Shown: positions 1 to 63,646, numbered from the whole stretch's first letter. The stretch: DNA of 63,646 bases, filler included, from Sluysia triapertura (GCA_046118255.1; 5 parts of 5 records of this genome joined end to end with filler, not necessarily neighbours in it), one strand, 5' to 3'. A program made the numbers and translations. The notes: generated by a model not told the origin, from the letters alone.

Positions 1-2
1 AG

Positions 3-3000
3 GGATGTCATTCTGGATTTCCTAATGTTAACAAGACTACCGAGGTATTTTTTGTTACTAATCGATCAGTATGTGTTGAATGGTTCAATAAAATGCGTTT
101 AATGATTATGGCATTAGCTCAGTACAATAATCAATGGCCCTTAGTTGTACAACAAGGTATGAAATTGTTATCAAATTATAAATCTGAAAGAAAATGTAAT
201 GAAGTAATGAGCTTGTTTCAAGAAACCGAAGATTGTATTGTATTAACAGCAATGGCTTTAAGCAAATTAGGTAATTGGGAAACATTGTTAGGTCTCAAAG
301 AATTAACAGTTTCCATGTACGGTGATAAATTTAGTTACCTTTCATGTATGGTTGATAAAACATTAGGTAAAATAGAGTTGGCTTTACAGGGATATGAAAA
401 GTTTATTTATAATTACTATGACCCATTTGCTTCCAAAACTTCTGGTATTAAGCTATTAGTTCGTCAAACATATGCACAAAGTAGTTTTGTATTGATTATG
501 GAAGAAATAGCTGAGTGCAATCTATTATTATCTAAACATGAAGAATTAACAAATTGGGGTGCTAAAATAGATAGTTGGAAGAAATCATCTCATTCATTTC
601 CAGAAGCTCAAAAGTGTAACATTAAGTGGTCAAGACTCTCTTGTTTAGCTAAATTATGTAAATGGGACACTAAACTGACTGAAGAAATTAATGTAAAGCG
701 GCATGAAATTAATATTTCAGTTGAACATTCATGGAAATATCGTAGTTTAATTGATAAATGCGAAGATAAATTAGTGAATATGATTTATAATCAATCAAGT
801 GATGATTTGGAAATAATTAAACAAGATGTTGCAAAAATTGCTTCAATACAAAATATTTCTGATTATCCCAATGGTTTCTTAAATCCTGATCTAATTCAAA
901 TAAATGAAAAATTGCATATGTTATCTCAAGCAAGTAATGATAATAAATTAAATCTATTTCCTAAAAAATTACTTATTCACTCTCCTACAATGGCTTTGTC
1001 TATTATTGGTTTTTACAATGCATTAATGAATCAAAAAGCGAAGAATAATATATTGGATGACTCTTTTGGAGTACGTGAATTTCTTATTTGTTGGCATCGA
1101 AAGCACCATAATTATTGTCAATCCGAGGAAATTTTAGCCAATTCTTATAAACATTTTTTAAAGTCTGAAAAACGAATTAATTTACAAGAATGTGCTTTAC
1201 CAGAAATTCAAATGAAATTGGATAGGCATCATTCGAAATTGGCCTGGTGCCGTGGAAGTAAAGTTGAAGCTATTCAAATACTTTTGACAGCTCTTAGTGA
1301 TGGCCTTTTTTTCGAAACAGCTAATGAACCACTACGTAATGCTAAATGCTTACACAACACTAAATCTTTATTAACTTTATTCAAATGGCTCAATACGGAA
1401 CGTAGTCATTATCAAGAATTTTGTCAAAATCCTCTTATTGGCAATCATTTGAATTTATTCATTGAATTAGCTGAGGTTCCATGGATTCAAGGTTTACCAA
1501 TTGTATCTCCGCAGCAAAGAGAGAGATATATCAATGATCAAGGAATTAGTTCAAATGTCAAAGTAAAACCATTAACTGAAGTATGTAGTCAAATATTAAT
1601 TTTAGCTAGTAAGTCACGAAGTCAAGGTTTTGGTGATAAAAGTTTTATTGCGTTAGCACAGTGGTGCTTATCTCGTTCTAAAATATTAGATAAAAATGGT
1701 TTTAATGATCCTAGTAAAATGACTTATATTTCATCAAAACTTGACACATTAACGGTATCTGAAGTTGATAAACAAAGTATTGCAAAATTATTTGTTAATT
1801 TATTTCAAACTACAAAAATGGAAATTGAATCTGATTGGCTTGGAATACCTTTTGATGATCCAGAATTTCACAAGGAAATTGCAAAGGAACTTAAACAAAT
1901 AAATTCTGAAATATCTGATGATAACGTAAATAATTCTATTTCTGTTTGGCAATTACTTGTTAAAGAACATTTTTCCCTACATTCAGCTGCTGCTGATGCT
2001 TATTTTTCTTTTCTCAAAGATTCCAATATTGTAACGACAGAAACACGACAAAATAATCGCCGAATTGCTGTTAATTTACGGATTCTTTCGTTATTGAATA
2101 AGCGTTGTCGTTATTTGAGACAAAATATTGTTGATGGTATTAAATCAAGTCAAGCAATTTGTTGGAACAATGTAGAACCACAGTTATTTGCACGATTAAA
2201 GCATCCAGATCAAAATATTAGATTGTGTATTATTGACTTATTAAAACGTTTAGCTGTATCAACTAATCCGGTAATTAACGAGTTGGTTATATATCCAACT
2301 TTGGTTGGCAGTTTAGGAGATGATAATAATCTTTCATATCAAGAAGCGTATTCAGAGATAAAACAATCTCTTGCTAATTCGAATCCCGAACTTATTAATG
2401 ACATTAGTGTATTTATTCGAGAATTGCGACGTATTACTGTTCTTTGGGATGAATTATGGATATCATCTTTAGGTCAATGCTATGATGAGTTACAAAAGAA
2501 GTCACAACAATTTCAAATGGATATTGAAAAAGTCGATGATAGTCTTGACGAAAATCTAAAATCTGGTGATACGTCAGCAAAGAAATCTCGATTATTGAAA
2601 TTAAGTTATGATTCATTAATTCAACCTGGACTCTTTATTTTGGATAGAGTTAAAACAGTAATAAATGTTCAACCAGAAACTCCAAGGGAAATTTCATTTT
2701 ACAATGAATTTCATGAAAAGATCGATTCAGTTATTGCAGCTATCAGAAATCCATCATCATTACTAGATTTCAAAGAGTCTTGGAAGAGTGTCAAAGAATT
2801 GCAAGATGAAATGATCAATTACGTGAATGGTAAGATGAAATTGAGGGTTAAACAAGGTCGCCATCAATATTTAACTTTGAAATTGAGTGAAGTTAGTCCA
2901 AGTTTAGCAGGTATGTCACGCAAAAATATTCCATTACCAGGACGTTTAATTAATATTGATAATCAATCTCAGAGGTCGCTTTTATCAATTGCAGAAAATA

Positions 3001-6000
3001 TTAGTATTTATCCTACTAAGACTAAGCCAAAATGTTTAAAGTTTTCTGCTTCTAATGGACAATCGTATGATTATCTTTATAAAGGAATGGAAGATTTACG
3101 ATTAGATGAAAGAATAATGCAAATTCTTTGTATGATTAATTCAATGTTCACAAAATTAAATGAAAGAGATCGAAATATATACGAAATTATTACTTATCCT
3201 GTTACCCCATTAGGCCCCAGGGCTGGATTAATTGAAATGATTAATGACTGTACCTCGTTATTTACTCTTTATAAGCGAAATCAAATTCGAAATAAAAATT
3301 CAAATGATTATTACAAAGCCAAATCAAAATATCAAACGGATACATGTTTGAATACAAATAATATGAATATAAATACCAGCACTAATATTAACAACGGTTT
3401 AACAAATGATGGAACTATATTAACAGACGAAGGCCATGCAATAAGACCTGCAGATATCTATTGGCAGAAATTAAGACCAAAATTAGAAGCAGCAAATATT
3501 GATGTATCACATGATACAAATCGTGATAAATGGCCTATAAGTATATTAAATGAGGTATTGGAAGAGTTGAAATCAGAAACGACTCGTAATTTACTGGCCA
3601 ACGAATTGTGGTGCTGTAGCATTAATTCAAGCAATTGGTTAGCTAGTAGTAGTCGGTTTACCCGATCCTGTGCAGTTATGTCTATTGTTGGTCATATAAT
3701 TGGTCTTGGTGATCGACATTTAGATAATCTCTTAGTTAATTTATCTAATGGAAAAATGGTTCACATTGATTATAATGTATGTTTTGACAAGGGAGTAACT
3801 TTAAAAGTACCAGAAAAAGTGCCATTTCGATTAACTGATAGTATATTAGACGTGTTTGGACCGGTAGGTGTTGAGGGATTGTTTAAAAATACATGCATTA
3901 ATGTTTATCAGGTGTTACAAGATGCAAAGGAAAACATTTTGACATTGATGGATACATTCGTATTAGATCCTATTGTAGATTGGTATAGTGGTGTTGAGTC
4001 TGGTCACTATGGATCTTTTGAAGGGGGAAAGCTAGCTATTCCTAATCTAACTGCTCAGTTTGAAAAACGTTGTGTTGAGTTCAATATTAATTTATATAAT
4101 TTTCAATATGCACTTCTCACTTTTAATAAAGACTTAGATCAATGTAATTCCGATTTAACGAATTATTTTTCAACATTATCTAATATATTTGATGATCAGC
4201 TTAATACATATAAAAAGAATGGTGAGATTCAATTAAAATACAATGAAGTTACTGAATTGATTGATTGCATGTCTCAGTATGATTCAAATAAACAGATAGA
4301 ATTAATGAATAACTATATAATAATAAATGATATTCGAGAAAAACAAGAATCGTTCCAATTAGATCTTAATCATCGTTTGAAACAGTTGGAGACTTTTGTT
4401 ACTGCACATTCAAACAATTTCAATAAATTATTAGATCCTCAAAATGTTTTTAAGATTTCAGATGGATTTAGGAAATTGAATCAGTTAATTGGAAATTACA
4501 CTAAAAAGCCGAAACCCATAAAAAATGAAGATATTACACCAAATAAAGTAAATGAAGAACCAGATTTAATTTCTTTAGAATTTGAATTGATTTTAATAGA
4601 TATCGGAAATTTTCAAAGTGATTTACAATTAATTAATGATTATAAAAATATTTTGAAAGATATGCCAGAAGAATTTTTTGTATCAGATAGATGCAATGAT
4701 ATGTTGAAAGCTGTTCGAGAATTGTCAAGACCTGATAATCATATTTCTAGTTATATTGATAATGTTTTATCAGATTATTCGAATAAATGGAGTAATGATA
4801 GCGACATAAGTAGTGAGTTGAATGTACGACAAGAACTTCGTAATTGGATTGGTATAATTGATACTAGTAACAAATTAATTCAAGAAATTAAATCTAAAAG
4901 AACTCCGGAAAGTAATAATGAGGAAATTCAAGAGCTAGAAAACATTTGGAGGTTAGCATGCTGTGAAAATATCGGCGGTTTAGGAGTATTTAAAGCCGTT
5001 ATGCTGGAACAGTATTTAGAAATGGCTAAATTAGCTTCACATTTAGACTTAGTAAGTAACAATCCACTACCAGATAAAATTAATATCAATACTGACTACA
5101 CTTCTACTGTGAGGCGTTATGTATTATTAACAAATATTCACGACAATTTCTTTAAATTGTTAAGTAATTACCTGAGTATATTTGGTATAACGATTCTTAA
5201 CACACCAGAATATATGACTGTTTTTACAATGATTGGCTTATTGCAAAAAGTTTGTAACTCTTCTATTACTTTAGAAACAAATTTTATTGAAATTATTCTT
5301 CCTGAGAGTATTAAAATTATGAAAGACTTAAAATTACCTTCGGATTTAAGAATATTAAAAGAATTAAATGAAATTAAAGAAGATGCTGATAGAATAATGT
5401 TGCATTTTAATACCGCGATGACATTGAAAACCTATGATTTTAAGTCTTATGAACAAGTGCATTCAAAAGTGTTTAAGTGTTTGGCTGAACGTATGGCGAA
5501 ATTTGCTACAGTACCATCAAATACAACCGAATCTAAAAACTTTCGAATTTTGATTGCTAGCTTTTATAACGTTTTATTTCAGACGTATGGTACCCTTACA
5601 GAATTTATGGAGTACTGTTTACAAACTCAGCTACCAAATTCATGGAATTTTATTGATCTTGTCGCTCAAAACATCGGTAATGTTTCATCATTGTTGAATA
5701 AATCGTTTTTATTGCTTAAAGATGCACATTATGCTAGTCTTGTTCGGTCATTAGTTATGTATTTAAATCATGCGTTAGATTTCGTCACTGATATTAAATC
5801 AAATTCTTCATTTGATTGCACAACTATTTTTTCACTAACTACTGAAATAGAACAATATTTCAACTTTACAAGTCGTAACTTATTAAGAGGTTTAGCTAGT
5901 GGATGCTTCAGTAGAATGTTCTGTATATTATTAGAAGTTTCAGGCTGGACCATTGAGTCATTGATAAGCGATAACTTTATATCTGCTTCTAGTGGACTGA

Positions 6001-7568
6001 ATTCGGAATACTTAACCGGGAATGTCTTGACTTATCGGAGAAGTGAATATGCAAATGCACATAATTTTAGCAGTCAATTAAAATTTCGTTTGAATAATTT
6101 TAAATCGCTTTGTGGGTACAATATCGAGTCGAATTTATCAGATCGCTTTTTATTAAAAAATATTTCATTTGTGAATTCTGTTATTAAATTAGCAAAAAAT
6201 CAAGTTACTACAATTTCGTGGCAAAATAAACATGTATTATTGACTGTAAAAGATGATCCTCAAGTAGGTCCAGTTGATATGAAGAATGAATTAAAGGATC
6301 TGACTGAATTAAATACTGCCATTTCTAATATACCAAATCGTTTAAAACATACAATTAAGGAAATGCATAATAAGCTGGACAATTTAGAAAGTATGTTACA
6401 AAACATTTCGAATAAATCAGTTAATGATAAAATGCAGTTAAGTCAATTAATTCGATCACGAGTAGTTGAACTTGAAGATTATTTGATAAATATTGATCGT
6501 TTTGAATGCTCAAGAACTAAAAATTCAAAATTCGGACAAGAATTTGATAAAGAAGTAATCAATTTCTTAACAGAGAGTCGTGAATTGTTTGAACAAATCA
6601 AACTGACAAATGGTTTATTAGAACCAATAGAAATACGTATTATCGAATTAAAGTCAAATCAATTTGCAGATGATATTGATGATTGGTGGATAAAATTAAT
6701 GAATCATTTGAAAGAAGAACGAGCAAATTACAATAGAACTTTACTTGAAAATAATGATAAATTGCTAACTGTAAAAACTATATATTCGACAGAATTGGAT
6801 CAGATGAATAAAATATTGTCTCAATTTTATCATCCGATTTTAAGTCATCTTAAAAGTTCTTTAAAATCTCTTCACAGTACGCTAACAAAAATGCAATATT
6901 TGTTACAGCAAGATCAAAATTTATTAACTGAGTCATCGAGTTTGCGTATGAAAGTGAATTTAGTTGGTTTATTAGTGAGATCTATAGATCGATTTAATGC
7001 AAGCACAATAGCAATGACAAAATTATTATCAAAACCAAATAATGTCAAAGAAGATGATGTTAAAGAAATGCATTCTTTAAGTATTTTAATTCAAAATACA
7101 ATACCAAAGTTATTTTATCTTTTACAAGTTCTTGCAAATTATACGAACAATAAACTAAGTGTGGGGTTTAGTAACAATAATATGGCAGATTTGAATAGTA
7201 ATGTAAAAATATCAAACATCGCTGATGACATTGACGAGTTTGATTATAAAAAATCTACGGATATATGTGATGATTTATTTATTATAAATGAAGAAGCGAG
7301 AAAGACAACAAAAAAGTCAATTTTAAATTATAGTTACAATAATAGTGCAATATCAAAGGCAATCGATACATGGCGTTTAGTAGAAACACGAATTAATCTT
7401 CCAAATTTTGAATTTGAATCTAACATTTTGTCGATGTCACTTCGTGATGATGATAATGAATTTTTAAATAGAAAACGAATAAAAGCATATATCGAAAAAT
7501 TGATAAGATCTGCTCGCAATGTTGACAATTTGTCTAGAATGTATGAAGGATGGACAGCTTGGGTTTAA
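3..7568 (+). CDS. SMG1: Serine/threonine-protein kinase SMG1 (PIKK family, nonsense-mediated decay), 5'-truncated by the window edge; one uninterrupted reading frame
   Basis: The frame of the 93..7568 ORF is open back to nt 3 (GCHSGFPNVNKTTEVFFVTNRSVCVEWFNKMRL), which resembles the SMG1 FFxTNRxxCxxW segment. PIKK motifs: RRITVLWDELW, PTKTKPK, YLYKGMEDLRLDERIMQ, GHIIGLGDRHLDNLL, HIDYNVCFDKG, VPEKVPFRLT. A very long insertion separates the kinase from the FATC end NLSRMYEGWTAWV*, the SMG1 hallmark. Confidence 0.96.
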   Translation, partial: GCHSGFPNVNKTTEVFFVTNRSVCVEWFNKMRLMIMALAQYNNQWPLVVQQGMKLLSNYKSERKCNEVMSLFQETEDCIVLTAMALSKLGNWETLLGLKELTVSMYGDKFSYLSCMVDKTLGKIELALQGYEKFIYNYYDPFASKTSGIKLLVRQTYAQSSFVLIMEEIAECNLLLSKHEELTNWGAKIDSWKKSSHSFPEAQKCNIKWSRLSCLAKLCKWDTKLTEEINVKRHEINISVEHSWKYRSLIDKCEDKLVNMIYNQSSDDLEIIKQDVAKIASIQNISDYPNGFLNPDLIQINEKLHMLSQASNDNKLNLFPKKLLIHSPTMALSIIGFYNALMNQKAKNNILDDSFGVREFLICWHRKHHNYCQSEEILANSYKHFLKSEKRINLQECALPEIQMKLDRHHSKLAWCRGSKVEAIQILLTALSDGLFFETANEPLRNAKCLHNTKSLLTLFKWLNTERSHYQEFCQNPLIGNHLNLFIELAEVPWIQGLPIVSPQQRERYINDQGISSNVKVKPLTEVCSQILILASKSRSQGFGDKSFIALAQWCLSRSKILDKNGFNDPSKMTYISSKLDTLTVSEVDKQSIAKLFVNLFQTTKMEIESDWLGIPFDDPEFHKEIAKELKQINSEISDDNVNNSISVWQLLVKEHFSLHSAAADAYFSFLKDSNIVTTETRQNNRRIAVNLRILSLLNKRCRYLRQNIVDGIKSSQAICWNNVEPQLFARLKHPDQNIRLCIIDLLKRLAVSTNPVINELVIYPTLVGSLGDDNNLSYQEAYSEIKQSLANSNPELINDISVFIRELRRITVLWDELWISSLGQCYDELQKKSQQFQMDIEKVDDSLDENLKSGDTSAKKSRLLKLSYDSLIQPGLFILDRVKTVINVQPETPREISFYNEFHEKIDSVIAAIRNPSSLLDFKESWKSVKELQDEMINYVNGKMKLRVKQGRHQYLTLKLSEVSPSLAGMSRKNIPLPGRLINIDNQSQRSLLSIAENISIYPTKTKPKCLKFSASNGQSYDYLYKGMEDLRLDERIMQILCMINSMFTKLNERDRNIYEIITYPVTPLGPRAGLIEMINDCTSLFTLYKRNQIRNKNSNDYYKAKSKYQTDTCLNTNNMNINTSTNINNGLTNDGTILTDEGHAIRPADIYWQKLRPKLEAANIDVSHDTNRDKWPISILNEVLEELKSETTRNLLANELWCCSINSSNWLASSSRFTRSCAVMSIVGHIIGLGDRHLDNLLVNLSNGKMVHIDYNVCFDKGVTLKVPEKVPFRLTDSILDVFGPVGVEGLFKNTCINVYQVLQDAKENILTLMDTFVLDPIVDWYSGVESGHYGSFEGGKLAIPNLTAQFEKRCVEFNINLYNFQYALLTFNKDLDQCNSDLTNYFSTLSNIFDDQLNTYKKNGEIQLKYNEVTELIDCMSQYDSNKQIELMNNYIIINDIREKQESFQLDLNHRLKQLETFVTAHSNNFNKLLDPQNVFKISDGFRKLNQLIGNYTKKPKPIKNEDITPNKVNEEPDLISLEFELILIDIGNFQSDLQLINDYKNILKDMPEEFFVSDRCNDMLKAVRELSRPDNHISSYIDNVLSDYSNKWSNDSDISSELNVRQELRNWIGIIDTSNKLIQEIKSKRTPESNNEEIQELENIWRLACCENIGGLGVFKAVMLEQYLEMAKLASHLDLVSNNPLPDKININTDYTSTVRRYVLLTNIHDNFFKLLSNYLSIFGITILNTPEYMTVFTMIGLLQKVCNSSITLETNFIEIILPESIKIMKDLKLPSDLRILKELNEIKEDADRIMLHFNTAMTLKTYDFKSYEQVHSKVFKCLAERMAKFATVPSNTTESKNFRILIASFYNVLFQTYGTLTEFMEYCLQTQLPNSWNFIDLVAQNIGNVSSLLNKSFLLLKDAHYASLVRSLVMYLNHALDFVTDIKSNSSFDCTTIFSLTTEIEQYFNFTSRNLLRGLASGCFSRMFCILLEVSGWTIESLISDNFISASSGLNSEYLTGNVLTYRRSEYANAHNFSSQLKFRLNNFKSLCGYNIESNLSDRFLLKNISFVNSVIKLAKNQVTTISWQNKHVLLTVKDDPQVGPVDMKNELKDLTELNTAISNIPNRLKHTIKEMHNKLDNLESMLQNISNKSVNDKMQLSQLIRSRVVELEDYLINIDRFECSRTKNSKFGQEFDKEVINFLTESRELFEQIKLTNGLLEPIEIRIIELKSNQFADDIDDWWIKLMNHLKEERANYNRTLLENNDKLLTVKTIYSTELDQMNKILSQFYHPILSHLKSSLKSLHSTLTKMQYLLQQDQNLLTESSSLRMKVNLVGLLVRSIDRFNASTIAMTKLLSKPNNVKEDDVKEMHSLSILIQNTIPKLFYLLQVLANYTNNKLSVGFSNNNMADLNSNVKISNIADDIDEFDYKKSTDICDDLFIINEEARKTTKKSILNYSYNNSAISKAIDTWRLVETRINLPNFEFESNILSMSLRDDDNEFLNRKRIKAYIEKLIRSARNVDNLSRMYEGWTAWV

Positions 7569-7739
7569 TTCGTTAACTTTTTAGATGGTTAAAGTAATTT
7601 ATTCACAAGTGCATAAGTATACTTAAAAGACAATTGTTAAACATCACAAAATAATTGTCATACTGATAAACACAACTATGATTGTGTTATTTTCTTCAGT
7701 ATACTTGTGCAAACACTCTAATATTAGGTTAGTTTTTTT

Positions 7740-7745
7740 AATAAA
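7740..7745 (+). promoter_or_regulatory. Candidate polyadenylation signal of SMG1
   Basis: AATAAA about 170 nt after the stop codon; weak evidence in such AT-rich DNA. Confidence 0.3.
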
Positions 7746-7949
7746 TTTTTAAATTTATTAAATTATAAATTATTTTTGAATATTTATATTATTATTTGAC
7801 AAAAAATTACTATTATAACGTCTAACTACTATAAAATAAAGTTCAAAACAATGAATGCTACATATAGACATGAAATTCAATTAAATAACGGATATAGAAC
7901 ATTTGAAAATTTTAGTATTATAATTCAGTTAAATGAAGATAAAATTTAC

Positions 7950-9300
7950 AGCAACATTTCTTTGAAATGAAGTAGCTAAATATTGACATAACAACGTAAA
8001 GCTCGGACAACACAAGAAATTAATATTAAGTTTATTGATTTAAGGTTTTTAAGAGTTGATGTAGTTATTTCCAAGGAAATTAAAAGACATTACTCCCAAA
8101 AGGAAAATTTCACTTGCATTTATTCCTAGTGGATACATGATAATATTTTAAAGACTATCATTCTTAGAAAAGTTCCTTATAAATAGATTCCATTAAAATT
8201 GCTTATTCTAAACCACCTTGGTTTTAAGTCTGTTTTGGGGATTTATATTCTGTTAAATTTTTATCAAACAATAGTAAATGACACATTGCAAAATATTTAT
8301 TAAGGAAATTCTCAGGTTCTGTCTCTAAACAAATTGTTAATGTTGAAGGTTAATATATTCGAATTACTTAACATTTCATAAAACCGAAACAATATTCTTA
8401 CTTTCTACAATCTATATTGTTGGTTAACGAAACTTACCTGGAATTAATGAAGGTATTTTGCTTCAAAAATCGTTCGTTATTTGGATTCATAATTTCCGGT
8501 CATTGTTGAATTTGATAATTCGAGTGTTTTGCAACTTTTTAATGTATAATTGAGAATATTATAATTTTGCTAAATTATAACACTAGTTTTAAGCATTTGA
8601 ACTATTAATTTCTTAATCTTCGAATAAACATTTTCTGAAGCTTCTGTTTCAGTAATTTTGCTATTTTTTCCAATGCTTATAAATTCTAAACTAAATTTAT
8701 AATAGTTTTACATTTTAATATGATTAATAATAATTACTGTTAGGGGATTTTAAAGGCTTTCATGAGTTCTTGTCTATTATAAAATCATTAATGAGTTGAT
8801 AGAATTGAAGAATACCTTGGCAGATTCTGTACTTTGAATATTTAAAGTGCAAAGTTTTTTGTTTTGATCCAGAACAAAATTTTTCTTAAACCATAAATAG
8901 TTTATTAAAAAACCAACAAGAAGTCTCAGTTCAATGTTTTAAAACTTGTTACGTCCGCAAATAAATTAGCATAATTAGAATTAAAAACCGCTTTACAACA
9001 TTTTAGAATTTCTTAGTCACAGTCATTACAAACTAGGATCATATTAACATTAAATTAGCACCATTTTATTTATTATACTTAATTTATACATTATTTTGTT
9101 TTAGAACTTTGGTATTTGAAGAATTTTAGAGCAACGTATTCAAACAACCATTGTAGTACAGCTCCATTAAATAAAAATCATGTATAATGTTATTGTGATT
9201 TAAAGTTTTATACAACACCGTGACTATATTATGCTAAGGAACATTTACTTATTAACAGAACTGTTTGGATAATAATTATTTTTGTAAATGTGACATTATT
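7950..9300 (-). pseudogene. Decayed copy of an AT-rich orphan gene family (related to the 11-13 kb gene and the 23-24 kb relic)
   Basis: Stop-riddled, coding-like minus strand. Short matches: gttttgatcc (8861 vs 23651), ctcggacaa (~8002) vs cttggacaa (~11000), peptide YNGCLNTL (~9150) vs FRGCINTI (~43470). Judged by eye only. Confidence 0.3.
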
Positions 9301-11378
9301 TTCAATGGGGCTTAAAGACTGATTTTATGTTGTATGAATTATTGTATTTATTATTATCATTATTATTATAATACATTTGCTAATTTGGTGTTATATAATA
9401 TTAAGTATATGTGATACTTATCATTTAATGTATAAAACTTTGTCTTATGGTTTTTAATCAATTTTAAATTTATAAATGTGACAATTTTCCAATATAGTGT
9501 TGTATTATTGCATATAATTGCATTTTTAGTGTATAAGTATAATAAATACAATTATGGTGAAATGAAATGACAAGAGACATTTCAAATAAAAAATCCCTTA
9601 ATGAGACTTAACTAGAGTGCGTGGCGGGCAAAAATGGGAAGATGTGCAAATAATATTCGCATTTAAATATCGTATAGGGTGGGCAACAGTTACTAATACC
9701 TTGCACCATTTTTAAAAAAATACTTCAAATGATATGTACTTATCCAGATCATAAGTGATAATCTACGAAAAGAGTACTAGTATACTTCGCTCACAATGTG
9801 TTAATGCTATTTGAAAATGACCACGAAATACAAATTCTACTTTGTAAATTAATTTTTAACCACTATGCAAACTTCAAATTATTGCAGAATCCTATTTAGC
9901 CAATCATTCAGTTAGTTGAAATTGCTTCTATGTTAAATTTGAAGTATCTGTAAGAAGCTGAGCAGACTGTGAGGGGGTTCTGTTCATGGAATATATGGTT
10001 GAATATTTCTTGCAACCCTTCAAAAATCTTCAAATGAAGAATTTAATATTAATGTATGTGTTACGAGAGCTGACAAATACATTGACAGATTTAATTATAT
10101 CATTAAGTCAGCAACCTTAATCCCTTAATGAAGAAAATATTAAAGAATATTAAATGAAAGATGTGTGCAATCAGTTTTTTTATGAAAATTCTAGCCAGTG
10201 TAGTTAAAAACAATGTATTTTTTGCTGATGTAGTTGGATTAATTTTTTATGGTAATGCTACATTTTCTATAATTATTAACTTTTCTAAATAAAATATATT
10301 TCCGCATTATTTCATTTCATTCATAGTTTTTTAATCTCTTAAACAAAAACACCTGTATCGTTTAAATTTTGTGCTCTTGTCATGAGTAAAAACTTAATAA
10401 TTTAACTAAAAATTGTAGAGCAAACAAAATGCAAATAACTAAAATTGTAATTATACTACTACCCCATTGTTGAATTATGTTTATAATCTCACTTCTAAAA
10501 TTTATATAAATTATCATGTGAGCTTTTGTTCTTAAGCAAAACTCAATTATCACAAAACTTAAATATCTCAAATAAATTTTAACTATCACGAATAAATATC
10601 ATAATTACAAATGAATATTCATTTATTCCTTTAAAGATTTTGTATTCATATTTTTTTTGGTAAAATTTCTAAAAGAATTAAATTATACACCTTATTTAAT
10701 AATTGTTACATTGGCGCGTCTTTTATTTCAAATGGCATTTTGTTGATATCTTGTAGGCATTTTGTATTTCTTTATTATATCATATTAATTACAAAAATAT
10801 TACTAATCTGTGTTATATTTGATAATCTCGTTTATTGTATTTGAATTTAAATTAGGGTCGATCTTACTCGTATTAGTACCAAACGTCTATTTTTGCCAAT
10901 TTTATTAAAAAGTAAAATAATTTCATTAGTCAACATATACCAAGTTTAGTCTATATAACACTATAATATAAAAATAATAATTAGAATCCGGGATTTTTCC
11001 TTGGACAATAATAAAATAGATTTTAATAAAGATTTTAATCCAGGTGAATGCTTGGATGGATTATTAAGATAGTTTACGGAGATTTTAATGCGAAAAAATT
11101 AACGTAATAAACTTAAACACAATTAATTTACTTATTATTTGACATGGACATAGTAATGTTCCAAAAATCTTTTAATGAATCAATTTCCACTAGTATTTGT
11201 AAAAAAATAGGATTTAAATTTTCTTTTAAAAAATTCTCCTCTATAAAGCTCCACAATAAGTCTTATAATTAACGTTGGTAGATACCGATTGCGTTTAATA
11301 CTTGTAAACGTTTTAATTTCTTGTGTCCTTTTAAGCTAATTGTGTTTTTTATATATAGTTTAATGTTTCTTTTATACT

Positions 11379-13274
11379 TTACCGATAAATATATAAAAAT
11401 TCTTGATAACTGAAGTCTTTTGTTTTTAACTGTGACAATTTTTGATAATAAATCTTTTTTAAGATTTCTTTGTAAACATAGATAAAATTTATGGGGTTGT
11501 TGTATGTTTTTGTTTGGAAGTTAAAATGATTTAGAATATTTAGAAGAGTGATTGAGGGCGTATCGTTATAAAACAACCGAATGTGTTGACGAGTTTTAGA
11601 CTTATTAACATAATGAGTGAAACTTGTAGACTTGAATACTTTAAAATTACACCATGAAAACATTGGATCATTTGCTTTCTTAATTAATGTAGATTTATTT
11701 TGAATAATTATATGCTCGTCGATACAACACATTTCATATTGAGAAAGTTTAATTAAAATTTCGTAATTTTTGTATTTTAATTCTTTTATAACAGTGATGT
11801 ATTTAATTTCTTGAAAACTCTTATAAAGCCTTTGTCTTTTGTAGAAATTATTAATTTTCTTAGATCTTTCGTTAATCAATCTTAAAATCTTTAGGCTTTT
11901 CTTATTATTACATTGAAGAAATTTATGCACATTATACGAACAAAGAGAACTAAAAGATTTAAATTTAATATCTATTAATCTACATAAAATTTGTATGAAA
12001 CTAAATAATGTTTTTAATATTATTGATAGATGGCGCATCTCTTGCTCCTTGGATCCATTTTCATTATTTAGAAAGGTAAGTTTTCTAAAAAAAATAATAT
12101 AATGATAATAATTGTTTATAAGAATATGAATAAACTTTGTTATAAAATTTTTACTTTTAATGTCCTGAAAATTGCTGTAAATCACCACTGCAAGTACTTC
12201 TCTCCACGGTATATTCGTGAAACCGGAGAAGATTCCACGGTATGTTGTGAGGGCATGTTTATAAGTTAGAAACTGTTCTTGTCCGTCATAGTTATTTGCA
12301 AGATTCTCGTAGTCTTGTAACACTTCTTCATTAATAATATCATTTGAATCTGCACTAATAGCATTATCTAAATCTTGATTGGTAGAATCATATTCACTGG
12401 TAGTATCGTTTTGTGGTTTATGAACCCTTCCTGGAAAATTTTCATATTGCCATTCTTTACTAAACTTCTCTTCAGCTTGTTTTCTTTGACCATAGTGTTC
12501 AAACTTCGTCATCGGTTTGAAACGAGTCATAAAATCATTTAAACGTTCTGTTAACTTCGACAAATGACTATGACATATAACATTTCTTTTATCTTGATAA
12601 CATTCGTGCAAATCTAAAAATCGAACATTAATCTCTTTATCAATAGATTCGACAACTTGTGCACAAGCCTTATCAATGTATTCACACATCTGTTTAACAT
12701 TGCTATATTCTAATGATAATAATGATACACTGCATTCACGCATCTCTTTAACCTTGTTATGTTCTAATGGTGATAATGATACACTGCATTCATGCATCTC
12801 TTTAACCTTGTTATGTTCTAATGGTGATAATGATACACTGCATTCATGCATCTCTTTAACTTTGTTATATTCTAATAATGATATACTATAATCACGCATC
12901 TCTTTAATATAGTTATGTTCTAATGATGATAATGATACACTGCATTGACGCATCTCTATAACCTTGTTATGCTCTAATGGTGATAATGATACACTGCATT
13001 CATGCATCTATTTAACCTTGTTATATTCTAATAATGATAATGATATACTATAATCACGCATCTCTTTAACATTGTTATGTTCTAATGATGATAATGATAC
13101 ACTGCATTGACGCATCTCTTTTTTACGTACAGACAACTTGTCTTCATAAACAACATTTCCGCGTAGTTTATCAAACTCATAATGTTGCAACGGTAACAAC
13201 GAAATACTCTCATCTGAATTACGATTACGATACATTCTATGTTTTTCGACACTCGTTTCTAGTTTGCTAATCAT
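11379..13274 (-). pseudogene. Orphan protein gene (631 codons if read through) with N-terminal 18-aa tandem repeats, interrupted by one in-frame TAG
   Basis: ORFs 13008..13274 and 11379..13007 abut in frame. The TAG at 13008-13010 sits where sister repeat units have GAG (AAG GTT AAA TAG ATG vs AAG GTT AAA GAG ATG). The C-terminal half is K/I/N/Y/F-rich with no recognised domain. Confidence 0.75.
12690..13121 (-). repeat. Coding minisatellite, 8 units of 54 nt (one of 48 nt), consensus EMxECSVSLSPLEHNKVK
   Basis: Repeated + strand unit ttctaatggtgataatgatacactgcattcatgcatctctttaaccttgttatg. The unit variants run in A-B-C-A-B-C-C-A' order. Confidence 0.95.
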
Positions 13275-13469
13275 TGTGAATGAAGTATACTTTTTGAGTA
13301 TTGCAAATTTTCGTTAATTTTTTAGTCTAATATGAAACGTGTTATTGATAACAAAATTTTATGTTGAAAAATATTATCGCGTATTTTTAAATTATCATAC
13401 TACACAATTTTTTAATGACATTATTCTAAATCAAGCTAATGTACATGATCAATGAATGTAATCTCTTGT

Positions 13470-13711
13470 TCACCCAATCAGAGTGCTAATTTAGTAATTC
13501 TTATGATTTGTTTGTTTATGCTCTGATTGGGTGATACTCGTTATCAATATGATGAGTGAAGAAACAGACTGATGGCTAACCACCATCAATACTGACAGAT
13601 CAATATTAACGTTAAATTGACTGTCAGGATTGGTGGTGGTAGCAACCAGTGCTATCGTCACTGTTTAATTTTATTTAATTTAATATTATTATTTAGGAAA
13701 CAAAATGGCGG
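13470..13711. promoter_or_regulatory. Double inverted-repeat module, copy A (CCAAT-containing IR, 62-nt hairpin, YY1-like site)
   Basis: Perfect 14-bp IR TCACCCAATCAGAG (13470-83) / CTCTGATTGGGTGA (13521-34). 20-bp IR ACCACCATCAATACTGACAG (13579-98) / CTGTCAGGATTGGTGGTGGT (13621-40). CAAAATGGCGG at 13701-11. It lies about 200 nt upstream of the 13274 start. Confidence 0.7.
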
Positions 13712-13795
13712 ATAATGGACGATATTAATGATTAAAAATAATAATAATAACAATAACGAAATAGTGAAATCATTGTTATTATTATTATAAGATGA

Positions 13796-13895
13796 NNNNN
13801 NNNNNNNNNNNNNNNNNNNNNNNNNNNNNNNNNNNNNNNTTAATTAATTAANNNNNNNNNNNNNNNNNNNNNNNNNNNNNNNNNNNNNNNNNNNN
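13796..13895. other. Assembly gap with artificial linker
   Basis: 44 N + TTAATTAATTAA + 44 N; identical structure at three other gaps. Confidence 0.97.
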
Positions 13896-13904
13896 GTAAT
13901 AGTA

Positions 13905-13972
<68 letters not shown>
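13896..13972. repeat. (AAT)n microsatellite at a contig edge
   Basis: Direct reading of the sequence. Confidence 0.95.
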
Positions 13973-14399
13973 TCGTTAAGTTTAATATTCTTGTGTTTAA
14001 AAATTCAAAATGTTTAAAATTTGTTTTAATTTTTTAATTAATGTGACTATAGAAACAGGAATGTTTACTAATTAAAAACATTTACAAGAATATTTGTCTA
14101 TTTCTTTCCTTTTTATAAATCATGGAACACAAAAGAAATAACAAGAAAAGTTACCTTTGGGTATTTAAGAAACAATGCTAATTAAATAAACGAATAAAAT
14201 ACTTTGGCCAAATGCACACTCTGAGGTCGACCAAAACATAACTTACAACTTTTAATTAAAAAATATAATTCTAAACGTTTTATAGACTTTTTTTATAGTA
14301 TTTTATGTATTAACTTATATGTGGATTAATAAAATATATTTTATATTTCAAATATTTGGAAGTGTTTAATTTTATAAAAATTCTATAATATTCTTAGAT

Positions 14400-16200
14400 A
14401 AAAGAGACCTCGTCATTTAAAATGTATGGAATTAGATCATGGACTGACAATGTTCGGTGTATCTGCTGACAAAATTATAGAATAAAAGCATCTTCATCCA
14501 TGCGTTATAAATTCAAGCTTGAATTATCGAATGATTCACAATAAGCAAAATACATATTCGAATAGTCACATGCAATAGTTGTCGAATAAAATGAATCCCG
14601 TAAAGAAAAATCTCGCTGAAAAATGATTCAAGAAGACTATGAAAACAATGCACAAATGATCGGCTTCCAAACATAGAAACATTTTAAAGAGACAGTCATG
14701 GTCGAAGAAGTATGACAGAGAAAATAAAATGTCATGATGATGTTGTTGGATAGTATAAATCCTATCAATTTACTCGATTTAATATAACGAATAAAAAGAT
14801 CAAATTCCTAATAATTATATTACAGATCCATTATGCATTGCCTATTCAACTTCATAAAAATACAACAAATCCAGCTTTCCTGGTTCTCCATTCCACTTAC
14901 AAAATTATAATACTTTACATACTAAAGTTAAATATTTTCTCAGATGTCTCTAAGAAAATTATAAATTCAATGTAAAAATGAAAAAATAATTTAAAAATGA
15001 AACCAATCGAAGAATTAGTTGAGTGTAGAAAGTGCAGTAGATCACATAGGAACAATTGAAGCTACGATAGAACTGGTTGATCATTTGAATAATAATAATA
15101 ATATACATAAGTATCGCGAACAATATCCAATTGTAAATAAACAAACAATTAAGGAAATTCGAGATAAGTACCATGAGATTACAGTAGCAACTACGTCTCT
15201 GCAAAAGAATATATTAAAAGAGAAGTTCAATAAGCCAGTATAATTCTGGTTCAAAAAAAAGAAAATTGTAAAGAAAATTCTTAATTAAAACAAAATTATG
15301 TTAAACTTACAGTTTTAGTGAGTGCGATTTGTGTAGGATTATTTTTATACAATAAGATCACATTATCAATATAAATCATAAATAATGTTCAGTTTTGTGA
15401 AAAATAACAATTGTTAAAAAAATTAATTCATAATTGTCCCATCATTAAAAATGTTATTAATGTCTGAAAGGCGTTAGTAATTCACAATCCATATGAAAGG
15501 CGTTTATTCTAGATGGATAAATAAAGTAATAGCTAATGATATAGATTCTCGACGATATACATGACACAATGCAGATGATAGTATTTTACGAAAATTGCTC
15601 ATTATAATACTACCTTCTGGACGAACTAGAAACCGTGCAACGTTTACTTAATAATTCTCAAAAGATGAAAAATAATTCCATAATATTAAACTCCACTAGT
15701 TATTATGAAATTAGAATGATCAAATATACATTATTAGATTGTACGTTTCAGATAGCACATATTGAACTTTTAAATAATGTTACAGTACGTTCTGATTCAG
15801 AAATCATGAATCACAAACAAATTAGTGAAATTTTATATTATTTACGTAAATTTAGTAGTACAGTTATGACATGTAAATGTTAATTTTCATTTAACTAAAT
15901 GTAATGCACAAAATTTGTTAACGACTATCATGATGATTCTAAAGACAATTTGTTGTATATTCATTTAGCTTATTGTGCAACTCCTGCTACTTCAAGAGAT
16001 AGTATCATACATGCAACTATTTTAACCATGAAACTTTGTGCTGAACTTAGAATCAGAAACATAATACTTAATTTAGTATATATAATCCAATGTTGTGGTC
16101 CAAAATTACTATCAAAACTGTTTCAATGATTTCCGAACAATTTACCGGTATATTGCCGTACTTGCATATAAAGATTTCATACATTAATTATTGTTAAATA
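14400..16200 (+). mobile_element. Possible heavily decayed Ty3/gypsy pol relic
   Basis: Only faint peptide echoes: GLTMFGVSA (~14440, cf. RT LPFGVSSAP) and SDVS (~14940, cf. RNase H TDAS). Many stops; boundaries approximate. Confidence 0.3.
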
Positions 16201-16295
16201 TTTGTATTTTATAATTCTGTATTTTTAAATTTCTTAATATAGTTGCTTCTCTGTATTTTTAGGGTTGATGATTTCCCAACTTTGATCAAGCTTAA

Positions 16296-16518
16296 CCCTC
16301 TGTGGGCCGAATTTTTTTCTTAAATATAAAAAAATATTTATTTTGACATTTCAGATTGATGGTGCTGCCAACCGTTATCAATATTGTTATTGGCTATTTC
16401 AGAGGCACTAGATAATTAAGACGCGTGCATCATCTTTCTTCTGAAAAAAACTAAAACTATTTGGTAAAATGCGGATATCTTAGCTTGTCGCTTGAAAGTT
16501 ACATGAGCCCATAGATGG
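16296..16518. mobile_element. Non-autonomous piggyBac-type MITE (223 bp)
   Basis: TTAA flanks at 16292-95 and 16519-22. Termini CCCTCTGTGGGC ... GCCCATAGATGG are 10/12 inverted, with the CCC start typical of piggyBac. Confidence 0.75.
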
Positions 16519-17643
16519 TTAATTAAAAATTTTATAGGCGTTTTAAACAATAACACGAGTTCTTGTAATACAGACCTTAAGACGATCTTAAAGTTTTTGT
16601 TTCAAATTAGTTTTCTATTTATTAATATTAATTCGATTGAAAATTTTGACAAAATTTTAAATGACATTATTTACTTTGTTGTTTGAAGTTTTCGACATCG
16701 TTTATATGAGATTCAAAAATGATATTTACAAAATCGTTATACTTTCTTCTCTTCAACGCTTAATACCACATTATTCGCATCTTCTGATTATACAAACGAC
16801 ATAAAGTTTGCACTACAAACATCGCATAAATGATCACAAAATTATAAGTATAAAACCAAACTTTTAATCTCACAAAACATTGATCTGAGCACTCAGGCAA
16901 AAAATCAACGCTGCAGATATTTTATCTAAAGAAGCAGTAACAATAAATTAATAAAGATATAATATCCATATAAAGGAGTCACTTTTTCAGAATACTATTT
17001 CATTTTACATTTTGTGAGCACATACGTTTGTAAAAGAAAATTCAAGTCACAGGATAAACTTCCTGCAAATAGTGATTAGTGAAAATTAGGGAAATCATTG
17101 GTTGTAGCTAATTTGTCTAAATATTATAATGTTCAAAGATCAACAAAGGAAGAAAATTCAGATAAATGAAAACATAAATTATTAGTGAGACTTTAAATTA
17201 GTGTAACTTTAAAAATTTAATAACCCTATAAACTAAAGTCTCCCCTATATAGTCAAATAGATTATTTGCAATTATAAAAATATTTTGAAACCGCGTGCAT
17301 TAATGCTATTACGTAAATTAGTAATCATATAGACTTAAACATTAAATAAGATGATTATCAGGATTAATGATTCATTATTATCAATAAACTCAGTATAATT
17401 GAAATTTTGAATATACATATAATATAATAATTTATAGGAAATTTTTCGTATAAAATTCATAGTTTGAATTACTTATGGCAAAAGCAATAAAATGAAATAA
17501 TTTTTACAATTTTTGCACACTAAACGAAATACTTTTTGTTATAGTATGTTGGGTGGATTTCAATATTATTTATAAAACAAGTTCTATAATAATTATTAAC
17601 ATATTGTAGAATAAAAACATCACAACTTTTCAAATACATTATA

Positions 17644-17646
<3 letters not shown>

Positions 17647-17713
<67 letters not shown>
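17647..17713. repeat. (TTA)n microsatellite
   Basis: Direct reading of the sequence. Confidence 0.95.
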
Positions 17714-17714
<1 letters not shown>

Positions 17715-17781
17715 TACAGGTAGTACTATTAATAATATACAGATTAATTATTATAAAATAAAGACAAAGGTATATACATAT

Positions 17782-19541
17782 TAGGGTGGGTTGAAAAATA
17801 GAAAATATTGTAATATCATTGCGGAACTTCGTATTTATTTGACAAATGGCCTCTGAAATAAGAAACAAAAGTTTAAATTGCTTTTTTATTACAGGAAGTG
17901 CTCCATTTTTAAATCTGAAAAATTGCATTAAGCAGAATTTTCAGCTTGATGTATTCTATTATTACTTTATTAATTTTAAGATTTTGTATGTATATTTTGC
18001 TTCTAATTTGTATTTCGATTGTAGGTTATATATTTAGAACAATATATTGAATGTTTTGTAACTTAATGGTTGCAAGAAGCGTAACACGGCACTCTGTATT
18101 TGGCAATGCCAGTGAACTTCGTCACAATGTACTGCCAACAAATCTTCAAGTTGCACAGCATTTCTTGCATATGAAAAAAACAAAGACAACAACAGAGCTT
18201 TGTCAGATGCTGCTATCAGTCTGTGCAACAAGGCTTCCATTCCAACTATGCATTACCGATCTGTAATCAAACGTGTGGAAGCAATGATTTCAACAGGTTC
18301 AGAACTGTCTCGTTCTAAATCAAGTTCAACACGTCAGTCTACTTTGGACTCATTGAACTACCACTACGACATCTGTTTACAAGACTGGATGGGCCAACAC
18401 CTGGAGCAACGAGTTTCACAGGTCCCATTGCTCATGAACTTTATCACTACGAATTGAAACATATTGCTAATTTTACAAAGATTACACGTCAACACAATGT
18501 GCCTGTGTTAGATGAGGATATGTTAGTTGATCTGACATGTGACCAGAAATATTTATATGATATTGTAACAGCCATTAGAACTAGCATTGTTTCTGAAAAT
18601 TTATTAGCTAAAAGCCTCGTCCCCTAAATCACTCACGATGGCTTACTTTTGCCAACAGGGTTTGCTGCCTGTATGTGGCTGCAGACAATCATTCTGCTAA
18701 CCTTTGCATCATCACACACTTCAATGTAACTAACTATGCTGCAAACTGGTTCACCATAAAGCTCAATCCCTCGTGCACATATGGTGAAAGACATGTCCAT
18801 TATGCAACTCAACTTCTCAAAGAACTTTCTAGTGAAACTGCTGCTATTTTCAAGGCTTACGTTAGTCGCGGTGCATATTTTGCTCATTCCGAAAATATTC
18901 TTATTACTATGCTGGCTGATTCAGACAAAAGTATTCGTTCAAGAGCACTTGATATTATACTCCAGCGAAGACTCCATGCATCTACAGTTGCAATACGTCT
19001 GTTTAAAGTTCCACCGATTAACTATGATGCAACAAACTACGTTGATCTGATTAACTGGGACGATATCCAGGAGCCACCACTCACAGATGATGATATTGCT
19101 AAATTAAGCAATGAGCCATTCACTTTGAATTACAAGAACCACACTCAAGGAGTGAAACGTTGCATTAAACTGATTAAAGATACCTCAAAAGCTGTTTATG
19201 ATTTTGAGGCCAGAGATAGCTTTATTCACGCACGAGTAAATTCTCGCAATTCAATGTCTCGTTTTGATTCAAAACAAGATTACTGTGATAACTTTTTGCA
19301 GAAACTATTTATTAGAAAAGGACATACCTATATTCTGTGAGTAATTATCATTGCTTGACCGTTTATATTTGCAAACAATATTGATATACGTTAGGCCTGT
19401 CTCATTATTTGATAAGTCTGCTGTGATTGTTAATACCATTAAAGCGAGTATTTTAGGTTCTTTGTGATTTTCTTTCATTTCACATGCAAATTCAAAGTTT
19501 TCCTGAGTTCCGTGACAAAGTTTTATTTTCAACCCACCCTA
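17782..19541 (+). mobile_element. hAT-superfamily (hATm-type) DNA transposon, internally deleted, 1.76 kb
   Basis: Perfect TIRs TAGGGTGGGTTGAAAA (17782-97) / TTTTCAACCCACCCTA (19526-41). Degenerate 8-bp TSD ATACATAT / ATACACAA. Encloses transposase fragments and is more GC-rich than its flanks. Confidence 0.9.
18051..19340 (+). pseudogene. Frameshifted hATm-type transposase
   Basis: Motifs across frames: KASIPT, DQKYLYDIVTAI, PLNHSRWLTFANR (hAT RW motif), AYFAHSENILITMLAD, RLFKVPPINYDA, WDDIQEPPLT, HTQGVKRCIKL, RDSFI. Confidence 0.85.
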
Positions 19542-20497
19542 ATACACAAGTACACAACCTAACATATTATTATTGCATTAACTAAATTTGTAATATACAA
19601 AACTTTCTTTTCTTGTACTTATAAAAAAGATATTTTATTGTTTTGTTTTGATGGTATTAATATTGTTTAACAAAACCAAAATATGAGCACGTATTTGAAC
19701 TATATTGTTTCATTTACTAATTACAAGCAGAATTTTATTTTATTCATTTATATTTTATAATCTGCAAACTTGTAATCATAACGTGCTCAATTTATGATGG
19801 AATTACTATTTTTATTTTTAGTATTTAGTAAGGTCATTAATCATTTCAAGAAAAGTATCATCCAGATTTTTCCGGATTACGTTATTGTTTTGTTTTTAAA
19901 AGTGGTTCAACATATGTAGTCAACTAGGAAAAGTTACTTTATATTGGAAATCAAAGTTGTCACTCCTGAGTGAAAGTTTAATAACTTCTTTCATTACGAT
20001 GAAGCACATTATTGAAACTATTTGTTCTATTCTCGAAGAAACACTCGGACGCAGGAATCAATTTGTGAATTTAAATGTTGATGATCAAGTTATGCAATAA
20101 TATATTCATTTGTAATGCTAATAAATTTAGACAAAATATAAAGGATACTAATATTTTAAATTGTTATACACTTTATTCAATTATGAGTAATACTTTTCAT
20201 TTATTTTGTACAAATTTAGAGTTTCTTTGTATTTGTGAAAGTTGATTAAACAACTTTAGGTTCAACACAAAAAACGATTTCAGTATTTCATTATTTCTTT
20301 TATAATACTAGTCATGAATTATAAAGTTATACAAAGGATAAAGACGTGTTCTGCTTTATTGGCAACAGCAAAACAGTTGCAGCAATGTTATATGAAAGAA
20401 ACTATTTGTGTATTACTTGATATGATACATTTTTTAAGTTTTCGTTTCTTTAAGTCCATTAACAAAATTGATATTATCTTTAATTTGAGTAGTTAAG

Positions 20498-20823
20498 GTT
20501 GAAGCATCAAATGTACAAATAAAGACATTTTATTATATATTGTGGTTAAGGATATGAACCCCGATGCGGAATCATTTTTAAATCTTCACAAGGTTACTAT
20601 TATTATAATGTCGATTTTGGGTTTGAACAATTAAAATTAAAAATTATCCAGTGGTTATTTTTTTCCAACGTAGTACTTAATAGTATCAATGAATTGGCAG
20701 AATTTAAAACCGGTTATCAACCAAACACTTGGTAAATGCTATCTTGCGAAATGAGAAGTGGTTATTATCGTTCTGAATTATTAGAAGTAATACAACATAA
20801 TAGTTATCGAGTTACTTTTATAG
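20498..20823 (+). pseudogene. Tudor-domain protein fragments (two Tudor-like segments, disrupted)
   Basis: Manual translation gives PRCGIIFKSSQGYYYYNVDFGFE and YQPNTW*MLSCEMRSGYYRSELLEVIQHNSYRVTFI followed by a GT donor. These fit the Tudor YRAx(V/I)...VxF(V/I)D(Y/F)G pattern. Contains a stop and a frameshift. Confidence 0.55.
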
Positions 20824-22173
20824 GTAATTTTGATGTTTGCCTTATTTGTCTCATGTTAGGCTTAGTTTTACAATGATAAGAAACGGCCCCCAAAATAATT
20901 TCAAAAGTTTAAAATTAAAAATTTAATTTATAAATGTGAAATTAAATAACTTTGGTGTCACAATTACTCACGAAATTAATGCTTTTCAATGAATTAAATT
21001 AATGTTTATAAAGACTAATTTAAGGTGTACTAAATAGTGATTAATTTTGCAATTTAAAATGAAATCTCGCAGGTGCTAGTAATTGAAATCTTTACATAAA
21101 CAACTCTAAATTTGTCGAAATGGACAAAAAGAATGATTTAAACCTGGATTCTTCTGATTGGTTTTGTTTTAATATTATTAGTATTAATATTATTGAACGT
21201 TTCTTATTTTCATTGTAACCTTTTTTGTGGATATGTAGTTATGCAAATCATAACATTTAGATTTTTTTGAAAATTTAATTCTTGATAATCTTAACTAATT
21301 TTATCTTACTTTGTAATACTGACTTTTACTGAAACTTTATAAAATTGCTGGTGATTTTAAAATGTTTAGTCAGATTATCGTTTTAAACTTTATAATTAAT
21401 CTTCATCAGGAGAACTTATAGCGCATCTCTTGTTTGAGATAAATGGAAGTGCAATTTGTGAACGAGTTCAGGTTTTTATTCCCTTTATAGCTTATTCTCA
21501 ATACAAAAGAAAAGAATTAATTTTTAAATTATACATTTAAGAAATTGACGAAAATAAATAAAACTTTAATAAAGAAATTTTTTAATTATTAACTAAAGGA
21601 AATTAATTTTTAATTTTAAAATATTTAGTGTTAATATTTGATCTAACCGTAAATAATTACTTCAAATAATGTCCTTAAATAATGTTATTTCTACAAAATT
21701 CTGATTTTTATACTTTTTTCTTGTTCACAAATTATATCTAATTTATATTCACCTTAATAGTATTCAATTTTTAGCGGATTGTCCATGTTTCATTGGCGTG
21801 TACCTTTAATTCGTAAGTATGATATATTCTTTCATGTTTGTTTTCTAATTCTAATTTTCATCTTGTTTAAATGCGTTTCTGAAAGCTTTTTGCTGTTTAA
21901 GATGATATTTCTTGAATTTTTAAATGCTTTCTATAATTCTAAGTTGTAAAGTAAGTGAACTGCAATTTTCATTATTTTATTAAAATTTTATATAATTTTA
22001 TTTTAAAACAGCTTGTTAAAATCGTTAATTAAATGTTTAAAAATGGGGTTCTAACAGTAGAATGGGAAGAATAAAAGTACTAATGGAAAATATATTTTAA
22101 AGATATTTTAAAATAATAAAGTTAAATGCTAACGTGTAAATAAACTAGTTATTTAAGGGTTAATTATATTAAG

Positions 22174-22556
22174 GTTCCTTGATCAATTAGAAAGCGAGTT
22201 ACATAATCTACGATCATCTATATGGGACCCAATATTTCAGTTATCCAGTTTCAATGGAATTCTTTCACCAACTTTAGCTAATTGTTTGCCACCATCAAAT
22301 TCTAATTCTGTTTCTAACTTGGAATCTGAAATTCAAACTAATGAAACCAAGACATCTTATTCGCATGACTTCGAAAAATTCGATTTGAATCGAGGTCTTT
22401 CGGTTATTGTCAATATGATGCCAATGGAAGAGTTGAATCACTTTCTACCGGCGTCACTACCTCTTCCATCTACTGCAAATGGTTCTGGGCATACTGATAA
22501 GACAGCACTTGCTGCCACTTCTTCACTGCAAAATGCGGATGGATCTAATTTCAGAG
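22174..22556 (+). CDS. Internal exon of a GCN5/PCAF (KAT2)-like histone acetyltransferase (end of PCAF N-terminal domain plus linker)
   Basis: AG acceptor at 22172-73 and GTATGT donor at 22557. The open frame FLDQLESELHNLRSSIWDPIF resembles KAT2 FLSMLEEEVYSQNSPIWDxDF and is in frame with ORF 22286..22564. Confidence 0.65.
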
Positions 22557-22949
22557 GTATGTGATTCTAATACTTTATTTTTATATTTGATTTATTTAGA
22601 GAAGAAAATATTAGGTCGGAACTAAGTAAACTTATTTTAAATGTATTTATAAGTTCCACTTTTGCATTTTTATAGTTTTCAATTAGTTATTTATGCTATT
22701 ATGTTTTGTTAATTCTTTTATTCCGGATATTTTATGCAGTATTAATAGTGTTTGTCATGTGATCGTCTTCAATTACGATTACGGTTTTAACAGTCCTGAA
22801 TAGTTACATAAATATTTATTTTATATGGACAAGTTAAGTGCATATCATAAATTAATATATCATAATTTATGATATGCAATATCATAAATAAAATTAATTG
22901 ATTTACCTAATGCCAATTAAATTTATCAAACCATAAGTGTAGTTAATTA

Positions 22950-24500
22950 ACATTAAATTTATAATGTTAAAGATAATGCAATGTAACATAATACAAACTA
23001 TAATACCGCTCGTACGACGTCATGATATACATATCATAGATTTAATAAGATACTGTTGAATATTGATGATCTTGGATGGTAGTACTTTAGGTCCGATTTG
23101 AAATTATAATAATTAGGAAAATAAAATTTGATTGCCATTTCAGTCTTCAGTAATTTTTAAAATAATTTGTATTTCTATTCTCATTGAGAATGATTATGCT
23201 ATTCTGTTGTCTTTGTTTTATTTAATTTTTTACTTTTCTTTTTCCATTTAGGTATCTAAAATTTTATGTTAATTCTATAATTGTTAAACAATACGCATCA
23301 ACTCTGTTATTATAGCAACAAGTACAAACACAAATTAAAGCACGCAACTCTCTAGAATCGCTCTCAGAAACAGATTTATTATTATGCATAAGGCCTTTTA
23401 ACAATTTGAAAAACGAGGTAGAATTTTAGAATTCATCGAGAAATCCAACTCGAAAGAAAATCTATAAAGATAACAATTTAAGCTCAATTTTATAACACAA
23501 AATTTGAAATCGGGTTGAAAGTTTATAAACTTATTTTTTTTGTAATAGAATATTTTTCGCATTCAAATATTCTATTTGCTTTAAATTAATTATCTTCGTA
23601 TGACTTTTGCATCAATATTTGATGTTTTTGACTATAAAATCACGAAGCTTGTTTTGATCCAACAATTCACTATCGGAAAGTAATTTCTGTTCAACCCGGG
23701 GTCAGAAAATTCCTAATTTCCTAATTTGGATTAGTTGTGCTTTAGATTTTTGAAATTTGGTTCATAATCATCTAAATTTTGCTGAATTAATATTGCATAA
23801 ACATCGTTTATCTACTATCATTACAACTTAAATACAATGATCTATAAAGCTTTCTTTATAGGTGTAATTGTATCAAAAGAAATATTTTGAATTAAATCCA
23901 AAATGTTTAATTAACATTTGAATTTTTCATTTGCTTCATTTAGTAAATAATTTCTTTAATATTTCGATTTGATATTAATAAAGTACCTAATCCTTTACGG
24001 AAAACACCATTATGAAAATTCATTTTAATGTTCAACGTGCCTTTTTGTGCAGCTGCACACAGTAAAACTTTTTTTAACTTGATTTTTACCTAGTTTTTAA
24101 ATTTACACACCAATTCATTACGTTCATCTTCAATATTTTTGTTTCTCTTTCATTACTTTTTCTTATTATCAATTCCAAACTGAATTTTTCGGAAACCACT
24201 TTATGTTTTATTATTTCAGCTAATTCGTTAGAATCATTATCTAAAGCTTTAAATAAAGGCTATTTCTTTATCATAGTGGTGGCGCGAATTCTTTATTATT
24301 AGATGTTAAAGTTTCTAAATATTTTATTTTGTTTTTTAATGATATCTGCATAATTTTTTCGAATTTTTATAAAAGAAAAATAAAATAAAATATTATTCAA
24401 AAAAGCAACAAACTTAAAACGTTTAATCAAAATTATTTCATATTTTAGGATAAATATTGTGGTTTTAAATTACTTTTACAAAATATTTTTGTATGAAATT
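22950..24500 (-). pseudogene. Decayed copy of the AT-rich orphan family
   Basis: gatttaataagat...cttggatgg (23039-79) matches gattttaataaagat...cttggatgg (11020-59) just 3' of the 11-13 kb gene. gttttgatcc is shared with 8861. Confidence 0.35.
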
Positions 24501-27139
24501 GTAGTTTTAATTTCAACAATGTGGTTAACTTTTATAATAATAATTTTAATAAAAATATAAAATAATAATAAAAATATTACAGTAATAAAATAGTATCAAT
24601 AATAAAATGCCAATATTAACATAGGACAAAAATAATAACGAATATTAGCAACAATAATAGTCGCATATTAGTAGCAGCACTGAAAATAGCAATTGTAACT
24701 TTATTTTAAGTTAAATCGTAAATGCAATATAAAGGTCTGAAGATGTATAATGGAAGTTATTGATGATAAAGATGTGAAAATTTAATACTTAGTGATTGCA
24801 TACAAGTTATTAGTGTTGTGTGAATGTTCGAAAGTATATTATTATGTGTGAAATGATGAATAAATGCAATCAATTTACATTATTTTCATTGACTAATCAA
24901 CGTTTGATAACATAAAACAACATCAACAATAATAATAACAATAGTGAAATTACTAATAAAAATATTACATTGGTAGGATCCTATTTTGTTCAGTCATTGG
25001 TTAATGCTGGATAAGGATTCTTTTAAAATTTGATCGACAAATTCTTACTAAATGATTATTTATGAATTAGTCGGAAATAAAGTAACACGTTGAAAATATA
25101 GGCGGTCATGAATCATGTTAGTCGTAAGTCACTACTAACTGTAATTATTTTTTGTTGTACATTATATCGGTAAAAGGATTACAATTTTAAATATAATTTA
25201 ATGTGTACCATAATGTGTAGAGTAAAATTTGAACTTATTACTTTATATAATGCAACTTTAAAATTAATTTATGCTTGTCAATAATTAATGATATTTATTT
25301 GCTATAAAATTGCTCTTAAATTTTATCTAAAATCTAAACTTTCACAATATTATATAACTTTTAGGATGTGTATGTCAATAATCTGTAACTTTTTTCGTCT
25401 TTCTGATAGAATTTTCTAAATACTTATAAAACTTTAAATAATATCGGAAGTCTTTTAATTATCAATATAATTGTTGTGAATTTAACTCGTCTCTGGTGTT
25501 ATAAATGGAAGTGCGAATAACAATGTATTATACTCAAGAAATGCGCAGCCAATTAATTAAAACTTTTCTAAAGTCGTGATGAAACAAATATAATTGACAA
25601 AAGTATAGATTTTAGTATTTGGTTTTATGTTCAGTTTAAATTTCAAATTAAATTTTTTATTTATATATTGTATTCTAAATTTTGCACATAAACAATAAGA
25701 TTCAATAATAATCTAATTCAAATATGTAAGTTCTGAATCAATCAAAACTAGTTATAACCCAGAGTGATCAATAGTTTCTTTCATTTCGCAAACCGAATTA
25801 CAATTACAATTAATCGGAATAATTTTCTTCAAACTATAAATTATACCTACTTGATATTTTCTTACTTGTAATTAATTTGAAAAATTGATGTAAGATTTTT
25901 TGTTAATTTCAGAAATTATTATTTTTGACCGATAATTTTTTTAATTATGTTATAATAAATTTTATGTACTCAATTTCTCTCTAATCTTGGTTTCATTATA
26001 TGGTAAATTTTGTTATATAATTATGTACAACACAATCACAGTCTACATATTTGCGTAAATGTATGGCCAATTTCGTCAATATAATAGTCAATTTTATTCT
26101 ATATTATAATTTTGGCCATAGAATCCCCTCACATCTCCATTGTTAAATTTATATTATTTATGTATACTAATACTTGTTCTTCATTTCTATTATATCGGTA
26201 TTATGTAGTTTGTATTATTTATTTTGTTTCTGTTCAGTTTACAGCATTTCTTCTCGCTAATTAAGTATGTTAATTCCTTCTGCTTTCGTTTTATTTTATT
26301 TTCTAAGTTTAATTTTATTTTTTCAGATTTTAAAGTTTTTCTTTAGGGCATTAGAATTCATGGCACAAAAATTATTTTAAATTATAATACTCTTGAGGTG
26401 AGTCCAACCTTACAATTAAACACAACAATAAAAAACTTAACAATAAACCACAAACAACAGCCGAAAGTTGTTAACATGCAAGCTCAATTAATAATCATTT
26501 ACTTTCACATTTTATATATTCTAACACTTAAATATTTACTTCTCCGTTTACACACATAAGCAATCCAAAATAAAATAATCAATATTGTTCTCACTTGTAT
26601 AATGTTATTATTGTCGTTATTGCTACCTTGTTTTCATCTATTATTAACGTTAGTAGTTTTATTATTACTATGATTATAATTTACATAACTTACTTCTTTT
26701 TGACAATGTTTTTTCTGCATATTTTAAGCTTTTATTTGCTTTCCTTCTTCATAAATGCTCATAAGTTCTTCCTTCCTCATCAGTGGGAATATGATAAACT
26801 CAAGATACATTTTAAATCTATTGATTAAACTATAACGAGAAAATATGTTATTATCGAAATCCCAGCTACGTTTACAAAATTTAAAAAAATATGCTTTAAA
26901 GTCATATTGTACATTTTGGATTTTTTAAAAATTAAATCTTAAATGCTTCTGTGGTGTTGCAATGATTTATCAGAAGTTAATCAGGCCTATTTTTACAATA
27001 CCAAAAGCCAATTAAAAAAATTCGCTTCTCATATTACTGTTGTGTCTTTTAATATTTTTAATCTTCCCAAATTATTAAATCAAAAATCAATAATTAAATA
27101 AACTCAAAACCTCAGTATATTTGATATAATATCAACGCT

Positions 27140-27239
27140 NNNNNNNNNNNNNNNNNNNNNNNNNNNNNNNNNNNNNNNNNNNNTTAATTAATTAANNNNN
27201 NNNNNNNNNNNNNNNNNNNNNNNNNNNNNNNNNNNNNNN
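27140..27239. other. Assembly gap with artificial linker
   Basis: N44-TTAATTAATTAA-N44. Confidence 0.97.
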
Positions 27240-27628
27240 AACCATTAATAAATTTTAGTAATTTATTCTAACATTCTTCGTTTCAAGTACAACTCAAATC
27301 ATTTCTTTTATCTTTAAAAATAAATATAATAAAGCTTTAGAGAATTCATTATATCAATATGAATCAAAAACGATAACTGATACGTACTATACCTCGTTAC
27401 CGTTGCTCCTTCACAGTATGTCATCTGTTTTTGTTTCTCTTTTTATCTTTTCTTATTTTTTTACTTATTGTTATGTAAGATCGCAAGAAACTAAAAGAAA
27501 AGATCGTGTAATTCCAAGATAAAGATTTATGCAAGTTTAAATTTAATTAATAATAATAGCAATATTATTATTGCTACTATTATTATTAATCATTCAATAA
27601 TTACGTAAAAATAAATTATTTTGTCGTC

Positions 27629-27820
27629 ACCATCATCAATATCGACACTTTATTCATTAGTTTTATTCGTATGTCACTATTGATGGTGGTTCAGTACCAC
27701 AAATCAATTAACAGCCAATGAAATCTGAATAATTTATAGACGATTTTGTCATACAGTGTATGAATAGTAAGTGAAGCATAGTAGATTCATGCATGATATG
27801 TAATAATTGTTTGTGATTGG
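27629..27820. promoter_or_regulatory. Hairpin element copy C with downstream CCAAT/ATTGG boxes
   Basis: ACCATCATCAATATCGACAC (27629-48) / ATGTCACTATTGATGGTGGT (27671-90) with a 22-nt spacer. CAGCCAATG at ~27712 and GATTGG at 27815-20. It precedes the WDR7-like ATG at 27891. Confidence 0.6.
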
Positions 27821-27890
27821 TTTTTCTATTTTTAATTGTACACAATTCATTTTTATTATTACTGATGTTTTAATACACTTAACATTGATT

Positions 27891-28193
27891 ATGACAGGTA
27901 TAACGAAATCATTAATAGTACCAATGGCTATATCGCCGAAGCATCCTCCGAAACTTAATATAACGAAAATTTTACACATTCCATCTTCCAAATTTGTTGT
28001 CACTGCTTCCGATGTTGGACATATGGTTGTATGGAAATATTGTGATACGTTTTCAAAAGTTGTACCAGAGTATTATTTTATTGGTCATCGAGGAAACATA
28101 TCTCATTTGATAATTGTTTCTGATAAAAAAATTAGTCATATGCAATACGTAGTGACATTTTCGCATGATCTTTTTCAGATTAACTACATTTAA
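27891..28193 (+). pseudogene. WDR7: Truncated 5' end of WD40 protein WDR7/WDR72 (rabconnectin-3 beta-like)
   Basis: MTGITKSLIVPMAISPKHPP...VVTASDVGHMVVW...YFIGHRGNISHL...QYVVT parallels the WDR7 N-terminus (SLVLPIVLWG..P...IVTG..DGQICLW...LFGHTASITCL...QYIVS). Similarity stops at about 28170 with a nearby stop codon. Confidence 0.7.
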
Positions 28194-28223
28194 CCAGAAC
28201 CTTCTATAAAGACAGATTTCTCA

Positions 28224-28940
28224 ATGCAAGAACCGACAACAGTTCAGAATACATTTCGTCTCATAAGTACTATATTACAAAATTCAAATCGTCTTCATGA
28301 TAATAATTTGTACTTCGGTTATCCATATTTATTAGTTACATTATACGAATCGATTCAATCTCTTAATTTAGCAAATTATTATGGATATAATACCCATTCC
28401 TCATTTATCGTTTCTCTAACGACGTTGCAAGTGGAAAAAGTCAAACAAGAAATAAGTTGCATTAACAAAGAACGATCATCATATAATGATCTTGTCTTCC
28501 TACAATCAATCGTAGATAGTTATACGAATTTATCATTAGAAATGGTTTATATGTCACACTTTCGAGTTACGTATTTTGTCAAAGTTGATAGTGATGTCCT
28601 TCTCAATGATCAACGATGTATCAATATAAGTAATGACAATTTACTCAAGACGCAAAATATTCAACTTATAATTAGTAACTTAAAAGTTAACGTGGTAGTG
28701 ACTAGAAATGTTGAATCAAAACGATACTTTCCCTATAATGCTTTTGATGAATCAGTATTCGAGAATAATGCATTATTCTATTTAAGATGTTTCATGCATG
28801 AATTTAACCAGAGTGAAGTATTTAACTTGCATAATGATTATGACAAAAGAAACCGGAATCAATATGAAATCAAACAGTATCCTTATTTTAGTAAATTGCT
28901 ACTGAGCAGCTTAATAAAGAATGAAGTGATCTGGAGTTAG
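28224..28940 (+). pseudogene. Beta-1,3-galactosyltransferase (GT31/Galactosyl_T) fragment
   Basis: ERSSYNDLVFLQSIVDSYTNLSL, YFVKVDSDVLLN (DxD motif), TRNVESKRYFP. No N-terminal TM anchor and no C-terminal GT31 motifs are visible. Confidence 0.75.
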
Positions 28941-30379
28941 TTAATAAAATCTTTTGTGAAATTGAATCTACTAGTGTAAGCTTTAATTTCATATATGTGT
29001 TAACTTTTATTTTAGTTCATATGTTTCGTATCCGGATTAGTGAAGCCCAACAGTGTTGTCTGAATCAAAAAGGGTCTACAAAAAAAATAAAGGGAGAAAA
29101 CAAAATCTTTAATACTAATACGATTCACTTTTATTCAAAATTCACAACATTAAATGTTTTATTAATAAAATTTTGTATTACTAATTGTGAAACCTTTTCG
29201 TTCTTTGTAAATGAGAAATTAAATTTTTTACGTTTCATGGAAATTAATGATGGTAAATCTTTTAATAATTTTAAAATTCAATTTGTGATATGAAGGGTTG
29301 TAAACTGTTAAAAAATCATAAAATGAAGGAGACTCAGTGTTTAAATAACAAAAGAGAAACATTGACGAGCTCCAGTGTAGTTTTATATATAATTCTTTTA
29401 AAGTGTAGTAGTAGAATGATTTTTAACACGTTAAACTTCTTCCACGAGCTGATTCAAAACGAACGTATTGACACGTATGTTATTTTCTTATTTGAACAAT
29501 ATATTAAACTAGTATTGAGGTATAAAAATGAAAACAACTATAAACGCCACAAAGATGTATACCCCATATTTATAACAACAAATTCCATGATGAAGTGAAC
29601 CAGATTGGGCATAAGAGTTTCTTATTCATAGATCAATCAAGGCGAGTAAAACCAGCTAACAAATTTTGTATATATAAGTGTAATTCCTTTAATGAGTGTA
29701 ATTTCCTAATAAACGAGTTTGGAACTCCATAAATATTTCAATAGTTACAAAATAAAATCGTGTGTTAAATTTTGTTGTATTTAAAAATTTGAAAGTTGAT
29801 AAAACTTTAATATTCTAAACTAGGCTAGAACTTGTTAAAATGATTAGTCTGCTTTTATCAATTTATTTATAAATCATTATATTGAATTACATAAAGACTG
29901 TAATGACTCTGATTTCAACATGAACAACTTGAGAATTCTTGTGCGTAAACGAATTACAGATATCCTACCAAGTTCATATAAGTTAGATGTAAAACATAGC
30001 ACAGGATCTGATGTCGTCAATGGACGAAACCGTTATACTAACAATATTTATTTTGAGGTAAACTTTGAAATTATTTTTATTGAACTAGTTTATATGATCG
30101 ATTTTTGTTTTAGGACTTATAATGTTGATTCCCTAATAGCATGTCTCCAGTTCAAGCTGAAACATAAATTCGATAAACAATTATATATTAAAAATTTGAT
30201 GTTTTTTATATATTTAAATGTATATTCGATTATTTTCATTTAATTTTGTTTTGTAACAAAAATTTGGATTATATAATAATTTTAACAATTAAAAAAAATT
30301 TAAATTTAATAAACATATCATATCTAAAATTTTATCCTTAAGTCTTTATGTTTCTTATTCTTAATCATCTTTACACGAA

Positions 30380-33300
30380 CTTTCGCTTAATTTAGCATAT
30401 TATTTGGTACCTTGCGTGTGGAATATGAATTGTTTGATGCTGGAATATTTGCAGGGATTGAGTATTCAAGTACATGGTACACGATATATAAGGGATTATT
30501 TAGTTATTTCTAAATGTGTGATAAATGAATTTAAGTTGTCAAATGAATTGGGTATTGTAAAACCTAAATTTCTTCTATGAAACGGTGTTGTTTATTGTTA
30601 TAGAAGCGTGTAGATCTTTGATAAATTCCTTGAATATGTTCTCATCTTGCTTTAATATGGAATTCATGTGAATTGTTTGCGTGCAGCATGAACTTGCCAA
30701 GTGTAACGTTACTGTTGTATGGTTAAGGTCAGAATATTAAAGATTTATTACGTTCTGATTTATAATAATTTTCGAAAACATGAGCTGAGCCATCACAATA
30801 TTAAATAGAGTAATGGGAATTCAAAATATTTGTAAATGAATTCATCCAAATTGATTATATTAAAAATTAATGATATTATGAGCACGTATTAACATATTTG
30901 GTATCTTAATATATAACTTATCATGTAAAATATTAATTCGGAAAATTTTATAAGATAACTCTAAACTTTGGTCTGTCATCCAACCACTACCTAGCTCTGT
31001 GTATTGAATCTCTTATTGAATCTGTTTTTTGAATCTCTTACGAAATTTATAAAATCATTATCAAACACCTTAGCCGGTTTAATTACATACAAACTTTAGT
31101 AATACAAATTTTGATAATTAAAGACAAATTACATATTTATTAACGCAACACTTATAAAAATTATATAACTACTTTTGTGTAAATAACGTAGGTATAATGC
31201 CAAATATTTTAAATACACAGAATGAATGTTACGATGATGAATTATGCTTTTATAATTTTTGGTACAGTTTTGGTATTATTTTTAACTCTAGAAATAACTC
31301 GTTAGAAAGCTTCTAAATACTCTACAAAAAATTTTATTTCATTCGCGCCATAATAATTGATGTACATGTTTCATTAAATACATATTTATTGTTTTCGCTT
31401 TTTCGTTCAATTCAACTTAATTGATACTAAGTTTATATCATGAATTGGATCACACCAATTGTCCACATTAATACATAATTATTAATACATAATTTTTAAT
31501 TAATAATCTGTTTTCTTTATTAATAAAATTTTCTAAAATATGGAATAAATTCATTTTATATTTTTTCGGCCAAATTTTTTGTTTATACGAATAAAGACAA
31601 TTAAAACACGAAAATGTATTAACGCAAATATTGATAATACAACCACAATACATAATTGTCCAGAACATGTTAGTATATTTTGAATACTTTTTCCATTGAA
31701 ATGTACAAGCCTAGCAATTTGAATTTTGATAAAACCAAATGGATCAAATATCAACACATGCAGATTTCCCATAAATTTCAAGCAAATGTTCACCATCTAA
31801 ATTATTTGTATGTGTATTTACAATGTAACTACCTTCATCCAAATATGGAATTTTATCCATTCGGTACGCACATTTAAGCTCATTTTCAAGTAGAGCAATA
31901 CTCATTTGATTATTTTCTAAAAAAACTAATTAAAATATAATAAAAATAAACTTATTTTTATTTCATTATCGAATACATTATCAAAACTTATGGTGGTTCT
32001 TCTAATCCATTAGAAATTAAGGTCGAATCTCAAAGTTCCTTCTTGTAAATGTTTTTATAGATATCAAAATCAGGTACAAGTACAAATGTAAAATGATATT
32101 CTAGATTGAAATCAGACTTTACTATTCCATTGTTTATCCTAAATTTCTAATAAATGATTAACGACTGTGTGCATATTATCAAAATTCACGGTATACATTT
32201 CTCGATAATCTGTGTTTCAACCTAGACTAATTGATTCAACATTACTATGTGCAAAACTTGATGCATCTTTTTAATAGTTCCATTAATTGTATGTGTAGTT
32301 TGAAACCAAGACAAATTCCGGTAATCATGAATCACAAAAAATCTGACACTTCCAAAATCCAAGTTGTTGCTGGCTTACAAGTTTAATTTGACAAATTAGA
32401 TATATTTCATTTGATTTTTATAAACCTAATTCACGTCCAACTAATTCTATGGATCAACTTTAACTCGCTCAAGGTTATAAAAGCAACATTATAAGTACCA
32501 GTAGTAGTAGTAGTAGTAGTAGTAATAATAATAATAATAATAATAATATAGTCACTTTCTGATTCTTGCATGTTAAATTCTACATCTTCATCATTATTAT
32601 TTATTTTATTGACAGGATAAATATCGACAAAAGCTGTATTTTGTATAATAACTTAAGGACTATCAAAAATGCATAGTTCAGTTTTTTCAAACTTATTGTT
32701 TATCAATAAATATAGTTCCATTTATTTTGTTTGCAGTTTTTCGCCTTTTGGTTGATTAGGACATTATATCCGTTCCAGTAAATGTTTTAGCTACTTCGGG
32801 TACTATTTAACATTTTCAGCAACTGCTTATGCCTCTTTTGCTTCGTTTATAAAATTTATTTTAATAGATTCAACTAATAATGTTTCATTATCTTCTGCGC
32901 ATCTATCTAAAAATCGTCCAATTAGCTAGCTGGTTTCCGAGTTATAAAACCATCCATTTGCGATTGACTGTAAGCTTCAAAAATTTCAGGAATCATTGTA
33001 TTTTGCATAAATGAATAGTTGACCTTGTTTTACTTCCGCATGCAAAAATAAATTGGTTGTCCGGAATTATCACGATACTATCTTCTGTGAGTAAATCGGA
33101 TTTTTTATTATTACAGTAACTGTCTCATAATTTTCATATACTTTAGAATTTGCTATCCAAATTGATCTCAATAATGGTACTTTTTTGTTTCCAGCATAAA
33201 TAGGTTAAATTAAATTCAAGTAAATGTACCTGTGATTCATCGCTTAATTCAGTAAAGGAGTTATCAAATCTATTAAAACTAAATCATAAACATGCTGATA

Positions 33301-33560
33301 AATCTTCTAATTATTAAACTAATTGCATTATGATCATCTTTAAATTGTAAAACTATTTTATTATTTTCTAATTCAGATTAAATTGCATCGACGAATTCTG
33401 TAAAGTTTTACAAATAGTTTTTATTAAAACATTTATATTATTCAATTTCAAATTCAGCTGAAATACCAAACGCTTTTAACCAGTACTCGCGATACGCATT
33501 CTTATTTTGAAAATCTAAATTCAAGATTAAATTTCTCAATGGATAATAATTTCATTTCGT
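30380..33560 (-). mobile_element. Possible decayed LTR-retrotransposon (gag-pol) relic
   Basis: Long stop-riddled, coding-like minus strand with faint echoes only (VPLLRSIW, cf. the protease-end LLGRDW; SYSTRKVP near the 3' end). Confidence 0.2.
32500..32547. repeat. Compound (GTA)n(ATA)n microsatellite
   Basis: Direct reading of the sequence. Confidence 0.9.
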
Positions 33561-36399
33561 TTTTGTTCGGTCAATATAAATGATTTTTTTACTATTTCAT
33601 TATTTTCCATAAATGCTGTAATTATAAGTTTGTTGAAGTATTGTATTTTATCCATTTTTCTACATCACATGATTTATCAATAGGTTTATTTTTCTCATCA
33701 AAGAACACATTAATGTTAGAGGTAATGGTAAATTCTGACCACATGACATTGTTTTGTAAAATATTTTGTTTTGTATAATTATGCATAATTATATTTGTTT
33801 ATTTAGTCATTAACATTTCGTTGGTATAATATTTATACTTTTTTTGTACAATGAATAAATGCATCATTAATACAAAGGAGCTAATAATTTAAAATGATAT
33901 AAAATAATATTTTATACCTCAGACCCATGACAAAATAAAAAAATATTTGAAAAGATATTTCTAAAAAATCACATAAATAAAATTGTGCTCATTTCTGTCA
34001 CATTTTCGATCTTCTTTAACAATTATAAACTACCTACGCAATGCTTTCCATACCTAGACAAATTAAAATTAAAAATTAATAAAAATTTACATTCATTAGG
34101 ACTCTCAGTGAGTCCGATATATATATATATTCGTCAAGTGTGAAGACTTCTAATGGGTCGACATTGTTTTACAGCCTCAAATTACCCGATAATTTATCGA
34201 TACTCAGCGACACTGTATAGCTTATCCATTTCGACAGAATTTCGGAAAACAGCAATATACTTGTTGTAACGAAGATCAATTTATAAAATTTAATAAAATG
34301 ATTTTTTAAATGCACTAATTTATATACTAATTTTTTTACTTGAAATTATCCAATTATAAATGATACCAAATTGCATTTTTTAATACCAAACACAACTTTA
34401 CCACTATCAAAAATATTTACACACGAAGTATTTTATTTCAAAATACGCAAAGCAGGAAAAACATGCATTGGTTGATGCTTTTACAAATTAATTGATTAAT
34501 TTGAATGTAATTGTTCATAATTGTATGCAATTCATTTGGATTCTGATATGATATGAAATATATTTTAATGCTTTCTTACAACCTATCTTTTAATTTCATA
34601 ATGTTTTGACTTCCAGTGATTAAAATTTTAAATAACTAATATCATTTAAAACCTTTGTAATTAACATGACGTTTAAAATGAAGAAATGATTTCTTTTGTA
34701 CCTATTTACATGCGCATAAAGTTTTCTATCCACAAATATTAACAAAGAAATTACTAATTTATTTGTTCTACTTGGAACAGAAAATTTTTCCTGTCTATGG
34801 CATGAACGCTAAATAATTTGTGTACAAAAATGAGGCTCATTTATGCAATATCTTATATTTAAGTTGATAAAATATCAATTTTACCAAAATCGTCATCCAA
34901 TGGCCAAGAAAATTTTTCTGACGATATAAATACATTATATACAGAATTAGGTAATCTGACCATTTCATTTGTATAATATGAAATACAAATATACAAAAAA
35001 CCTAAAATGTTTATCTACAAAAAGATGTACTTTACAAATTCAAGTTATGTGAAATTTGGGAAACAATTTATTAAAATGGATTTTTGGATCTGCTCGGAAA
35101 TTTACATAGACATTACGAAAAACAGTTGATACAAGCAGGATTGCGATTGCAGAAATACTATTTACTAAGAAATTCTAATAAAATAAAATTGAAATTTTTA
35201 ATCAATTTAAAGTCTTTAATAATTGTAACTAATTTTTATTACATAATTGTTATTTAATATATAACATATATATTATATATTGCATTATAATTTTATTCTA
35301 ACCGTAATTATTTTGTTAATGAGTTCTTTTAATGTAATTAATTAGTTTTTACCAATCATCGAAAGATATTTAATACTGTTTAAGTGCTTAGAATACATAA
35401 TTCATCATAATACTTTGCACTTTAAATACACCAGAGATTTCCAGTAATTTAAAATTTTCCGTTAACAAGTTATAAATTTTTGAATAGCCTTGTTAAGTTT
35501 TATTTATGTCTATAATAGCTTCTGTATAATTTTTTATTATTTTCCAGCGTGACTACTTGTTGGATTCTGATGAACCGGACGCAGATAAATATGAACTCAG
35601 CCAATGGTTTTAATTGAGAGTTAATTTTATAGTTAATTAATTTTATTAATTAAGATGGACCCAAATAATCGAAGTGACATTATAATTGCGGTGGCTCACT
35701 TCAAAACTTATAATTTTATTAGTAACAAAGTCAATCAAACACAAATCATTTTTATCGTGAACAGCTTTTCATTATACATATTCCATACACCTTTATATAT
35801 TTAATGTCATGCTATATTTGCTACTTTTCATTTCAACCATACGTCTAATTTAGTTTATAAACAATTAAAAGAACTTCAATATCTTTCCGTAACATGATTG
35901 CAATAAATATTGTTATTCACTAAGCAAAGTTTCATTAGGATGTTCAATAGTCAAGAACAAAAGAACTTGAAATATTACAAGTATTTCAAAATAATAATTA
36001 TTATTAATATTATTTTTAAACATTTTAATCTAACATTAACAGCATCATTATCAATACCATAATCATTATTGACAATGTAGCAACCATCAAATCTAGTTAC
36101 CATATAGTAACTCTGCTGCCTACCTAATGAAATGTGAATTTGCTACAACAGCTGCCAGTTCAGATTTCGTTGGAGAAACTTAATTAAAAATAGCAAATAA
36201 TTTTTATGATCTCACAAAAAAATTAAAAAAGTGAATAAAAATTATTCTTATTAGATCTAGACTAAAATACCAAGTATTTTTATTCTTGAGAACTCTTTTT
36301 ATATGCTGAGATTTTTTAATAAAGATATAAATTCACACATTGATCATGTTTAACATTTTAGTTTTAATTTCATATCAAAAAATAAAGAAGCACTTCAAC

Positions 36400-37100
36400 A
36401 CTTTGCTTCACTGTATAATCAATCCTGAATTAAACAAGCATGTCAAGAAAGTTCAGCGTAAAACTACCGAAAAGACAATACCACTATTCCTAAAAACATC
36501 AATAAAATTTAAAGTACAAGATGAATTGAAACCTAACGAGTCGACGTTTAAAGAAAAAAGTTTTGTCATAAAAGATACTAGACTGTAAAATTGAGAATAA
36601 ATTAAACAAAGCTTAAAAACAAGAAATACAGATCATGTCGTCACTACCAGCGTTCGATTCAGTTTCTACTTTGATCGCAATAGATTGTGATCCACTATGA
36701 CTGACATGTCATTACAAAATTAGTCGAATAATTTTCATATAATTATAAGTTAGATACAATATCATAGAAAATACTTACGATTCAAGATCTTTAAGCAATT
36801 ACGTAATGCACCTGGCAGAATCTAAGAAAAATCTTGATTACTTTCTTGAACAATTACTAGTAATTGACCTACCTTTGAATAACGGAAAACAAAAACTTTA
36901 GATCCTAGCCATTCAATAAAACATTGCTTGAACCATCCCTACAACTTAATAACGTTATTGTGATTGAATTATATTTTCTAAAACACACGAATATCGCAAA
37001 ATCTAAATAAGACTACCGTATTCCAACTGAAATTGCTCCATTAAACACTGTATAAATCAAAAACGAATTTTTAGATAATATTATTTGTCCAAATTCAACG
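36400..37100 (+). mobile_element. Possible Ty3/gypsy reverse-transcriptase relic
   Basis: IPLFLKTSIKFKVQDELK resembles the PxFxKxRxVP...KVxxEL segment that precedes gypsy RT. Downstream sequence is heavily disrupted. Confidence 0.3.
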
Positions 37101-38103
37101 TTTTTATGCACAAAGTTTATTGTTTGCGCCAAAATCACTTTACTAAGTCTTTTATTCTGATTGTACATGTAAAGATGTATTTTATGTTAAAGGTGTATTG
37201 TTATGTTTTGCTTTATTAAAAGTTTATAAATATTATATTAGATTAAAAATAAAAAATATAAATTAAAAAATAAAATATAAAATAAATTAAAAAATAAAAA
37301 ATATAAATTTTGAAAATATAAATATAAAGCTTGTTTACATTAAATAATTTATTTTTAGATTTAGGAAATTTATTTTAATTATAAAGAAAAATTATTTTTA
37401 GATTTTAAAGAAAATTATTTTATAAAGAAAAATATTTTAAAGAAAAACTTTTTAGACGAAAGTAAGTATAAATAAGACAGCATAAGACAATTTTAAACAA
37501 GAAGAAAAATTTTTTGTTGTAATCAAGATCCAGATTCTGTTTTAAAATCTTAATGATGTCCATACAAATTATCAAGTAATTTTTTATTTTTGAGGGAATA
37601 TTAAAATCTTAGGTAAATTCATTGTATTTTATTCGTACCAACACCTTAAATAGGGTTTCATTAGTTAAATTCATTAAATTCGTTTCATTATTTACTTTGA
37701 GTCTAAAATTCTAGTCGATTTAGAACGTCGTATAACTAAATATGCCGTTAAGTAAAATTCTTATTTTGCAACAACACCTTAATAAAAGGGTTGTGTAATA
37801 TAAATAAAATATCATTTTTTTGATACAACATCTCAGTAAGGGAGTTGTGTAACTTATTTTTCTCAACAGTTAAGTCAATAGATATAGAGGATGATGAGGA
37901 ATACAGGAACTTATATGCAGCAATTAATAACGGAAAAATGCAGAAGATATCAATGACGGATATATACAACGAGTTTTAGGAATTGAAATTTAATTTGAAG
38001 AAAATGTTTCTACGCCATAAGTTCGATATTTACTGTATTTATTTGAAACAATTATTCATCGGAAAACCACATCGCGTAAATAAAATAACACGATGTTTGC
38101 AAT

Positions 38104-38593
38104 ATGCATATAGACACTAAAAGAAATACAAGAAAAGTGCAAAATTTCGTACAAAATATAACAAATAAAGTTATAAACAATTGTACAACCAAGTTCAAAA
38201 CTAGCAGACTATTATCTAATGATACTATGAATAATGTTTTTACTTTAGTTCATAAGTTAATTATTATCTCGGTAATTCTTATAATAGTATATGCACTATG
38301 GATTATTTTACACATAGTTGACTTCAGTAAAAAACTACGAACAAACAATATTAATAAAAATTTGATACCTCTAACGCTAATGATGATAATCACTAGAGTC
38401 CAATGTAATACTTATAATGTACAAGTTTATAAATCCGAATACCTTGAATTCCAGAACTACGACACCGAAGTTAGAGTTAAAGTATTGCAAAACGATATTC
38501 AAGTCAGATTTTCATATTTAAAACCGGCACGACTTAATTTTACTTCATGGGCAGTACAACAATATTATATTAACGATAGAATAAATCCGATTG
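38104..38593 (+). CDS. Hypothetical membrane protein, runs into a gap
   Basis: At least 163 codons open. Hydrophobic segment LIIISVILIIVYALWIILHIV, a basic linker, then a second hydrophobic stretch LIPLTLMMII ending in VQC. Confidence 0.4.
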
Positions 38594-38693
38594 NNNNNNN
38601 NNNNNNNNNNNNNNNNNNNNNNNNNNNNNNNNNNNNNTTAATTAATTAANNNNNNNNNNNNNNNNNNNNNNNNNNNNNNNNNNNNNNNNNNNN
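38594..38693. other. Assembly gap with artificial linker
   Basis: N44-TTAATTAATTAA-N44. Confidence 0.97.
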
Positions 38694-39312
38694 TATTTAA
38701 ATAAATTTTCTTTTTATTTTGTAAAATAAATTTCTTTTTTGTAAAATAAATTTCTTTTTTAAAACTAAAATTTTTTTGAATCACTGGAGACACAAAAATA
38801 TTTTTTAATTAAATTCTAACAATATATTTTTTATAATTTTTATAATTTTTATAATTATAATATATTTTTTATAATTTTTTTAATTTTTATAAATGTGATG
38901 GCAACCTAACACATTTATGTTATAGAATTAAATTTATAATATAAAATAATTATTATAGAATTTATTAATATTAGAATTTATAGTATAGTAAAATTGGAAT
39001 TATATACAAAATTTACATATGCTCGTTATCGTACATATTTACTGCTTTAATAATGTATAATGATTAATATCACAAATTATATATAACTTATTATTGTTAT
39101 TTAAGTGGATACATTTATATATTCATAATTTGCATTGGCTCATAATTTTGAAACACAAAAAAATTCAAATTATCCAATTTCAGAGGTATTTCAATGCAAA
39201 AATTGTACTAAAACCACAAAAGCAATAATATAAATAATTTAAGTAAATATGAATTTGGTATGGTTAAATTTGGTGATGTGAATTTTGATTGAAGGTTTAT
39301 GATTAAATTGTC

Positions 39313-40467
39313 TTAAACAATTAATTCACAATTTGAAATGATTTTATGAAATACGTTGACCGAGATAAAAAATAACTTAACTACAAAATGTTTATTATAA
39401 AACTGACGAGTTATATTTATAATGTGTGTACGTTTGCTTCTGCATAAATCCCTTAGAGTACAATCTGATCCGCTATCTAAAAACAATTTAGAAAAATGAT
39501 CAATGTTATTTAAAATTATATTAAATATTACTTTATTAGATTTTACGTTCAGATCATTGATTGAGACTTGTCGAGCTACGGAGTTTATCACTCATAGTAT
39601 GTACATATTTATATCTGTTGCCATACTTTAAACAAACCTCTGATTCGTTTGGAGAAAATGACAAAAGGATGAGAAAAGATATCAACTTTGTAATTTTTTT
39701 TGTGAACAATTAATTTACGTTTATTGTCGATAACATCGAATGGTTGGATCACTTTACAATCTTTATTCTCTATATTTACAAAAACTTGATCAGAGTACTT
39801 GTCGTTGTTATGATCTAGAATCGAACTATTAATCACTTTATTATGTTTAAATAAATGATAAAAATAAATATTTTTATAAAACTTTAAATAATAATTAAAT
39901 GATAGTCTAACTAAAGTTTTATCATGATCTTGTTTATGTGGTAAATAACTCACTGATAGTTTGGTTGTCTTTACAATCAGTTTGATAGTGTACGTAGCGG
40001 CTCGTAGGTATCATCATCTCGTTCATATGTTAAGTAACACGTCGATAGTTGAATTACATTTTTATGATCGGTTTGATGATGCACATAAGTAGTTTGATCG
40101 ACTCATTATCATCGTTTTGATTATGCACTAAATAACTCAAAAATTGTTTAATTTTATCTCTACGATTGTGATAATCGAATACTAAACGGCTTAACAATAG
40201 TTTGTCTTTACGATTAACTTGACCAAGTACTAAATAGTTCAAAAATAATTTATTTACATCATCATGATTATCTTTATGAAGTACTAAATAATTCAGAGAT
40301 AATTTATTTACATCATTATGATTGTCTTTATGGAGTACTAAATAATTGAGAGACAATTTATTTACGTCATTACGATTATCTTTGTCGATTACTAAATAAT
40401 TCGAATATAATTTATTTACATCATTATGATTATCTTTATGGTCATACAGCATTTTGAAATTAGACAA
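39313..40467 (-). pseudogene. Frameshifted orphan gene with N-terminal 18-aa repeats; probable distant paralogue of the 11-13 kb gene
   Basis: Three consecutive minus-strand ORFs (40054..40467, 39609..39953, 39313..39591) that change frame. Colinear echoes with the 542-aa ORF: RGLFKVW/RGIFSGFTNIPW, NIILNN/HILINN, GSDCTLRDL/GSKEQEMRHL, SVNVFHK/SYNVHK. Confidence 0.55.
40120..40442 (-). repeat. Coding minisatellite, 54-nt unit (KDNHNDVNKLSLNYLVLH), 4 good units plus decayed ones
   Basis: Repeated + strand unit gtactaaataattcagagataatttatttacatcattatgattgtctttatgga. Confidence 0.9.
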
Positions 40468-40559
40468 GTTTTAATAAACTTTATTTTTAAAAATTAAATT
40501 GTGTATTTATGAAAAATTTTTGTGCTTTAAAATCTTTTTTAAATTATACTCATGATTGG

Positions 40560-40788
40560 TTATCCAACCAGAGATTTATAATGACATTTAAAATTTATTT
40601 TCACTCTGGTTGGGTGATCTAATAAAATGCACTACAAACAAAAGAGAGATAAACCACCATTCATGCTGACATTCATTTGTACTTAGTGATTAACTATGTC
40701 AGTATGAATGGTGGTAATTTGCTTATTTATGTGTATTTTTGATTAATATTTAAAAATAATTAGAAATGATTTAAAAACCATAATGGCG
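40560..40788. promoter_or_regulatory. Double inverted-repeat module, copy B, between divergent genes
   Basis: TTATCCAACCAGAG (40560-73) / CTCTGGTTGGGTGA (40604-17). ACCACCATTCATGCTGACAT (40653-72) / ATGTCAGTATGAATGGTGGT (40696-715). CATAATGGCG (40779-88). Same order and similar spacing as copy A. Confidence 0.7.
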
Positions 40789-40936
40789 AAATAATATTTA
40801 TACTTCAAAAATTTACAATATTTAAAAATATGACGAATTATTTGGTTTAAGTGCTTTTGAGTACTTATTTCATAATAAGTATCGTTATGCAAATAAATAT
40901 TTAAAAATATTTTATAAAATTTTAAAATCAATAACA

Positions 40937-42379
40937 ATGAATACTGACAGCAAAACTGCAAATGAGGACTTAAATTTAAAAATCGAACAAATAAATAATT
41001 GTGCAAGGTTATTTAATGCTGTATTTTGCCGAACAGCGGATGATTATGATGATTTAAAATATGTTCGCAAAAAATTGGCAGAAATTAGAAATGAACTGTA
41101 TAAACATATGCCATTTTCAGAACAACTATGTGATGATACGTCGACTGTAAATCGTCAAAATATTGATACAAATTGGCAACGTGTAATGTCAAAATATAGT
41201 CCAAGTAAAGCATGTAAATTAAGTCCTATAAAACCGACATTAGGTTGTTTGGATACTGTTTTATTTAGTGATGCTTATTTAGAAGGATTTATGTGGATTT
41301 TAAATATGAGTGAGTTGTTTTATTATGATAATTCAATTTTATTGGTCAGTCAAGTTGATTATACGATGGAAAATGATTACTTAGATAAACTTAATGAAGT
41401 AATCCGTTTCAATCGTACGTTAGATACGATAAAGGATCGAATGGAGAATTGGATTAATTTTAAAAAATTAGGTGAAGGAACTTTCGGTGCCGTATATAAA
41501 TTTATTGATAAAAATACCCAACAAATGTTTGCCATGAAATATTTGAAAAGTATGGATGAAAATTCGATTATAACAAGACATACAAAAGAACTAATTAATT
41601 ATATTGGTGAACGAAATAATTTAATATTGTCACATAAAAGTCCCTTTGTAGTACAATTTATTGATTCATTTACATTGGATGATCCAAGTGGTTTATTTTT
41701 AATACTCGAATATTGTATAGGTGATATTGAAAAAGTATATGAATATTTTACTGTTTGGTATGATGAAATTGATGCTAATGAAAGTGAAATGATTCGACGA
41801 TTAAAAAGACGAGGATATTGTGTTACTATTGATGGAAAATGTGATGTACGACATAAAGTCTTCAATTTTCTATCACTCTTTTTAGAATTTGATTTGGAAT
41901 TGTTAATCATTATTTATGCTTATGAAATATTTTGTATGTTGGACTTTTTAGCGAAGAGAAATATTGTGCATGCCGATATCAAATTAGCTAATATATTGAT
42001 TAGTGACAAAGGTCATTTAAAAATGGGTGATTTTGGTTTAGTTGAAAATATGAGATTTATAACTAGTAGAGTTAATGTGAATTTAGTAGTAAATGATGAA
42101 TTATTGGCAAATGAAGCATGTATTTATAAAAATTTTGTACAAGGTACTTTCATATATTATGATCCAGAATTGTTGATTAGACGAGCCGATAAACATTTGT
42201 TGCAGCGCTTAGGTAATGAATCATTTTTTTCTGAAGCATACTCCGTTGCTTGTATGGATTTTATGAGTGATACATGGGCAGCAGCTTTTACCATTTTTGA
42301 TATTATGTATACAGGAATATTTTATTTCGATATTATCACAAATGACTCTTCTGTTACTGAGGTAGGAATTAGTTTTTAA
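40937..42379 (+). CDS. Divergent Ser/Thr protein kinase, AGC/Greatwall-MAST-like, non-RD (copy 1)
   Basis: LGEGTFGAVY, FAMKYL, ERNNLILSHKSPFVVQF...LFLILEY, HADIKLANILISDKGHLKMGDFGL, GTFIYYDPE, SDTWA. Probable splice donor GTAGGA at 42362. Confidence 0.9.
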   Translation: MNTDSKTANEDLNLKIEQINNCARLFNAVFCRTADDYDDLKYVRKKLAEIRNELYKHMPFSEQLCDDTSTVNRQNIDTNWQRVMSKYSPSKACKLSPIKPTLGCLDTVLFSDAYLEGFMWILNMSELFYYDNSILLVSQVDYTMENDYLDKLNEVIRFNRTLDTIKDRMENWINFKKLGEGTFGAVYKFIDKNTQQMFAMKYLKSMDENSIITRHTKELINYIGERNNLILSHKSPFVVQFIDSFTLDDPSGLFLILEYCIGDIEKVYEYFTVWYDEIDANESEMIRRLKRRGYCVTIDGKCDVRHKVFNFLSLFLEFDLELLIIIYAYEIFCMLDFLAKRNIVHADIKLANILISDKGHLKMGDFGLVENMRFITSRVNVNLVVNDELLANEACIYKNFVQGTFIYYDPELLIRRADKHLLQRLGNESFFSEAYSVACMDFMSDTWAAAFTIFDIMYTGIFYFDIITNDSSVTEVGISF

Positions 42380-44032
42380 TTGATTTTAAGAAAAAGTTAC
42401 AGTATTTAGCGTGCCACTGGTTTTTTGGTACGAAATTGTAATATGTGACTTATCAGGAATTATTTCAGGAACGACATTATTTCGTTTATTTTTGAAACAA
42501 TTTAAAATTCGAGCTCCCATAATTTAATGACTGATCGATTGTGTCCATCGTGAATATCTTATCCCTCAAGCTGGAATATGACCTTTACAAGAGATCATGA
42601 GCTCTTTAATTTGTCTTTGCTGTTAGAGATTAAAGTGCTAAGTTTTAAATTACAATTGAATCTTGCTAAATCTTTCAGTTTATTATACAATTTGACAACT
42701 GTTTTAGAACGCCAAATGTAATAATTTTCTGTAATGTTTAATGATATTTTAAATATTATAATCCAATAATCGTAGAATTTTCTATTATGTAATAATATTT
42801 CATGTTAAATTTACTTTCCTGATATGGCTCATAATTAAAATTATTTCATAATCATATTTTATACGTTTTAGTTGCTATACGACCAATTTATTCTATATAG
42901 TAGTTAATTTCATTCTATATTTTGACGTTGACATATGATCTATTTATATTTTTGTTCATTTATGAATGGTTGTGTTTTTCCTCATTTCTATTTCACTAAT
43001 ATTACATAGTTTAATAATTTGTTCAATTTGTAGCTTTTCCTTGTGGGTAATTAAGAGTAGTAGGTTCTATTATTCATTTTTATTCTATTTTCACGTGCAT
43101 TTTAATGATAGAGTTTGTATGTTTATTTAACAATATTATTTATGGTAATAATTGTTTTTAAATGAGTAATTTAGTGATTTAATGATGCACGTTTTGATTT
43201 GTTCTTATACAAAGTTTATGATATATTTAGGAACACCAATGTTTTTAAATTAGTAAATAACCAAATAACTACATCTTGTTCCAATTTTAAAGTACATTGT
43301 GATTAATTTTGACAAAGTCTGAGTTATTTTGTTGATTTAAAATCGATTAAAATCTTTAATGAAATATCAAGAATTTCAAATTTGAGTAATAAGTTGAAAA
43401 AATAAATATATCTGCCTTTAGTAACGTAATTGTTGCAATTATCTGTTTATATTTATTTACTATAGTGTTAATACATCCCCTAAAAATACGGAGTAGGAAT
43501 CGGGTTTTTAAAAGCTGTTTAAGTTAAACTAACTTAAACTAACTTTTGAGACCATAAATAGTATTAAAATTTGAATCACAATCAGTTATACATTTCCTTG
43601 TAAATAAAACTGTTATATAGTTGCTTTCGTCTGAACGTTAATTACTTATTTATGTTTTACATTGGATCGTCATTCTTATGAAGTACATTTAATGCGCCAC
43701 TTCGGCCTCAGCATGATTATCTGACTCCATAACATTAGTTTCAATATTGCGACATTATCGACAAATAAGTACTTCAACAATTTGCTATAAAACGTAGGAT
43801 CCGAACGTCATGTTGTATTCAAACGCCCAAGTTTTTTTGTTAATTCTACACCAGCTTTCTTTGTAAATTCCATTCAAAACGCCCAAATATCTTTAAGTCC
43901 GAGATCGATGAAAATTTTTCCATACACATCTTATCTACTGAGTTTTAGGTAACCATTTAGCAAACATACCGAAAGAGACTGCCGTCTTATAATTATTGCT
44001 TCAGTTCCAGGGGTACTCGAAGTATCATAGTT

Positions 44033-44540
44033 CAGTGATTCCCTGGGGTCGATGAAAACCTGCAAGTGGTCTACGTGGACGAAAAAATTGGGGGTCTATG
44101 AAATGAAAATGGGGATCAATGGCAAGAAATTTCAAAAATTGCATAAAACAGTATATTTGATATAATTTTGACATTAAAAAATTACAAAAATATAATATTA
44201 TTAATATAATTAATATCGTCGGTCTAAAACTGTTTTCACTTGATCTCTGAGCATTTTATACGTGTCTCACTCACTCTACAGAGTTGTGGGTTTTCTAAAA
44301 GAGAAACAACGATCGGTGCTTTCACTAAGGCCATGCGAAAATAGCCACGCATCGCATCGACTCATAAATTTTAAATTTAATTAATAAATGTGTAAAAATG
44401 TATTGTTTTTTTACTTTTTCACACTAATAGGTACTTAACTACTGTTAAAAATTTAAATCTTTCAAAGTGAATAGCAGGGGTCTACCTAAATTGAAAAACA
44501 TGACAAGGGGTCTACGAGAGAAAAATGCTCGGAACCTCTA
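44033..44540. mobile_element. Non-autonomous hAT (Buster/Charlie-like) MITE, 508 bp
   Basis: Termini CAGTGATTCC ... GGAACCTCTA. 8-bp TSD TCATAGTT (44025-32) / TCCTAGTT (44541-48) with central TA. Subterminal GGGGTC(G/T)A motifs repeated at both ends. Confidence 0.8.
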
Positions 44541-45363
44541 TCCTAGTTGGTATCGTTCTCTTATCTATTAGTGTCGACAGTTTAAGAATTGACTGCATTT
44601 GGTGCCGTACAGTAAAGTGCATAGAAAATTACAGCACATTGTTACATGTCCAAATTCTTTGTTGAAAATTAATAGATGGAAATTTCTTGTATTAATCATA
44701 ATAAAAATGTTTAAAATACTAAAATAATACAACTTCGTTAAAAATTAGTTAATTTAAATATAACTAATTTCATATTTATATTTCATGTATTACAATTTTT
44801 TGCGAATTCTTTGTAAATTTAGTTAATGTTTTGGTATATTTGGAAGTTATGTTTGATGTAAATATAACGTTGTTAGGCTACTGGATTTTGTTGAATTTTT
44901 AATGAACCTTTACTGTGTTATTTAAAAATTTCAATGAAATTCATATGATTGTGTAAGTAGTACACTCATGAAAAGATTCTTGACATAAATTAAAATTATT
45001 TTTCGGAGTATGGAAACATACAACCTCGTCAATACATACAAATTGGCATGAAATTTCTGGTATTATCAATGTTAACACGAACAATTCTTTTTTAGAAAAA
45101 GACAATGTTAATTATTCACTGTTTATTGTTCCAGAATCTCGTTAGATTGGTATTTTTTGTTTGATCCATTGATTTTTTGTGTTAGATGGTGTTGATGTTT
45201 GTCTATGATTGTGTTTATGATTATGTTTTGGTTTTATGCTCACCACACCGCTCCAATGAAATAGGAATTGAGACTGATCCACTCAATCACATTTTATTGG
45301 CTTGGTGGACATGTAATTTTTATATACACGTCATTCTAGTGACGAAGTAATCTATTTTAAACA

Positions 45364-45366
<3 letters not shown>

Positions 45367-45420
<54 letters not shown>
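45367..45420. repeat. (TTA)n microsatellite
   Basis: Direct reading of the sequence. Confidence 0.95.
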
Positions 45421-45422
<2 letters not shown>

Positions 45423-46999
45423 AGATCTTGCTTTAACTCTAATCTGATGATCCAATACGATTTTTAACAATTAAAATGAGAACTCTAATTAACCAATGCG
45501 GCTTTAGTTGAGAATTATTATTTAATTTTTATAGAATTATTTTCCAAAGCATATAAAATTCAAAATTGAGAAAGTTTATTTTTAATGGAAAAATTACCAA
45601 CTATAATTAAATAGAAATATGTGTGTAGAATAAAATCTTAAAAATTTTTATATTAAATAATTGTCCTTTAATTTCTAGTGAAAAGTGTGATAATGATTAA
45701 AGGATTTGTTGAAAGTTTTGTGAGTTGTAAGGTGATTTTGTAATACTGAGATGATAAAATTAATCATTTTAAGTAATAAAATATATTTCTTAAAATTTTA
45801 TTTTAAATGTGTAATAAATGCACATTTTAATTTCAAATTTATTTTCAAAATGTTATTTTCACTTTTAATTTACTTTAAATTTTCAAATTTCTATTTAAAA
45901 TTATTTTCAAAATAAAATTTAAAATCATTATCACTGACATTATAATGCTTTTTTTATTGATTTAAAATAAGATTACCTAGAGTTAATATAAATTCAAAAT
46001 TTAGTAACAAATAACAATTTTAAATTGAAAATTGTGTAAACAATCATTTTAAAATGAGATTCTATAAAGGCAGTATGAAATCAAACTTTAAGAACATAAA
46101 ATCCGATTAAAATTATCTTAAAAATATGATTTAGAATATTATAATATTTAAGATAAAATCATATTAAATTGAAATTAAATAGAACTATATAATCAAAAAT
46201 TAATAACATTATTTTCGATTAAAATTAATTTAAATAGAATAGACAAAAGTTATATCTAATCAAAATTTAAGAGCATTATAATTTAGTAAAATCATCTTAA
46301 ATTGATATTAATTAGAAATACCATATTTTGGATTAAAATTATCTAAACTTTTAGTGTATTTTTTACTATTGAACTATTATTTATTATTAGATTATTACTA
46401 TTCATTAACTGTTAATTTTATTACTGTTATTAAATCACTACTAGTTATTAAATGTAGTTTATTATTTGTTAGACCAAAATTAATAATACTATTGTTGTGT
46501 TGCCATCACAACCCTATTAAGGTTCCAGAAAACAATGTACCGCACTAATTTTCAATAAAAAATTTAATTTCTAAAATAGAAAATTTCCTACTAAAAATAG
46601 AAAAGAACATTCTATCGGTTTCTATTGGTTGGTGACTAGTATATAAACTAGCATCAATTTCATTATTAGTCACTTAATTTTTATTTTTGTTATTTTCTTT
46701 GTTGTGTGGATACTTTCACTACGATTTTGACAATTCCATTTTTGTGCCAATTTCTGGTATTTTCGGATATTCTCAGCGATATTCTCAAACTGATTTCCTT
46801 TTCATGAATGCAGTAATTTATTTTTTTTCAAAGAAGATCTTGGCACTTTATGCGAAATAAAAGATCATAGTTAAAGTTTGGGTGGTACTAATAGCACTCA
46901 GAAAACAGATAGTGATCCTTAGTATATGACAATGAATCTAGAAATATGAATCTAAATCTAAATAACAATTCCTAAATCAAACCAATTTTATTTTCCTTG

Positions 47000-47800
47000 C
47001 TTTAATAGCAAATTTATCCGTTATTTAAATTTTCTATGTAAAAGTAGCATTAAATTGGATCGTCGTTAATCTTATAGCTAAAACAATTTTTATATTCCTT
47101 ACTGAAAACAGCCACCATTTATTCGAGTGAGTGAGTAAGTACGTAACGTTACATCCAGATTCCAGCTTTATCCAGTTTACAGTGCTAAGGAACAATTTTT
47201 CTTCATTGAAGTTTGTTTTATTCAATAGTGCTTGAAATGTTAATTTAATAATATTTTCAAGTGTGCTTTTATTACGGTTTTTTTGGTTTGTCGTTTGAGT
47301 AAGAACATTTATTTGGTTCCGAGTTTTTAGATAAATGAATATAATTAGTTATCATTTGCATTTTATACTTATTGTGTGGTTTGTTTTACTGATCAAAATA
47401 GACCATTCTTTTGCTGTTAATCTTTTACTAATTCAGAATATTCTTGGTTATTTGTTTTAATATTAATTAAAATTACCCTAAATAGTTTTAGAAGAAGTTG
47501 AATATTTGTTTTGAAAATTTGTTTTTGTTTAACATGGATATGTAATATATTATGCCAAATCATTCATTTTCCGGTCTCAAATTGTTAAAATCAAGTTTTT
47601 AGAACAATTAAGTCGAATTAATTTGAGTTCTAAGTAAAGATTTAACTTATTAAGTTTGTTCTATGTTTTTGTAGCTATTGTATATCATGGTGTCACCTTT
47701 AACATAATAGTTTTCGGTCCTAAGGTGTGTGGAATGAAATAATGAAGTTTTTATGGGGTAATATTTTCATCAAGTTCATTCTATTATCGTTTATACTCTA
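47000..47800 (-). pseudogene. Decayed fragment possibly of the AT-rich orphan family, divergent from kinase copy 2
   Basis: Coding-like minus strand with stops. YYISMLNKNK (~47530) vs ITMSMSNNK (~11140). Weak. Confidence 0.25.
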
Positions 47801-47860
47801 AGCTTTGTAAAAAGAACTACTGAACTAATAATATATTACAAAATGCATACATTTATATTT

Positions 47861-47968
47861 TTGTTTATCATTATTTGTATCATTATTTGTTTATCATTAT
47901 TTGTATCATTATTTGTTTATCATTATTTGTATCATTATTTGTTTATCATTATTTGTTTATCATTATTT
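47861..47968. repeat. Minisatellite of alternating 14- and 12-nt units (TTGTTTATCATTAT / TTGTATCATTAT)
   Basis: About 8 near-perfect units, 150 nt upstream of the kinase copy 2 start. Confidence 0.9.
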
Positions 47969-48119
47969 AATTTTATATAATTTATGTTATATTTCCTTCA
48001 CAAAGTCACGAAATATCTGTACTAAAACGTGAAACTTTTTCTGTAGATTTCGGTTAAGATTTAACAAATATGAAATATAAAATTATAATGATTTAATTAA
48101 ATTTGGATCAATAAAAAAT

Positions 48120-49502
48120 ATGTACAAAGATGATAATGAAGCATGTCAAGAAGATAATTATCAAGTACAAGCAGAAAACGAATTATTGAATATTTTGCGT
48201 AAAGAGGTGAAAACAAAACGAAATAGAATATGCAGAAATGTAGAAGTATGTAAAACAAAAATGAATTATAAAACGAAAAGACCGCGAAATATAGATAGCA
48301 ATTGGAAGAGATTATTATTAAAATATAGTCCTAGCAGTCAATGTAAATTAAGTCCTATTAAGCCAACTTTGGGTTGTTTAAGTCCTATTGATGAAATCAG
48401 TGATGAATTTACAAATGGATTTATATGGATATTAAATATGAGTGAAATGTTTTATTACGATAATACCATTTTATTGATCAGTCAAGTTGAACACAAACAA
48501 CAAACTAAGTTATATTATTATGAAATTAATAAATTTTTACGATTAAATCGTACTTTTGATGTAATAAAATATCGCCATGAATATTGGATTGATTTTAAAA
48601 AATTAGGTGAAGGAACATTTGGTTCTGTTTACAGTTTTCGAGATAGAGAAACGGGAGAAAAATATGCGATGAAATATCTACGAGGGTTATCAAAAAATGT
48701 AAGAATATCTAATCATACTAAAGAATTGGTTACGTATTTAAATGAACGTAACTATTTAATATTGTCACATAAAAGTCCATTAATAGTACAATTTATTGAT
48801 TCATTTTCATTGGACAATCCTAGTGGTTTATTTTTAATACTTGAATATTGTGTGTCGGATTTAGTAAAGTTTGTTGACGTTGTTTTTGATAAATTTAATG
48901 ACTTTAGTGATAAAAATGCAGATAAAATAAATGAATGTAAAAATGTAACAATTAATGATGCATTTAATATTCATTTGTCTATACATTTACATTTTGATAT
49001 GGAAAAATTAATCATTATATATGCTTTTGAATTGTTTTCGATGTTGGATTTTTTAGCCAAAAGAAATATCGTGCATTCTGATATTAAATTGGACAATATT
49101 TTAATAAGTGATAAATATCATTTAAAAATGGGCGATTTTGGTTTAGTAGATAATATGAGATTTATAACTAGTAAAAATTATATGAGTTTAATTTCACATG
49201 ATGTATTGGTCGCCACAGAAAATGATTATTATATCGAAGAAATTGGAGGCACACGGTTGTACTATGATCCGGAAATTTTACTTGCAATAATTGATGAAGA
49301 TAAGAAAAAGAAAATGCATGTATTTTTTGATGCTTATAATAAAGAAAAGATTGAATTTAGAGATTTTATGAGTGACACCTGGGCTGTGGCTTTAACTGTT
49401 TCAATGTTGGTTTATTCTGGAGACTTTTATTTTGTTAGATATTTTTCAGAACCTGAAATTATTCAAGTAAGACAGATTTCAATAGTTATCTATTCAAAAT
49501 AA
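48120..49502 (+). CDS. Divergent Ser/Thr protein kinase, AGC/Greatwall-MAST-like, non-RD (copy 2)
   Basis: Clear paralogue of 40937..42379: KYSPSSQCKLSPIKPTLGCL, LGEGTFGSVY, YAMKYL, HSDIKLDN, DFGL, YYDPE, SDTWA. Donor GTAAGA at 49467, the position homologous to that in copy 1. Confidence 0.9.
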   Translation: MYKDDNEACQEDNYQVQAENELLNILRKEVKTKRNRICRNVEVCKTKMNYKTKRPRNIDSNWKRLLLKYSPSSQCKLSPIKPTLGCLSPIDEISDEFTNGFIWILNMSEMFYYDNTILLISQVEHKQQTKLYYYEINKFLRLNRTFDVIKYRHEYWIDFKKLGEGTFGSVYSFRDRETGEKYAMKYLRGLSKNVRISNHTKELVTYLNERNYLILSHKSPLIVQFIDSFSLDNPSGLFLILEYCVSDLVKFVDVVFDKFNDFSDKNADKINECKNVTINDAFNIHLSIHLHFDMEKLIIIYAFELFSMLDFLAKRNIVHSDIKLDNILISDKYHLKMGDFGLVDNMRFITSKNYMSLISHDVLVATENDYYIEEIGGTRLYYDPEILLAIIDEDKKKKMHVFFDAYNKEKIEFRDFMSDTWAVALTVSMLVYSGDFYFVRYFSEPEIIQVRQISIVIYSK

Positions 49503-52170
49503 ATTGAAATATTCGATAATTTCTGTTAGATTCATTTCTACTTGAAACTTTCACGAAAGTACATTATAAAAATGTACTGTTATTACATTATTTAAACAAT
49601 TCCAAAATTTATTGGATTAATTAGCATTAAATTTCTGGATATTATATGATGTTTGTTAATGTAAGTTTGTAATATTAGTAATCACGAACTACTGTAAAAT
49701 AAGACTATGTATTTACTAAATTGGTTTTAATGTTATGTGATTACAATTTTTTTATTTAATTTATGGATAAATTACGAAAGCAAATTGTTGTCTGCTTAAA
49801 GTAAATCTTTTCTTTTATGGATAAAGATGGTATTTGTAAAATCCATATGAATTCCTTTATGTGCTCTTTAATTAAGTTATATTTTCAAACTTATGATGGA
49901 AATGCAACATGACTCGACTTTTTTTTACTTATTTGTACACGTTTAAGCAAAAAAACAAATCACTAATCACACAAATAGATGAAGGAATAAAAATACAATT
50001 TTTTGTAAATTTGCAAAGGTTGCTGATGATTACTTAGATTCTATTTCGTCTCAGAGATAACGGAATTGTGTGATATTGAACAATCTGACGATGAGTTTAT
50101 CTGTAACATTTCTCATCAATAAGCAGTGTCGTTTTGTAGAGTCAGAAGTAGTACCTATCAACAAATTAGTAGAGAAATAAACATAATATATTAATAAATA
50201 AAGATGAATTTTTGTAAAAACAATTTATTTGCAGCTTTTTTTGCACGTTTTTACACTTGTATATTTATGTTTGTGACCACAAAAGGTTTGCGAACACCAC
50301 GAGTTGTACGCTATAATATCTTGTAAGTATCATGAGTATATTCGTGCTGGAAATGCGTAATACCACAAGTATACGAATCGGTTAAGTTAGAAAATTCTGA
50401 TTTACAATTTAAAAGCTTATAAAAGGTTACTTTAAGTATTTTAATTCAAGATATATTTATGTTGTAATAATGTGTAAGTTAATGTAATTTTTATTTTATG
50501 AGTTATTTCTTAGGCTTTACCTTTAAACTTTCGTCAAATTTAAATATGTCTGTATACTTTACGTACTTAAATAACTCTTGTTCTTTACTATTAATTCAGA
50601 TATTTTTACAAACTTCTTATAATTGTTCTAGACATTCCTATTAATTTATATCGAACTTAACTGGAGGTATGAATCGCTATACTAGTCCTTGTTACTAAGG
50701 ATTGAAATGCTTAATAATCGATTAAATGGAATTATGTATCAATTAATATTTAAATTAAATAGAATTTTATTCGTCAAGATTTGATTCAAACTTAATGATT
50801 AGGCTTTAATATAACTTACTTAGTTTGAAATTCACTATTGCACCCTAATACTCTATTTCCAACCCTTACTTAATTTACAAATAAAATGAAAAGGTAATTT
50901 TAATAAATATTTATTAATTCAATCAATATAATTATTAATAAAATTAGTTTATAATTAACTTTCGATTGAAAAGAAATATAACTCTCACTTGAATATTCTT
51001 GTTTCGGATCAATTGTTAAAATGTCTTCAGTAAATAAATTTGAGTCTTCGTATTGTAAAATAGTTTTGATACGTGGTTATGAACGCGATTCTGAAAAATT
51101 AATTATGCAATACGTGATTTTGGAAAATCAATTCTGAAACTGTTCTGAAAAATGTGTTTAGTGTCTATATTCTTGCTCCTTTTATACAAAATGTTTTTAT
51201 AATATTTTCGAAATTAATCGTATTTTATAATATTTCCAAATTCCAAATAAATTCAATAAATTTCCAGATTATATAGTTAATAATGAATAGTAGTAATCCG
51301 AAATTCAATAATACACTAGTATATAATTGTTCAAATAGTTGATATATGAATAAATGGTAATAGTCCAAATAAATTCAATATCACTTTTTAAATACCTAAT
51401 AGTTAATAATAGTAAGTCTAAATGAATTCAATAATAAATAAATAGTAGTATGTAACTGTTTAAATAACTAATAGTTAATAATAGTTATATATTATTAACT
51501 AATTATTTTTATATTTAGTCGAAAATTATTTCCTTAAAATTTAGTTCTTAACTAAAGATCTAAAATGCTAAAAAATTAATGAATTAATTATTAAATATTA
51601 TTAATTATTTAAATTAATAATTATTCAATAAAAATTAATGAATAATGAATATTATATTATATTTGTTATATTAAAATTTAATGAAATTTTAATGAATATT
51701 AAAATAAATATTATATTTATTTACAATTATATTAATATTATTATAATCTTTGTATTATTTCTGTAACAACTTATTATATTTATCTGTATCGTCAATTTTC
51801 TACTTACAAATATATTAGCCGCTATTAGTGATTATTTTGACTATTGACAAAATAAAGTGATTTGTTTATTTAAGAATAAATAAAAACAAACATTAAGACT
51901 TACATTAATTTAAACTTGAAAGAAAAAAATTAATAAGTTCACTTAGAAAGTCTTGAAGTAACGTAACATAAATACGTCCCTCAAATGTAAAAGTTCGATT
52001 AAATCCAATAAGTAATGCTTTTCAGTGGATAAAAATCGTTGGTACCTGATGGGCCCAGCAAAGCACAGTAAAATAATTGCAATATAAACAATTCATCCAA
52101 CTATTTGTGTTATATTTGATTTCAATGTCATAATTAAAATTTAATAAAATAAGTTTCTTTTTTAATAAAA

Positions 52171-52335
52171 ATTAATTAAAATTTGACTTTGCTCAATATT
52201 AAGGCTTTCCTTGCATGAACCATACCTTCACCGAAATATCTTTTCAAATCAAATACATACACAGTTTCATATTTAACATAGCATTCCGCGCTCAAAAGTT
52301 ATTCATAAAAACGTACTTTTTCTTAATTAAGTTAA
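52171..52335 (+). repeat. Dispersed repeat copy 1 (probable non-autonomous DNA-transposon fragment)
   Basis: Near-identical to 62708-62880 (aattaaaatttgactttgctcaatattaaggctttccttgcatga...caaatacatacacagtttca...tcaaaagttattca). Confidence 0.85.
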
Positions 52336-52368
52336 TTAAGATTTTTAATTAATTAATCTATTTTTAGA

Positions 52369-52468
52369 NNNNNNNNNNNNNNNNNNNNNNNNNNNNNNNN
52401 NNNNNNNNNNNNTTAATTAATTAANNNNNNNNNNNNNNNNNNNNNNNNNNNNNNNNNNNNNNNNNNNN
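52369..52468. other. Assembly gap with artificial linker
   Basis: N44-TTAATTAATTAA-N44. Confidence 0.97.
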
Positions 52469-53049
52469 ATTACTCGTTTGCATTTGTTTCATTTATTGCT
52501 GCTTTATTATTTAATAATATGTATTTATTAATGTTTAATTACTAATGATTGTAAGTAGACTCAATGGTGATTTTAATTCAGTAAAATAATGCAAAATTTT
52601 GATTTTCTGTAAATTCTTAAATCATCTCATTATTGATTATTTTTACCGAAAAAGTTCTTTACCTACCTTACGTACCACAAGTTTACTTATTTTTCGGTCA
52701 TTCTCAAACTGGAACTTTATTTCTAAACTTAGATACGCTTCTTATTAAGTTTCATTTATCTGAACTTAATATGTATGTGTGGGGTTTCGACGAGAGCACT
52801 CTGACGGCACAATTGGATCCATAAGACCTAACGTATAAACAAGACTCTTTCCAATTAGTTCTCTATAGCTAAACGAAAGAGAAATGCAGTCGTATATTAA
52901 GTGTGACAAAGTAAAAATCAGAGTCTACAAGAAATGATGATGCACGACAGTTTCCATTACGTTGTGACAATTTATGTTACATTCAATTGGCCTTGTATGT
53001 CATGAATATGTCCGCACGGTTAGTGTGAATTCGAATCGAAAGAATTCAA

Positions 53050-54048
53050 AAATGAGTAAAAAGTGAAAGTCGAAGTGATAAAAATCAACGAAGAAAGTGA
53101 GAATGATGACGTTTTTGACAATGAAGAATGTTTGAATGTCCGCAGAGGACAAGGACACCGAAGATTTTTTATCTGACTCTAAAAGTGTTGATGAGCAAAA
53201 TGGTTAACATTTCATGATAGAACTACATGGCATCAAATCAAAGAAGAGCCAGTAATCGGAAGACCACATAATACTTTCAGAGAATTGCCAGGTCCAACGG
53301 CATATGCCAAACGAAATATTATGTCTGGTAAAACCAAAACAGCATAAAAAAGATGCACAGAAAGAGAATCTTTCAAATTTTGGGGATCTGCCTATTCCAA
53401 AATTAGATGCTCTCGTCGAAGTTTTATATGCACTGGCACTTATGAGGCAGAAGATTTAACCACTTCACACTTGTGGAGTTCGTAATGCGGATCTCGCTTT
53501 TTTCGAAGACTTTCTCAGAATTTTTGAGATTTTTCCGATTCGATAACATAAGGCAACCAATTTGGACAAATTTGCTCTAATTTCGGACTTATGGAACACG
53601 TTCACTCAGGGAATATTTTTGTCCTCACTTGTGAAAACGAGAAACGACGACTGTACCGAGATATTTAATAAACCAATACCGATAAAAATGTTATCATATT
53701 CAGTACCAAACATAAATCCGTTAAAACCAAAAACAATAGAAATAAAACATCCGAAACAATCAGTTATGATAATCAAACTAAATTTAATATCTTGCATTTC
53801 TCTGAAAATATCTGGTTGAAGATATCTGGGCAACGTATTTGGTTACAATTAGCAGAGTAGCTCGTTGCAGAATTTTGTGAAGCAGGAAAGGAAAAACAAC
53901 GATAAAGAACATCAAGCAGTTCCAACAATTATTTGCAGTCACGGAAAAATGTCAAATAATATTGTGCGCAAGCAATAAAACAACTTAAACTTGTATAATT
54001 TGTAAAGTACAAAAGAGAAACCGATCATCTGTAAAAAATGTAATTAAT
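53050..54048 (+). mobile_element. Decayed, internally deleted piggyBac (PGBD-like) transposase
   Basis: Acidic N-terminus, then across frames HNTFRELPGPTAYAKRNI, DKFALISDLWNTF, KNVIIFSTKHKSV...SETISYDNQTK, LQLAE, and a C-terminal Cys-rich CQIILCASNKTT*TCIICK...ICKKCN. TIRs are not clearly preserved. Confidence 0.8.
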
Positions 54049-54621
54049 TATTAAAGTTTTATTAGAAATAAAACACGATTATTTTATTAGAAATCAGACA
54101 TCACTTTGCAAATCATTTCCTTTAATAAATCAGCAATTTCTTTCTGAAAATCAACGTCTGTCATCGTAACTTATCGTAACTGTCATGAAAGTTAGTTTAT
54201 AATATTTCGAGTAAGATGTCACAGGTGCTTTTGTTTAAACAATGTGATTATTTGAGCTTGAACAATTTAACATGATTTAATCGATTTTGCGCCGTCGCTA
54301 ATATATCTACAAGTAGCAAGACTCGTACTCAATTAGCCCAGATAGAATATATTAATATTATAAATACTTTATTAATAATATATTTTTAGCACTAAAATAA
54401 TTTCACTATCAAAACGAAATTATTTCACGTCAATTTTAATATTGCACTGTTTTAATCTCGTAACTGTTAAAACAAATTTCATTTTTTTCTTGTCAATTAA
54501 AATTCTTGATTTTAGATAATAAGTCCACTAATATATTACTTCTATAGATGTAAAAAGTGTTGTTTTTGGAATATGATATATTAAAGTAAATTATTAAAAA
54601 TATTAACTTAAGTAAATACTT

Positions 54622-54624
<3 letters not shown>

Positions 54625-54687
<63 letters not shown>
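54625..54687. repeat. (AAT)12 directly abutting (ATT)9: a spacerless palindromic microsatellite
   Basis: Centre of symmetry at 54660/54661. Confidence 0.92.
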
Positions 54688-54690
<3 letters not shown>

Positions 54691-55177
54691 TTACATTGCG
54701 CTCATATCTACTGCAAAATAAGTACTCAAAAGCACTTTAAATAAATCATTCACTATAATATTTCTGAAACAGAAAGAACGTTGTCTTTTTCTTAAATATT
54801 TTATAATCTTCCAGCAATTTGACATTCTCTGGTAGCTGGTTGAATATTTTTGAAACATAAAGGGCATTTAACATATCAGCTAAATTATTATCACGTAAGT
54901 CTCAATGAAATATTCGTCTTTCTAAGAGATATTCAGGACTTCCGCACTATAAACATGATTTTGAATTCTACTCTTGCTTTTATTTTTAATTCATTAGTAT
55001 CTCAAATTTATTTCCTCCGCGAAATGTTACAACACATTTTAGTAATACATTTTTGCCACTTTGTACCTATTTATATATGATTTTAATTTTATACATTAAA
55101 TATTTATTATATCACGTTTATTTTATCACAACAACAAGTCATTTGATAACTTTTCATCGATGTTGTATCATTTTGTT

Positions 55178-55307
55178 NNNNNNNNNNNNNNNNNNNNNNN
55201 NNNNNNNNNNNNNNNNNNNNNNNNNNNNNNNNNNNNNNNNNNNNNNNNNNNNNNNNNNNNNNNNNNNNNNNNNNNNNNNNNNNNNNNNNNNNNNNNNNNN
55301 NNNNNNN
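55178..55307. other. Assembly gap (130 N, no linker)
   Basis: Run of N. Confidence 0.97.
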
Positions 55308-55872
55308 CTAAATTAATATTTATTTTAAGATGTGTGTGCGAAATTTACATTATTTTCAATTTAAAAAAATGCTTGTGTACTTTCTTATTAAAATTTTTCA
55401 ATACCTTCACTTATTATTGTTATTTTACTTTTTGCTTTATTAGTTTTATTGTTTTATCGTTCAGAATAAATGTAAAGGCTCCGGTATGCTAAATGCACGC
55501 CCCATCTACACTCACAATTTTATATCTATATGAATATTGCACAATTATCAATGTTAAATATATAAACAATGTTATAAATAAAACATATTATAACCAGTTA
55601 ATGATATCTTATCAAAAACTCATTATATTTTACAATAAAACAAGAATTTAATCTTTTATAAGCATTAATTTGAAAAATCTTTAAAATATAATTAACTATT
55701 TGGTTCAATTAAATGAAAGTTAATAAAATGGTAACAATATATAAAATTATGGCACATATATTTGGATATTTACCGGCCTAAGATGACTAATTGTTTGTTT
55801 GAGTGTCTAAAATATCGACAATAACCGAAAATAAAATATTGCACAAATTAGGTATTTAAGTAATACGAAATA

Positions 55873-56406
55873 TTAAATTTGTGTTTTACAAATAAAATAT
55901 ATAATTCCCACTTGTGAATTACTCGATTTGTTTTTGGCTTTAATTTCGAAATCGAGTGACAAATTTAAGAGTTTATATTCAAAAACTAAACATAATTTTA
56001 GATGTTCGATTTTGGGTAATTCACACCAATATATAGCTTTGTAAGCTTCAAGTGTTGGGTACTTGTTTAAGAAATTCGTATTGTTAAGAGAATGAAAGTA
56101 GTGTGAATGTTGTATGTTGCTTACAAGTTGATTAGGTATTCGAGGTTTTGCTGAAGTATTCGACTTACAAGTAATCATAAGGGTATTAAATAGAACGATT
56201 GGATTAACAGTAGAAGTAGCTAAGTTTAGTTTAACTATTAAGCGCGTAGTATCTATCGATATTATAATATGTATAGGACTAGGTTCAGAATTATTAAGGT
56301 CAGAAAAAGAATGATTAGGATTATTGCTGAAGGTTTCATGTTGCATTGATTTATGACATAGAATTATTTCTTTATAATAACTTGCATTAAAGTACAATGA
56401 TTTCAT
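55873..56406 (-). CDS. Hypothetical protein or exon (177 aa)
   Basis: Long ORF for this AT content with balanced composition; no recognised domain. Confidence 0.35.
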   Translation of the reverse strand: MKSLYFNASYYKEIILCHKSMQHETFSNNPNHSFSDLNNSEPSPIHIIISIDTTRLIVKLNLATSTVNPIVLFNTLMITCKSNTSAKPRIPNQLVSNIQHSHYFHSLNNTNFLNKYPTLEAYKAIYWCELPKIEHLKLCLVFEYKLLNLSLDFEIKAKNKSSNSQVGIIYFICKTQI

Positions 56407-56660
56407 TACGGATATAACTAAATTTAAAATTTTCTTTTTATTACTGAATAAAAATATATAAAACTTGACTAAGACAATTTTATTGTATATGAAAATGTAT
56501 TTAATTTTGAAAACTAAATTTTACATTATTATGTTAAAATCCATTGCTGCACCATGTTGCATTACATTGATCCCCGATCTATGCTTATTATCTAAAATAT
56601 AAAATGAATTAAGAGACTTCATTTGATTTCGACTTTCTATATTAAAATTCCTATTGTTTT

Positions 56661-56781
56661 ATGCTAGACCTTAAAGGCCAGCTCAACGTTTAAACAAACT
56701 AAAATATTTGACTTTTGCACGCTAGACCATAATCGGCTGGCTCAACCTCTCACAACCAGACCATAAATGGCTAATTTAACC
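56661..56781. repeat. Three degenerate direct repeats (cTAGACCaTAA..GGC..gCTCAAC)
   Basis: Copies at about 56663, 56721 and 56756. Confidence 0.7.
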
Positions 56782-57934
56782 AATAATTTATCAAGGTATT
56801 CTTACTGAGTATTTGTTGGTAGGTGGTTAAATAGTTTTAATTTAAGAACAATCGTTGTAAGTAAGCTTCGGACACTTGCTCGTTTTCTGACAAATCCTAA
56901 TAGACCGCCTTCGATCAGATATAAGTCGCGTCTATTAGACGAACTCATCTTCGGTATTCATTCATTTTGTAAGTACAGGTTTAGCAGTAACCATATATTA
57001 TGAATGCTATAAAATTTAGTGAAATTTATGAAACTGACTTCGATAATGAACATGTATTTATGAATTTTCCTTTACAAATCTATAATACAAAAGATGATTA
57101 TTTTGAAATATTTTTATTGAGTCAATTTAAATTCGAACTGTATGTTGAAATCAATATATTGTGACAGTTATGGATCAAGAATTGTGTTATTAAATAGGTT
57201 AAAATTTAATAAATGTGACTGTTATTCGTCACAATGTAAATATTTTATATGATTTATATGCATCACAACACTGTCAAAGTATGCTTAATTTACTCAATTT
57301 AGTTTTTATTTATAAATGAGATGAAATTCGATGAAACTCGATGACTTAGTCGTCCAAAAGTGTAGCACGAATTTTATGAATTATAAATTTTTACTCGCAA
57401 ATAAATAACTTGTTTGTGTTAAATATTTGATATCCATAATTTAACTTTATGCAGCAATAAGAATAAGAATTTCTCAAGTTTTCTTATTAAAATTATTAAG
57501 TTGTTGATGATCATGCTATTTCATAAGCACCCTAAGTATCGTCAATATTCTTTAATCATTTATTGTAATGTTAATGACTCAAAACTTAATAACACTACTT
57601 TAAAACTATCTTTAATTTAAAAATAAGTGAATATTTTGGGCTTAGTTCGGAAGTTATTATTGTACCAAATTTTAAATTATAAACAAACTGATTAAAATCA
57701 CTAGAAATTAAATTAAAAAATTTTCTTTTAATCTTGTAAGATGAATTATCTTTAACTACTTTACATATTTCCTGGTTAAATTTTTTACTTAAAAGAATGA
57801 TGAAAATAAAACATTTAAATTTTTATAACACACACGTAAAATTTTGTCTAATTCACAAATTGTTGACTTTAAACAAACAAGAATTCTATCGTTTGTATTT
57901 TGGTATGCCGCAGATTCACTCGATCGTAGATTCC

Positions 57935-59182
57935 TTAAGAAAAAAGATCAGATGTTCGTTCATCAAATAAAATATAAATTACTCCACGTCTTATGTGGCA
58001 AGCATAACAGGAATCCTTAAGATTGTTGCGGAATTGGACTGGGCATTTGTTGATTTGGTGAATACTTTTAAAAGAATTTAATAGATTGTTTAAACGTTCT
58101 ATATGTTGGTTTGTACATTCGTTTTTATCATTGTTGGAGTTTAGTTCGCCGATATTATGAGAATAGCGGCACGAATTTCCATACTTGATACACATATTGA
58201 AATCATCTAGTTGAGATGGGCGTTGTGCTAAGCATTTGTATAAGTGAACATTATTACTTGACTTGATGGTAATAGGTTTAATACAACAGCCTCTATTGAA
58301 GGTGGATACGGTAGTTGTATTATAATGATGTTTGACTTCGTTACATCGACTCCAATTCTTTTGTGATTGTAAGTATCGTATGGATAAATTTTATTGAAGC
58401 ATAATGGATGAAAAATTAAAATGAGTTCTTTTATAAACATGAATAAATATTAATTGAATTATGTCAGCTTTATTAAGATCATGGTGAGAACGAACCAATT
58501 CATTGAAATGACTAAACATTATATTTGACGTGATTTGATTACGGGTATGATCATTCAAATCGAGTTCGAAGTTAACATTTTCGTAATTTTTATTGAATAC
58601 ACCCGTACTAGACATTTAAAATATGTAACTGTTGCGGTTCCATAATGAAAGAGAAGTCATCGTACTGGTAAACGATTGATTCTTTAATGTTTTTAGTCTA
58701 TGTAACACATCTAGTAGCCCGATGAGCATCTACTAACTGCCAAGTAGGATTGTATTTATCATCTTCAAATTCATCCCCTGAACGATAGCCTACTCCTTTA
58801 GAATAACCGGTTCATATTTCACGATATAACCCTGCATAATTACACATTACAGAAAATGCAGAGGCATATGAACTTTAAAAGTCTTAATAGATATATAACA
58901 TCAAATGACAGTATTTTCATATCACGTGCTGTCATCCATCGAAATATTACTCTAGTTTTTTCAATTTCTTCTAACTTATATCGATATACAAGATCCCACA
59001 TTAAATCACGAAATGACGGATATTTATTTGATTTACTCGAATAGCGTGATAATCAACTTTTTCGAATACTGATGGATCGTCATAAAGTGGTGTTTCAAAT
59101 GACTTGATAGTTCCGATGGTGGAGCTTTAGAAGTGTCTACTGGTTTCGGTAATACGAAATTTTTTGGTGCTAACACAGACAT
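57935..59182 (-). pseudogene. Disrupted gene containing a CCCH-type zinc-finger remnant
   Basis: ATG at 59182 (MSVLAPKNFVLPKP...), then consecutive broken ORFs 58391..58615, 58228..58440 and 57935..58195. RPSQLDDFNMCIKYGNSCRYSHNIGEL has a CCCH-like C..C-x3-H tail; the first Cys position reads CGC. Confidence 0.5.
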
Positions 59183-59287
59183 TTGAAATTATCAATTTTC
59201 GTTATAATTGCACTTTTTTCAGAGTAATTTATGTATTTTGTATTTTAATGAGCTATTTTTAGTTGATATTTGCTTAATTTCTGTTTG

Positions 59288-59446
59288 ACAGCCAATGAGA
59301 ACATTTATTTAATCTGCTCTGCGAACAATACATAATAGCACAACAAACCAGAGCGTTAAGTAACTGCCATCACTCGACAGTTCATAATGTATGTTGAAGT
59401 GCCTTAAATTAAGCTGTCGACTGATGACAGATTGTAATTAAAATGG
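59288..59446. promoter_or_regulatory. Hairpin element copy D with CCAAT box
   Basis: CTGCCATCACTCGACAG (59364-80) / CTGTCGACTGATGACAG (59414-30), 15/17 inverted. ACAGCCAATGA at ~59288 is the same 11-mer as at 27711. It lies upstream of the 59182 ATG. Confidence 0.55.
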
Positions 59447-61602
59447 TACTTATTTACTAACTACAATGATGATAAATTTAATTTTTGGTAATAATGATGC
59501 GTCTTTAAAATTTATTAGTTATTACAACTCAATATTAACTTGATTAGCTTAAAGAAACCTTAATAATTTTAATAGTCAGTATATCAAGTATATTTTTGCA
59601 GTATTCTTCTTTTATAATATTAATAACTATTATCCCAAATTTAAGTCCTTCAAAAATCAAAATCAAAACTAAGACAGTAATATACTATTAAACAAAAATT
59701 CATAATATAATTTATTATCAATAAAAAAATTTACTAAATGCTGAGAACCACTAAAACGACAAATATAACAATATCGTTTATAATAAAATCAAAGATATTA
59801 CAATCTAATTAAGATGTCAGAATAAATTAATTAAAATTAACGTGAGATCACCAACGTACTGGACTTATCGGTTAGGGCCAGCCGTTGGATTTTTTATCAA
59901 AGATTTATGGAAGTAGATGGAGGTGCTAATAAATGCGATGCTTTGATAAGAGTTTACTATATAATTCTTTATTAATTTTATTTTGATAAGGTTCTTACTT
60001 TGAACCTGTGAATAATTTAATTCGGTTCTTAAAGTGAACCTTAATAATTATACAAAGATTTTAATTAGGTTCTTACACTGAAACTTTCTCTTGTAAATTA
60101 ATTTTAAAAAATTCAAAATTTAATACAAATGGGTTATATTATATTCAATAATCTTTGATAAAATTAAGTTTAAACACAAATTTTAATAAGCTACTGTGAA
60201 ATAGTAGCTAAGTAGCATAAATGGAATTTAAGTATATTTTAAAAATTCAGTTATAAAGACTGCCACAAACTTAATTATAAAAAACTAACGATGAGACAAC
60301 GATCAATTCGATTATAAATTCTTGAAATAATCTTCGTATTTTTATCCTATCTCTTGGCGTTTTAAGTTTAGAAATCAAAGATATTGAATCGTATTGAGAT
60401 TATGACAAAATAATTGTTTATTTATATAGAAATAAATGACCTTGTGGTCATTAAAACAACAAACTAATAAAAATGTTTAAATAAGAGTAATAAAATATAA
60501 AAATAATAAAATATTTATTAGGATAAATTTATTCCTTTGCATTAAAATTAATCTTCTAATACTTTAAAATAACAATTATACAAATTAAAGATATTTTAAA
60601 AATTACATAAATTAAAATAAAATCTTAAATTAAAATATTAATTTTAATTCAAATATTCATAAATATTAATTTATTCAATTTATTCTTAAAAGTAATCCTC
60701 TAATATAAAAATTTACAAAATAAAACCTTACATTAAAATGTTAATTCCATTTTACATATTTATAAATATTGATTTATTTATTTAAATTATCATAAATATT
60801 AAATCTACTTTTATTTTTATACAATTTATTATAGCATATTACAACTTGTAGCACATATTAAATCTATTTTTAGTGCAACATACAAACATTTTATTATACA
60901 ACATTTTATTATACAACCTAATATTATTATTATTATTATTATAAAGAATATTTGTTGTAATCTTGTGATAATATTAAAGAATGTATTGAGATTTTTAAAA
61001 TTATTTAGTTACTGAGTTTTAATCTGATAATTTACAAAAAAAGTATTAAAAGACACGATATACACAATATTAGTTAGATTCTATTGGTTTATTTTGCGAT
61101 ATTAACTTCTGAAATAAATCATGCACATTAATATCGTTTTCAATGTAGGATTTTTATTCATTAGTTGTTTTTTGACACGCGAAATTAGAATTACCAACAT
61201 GAATATTAATAATACACGAGAATATTAATCCAGAACTTATAAGCAATAATACAAATGACCCAAAAAGTAAAAGTATCTCAGAAATAACTTTTAAACTCAT
61301 AATATAACAGAAGATTCCATAAATAAATTACAATATATTTTATAACTTATACATTTTATATTATATATTTTATAATATATTATAACTTAAACAGACAAAC
61401 CAATTAACTGACATTGTAGAAAACATAGAGACGATACATCTTATTGGCATTTCAAGTAATAAAATTAAAATATAACTTTAAAATTGAGTCTCGATAATCC
61501 GTAAACTTGTTACCGGAGTAATGATGTTAATGGTGATAGCTATAATAATGACGACAATCGTGAGTTATAATGTTTCATGGAAGTTAAAGTTTAATATTGT
61601 TA

Positions 61603-62570
61603 TTAAATGAAAGAAAACTTAAAAATTTTAATAAATGTAAGCTTTCGAAAGTTAGTGTTTAGAAATTGAAGTATGGGAATTGATGTCATGTTATGTAATT
61701 GTTTATGTGGATTATATTTTGATGTGCTCAAGATTCGATTTTGTGTATGTACGTGATGTATATGATCTATTGATTTAGTTTGTAATGTCTTTGTGCAACA
61801 GGTGTTTTGTGTAACATCATGCAAGAAGAAGAATGAATGAGTGATTTATTTAAAGTATCATCTAATCTGTGACAACCTGTGGTAATTTTAGACTGACCGG
61901 AAATCGAAACCGGACTCTCATGCTGCGCATTTCGATGTAATTTTAGATTATTATAATCAATTATACTAAGTGGCACTTTAGGCCTCTATTCCAATATAGT
62001 CATTTACACTATCATTATTCTATGGCACTTTAGGCCTACATCCTAACACTAAGAATGATGCATATTCTCACAGATAATATCAAATGAGGAATCCAAGTTT
62101 TTGGATTGCTTCTCACAATGGTAAAGAAGTTTTAAAACTCTTCGCAACCAACTATAAGGAATTCGAAATGTTCTGGAAAAAATAGTTTAGTAGGATTTTG
62201 TTACATAAAGAAGAAAGCCAAAATTGTCTCATTTCCATAATATCCTTGGCATTCATTAAATCCTCTTCGCGCAACTCATGGTCTCCTGTTAAAAAATTAT
62301 TAATTCTATTTCTAAAACGAATTAACTCATGATAATAAGTGAAGCATGCTCTTATAACTTGTTTCCTATCGTTAAAGTCGAGAGCCAGTTGAACCGCCAG
62401 AAACACTAGATTAGTTTTATCAAACATGGATAAATTATGCATGCGAGTAAAGGTCACACGTTCCTCCCACTTATATAAGCTACTCAAGTCAGATTCATAT
62501 TTGGATGTATCTAAATGATTTTCCTTCTGAACGAATAATATTGCAAATGAGGTAGGAATTTCACTTGATT
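61603..62570 (-). pseudogene. Unidentified disrupted coding region
   Basis: Chain of minus-strand ORFs (62152..62487, 61767..61976, 61603..61824) with higher GC than the flanks; no domain recognised. Confidence 0.35.
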
Positions 62571-62707
62571 CTTATAATATGAAGACCAATCTACAAACAT
62601 TTCAAACTCACTTATAGATTCCCCCCTTCCATAGCAATCATCTCATATTCAATTCATTATATTTGTATCATTCTAAGTATAAAAGATTCAACATTACATA
62701 ATTAAGA

Positions 62708-62880
62708 ATTAATTAAAATTTGACTTTGCTCAATATTAAGGCTTTCCTTGCATGATATGGGTCAAACCACATCTTCATTGAAAGGTGTTTTCAAAACAAA
62801 TACATACACAGTTTCAAATTCAACATAGTATTCCGCATTCAAAAGTTATTCACAAAAGCGTACCTTTTATTAATTATGTT
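62708..62880 (+). repeat. Dispersed repeat copy 2
   Basis: Matches 52171-52335 with an extra ~11 nt (tatgggtcaaa region). Confidence 0.85.
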
Positions 62881-63582
62881 ATTTTTAGAATTAATCTTAT
62901 TTTATGTTTAAAGGTTTTATTGAGGTTCTAAAGTTATTTAATAGTATATAAGGCATTCAGGAGGCTCTAGATGTTTGCATCTTCACCTCTCTGATTCCAT
63001 TTTCTACTTCTTCATGTTAATTATTCTCTTGTTTCCCTAACAATTATGGTTTTAAGTACGGGTTCGTCTGCGATATACGATTTATTACGTAAAGTAGACG
63101 TATCCACATAAAATAACTACGAAAGAATTTCCTTAATCTTGCTAATGGAAGCCACTTGATTACAAATTACAAAATTCTTTAATATTCTAATTTAAACAAG
63201 TAATGTGTCATTTTATCAAAACCTTTTAAGTCGCATAACTATTTTAATTTTAATGTCAAATAGTTCTAAAATCGTAATCTTACTAACGATTTTAAATCTA
63301 AATATTCTTTAGGTTAATTTATCCTCCTAAGTCTTCCTTATCAAAATCACAAATTCTAAGTATTCTATCAACTTATAAAACAAAATTTTTAATTCCTCAA
63401 CTAGTCCTATGACCGTAAACAACAATTTTAAATTTAAATGTTCTATAATATGTTTACTATTATTTTTCTTTCTTATCAAAATTTACAAAAAGTAAACGAA
63501 TGTATCTTATTTTATATTAACAAATGACTAACGAACAAAATACAATTTATTAATAAAGTCAACAGGTTATAAGCAATGGTAA

Positions 63583-63646
<64 letters not shown>
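63583..63646. repeat. (AAT)n microsatellite at the window end
   Basis: Direct reading of the sequence. Confidence 0.95.

What the first reader, a model, noticed from the sequence alone, without database searches (positions are those of the whole stretch)
13579..59430. Recurring ~62-nt hairpin family upstream of four genes, with arm-to-arm covariation
Seen: four related inverted repeats. A is 13579-13640 (20-bp arms, 22-nt spacer), B is 40653-40715 (20-bp arms, 23-nt spacer), C is 27629-27690 (20-bp arms, 22-nt spacer) and D is 59364-59430 (17-bp arms, 33-nt spacer). Each is roughly 180-310 nt from a gene start, with CCAAT-like boxes between hairpin and gene. Spacers are unrelated, but in A, B and D the arms change together: A has CAATACTGACAG/CTGTCAGGATTG, B has TCATGCTGACAT/ATGTCAGTATGA, D has TCGACAG/CTGTCGA. 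Several residual mismatches are G:U-compatible on the + strand. Inference: pairing itself is maintained, as expected for a pre-miRNA-sized RNA stem-loop, a DNA cruciform or replication/transposition signal, or a symmetric promoter homogenised by conversion. An alternative is a mirrored pair of TALE-homeodomain sites, since TGACA(G) is the MEIS/PREP core.
Basis: partly seen in the sequence, partly recalled or inferred. Interest (0 to 1): 0.82.

Follow-up and report, generated by a model that had tools for sequence, protein, structure and literature searches.

The report
Mirror-image promoter modules in a flatworm
In this flatworm DNA, the same 20-letter word appears as a mirror-image pair about 200 letters in front of several unrelated genes, always beside a classic promoter signal, so it most likely marks an undescribed gene switch rather than a small RNA.

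Summary
The four inverted repeats are real and far beyond chance (4 at ≥25 bits against 0.017 per shuffle). The DNA is flatworm, probably a planarian. A, B and C are one family with a 20-bp arm; D is a probable diverged member.

At C and D a lone CCAAT box replaces that second hairpin. All four elements lie 182-305 nt upstream of start codons of unrelated, mostly broken or lineage-specific genes; B lies between divergent genes.

Arm covariation is weaker than claimed: one column in A, two adjacent columns in B, none in C, seven in D. G:U compatibility shows no + strand bias (3 of 9 mismatches). There is no Rfam family and no target-site duplication.

Best reading (0.5): a double-stranded DNA promoter module of NF-Y boxes plus an inverted pair of sites for an unknown, possibly TALE-containing factor, with arms kept alike by template switching. 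Rivals: mobile-element relic, RNA hairpin, selected cruciform. No genome-wide or expression data could be examined.

The parts
13579..13640 (.). Main inverted repeat, copy A (20-bp arms, 22-nt spacer); the RNA fold extends a few pairs outward and into the spacer
40653..40715 (.). Main inverted repeat, copy B (20-bp arms, 23-nt spacer)
27629..27690 (.). Main inverted repeat, copy C (20-bp arms, 16/20, 22-nt spacer)
59364..59430 (.). Inverted repeat D (17-bp arms, 33-nt spacer); probable diverged member, both arms 2 nt shorter than the A-C arm
13470..13534 (.). Second inverted repeat at locus A: two facing CCAATCAGAG boxes, 14/14 arms, 37-nt spacer (not in the finding)
40558..40619 (.). Second inverted repeat at locus B: CCAACCAGAG in both arms, perfect 10-bp core 40564-40613, 30-nt spacer (not in the finding)
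40553..40561 (-). Intact CCAAT box abutting the second repeat at B
27713..27721 (+). Lone CCAAT box (AGCCAATGA) between C and its gene; a second box lies at 27814-27822 on the minus strand
59290..59298 (+). Lone CCAAT box (AGCCAATGA) between D and its gene
59346..59353 (+). AACCAGAG, a partial half-site of the second repeat, 10 nt left of D
13704..13710 (+). AATGGCG word (YY1-like, label recalled), 64 nt right of A; one of 2 in the window
40782..40788 (+). AATGGCG word, 67 nt right of B; the other of 2 in the window
11379..13274 (-). Gene next to A: 18-aa repeats, an in-frame stop at 13008-13010, a weak match to part of splicing factor SF3A3; no relatives found for its last 423 aa
40054..40452 (-). 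Short ORF left of B with 54-nt repeats, divergent from the kinase
40937..42379 (+). Intronless, highly diverged protein kinase right of B
27891..28940 (+). Broken gene next to C: WD40 fragment like WDR72 clusters, a stop, then a galactosyltransferase-like stretch
58629..59182 (-). Broken copy of the first about 200 codons of a kyphoscoliosis-peptidase (KY)-like gene next to D, beginning at the natural N-terminus

Best explanation
The element is a promoter module that works as double-stranded DNA in a flatworm (probably triclad) genome. Shown: an inverted pair of a 20-bp word, consensus ACCACCATCAATACTGACA(G/T), with a free 22-23-nt spacer sits about 200-300 nt upstream of start codons. CCAAT boxes lie on the gene side: a second inverted pair at A and B, single boxes at C and D. 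At A and B an AATGGCG word lies 64-67 nt away on the other side. Inferred: NF-Y binds the CCAAT boxes. A second factor binds the two half-sites symmetrically; a TALE homeodomain complex is the leading guess for TGACA, but 20 bp needs a partner or a multi-finger protein. Together they would hold open a 160-170-bp region that can fire in both directions. Inferred: the arms stay alike within a copy because replication template switching copies one arm onto the other, not because a hairpin is the working form. Inferred with less confidence: the module spread by DNA-level duplication or from an old non-autonomous transposon, which would explain why it stands before gene fragments and young genes.
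For: Position: 4 of 4 elements lie 182-305 nt upstream of an ATG of a gene with protein-level support, strong for B, C and D and weak for A; the naive chance is 1.6e-6 to 2e-5 for 8-15 candidate starts. In C and D the gene appears to begin at its natural N-terminus (for D; plus recall for C). 6 of the window's 18 CCAAT[CG]A sites lie within 130 nt of the elements against 0.3 expected (p=3e-7), at 4 of 4 loci; 2 of 2 AATGGCG words do too (patterns chosen after seeing the loci). The second hairpin is replaced by a lone CCAAT box at C and D, so the motif rather than the stem is what recurs. The CCAAT box lies between hairpin and gene, which by general knowledge puts the hairpin upstream of the start site. 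Arm sequence is conserved across unrelated loci while spacers are not. No strand bias in G:U pairs across A-D. In S. mediterranea, CCAAT-box and Hth (TALE) motifs are the two top de novo motifs in 294 non-promoter ATAC peaks near neoblast genes: 13.3 v 2.0% and 12.2 v 1.75% (PMC10558129 Fig. S8A, values assigned by their order in the PDF text). TALE and NF-Y co-bind in zebrafish (PMC6023610). Template switching homogenises promoter inverted repeats in yeast (PMC13100816).
Against: No start site, chromatin or binding data were examined. The published planarian Initiator word has no match with 2 or fewer mismatches near A, C or D. B's second repeat has CCAAC, not CCAAT, in both arms, which should weaken NF-Y binding. 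Exact TGACAG is in only 2 of 8 aligned arms and the DECA word is absent. The same planarian paper found no enriched motif but the Initiator at neoblast and constitutive promoters, and its CCAAT/Hth enrichment is in non-promoter peaks. The kinase paralogue at 48120 and two other ORFs lack the module. Four of the five neighbouring genes are broken or very short, so present function is uncertain. The stems fold well (z -3.2 to -7.5). In the orientation with CCAAT on the 5' side, 7 of 9 transition mismatches are G:U and the first 8 nt of the 5' arm are invariant in A, B and C (read), which suits an RNA.
Confidence: 0.5

Rival explanations
1. The arms are termini or sub-termini of an old non-autonomous transposon or gene-capturing element (MITE, Pack-type, Helentron or Penelope-like). 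The module lies before gene fragments because the element carried or attracted them, and it need not serve the host.
For: A dispersed family with inverted arms, in 4 of 6 gap-delimited segments. Neighbours are intronless, chimeric or broken. A and B share order and spacing of three parts. MITE-derived promoter motif pairs exist in C. elegans, and Penelope pLTRs with palindromes move host genes in rotifers.
Against: No target-site duplication at any of 8 boundaries printed (inspected by eye). No similarity between loci outside the arms. 62 nt is very small for such an element. All 4 copies lie upstream of genes and none elsewhere. No far second end was found in the same segments: all 6 half-sites above 20 bits are in close pairs.
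Confidence: 0.2
2. The hairpins work as RNA: a duplicated two-hairpin cluster processed like pre-miRNAs (5' arm mature), or promoter-proximal structured RNA.
For: Length 58-67 nt and stable folds (z -3.2 to -7.5). A's stem extends beyond 30 bp. B's stems fold better on + (-38.0 v -32.4). In the CCAAT-first orientation the first 8 nt of the 5' arm are invariant in A, B and C, and 7 of 9 transitions are G:U (from; 3 of the 7 are in B's second repeat, whose ends were set from the RNA fold). Diverged loops with kept arms are typical of miRNA paralogues (general knowledge).
Against: 0 Rfam matches at gathering score in the window. The best sub-threshold matches are 23.4 bits against a cut-off of 70, and 20.9 against 72.7. 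The second hairpin has only 14-18 bp, its arms are CCAAT boxes, and it is replaced by a single box at C and D. A and D fold about equally on both strands. D's 5' end differs. A position between a CCAAT box and a divergent gene is not where miRNA genes usually lie.
Confidence: 0.17
3. The inverted symmetry itself is selected at DNA level: the repeats extrude as hairpins or cruciforms under negative supercoiling between divergent promoters and exclude nucleosomes or recruit a structure-binding protein.
For: Two or three different arm sequences form repeats of the same overall size (58-67 nt) at the same kind of place. D's arms agree 15/17 while sharing 7 departures from the family, and B's second repeat changed CCAAT to CCAAC in both arms. 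B lies between divergent genes.
Against: Structure alone would not keep the same 20-bp sequence at unrelated loci. 22-37-nt loops disfavour extrusion (general knowledge). C's arms share no changes. Template switching explains shared changes without selection.
Confidence: 0.1
4. Chance inverted repeats or assembly artefacts.
For: The window is AT-rich and gapped; A lies 155 nt and C 390 nt from a gap.
Against: Shuffle and mirror controls; the same arm word in separate segments; B and D lie about 2 kb and 4 kb from gaps.
Confidence: 0.02

Closest known systems
C. elegans CERP2/CELE2 MITE-derived germline promoters (m1m2 pairs bound by HIM-17; bioRxiv 10.1101/2022.01.21.477252, passages read)
   Same: Long motifs unlike a single known factor site, in a fixed paired arrangement at promoters; plausible origin from a small inverted-repeat element
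   Different: m1m2 are two different motifs 12-16 bp apart with thousands of non-promoter copies and a known MITE consensus; here one 20-bp word faces itself across 22-33 nt, no parent element or binding protein is known, and CCAAT boxes accompany it
Vertebrate TALE (Pbx:Prep DECA) plus NF-Y composite sites (PMC6023610, PMC11802806, passages read)
   Same: TGACA(G) core close to CCAAT boxes
   Different: No TGATTGACAG word; the TGAT-like half lies on the opposite strand; CCAAT boxes are about 25-70 nt from the hairpin rather than about 10-20 bp from the site; the site is doubled as a long inverted repeat
Template-switch-homogenised promoter inverted repeats in yeast (PMC13100816, abstract and introduction read)
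   Same: Arms of promoter repeats change together, in clustered substitutions, without selection on pairing
   Different: There each repeat is locus-specific; here one arm sequence recurs at unrelated loci
Animal pre-miRNA paralogue clusters
   Same: About 60-nt hairpins, conserved arms, free loops, two hairpins 35-44 nt apart
   Different: No family match, near-perfect stems, second hairpin too short and made of CCAAT boxes, position just upstream of protein genes
Su(H)-paired sites in HES/E(spl) promoters (recalled, not checked)
   Same: Head-to-head sites with a constrained, sequence-free spacer
   Different: Half-sites there are about 8 bp and spacers about 15-17 bp

Membership tests
pre-miRNA | About 60-nt hairpin folding better than shuffles | tested here: met
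   z -3.2 to -7.5 for 12 of 12 strand-folds of the six repeats; expected for any selected inverted repeat
pre-miRNA | Match to a known miRNA family | tested here: not met
   0 hits at gathering score; best sub-threshold 23.4 of 70 bits; arm words absent from 4 of 5 supplement files of PMC3840308, in which miR-752 was not found either, so that search is weak
pre-miRNA | One arm and its seed more conserved than the other | tested here: inconclusive
   In the A+, B+, C- orientation the 5' arms depart from consensus at 5 places and the 3' arms at 9; nt 1-8 invariant; D differs (from; n=3)
pre-miRNA | About 22-nt reads with Drosha/Dicer offsets | not testable with these tools
   No small-RNA data
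MITE | Terminal inverted repeats, short, non-coding | tested here: met
MITE | Target-site duplication | tested here: not met
   None at 8 of 8 boundary sets printed, by eye; old copies can lose them
MITE | Homologous interior among copies | tested here: not met
   1 of 7 spacer comparisons p<0.05 uncorrected; no blastn similarity outside arms
MITE | High copy number with many copies away from genes; autonomous partner | not testable with these tools
   No genome of this animal or of any eukaryote is searchable; in the window 0 of 4 copies lie away from gene starts
TALE DECA/NF-Y composite | TGATTGACAG word | tested here: not met
   Arms against the motif; D's outer end TGATGACAG is one base short
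TALE HEXA site | TGACAG hexamer | tested here: inconclusive
   Exact in 2 of 8 aligned arms, TGACA in 5 of 8, CGACA in 3 of 8
TALE DECA/NF-Y composite | CCAAT box nearby | tested here: met
   4 of 4 loci, p=3e-7; spacing longer than the about 10-20 bp reported
Promoter element | Upstream of a mapped start site, in open chromatin, bound by a factor | not testable with these tools
   Only distance to ATG measured; Initiator word not found near A, C, D
Hammerhead-bearing Penelope pLTR or other Rfam RNA | Ribozyme or family match | tested here: not met

The most novel reading that the evidence does not exclude
This planarian lineage marks a large share of its promoters with a portable, bidirectional module of two tandem inverted repeats of about 60 bp, in which symmetry is itself functional (a long-spaced dimer or a supercoiling-driven cruciform). 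The module moves with gene fragments and gives retro- or chimeric genes an instant promoter, making it an engine of new-gene birth and a ready compact promoter for planarian transgenesis.
Probability: 0.15. Interest if true: 0.85.

Novelty: new variant of a known kind. Interest (0 to 1): 0.55.

Why it matters
Planarian promoter grammar is barely known: the chromatin paper read here found no motif but an Initiator at neoblast and constitutive promoters. A 20-bp word that recurs as a fixed inverted pair beside CCAAT boxes is easy to find genome-wide, to pull proteins down with, and to test in a reporter. At 4 copies in 64 kb it could be common, although this window was picked for holding them. 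If it is transposon-derived it would be a second animal case like the CERP2 promoters of C. elegans, and its place before gene fragments suggests a role in how new genes get expressed. I found no description of it in 8 literature searches of a library that lacks most subscription journals and repeat databases.

Tried and rejected
Rfam at gathering score on the whole window: 0 hits; at E-value level on the 4 loci only weak generic hairpin matches. ARAGORN: 0 genes. A covariance model from the four copies found no fifth copy; the next locus scores 12.3 bits, E 0.7. Exact scan of the GTDB genome set for the paired pattern: 0 matches. Phage collection: one 44-nt match at E 0.08, taken as chance. 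So no prokaryotic source was found. Hammerhead idea (CTGATGA in D): no Rfam support. LTR or Ginger-type junction idea (arms end inward in TGACA/TGTCA): no homology beyond the arms. A candidate pair at 58245-58306 (18.6 bits) is within the shuffle range (mean best 15.0, max 24.8) and was dropped. Helical phasing: inner TGACA distances are 29, 30, 29 and 40, but the outer block and the second repeat differ by 7, so it is not supported (read). The 18-aa repeat proteins beside A and B are unrelated (E=10). The protein beside A had no usable Atlas hit and 0 hits among representatives for its last 423 aa. Pfam on 96 of 116 selected short ORFs (20 inside already known ORFs were left out) gave nothing at cut-off. 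The first pair count used a structure shifted by one column and was redone. A recalled likeness to planarian miR-752 could not be checked: PMC3854530 has no readable supplement and the term was absent from the files searched. The motif file of PMC11398382 was read only in part 1 of 106, so a matching planarian motif there cannot be excluded. The viral and metagenome contig collections stayed unchecked.


Full report
Source. The window is 26% GC with AAT microsatellites. The ORF at 93-7568 is the C-terminal 2,500 aa of SMG1. Its kinase region is 57% identical to Schmidtea mediterranea SMG1 and at most 42% to the other 119 listed hits. The gene beside D has its best named hits in Paragonimus. 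I infer a flatworm, probably a triclad other than S. mediterranea. Four 100-nt gaps carry a TTAATTAATTAA linker and there is one 130-N gap. The six segments may therefore be unrelated contigs (inference), and what lies right of A beyond 13795 is unknown. A, B, C and D lie in 4 different segments of 6.

Observation. All four repeats are at the stated coordinates, with 18/20, 19/20, 16/20 and 15/17 complementary arms. With microsatellites masked, 4 inverted repeats reach 25 bits against 0.017 per shuffle and 8 reach 20 bits against 0.45 (60 local dinucleotide shuffles). Six of those 8 belong to the loci discussed here; the other two are an AT-rich repeat at 22839 and one in the kinase gene. The 3 mirror repeats at 20 bits or more are all in one tandem array. 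A, B and C find each other when left out of the model (43-50 bits). D's arms are at background level singly (33 of 100 shuffles give a single site as good as its left arm). A covariance model found no fifth copy. All 6 half-sites above 20 bits are in pairs. Five weak singles at 14-15.4 bits besides D's left arm, against 0.87 expected, hint at some solo sites; three of them overlap ORFs.

Covariation. Against the A-C consensus, both arms share 1 change in A, 2 adjacent changes in B, none in C and 7 in D. The true pairing of arms is the best of 15 matchings for A-C and of 105 with D. On the alignment, 3 of 20 pairs change on both sides, a count that 53 of 500 shuffles reach; the covariation score is reached by 7 of 500 (D's right arm is misaligned there). 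So arms are somewhat more alike within a copy than between copies, mainly through B and D. Of 9 mismatches in A-D, 3 are G:U on +, 3 on - and 3 neither, and any transition is G:U on one strand. Shared, clustered changes are also what polymerase template switching leaves in promoter repeats (PMC13100816, abstract and introduction). They do not show that pairing is selected.

A second inverted repeat lies 44 nt left of A (13470-13534, 14/14, two facing CCAATCAGAG) and 33-35 nt left of B (40558-40619, CCAACCAGAG in both arms). The word AATGGCG occurs twice in the window, 64 nt right of A and 67 nt right of B; in both it is followed by an early stop, so it is not a gene start. A and B thus share a three-part layout spanning 171 and 158 bp from the first to the second repeat, with unrelated linkers. 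C and D have a single AGCCAATGA box on the gene side instead. Six of 18 CCAAT[CG]A sites lie within 130 nt of the four elements (0.3 expected; pattern chosen after inspection).

Neighbours. A: ATG at 13274 (minus), 305 nt from A and 196 nt from the second repeat; 18-aa repeats, an in-frame stop, a weak SF3A3 match (E 6e-4), and 0 relatives for the last 423 aa. B: ATG at 40452 (minus, 201 nt) and an intronless kinase at 40937 (plus, 222 nt) whose best relatives are 30% identical or less. C: ATG at 27891 (201 nt), a WD40 fragment like WDR72 clusters (0.98, with a recognition value just under the tool's threshold), a stop, then a galactosyltransferase-like stretch. D: ATG at 59182 (182 nt), a frameshifted copy of residues 1-202 of a KY-like protein. 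The kinase paralogue at 48120 (71.5% nucleotide identity) and the ORFs at 38104 and 56406 have no module. The consistent distance from natural N-termini suggests either native promoters copied with the 5' ends of genes or a portable promoter; the window cannot tell which.

Mechanism. I favour a DNA promoter module (0.5). Shown: sequence, symmetry, position and motif association. Inferred: NF-Y on the CCAAT boxes, an unknown factor on the paired 20-bp sites, bidirectional firing, and homogenisation by template switching. The strongest argument is that the CCAAT hairpin of A and B is replaced by a lone CCAAT box at C and D, so the motif recurs without the stem. Outside support: CCAAT-box and Hth motifs head the list in 294 non-promoter ATAC peaks near S. 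mediterranea neoblast genes (PMC10558129, supplement 1 part 3; values assigned by order), and TALE and NF-Y co-bind in zebrafish (PMC6023610, passages; review PMC11802806, passages). Against: that planarian paper found no such motif at neoblast or constitutive promoters (passages). Its Initiator word has no close match near A, C or D. DECA is absent, B's second repeat reads CCAAC, and four of five neighbours are broken or very short.

Rivals. A transposon relic (0.2) fits the dispersed family and odd genes but lacks target-site duplications, interior homology and copies away from genes; it may still be the origin of the module, as with CERP2 in C. elegans (bioRxiv 10.1101/2022.01.21.477252, passages). 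An RNA hairpin (0.17) fits size, stability, an invariant first 8 nt on the 5' arm and 7 of 9 G:U transitions in one orientation, but it has no Rfam match and does not explain the CCAAT context. A selected cruciform (0.1) fits the equal size of different repeats but not the conserved sequence. Chance is excluded for A-C.

Literature. Eight searches showed no description of the element; I saw only their listings. Term searches in the main texts of PMC11410931, PMC10558129, PMC11398382, PMC12660999 and PMC9522251 found no 'palindrom' and no 'inverted' ('inverted repeat' for PMC11410931). PMC3846280 was read in passages. For PMC3840308 I searched 4 of 5 supplement files; for PMC3854530 I saw only the listing. 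The motif file of PMC11398382 (1 of 106 parts read), repeat databases and subscription journals may hold the word. The labels NF-Y flank, YY1-like, Su(H)-paired site and the WDR7 N-terminal likeness are recalled, not tested.

Verdict. A real, apparently undescribed family of paired promoter-proximal sites with a larger anatomy than reported; a new variant of a known kind. Interest 0.55, limited by n=4 and the lack of genome-wide or expression data.

Noticed in passing
window 13796, 27140, 38594, 52369: 100-nt gaps with a TTAATTAATTAA linker in the middle; the window may join unrelated contigs, so adjacency across gaps is uncertain.
   Followed up: partly
window 11379-13274, 27891-28940, 57935-59182: Three chimeric or broken genes made of host-gene fragments (SF3A3-like; WD40 plus galactosyltransferase-like; KY-like followed by a weak CCCH finger match), all next to the elements.
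   Followed up: partly
window 40937-42379 and 48120-49502: Two intronless paralogous kinases (71.5% nucleotide identity) with no close relative among 5.8 billion proteins; only the first has the module upstream.
   Followed up: partly
window 12680-13121 and 40225-40440: Both minus-strand genes beside A and B begin with 54-nt (18-aa) tandem repeats, yet the proteins do not align; a third 54-nt repeat lies at 37749-37852.
   Followed up: partly
window 41362-41417: 21-bp imperfect inverted repeat (22 bits) inside the kinase coding sequence, unrelated to the family.
   Followed up: no
window 13738-13788, 27546-27590, 54612-54694: Inverted (AAT)n/(ATT)n microsatellite pairs; two of the three sit next to A and C.
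   Followed up: no
window about 13310-13320 and 59195-59205, minus strand: The word AACGAAAATT lies about 20-45 nt upstream of the ATG in the genes beside both A and D; a possible core-promoter or 5' UTR motif.
   Followed up: no
window 40835-40870 and 54716-54751: 36-nt inverted match (89%) between the kinase leader and a distant segment.
   Followed up: no
window 26062-26120 and 24969-25000: A 9-bp inverted repeat around a CCAAT word with a 41-nt spacer, and two tandem minus-strand CCAAT words 27 nt apart; possible further promoters without the main repeat.
   Followed up: partly
window 93-7568: SMG1 residues matching 979-3492 of the S. mediterranea protein are encoded in one uninterrupted 7.5-kb stretch.
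   Followed up: partly
window 18050-19340 and 52166-52366/62703-62904: Frameshifted ORFs that look like a decayed transposase (recalled likeness, no Pfam hit), and a 200-nt interspersed repeat at 81% identity.
   Followed up: no
window 22839-22878: AT-rich 40-nt near-perfect palindrome (22.5 bits).
   Followed up: no
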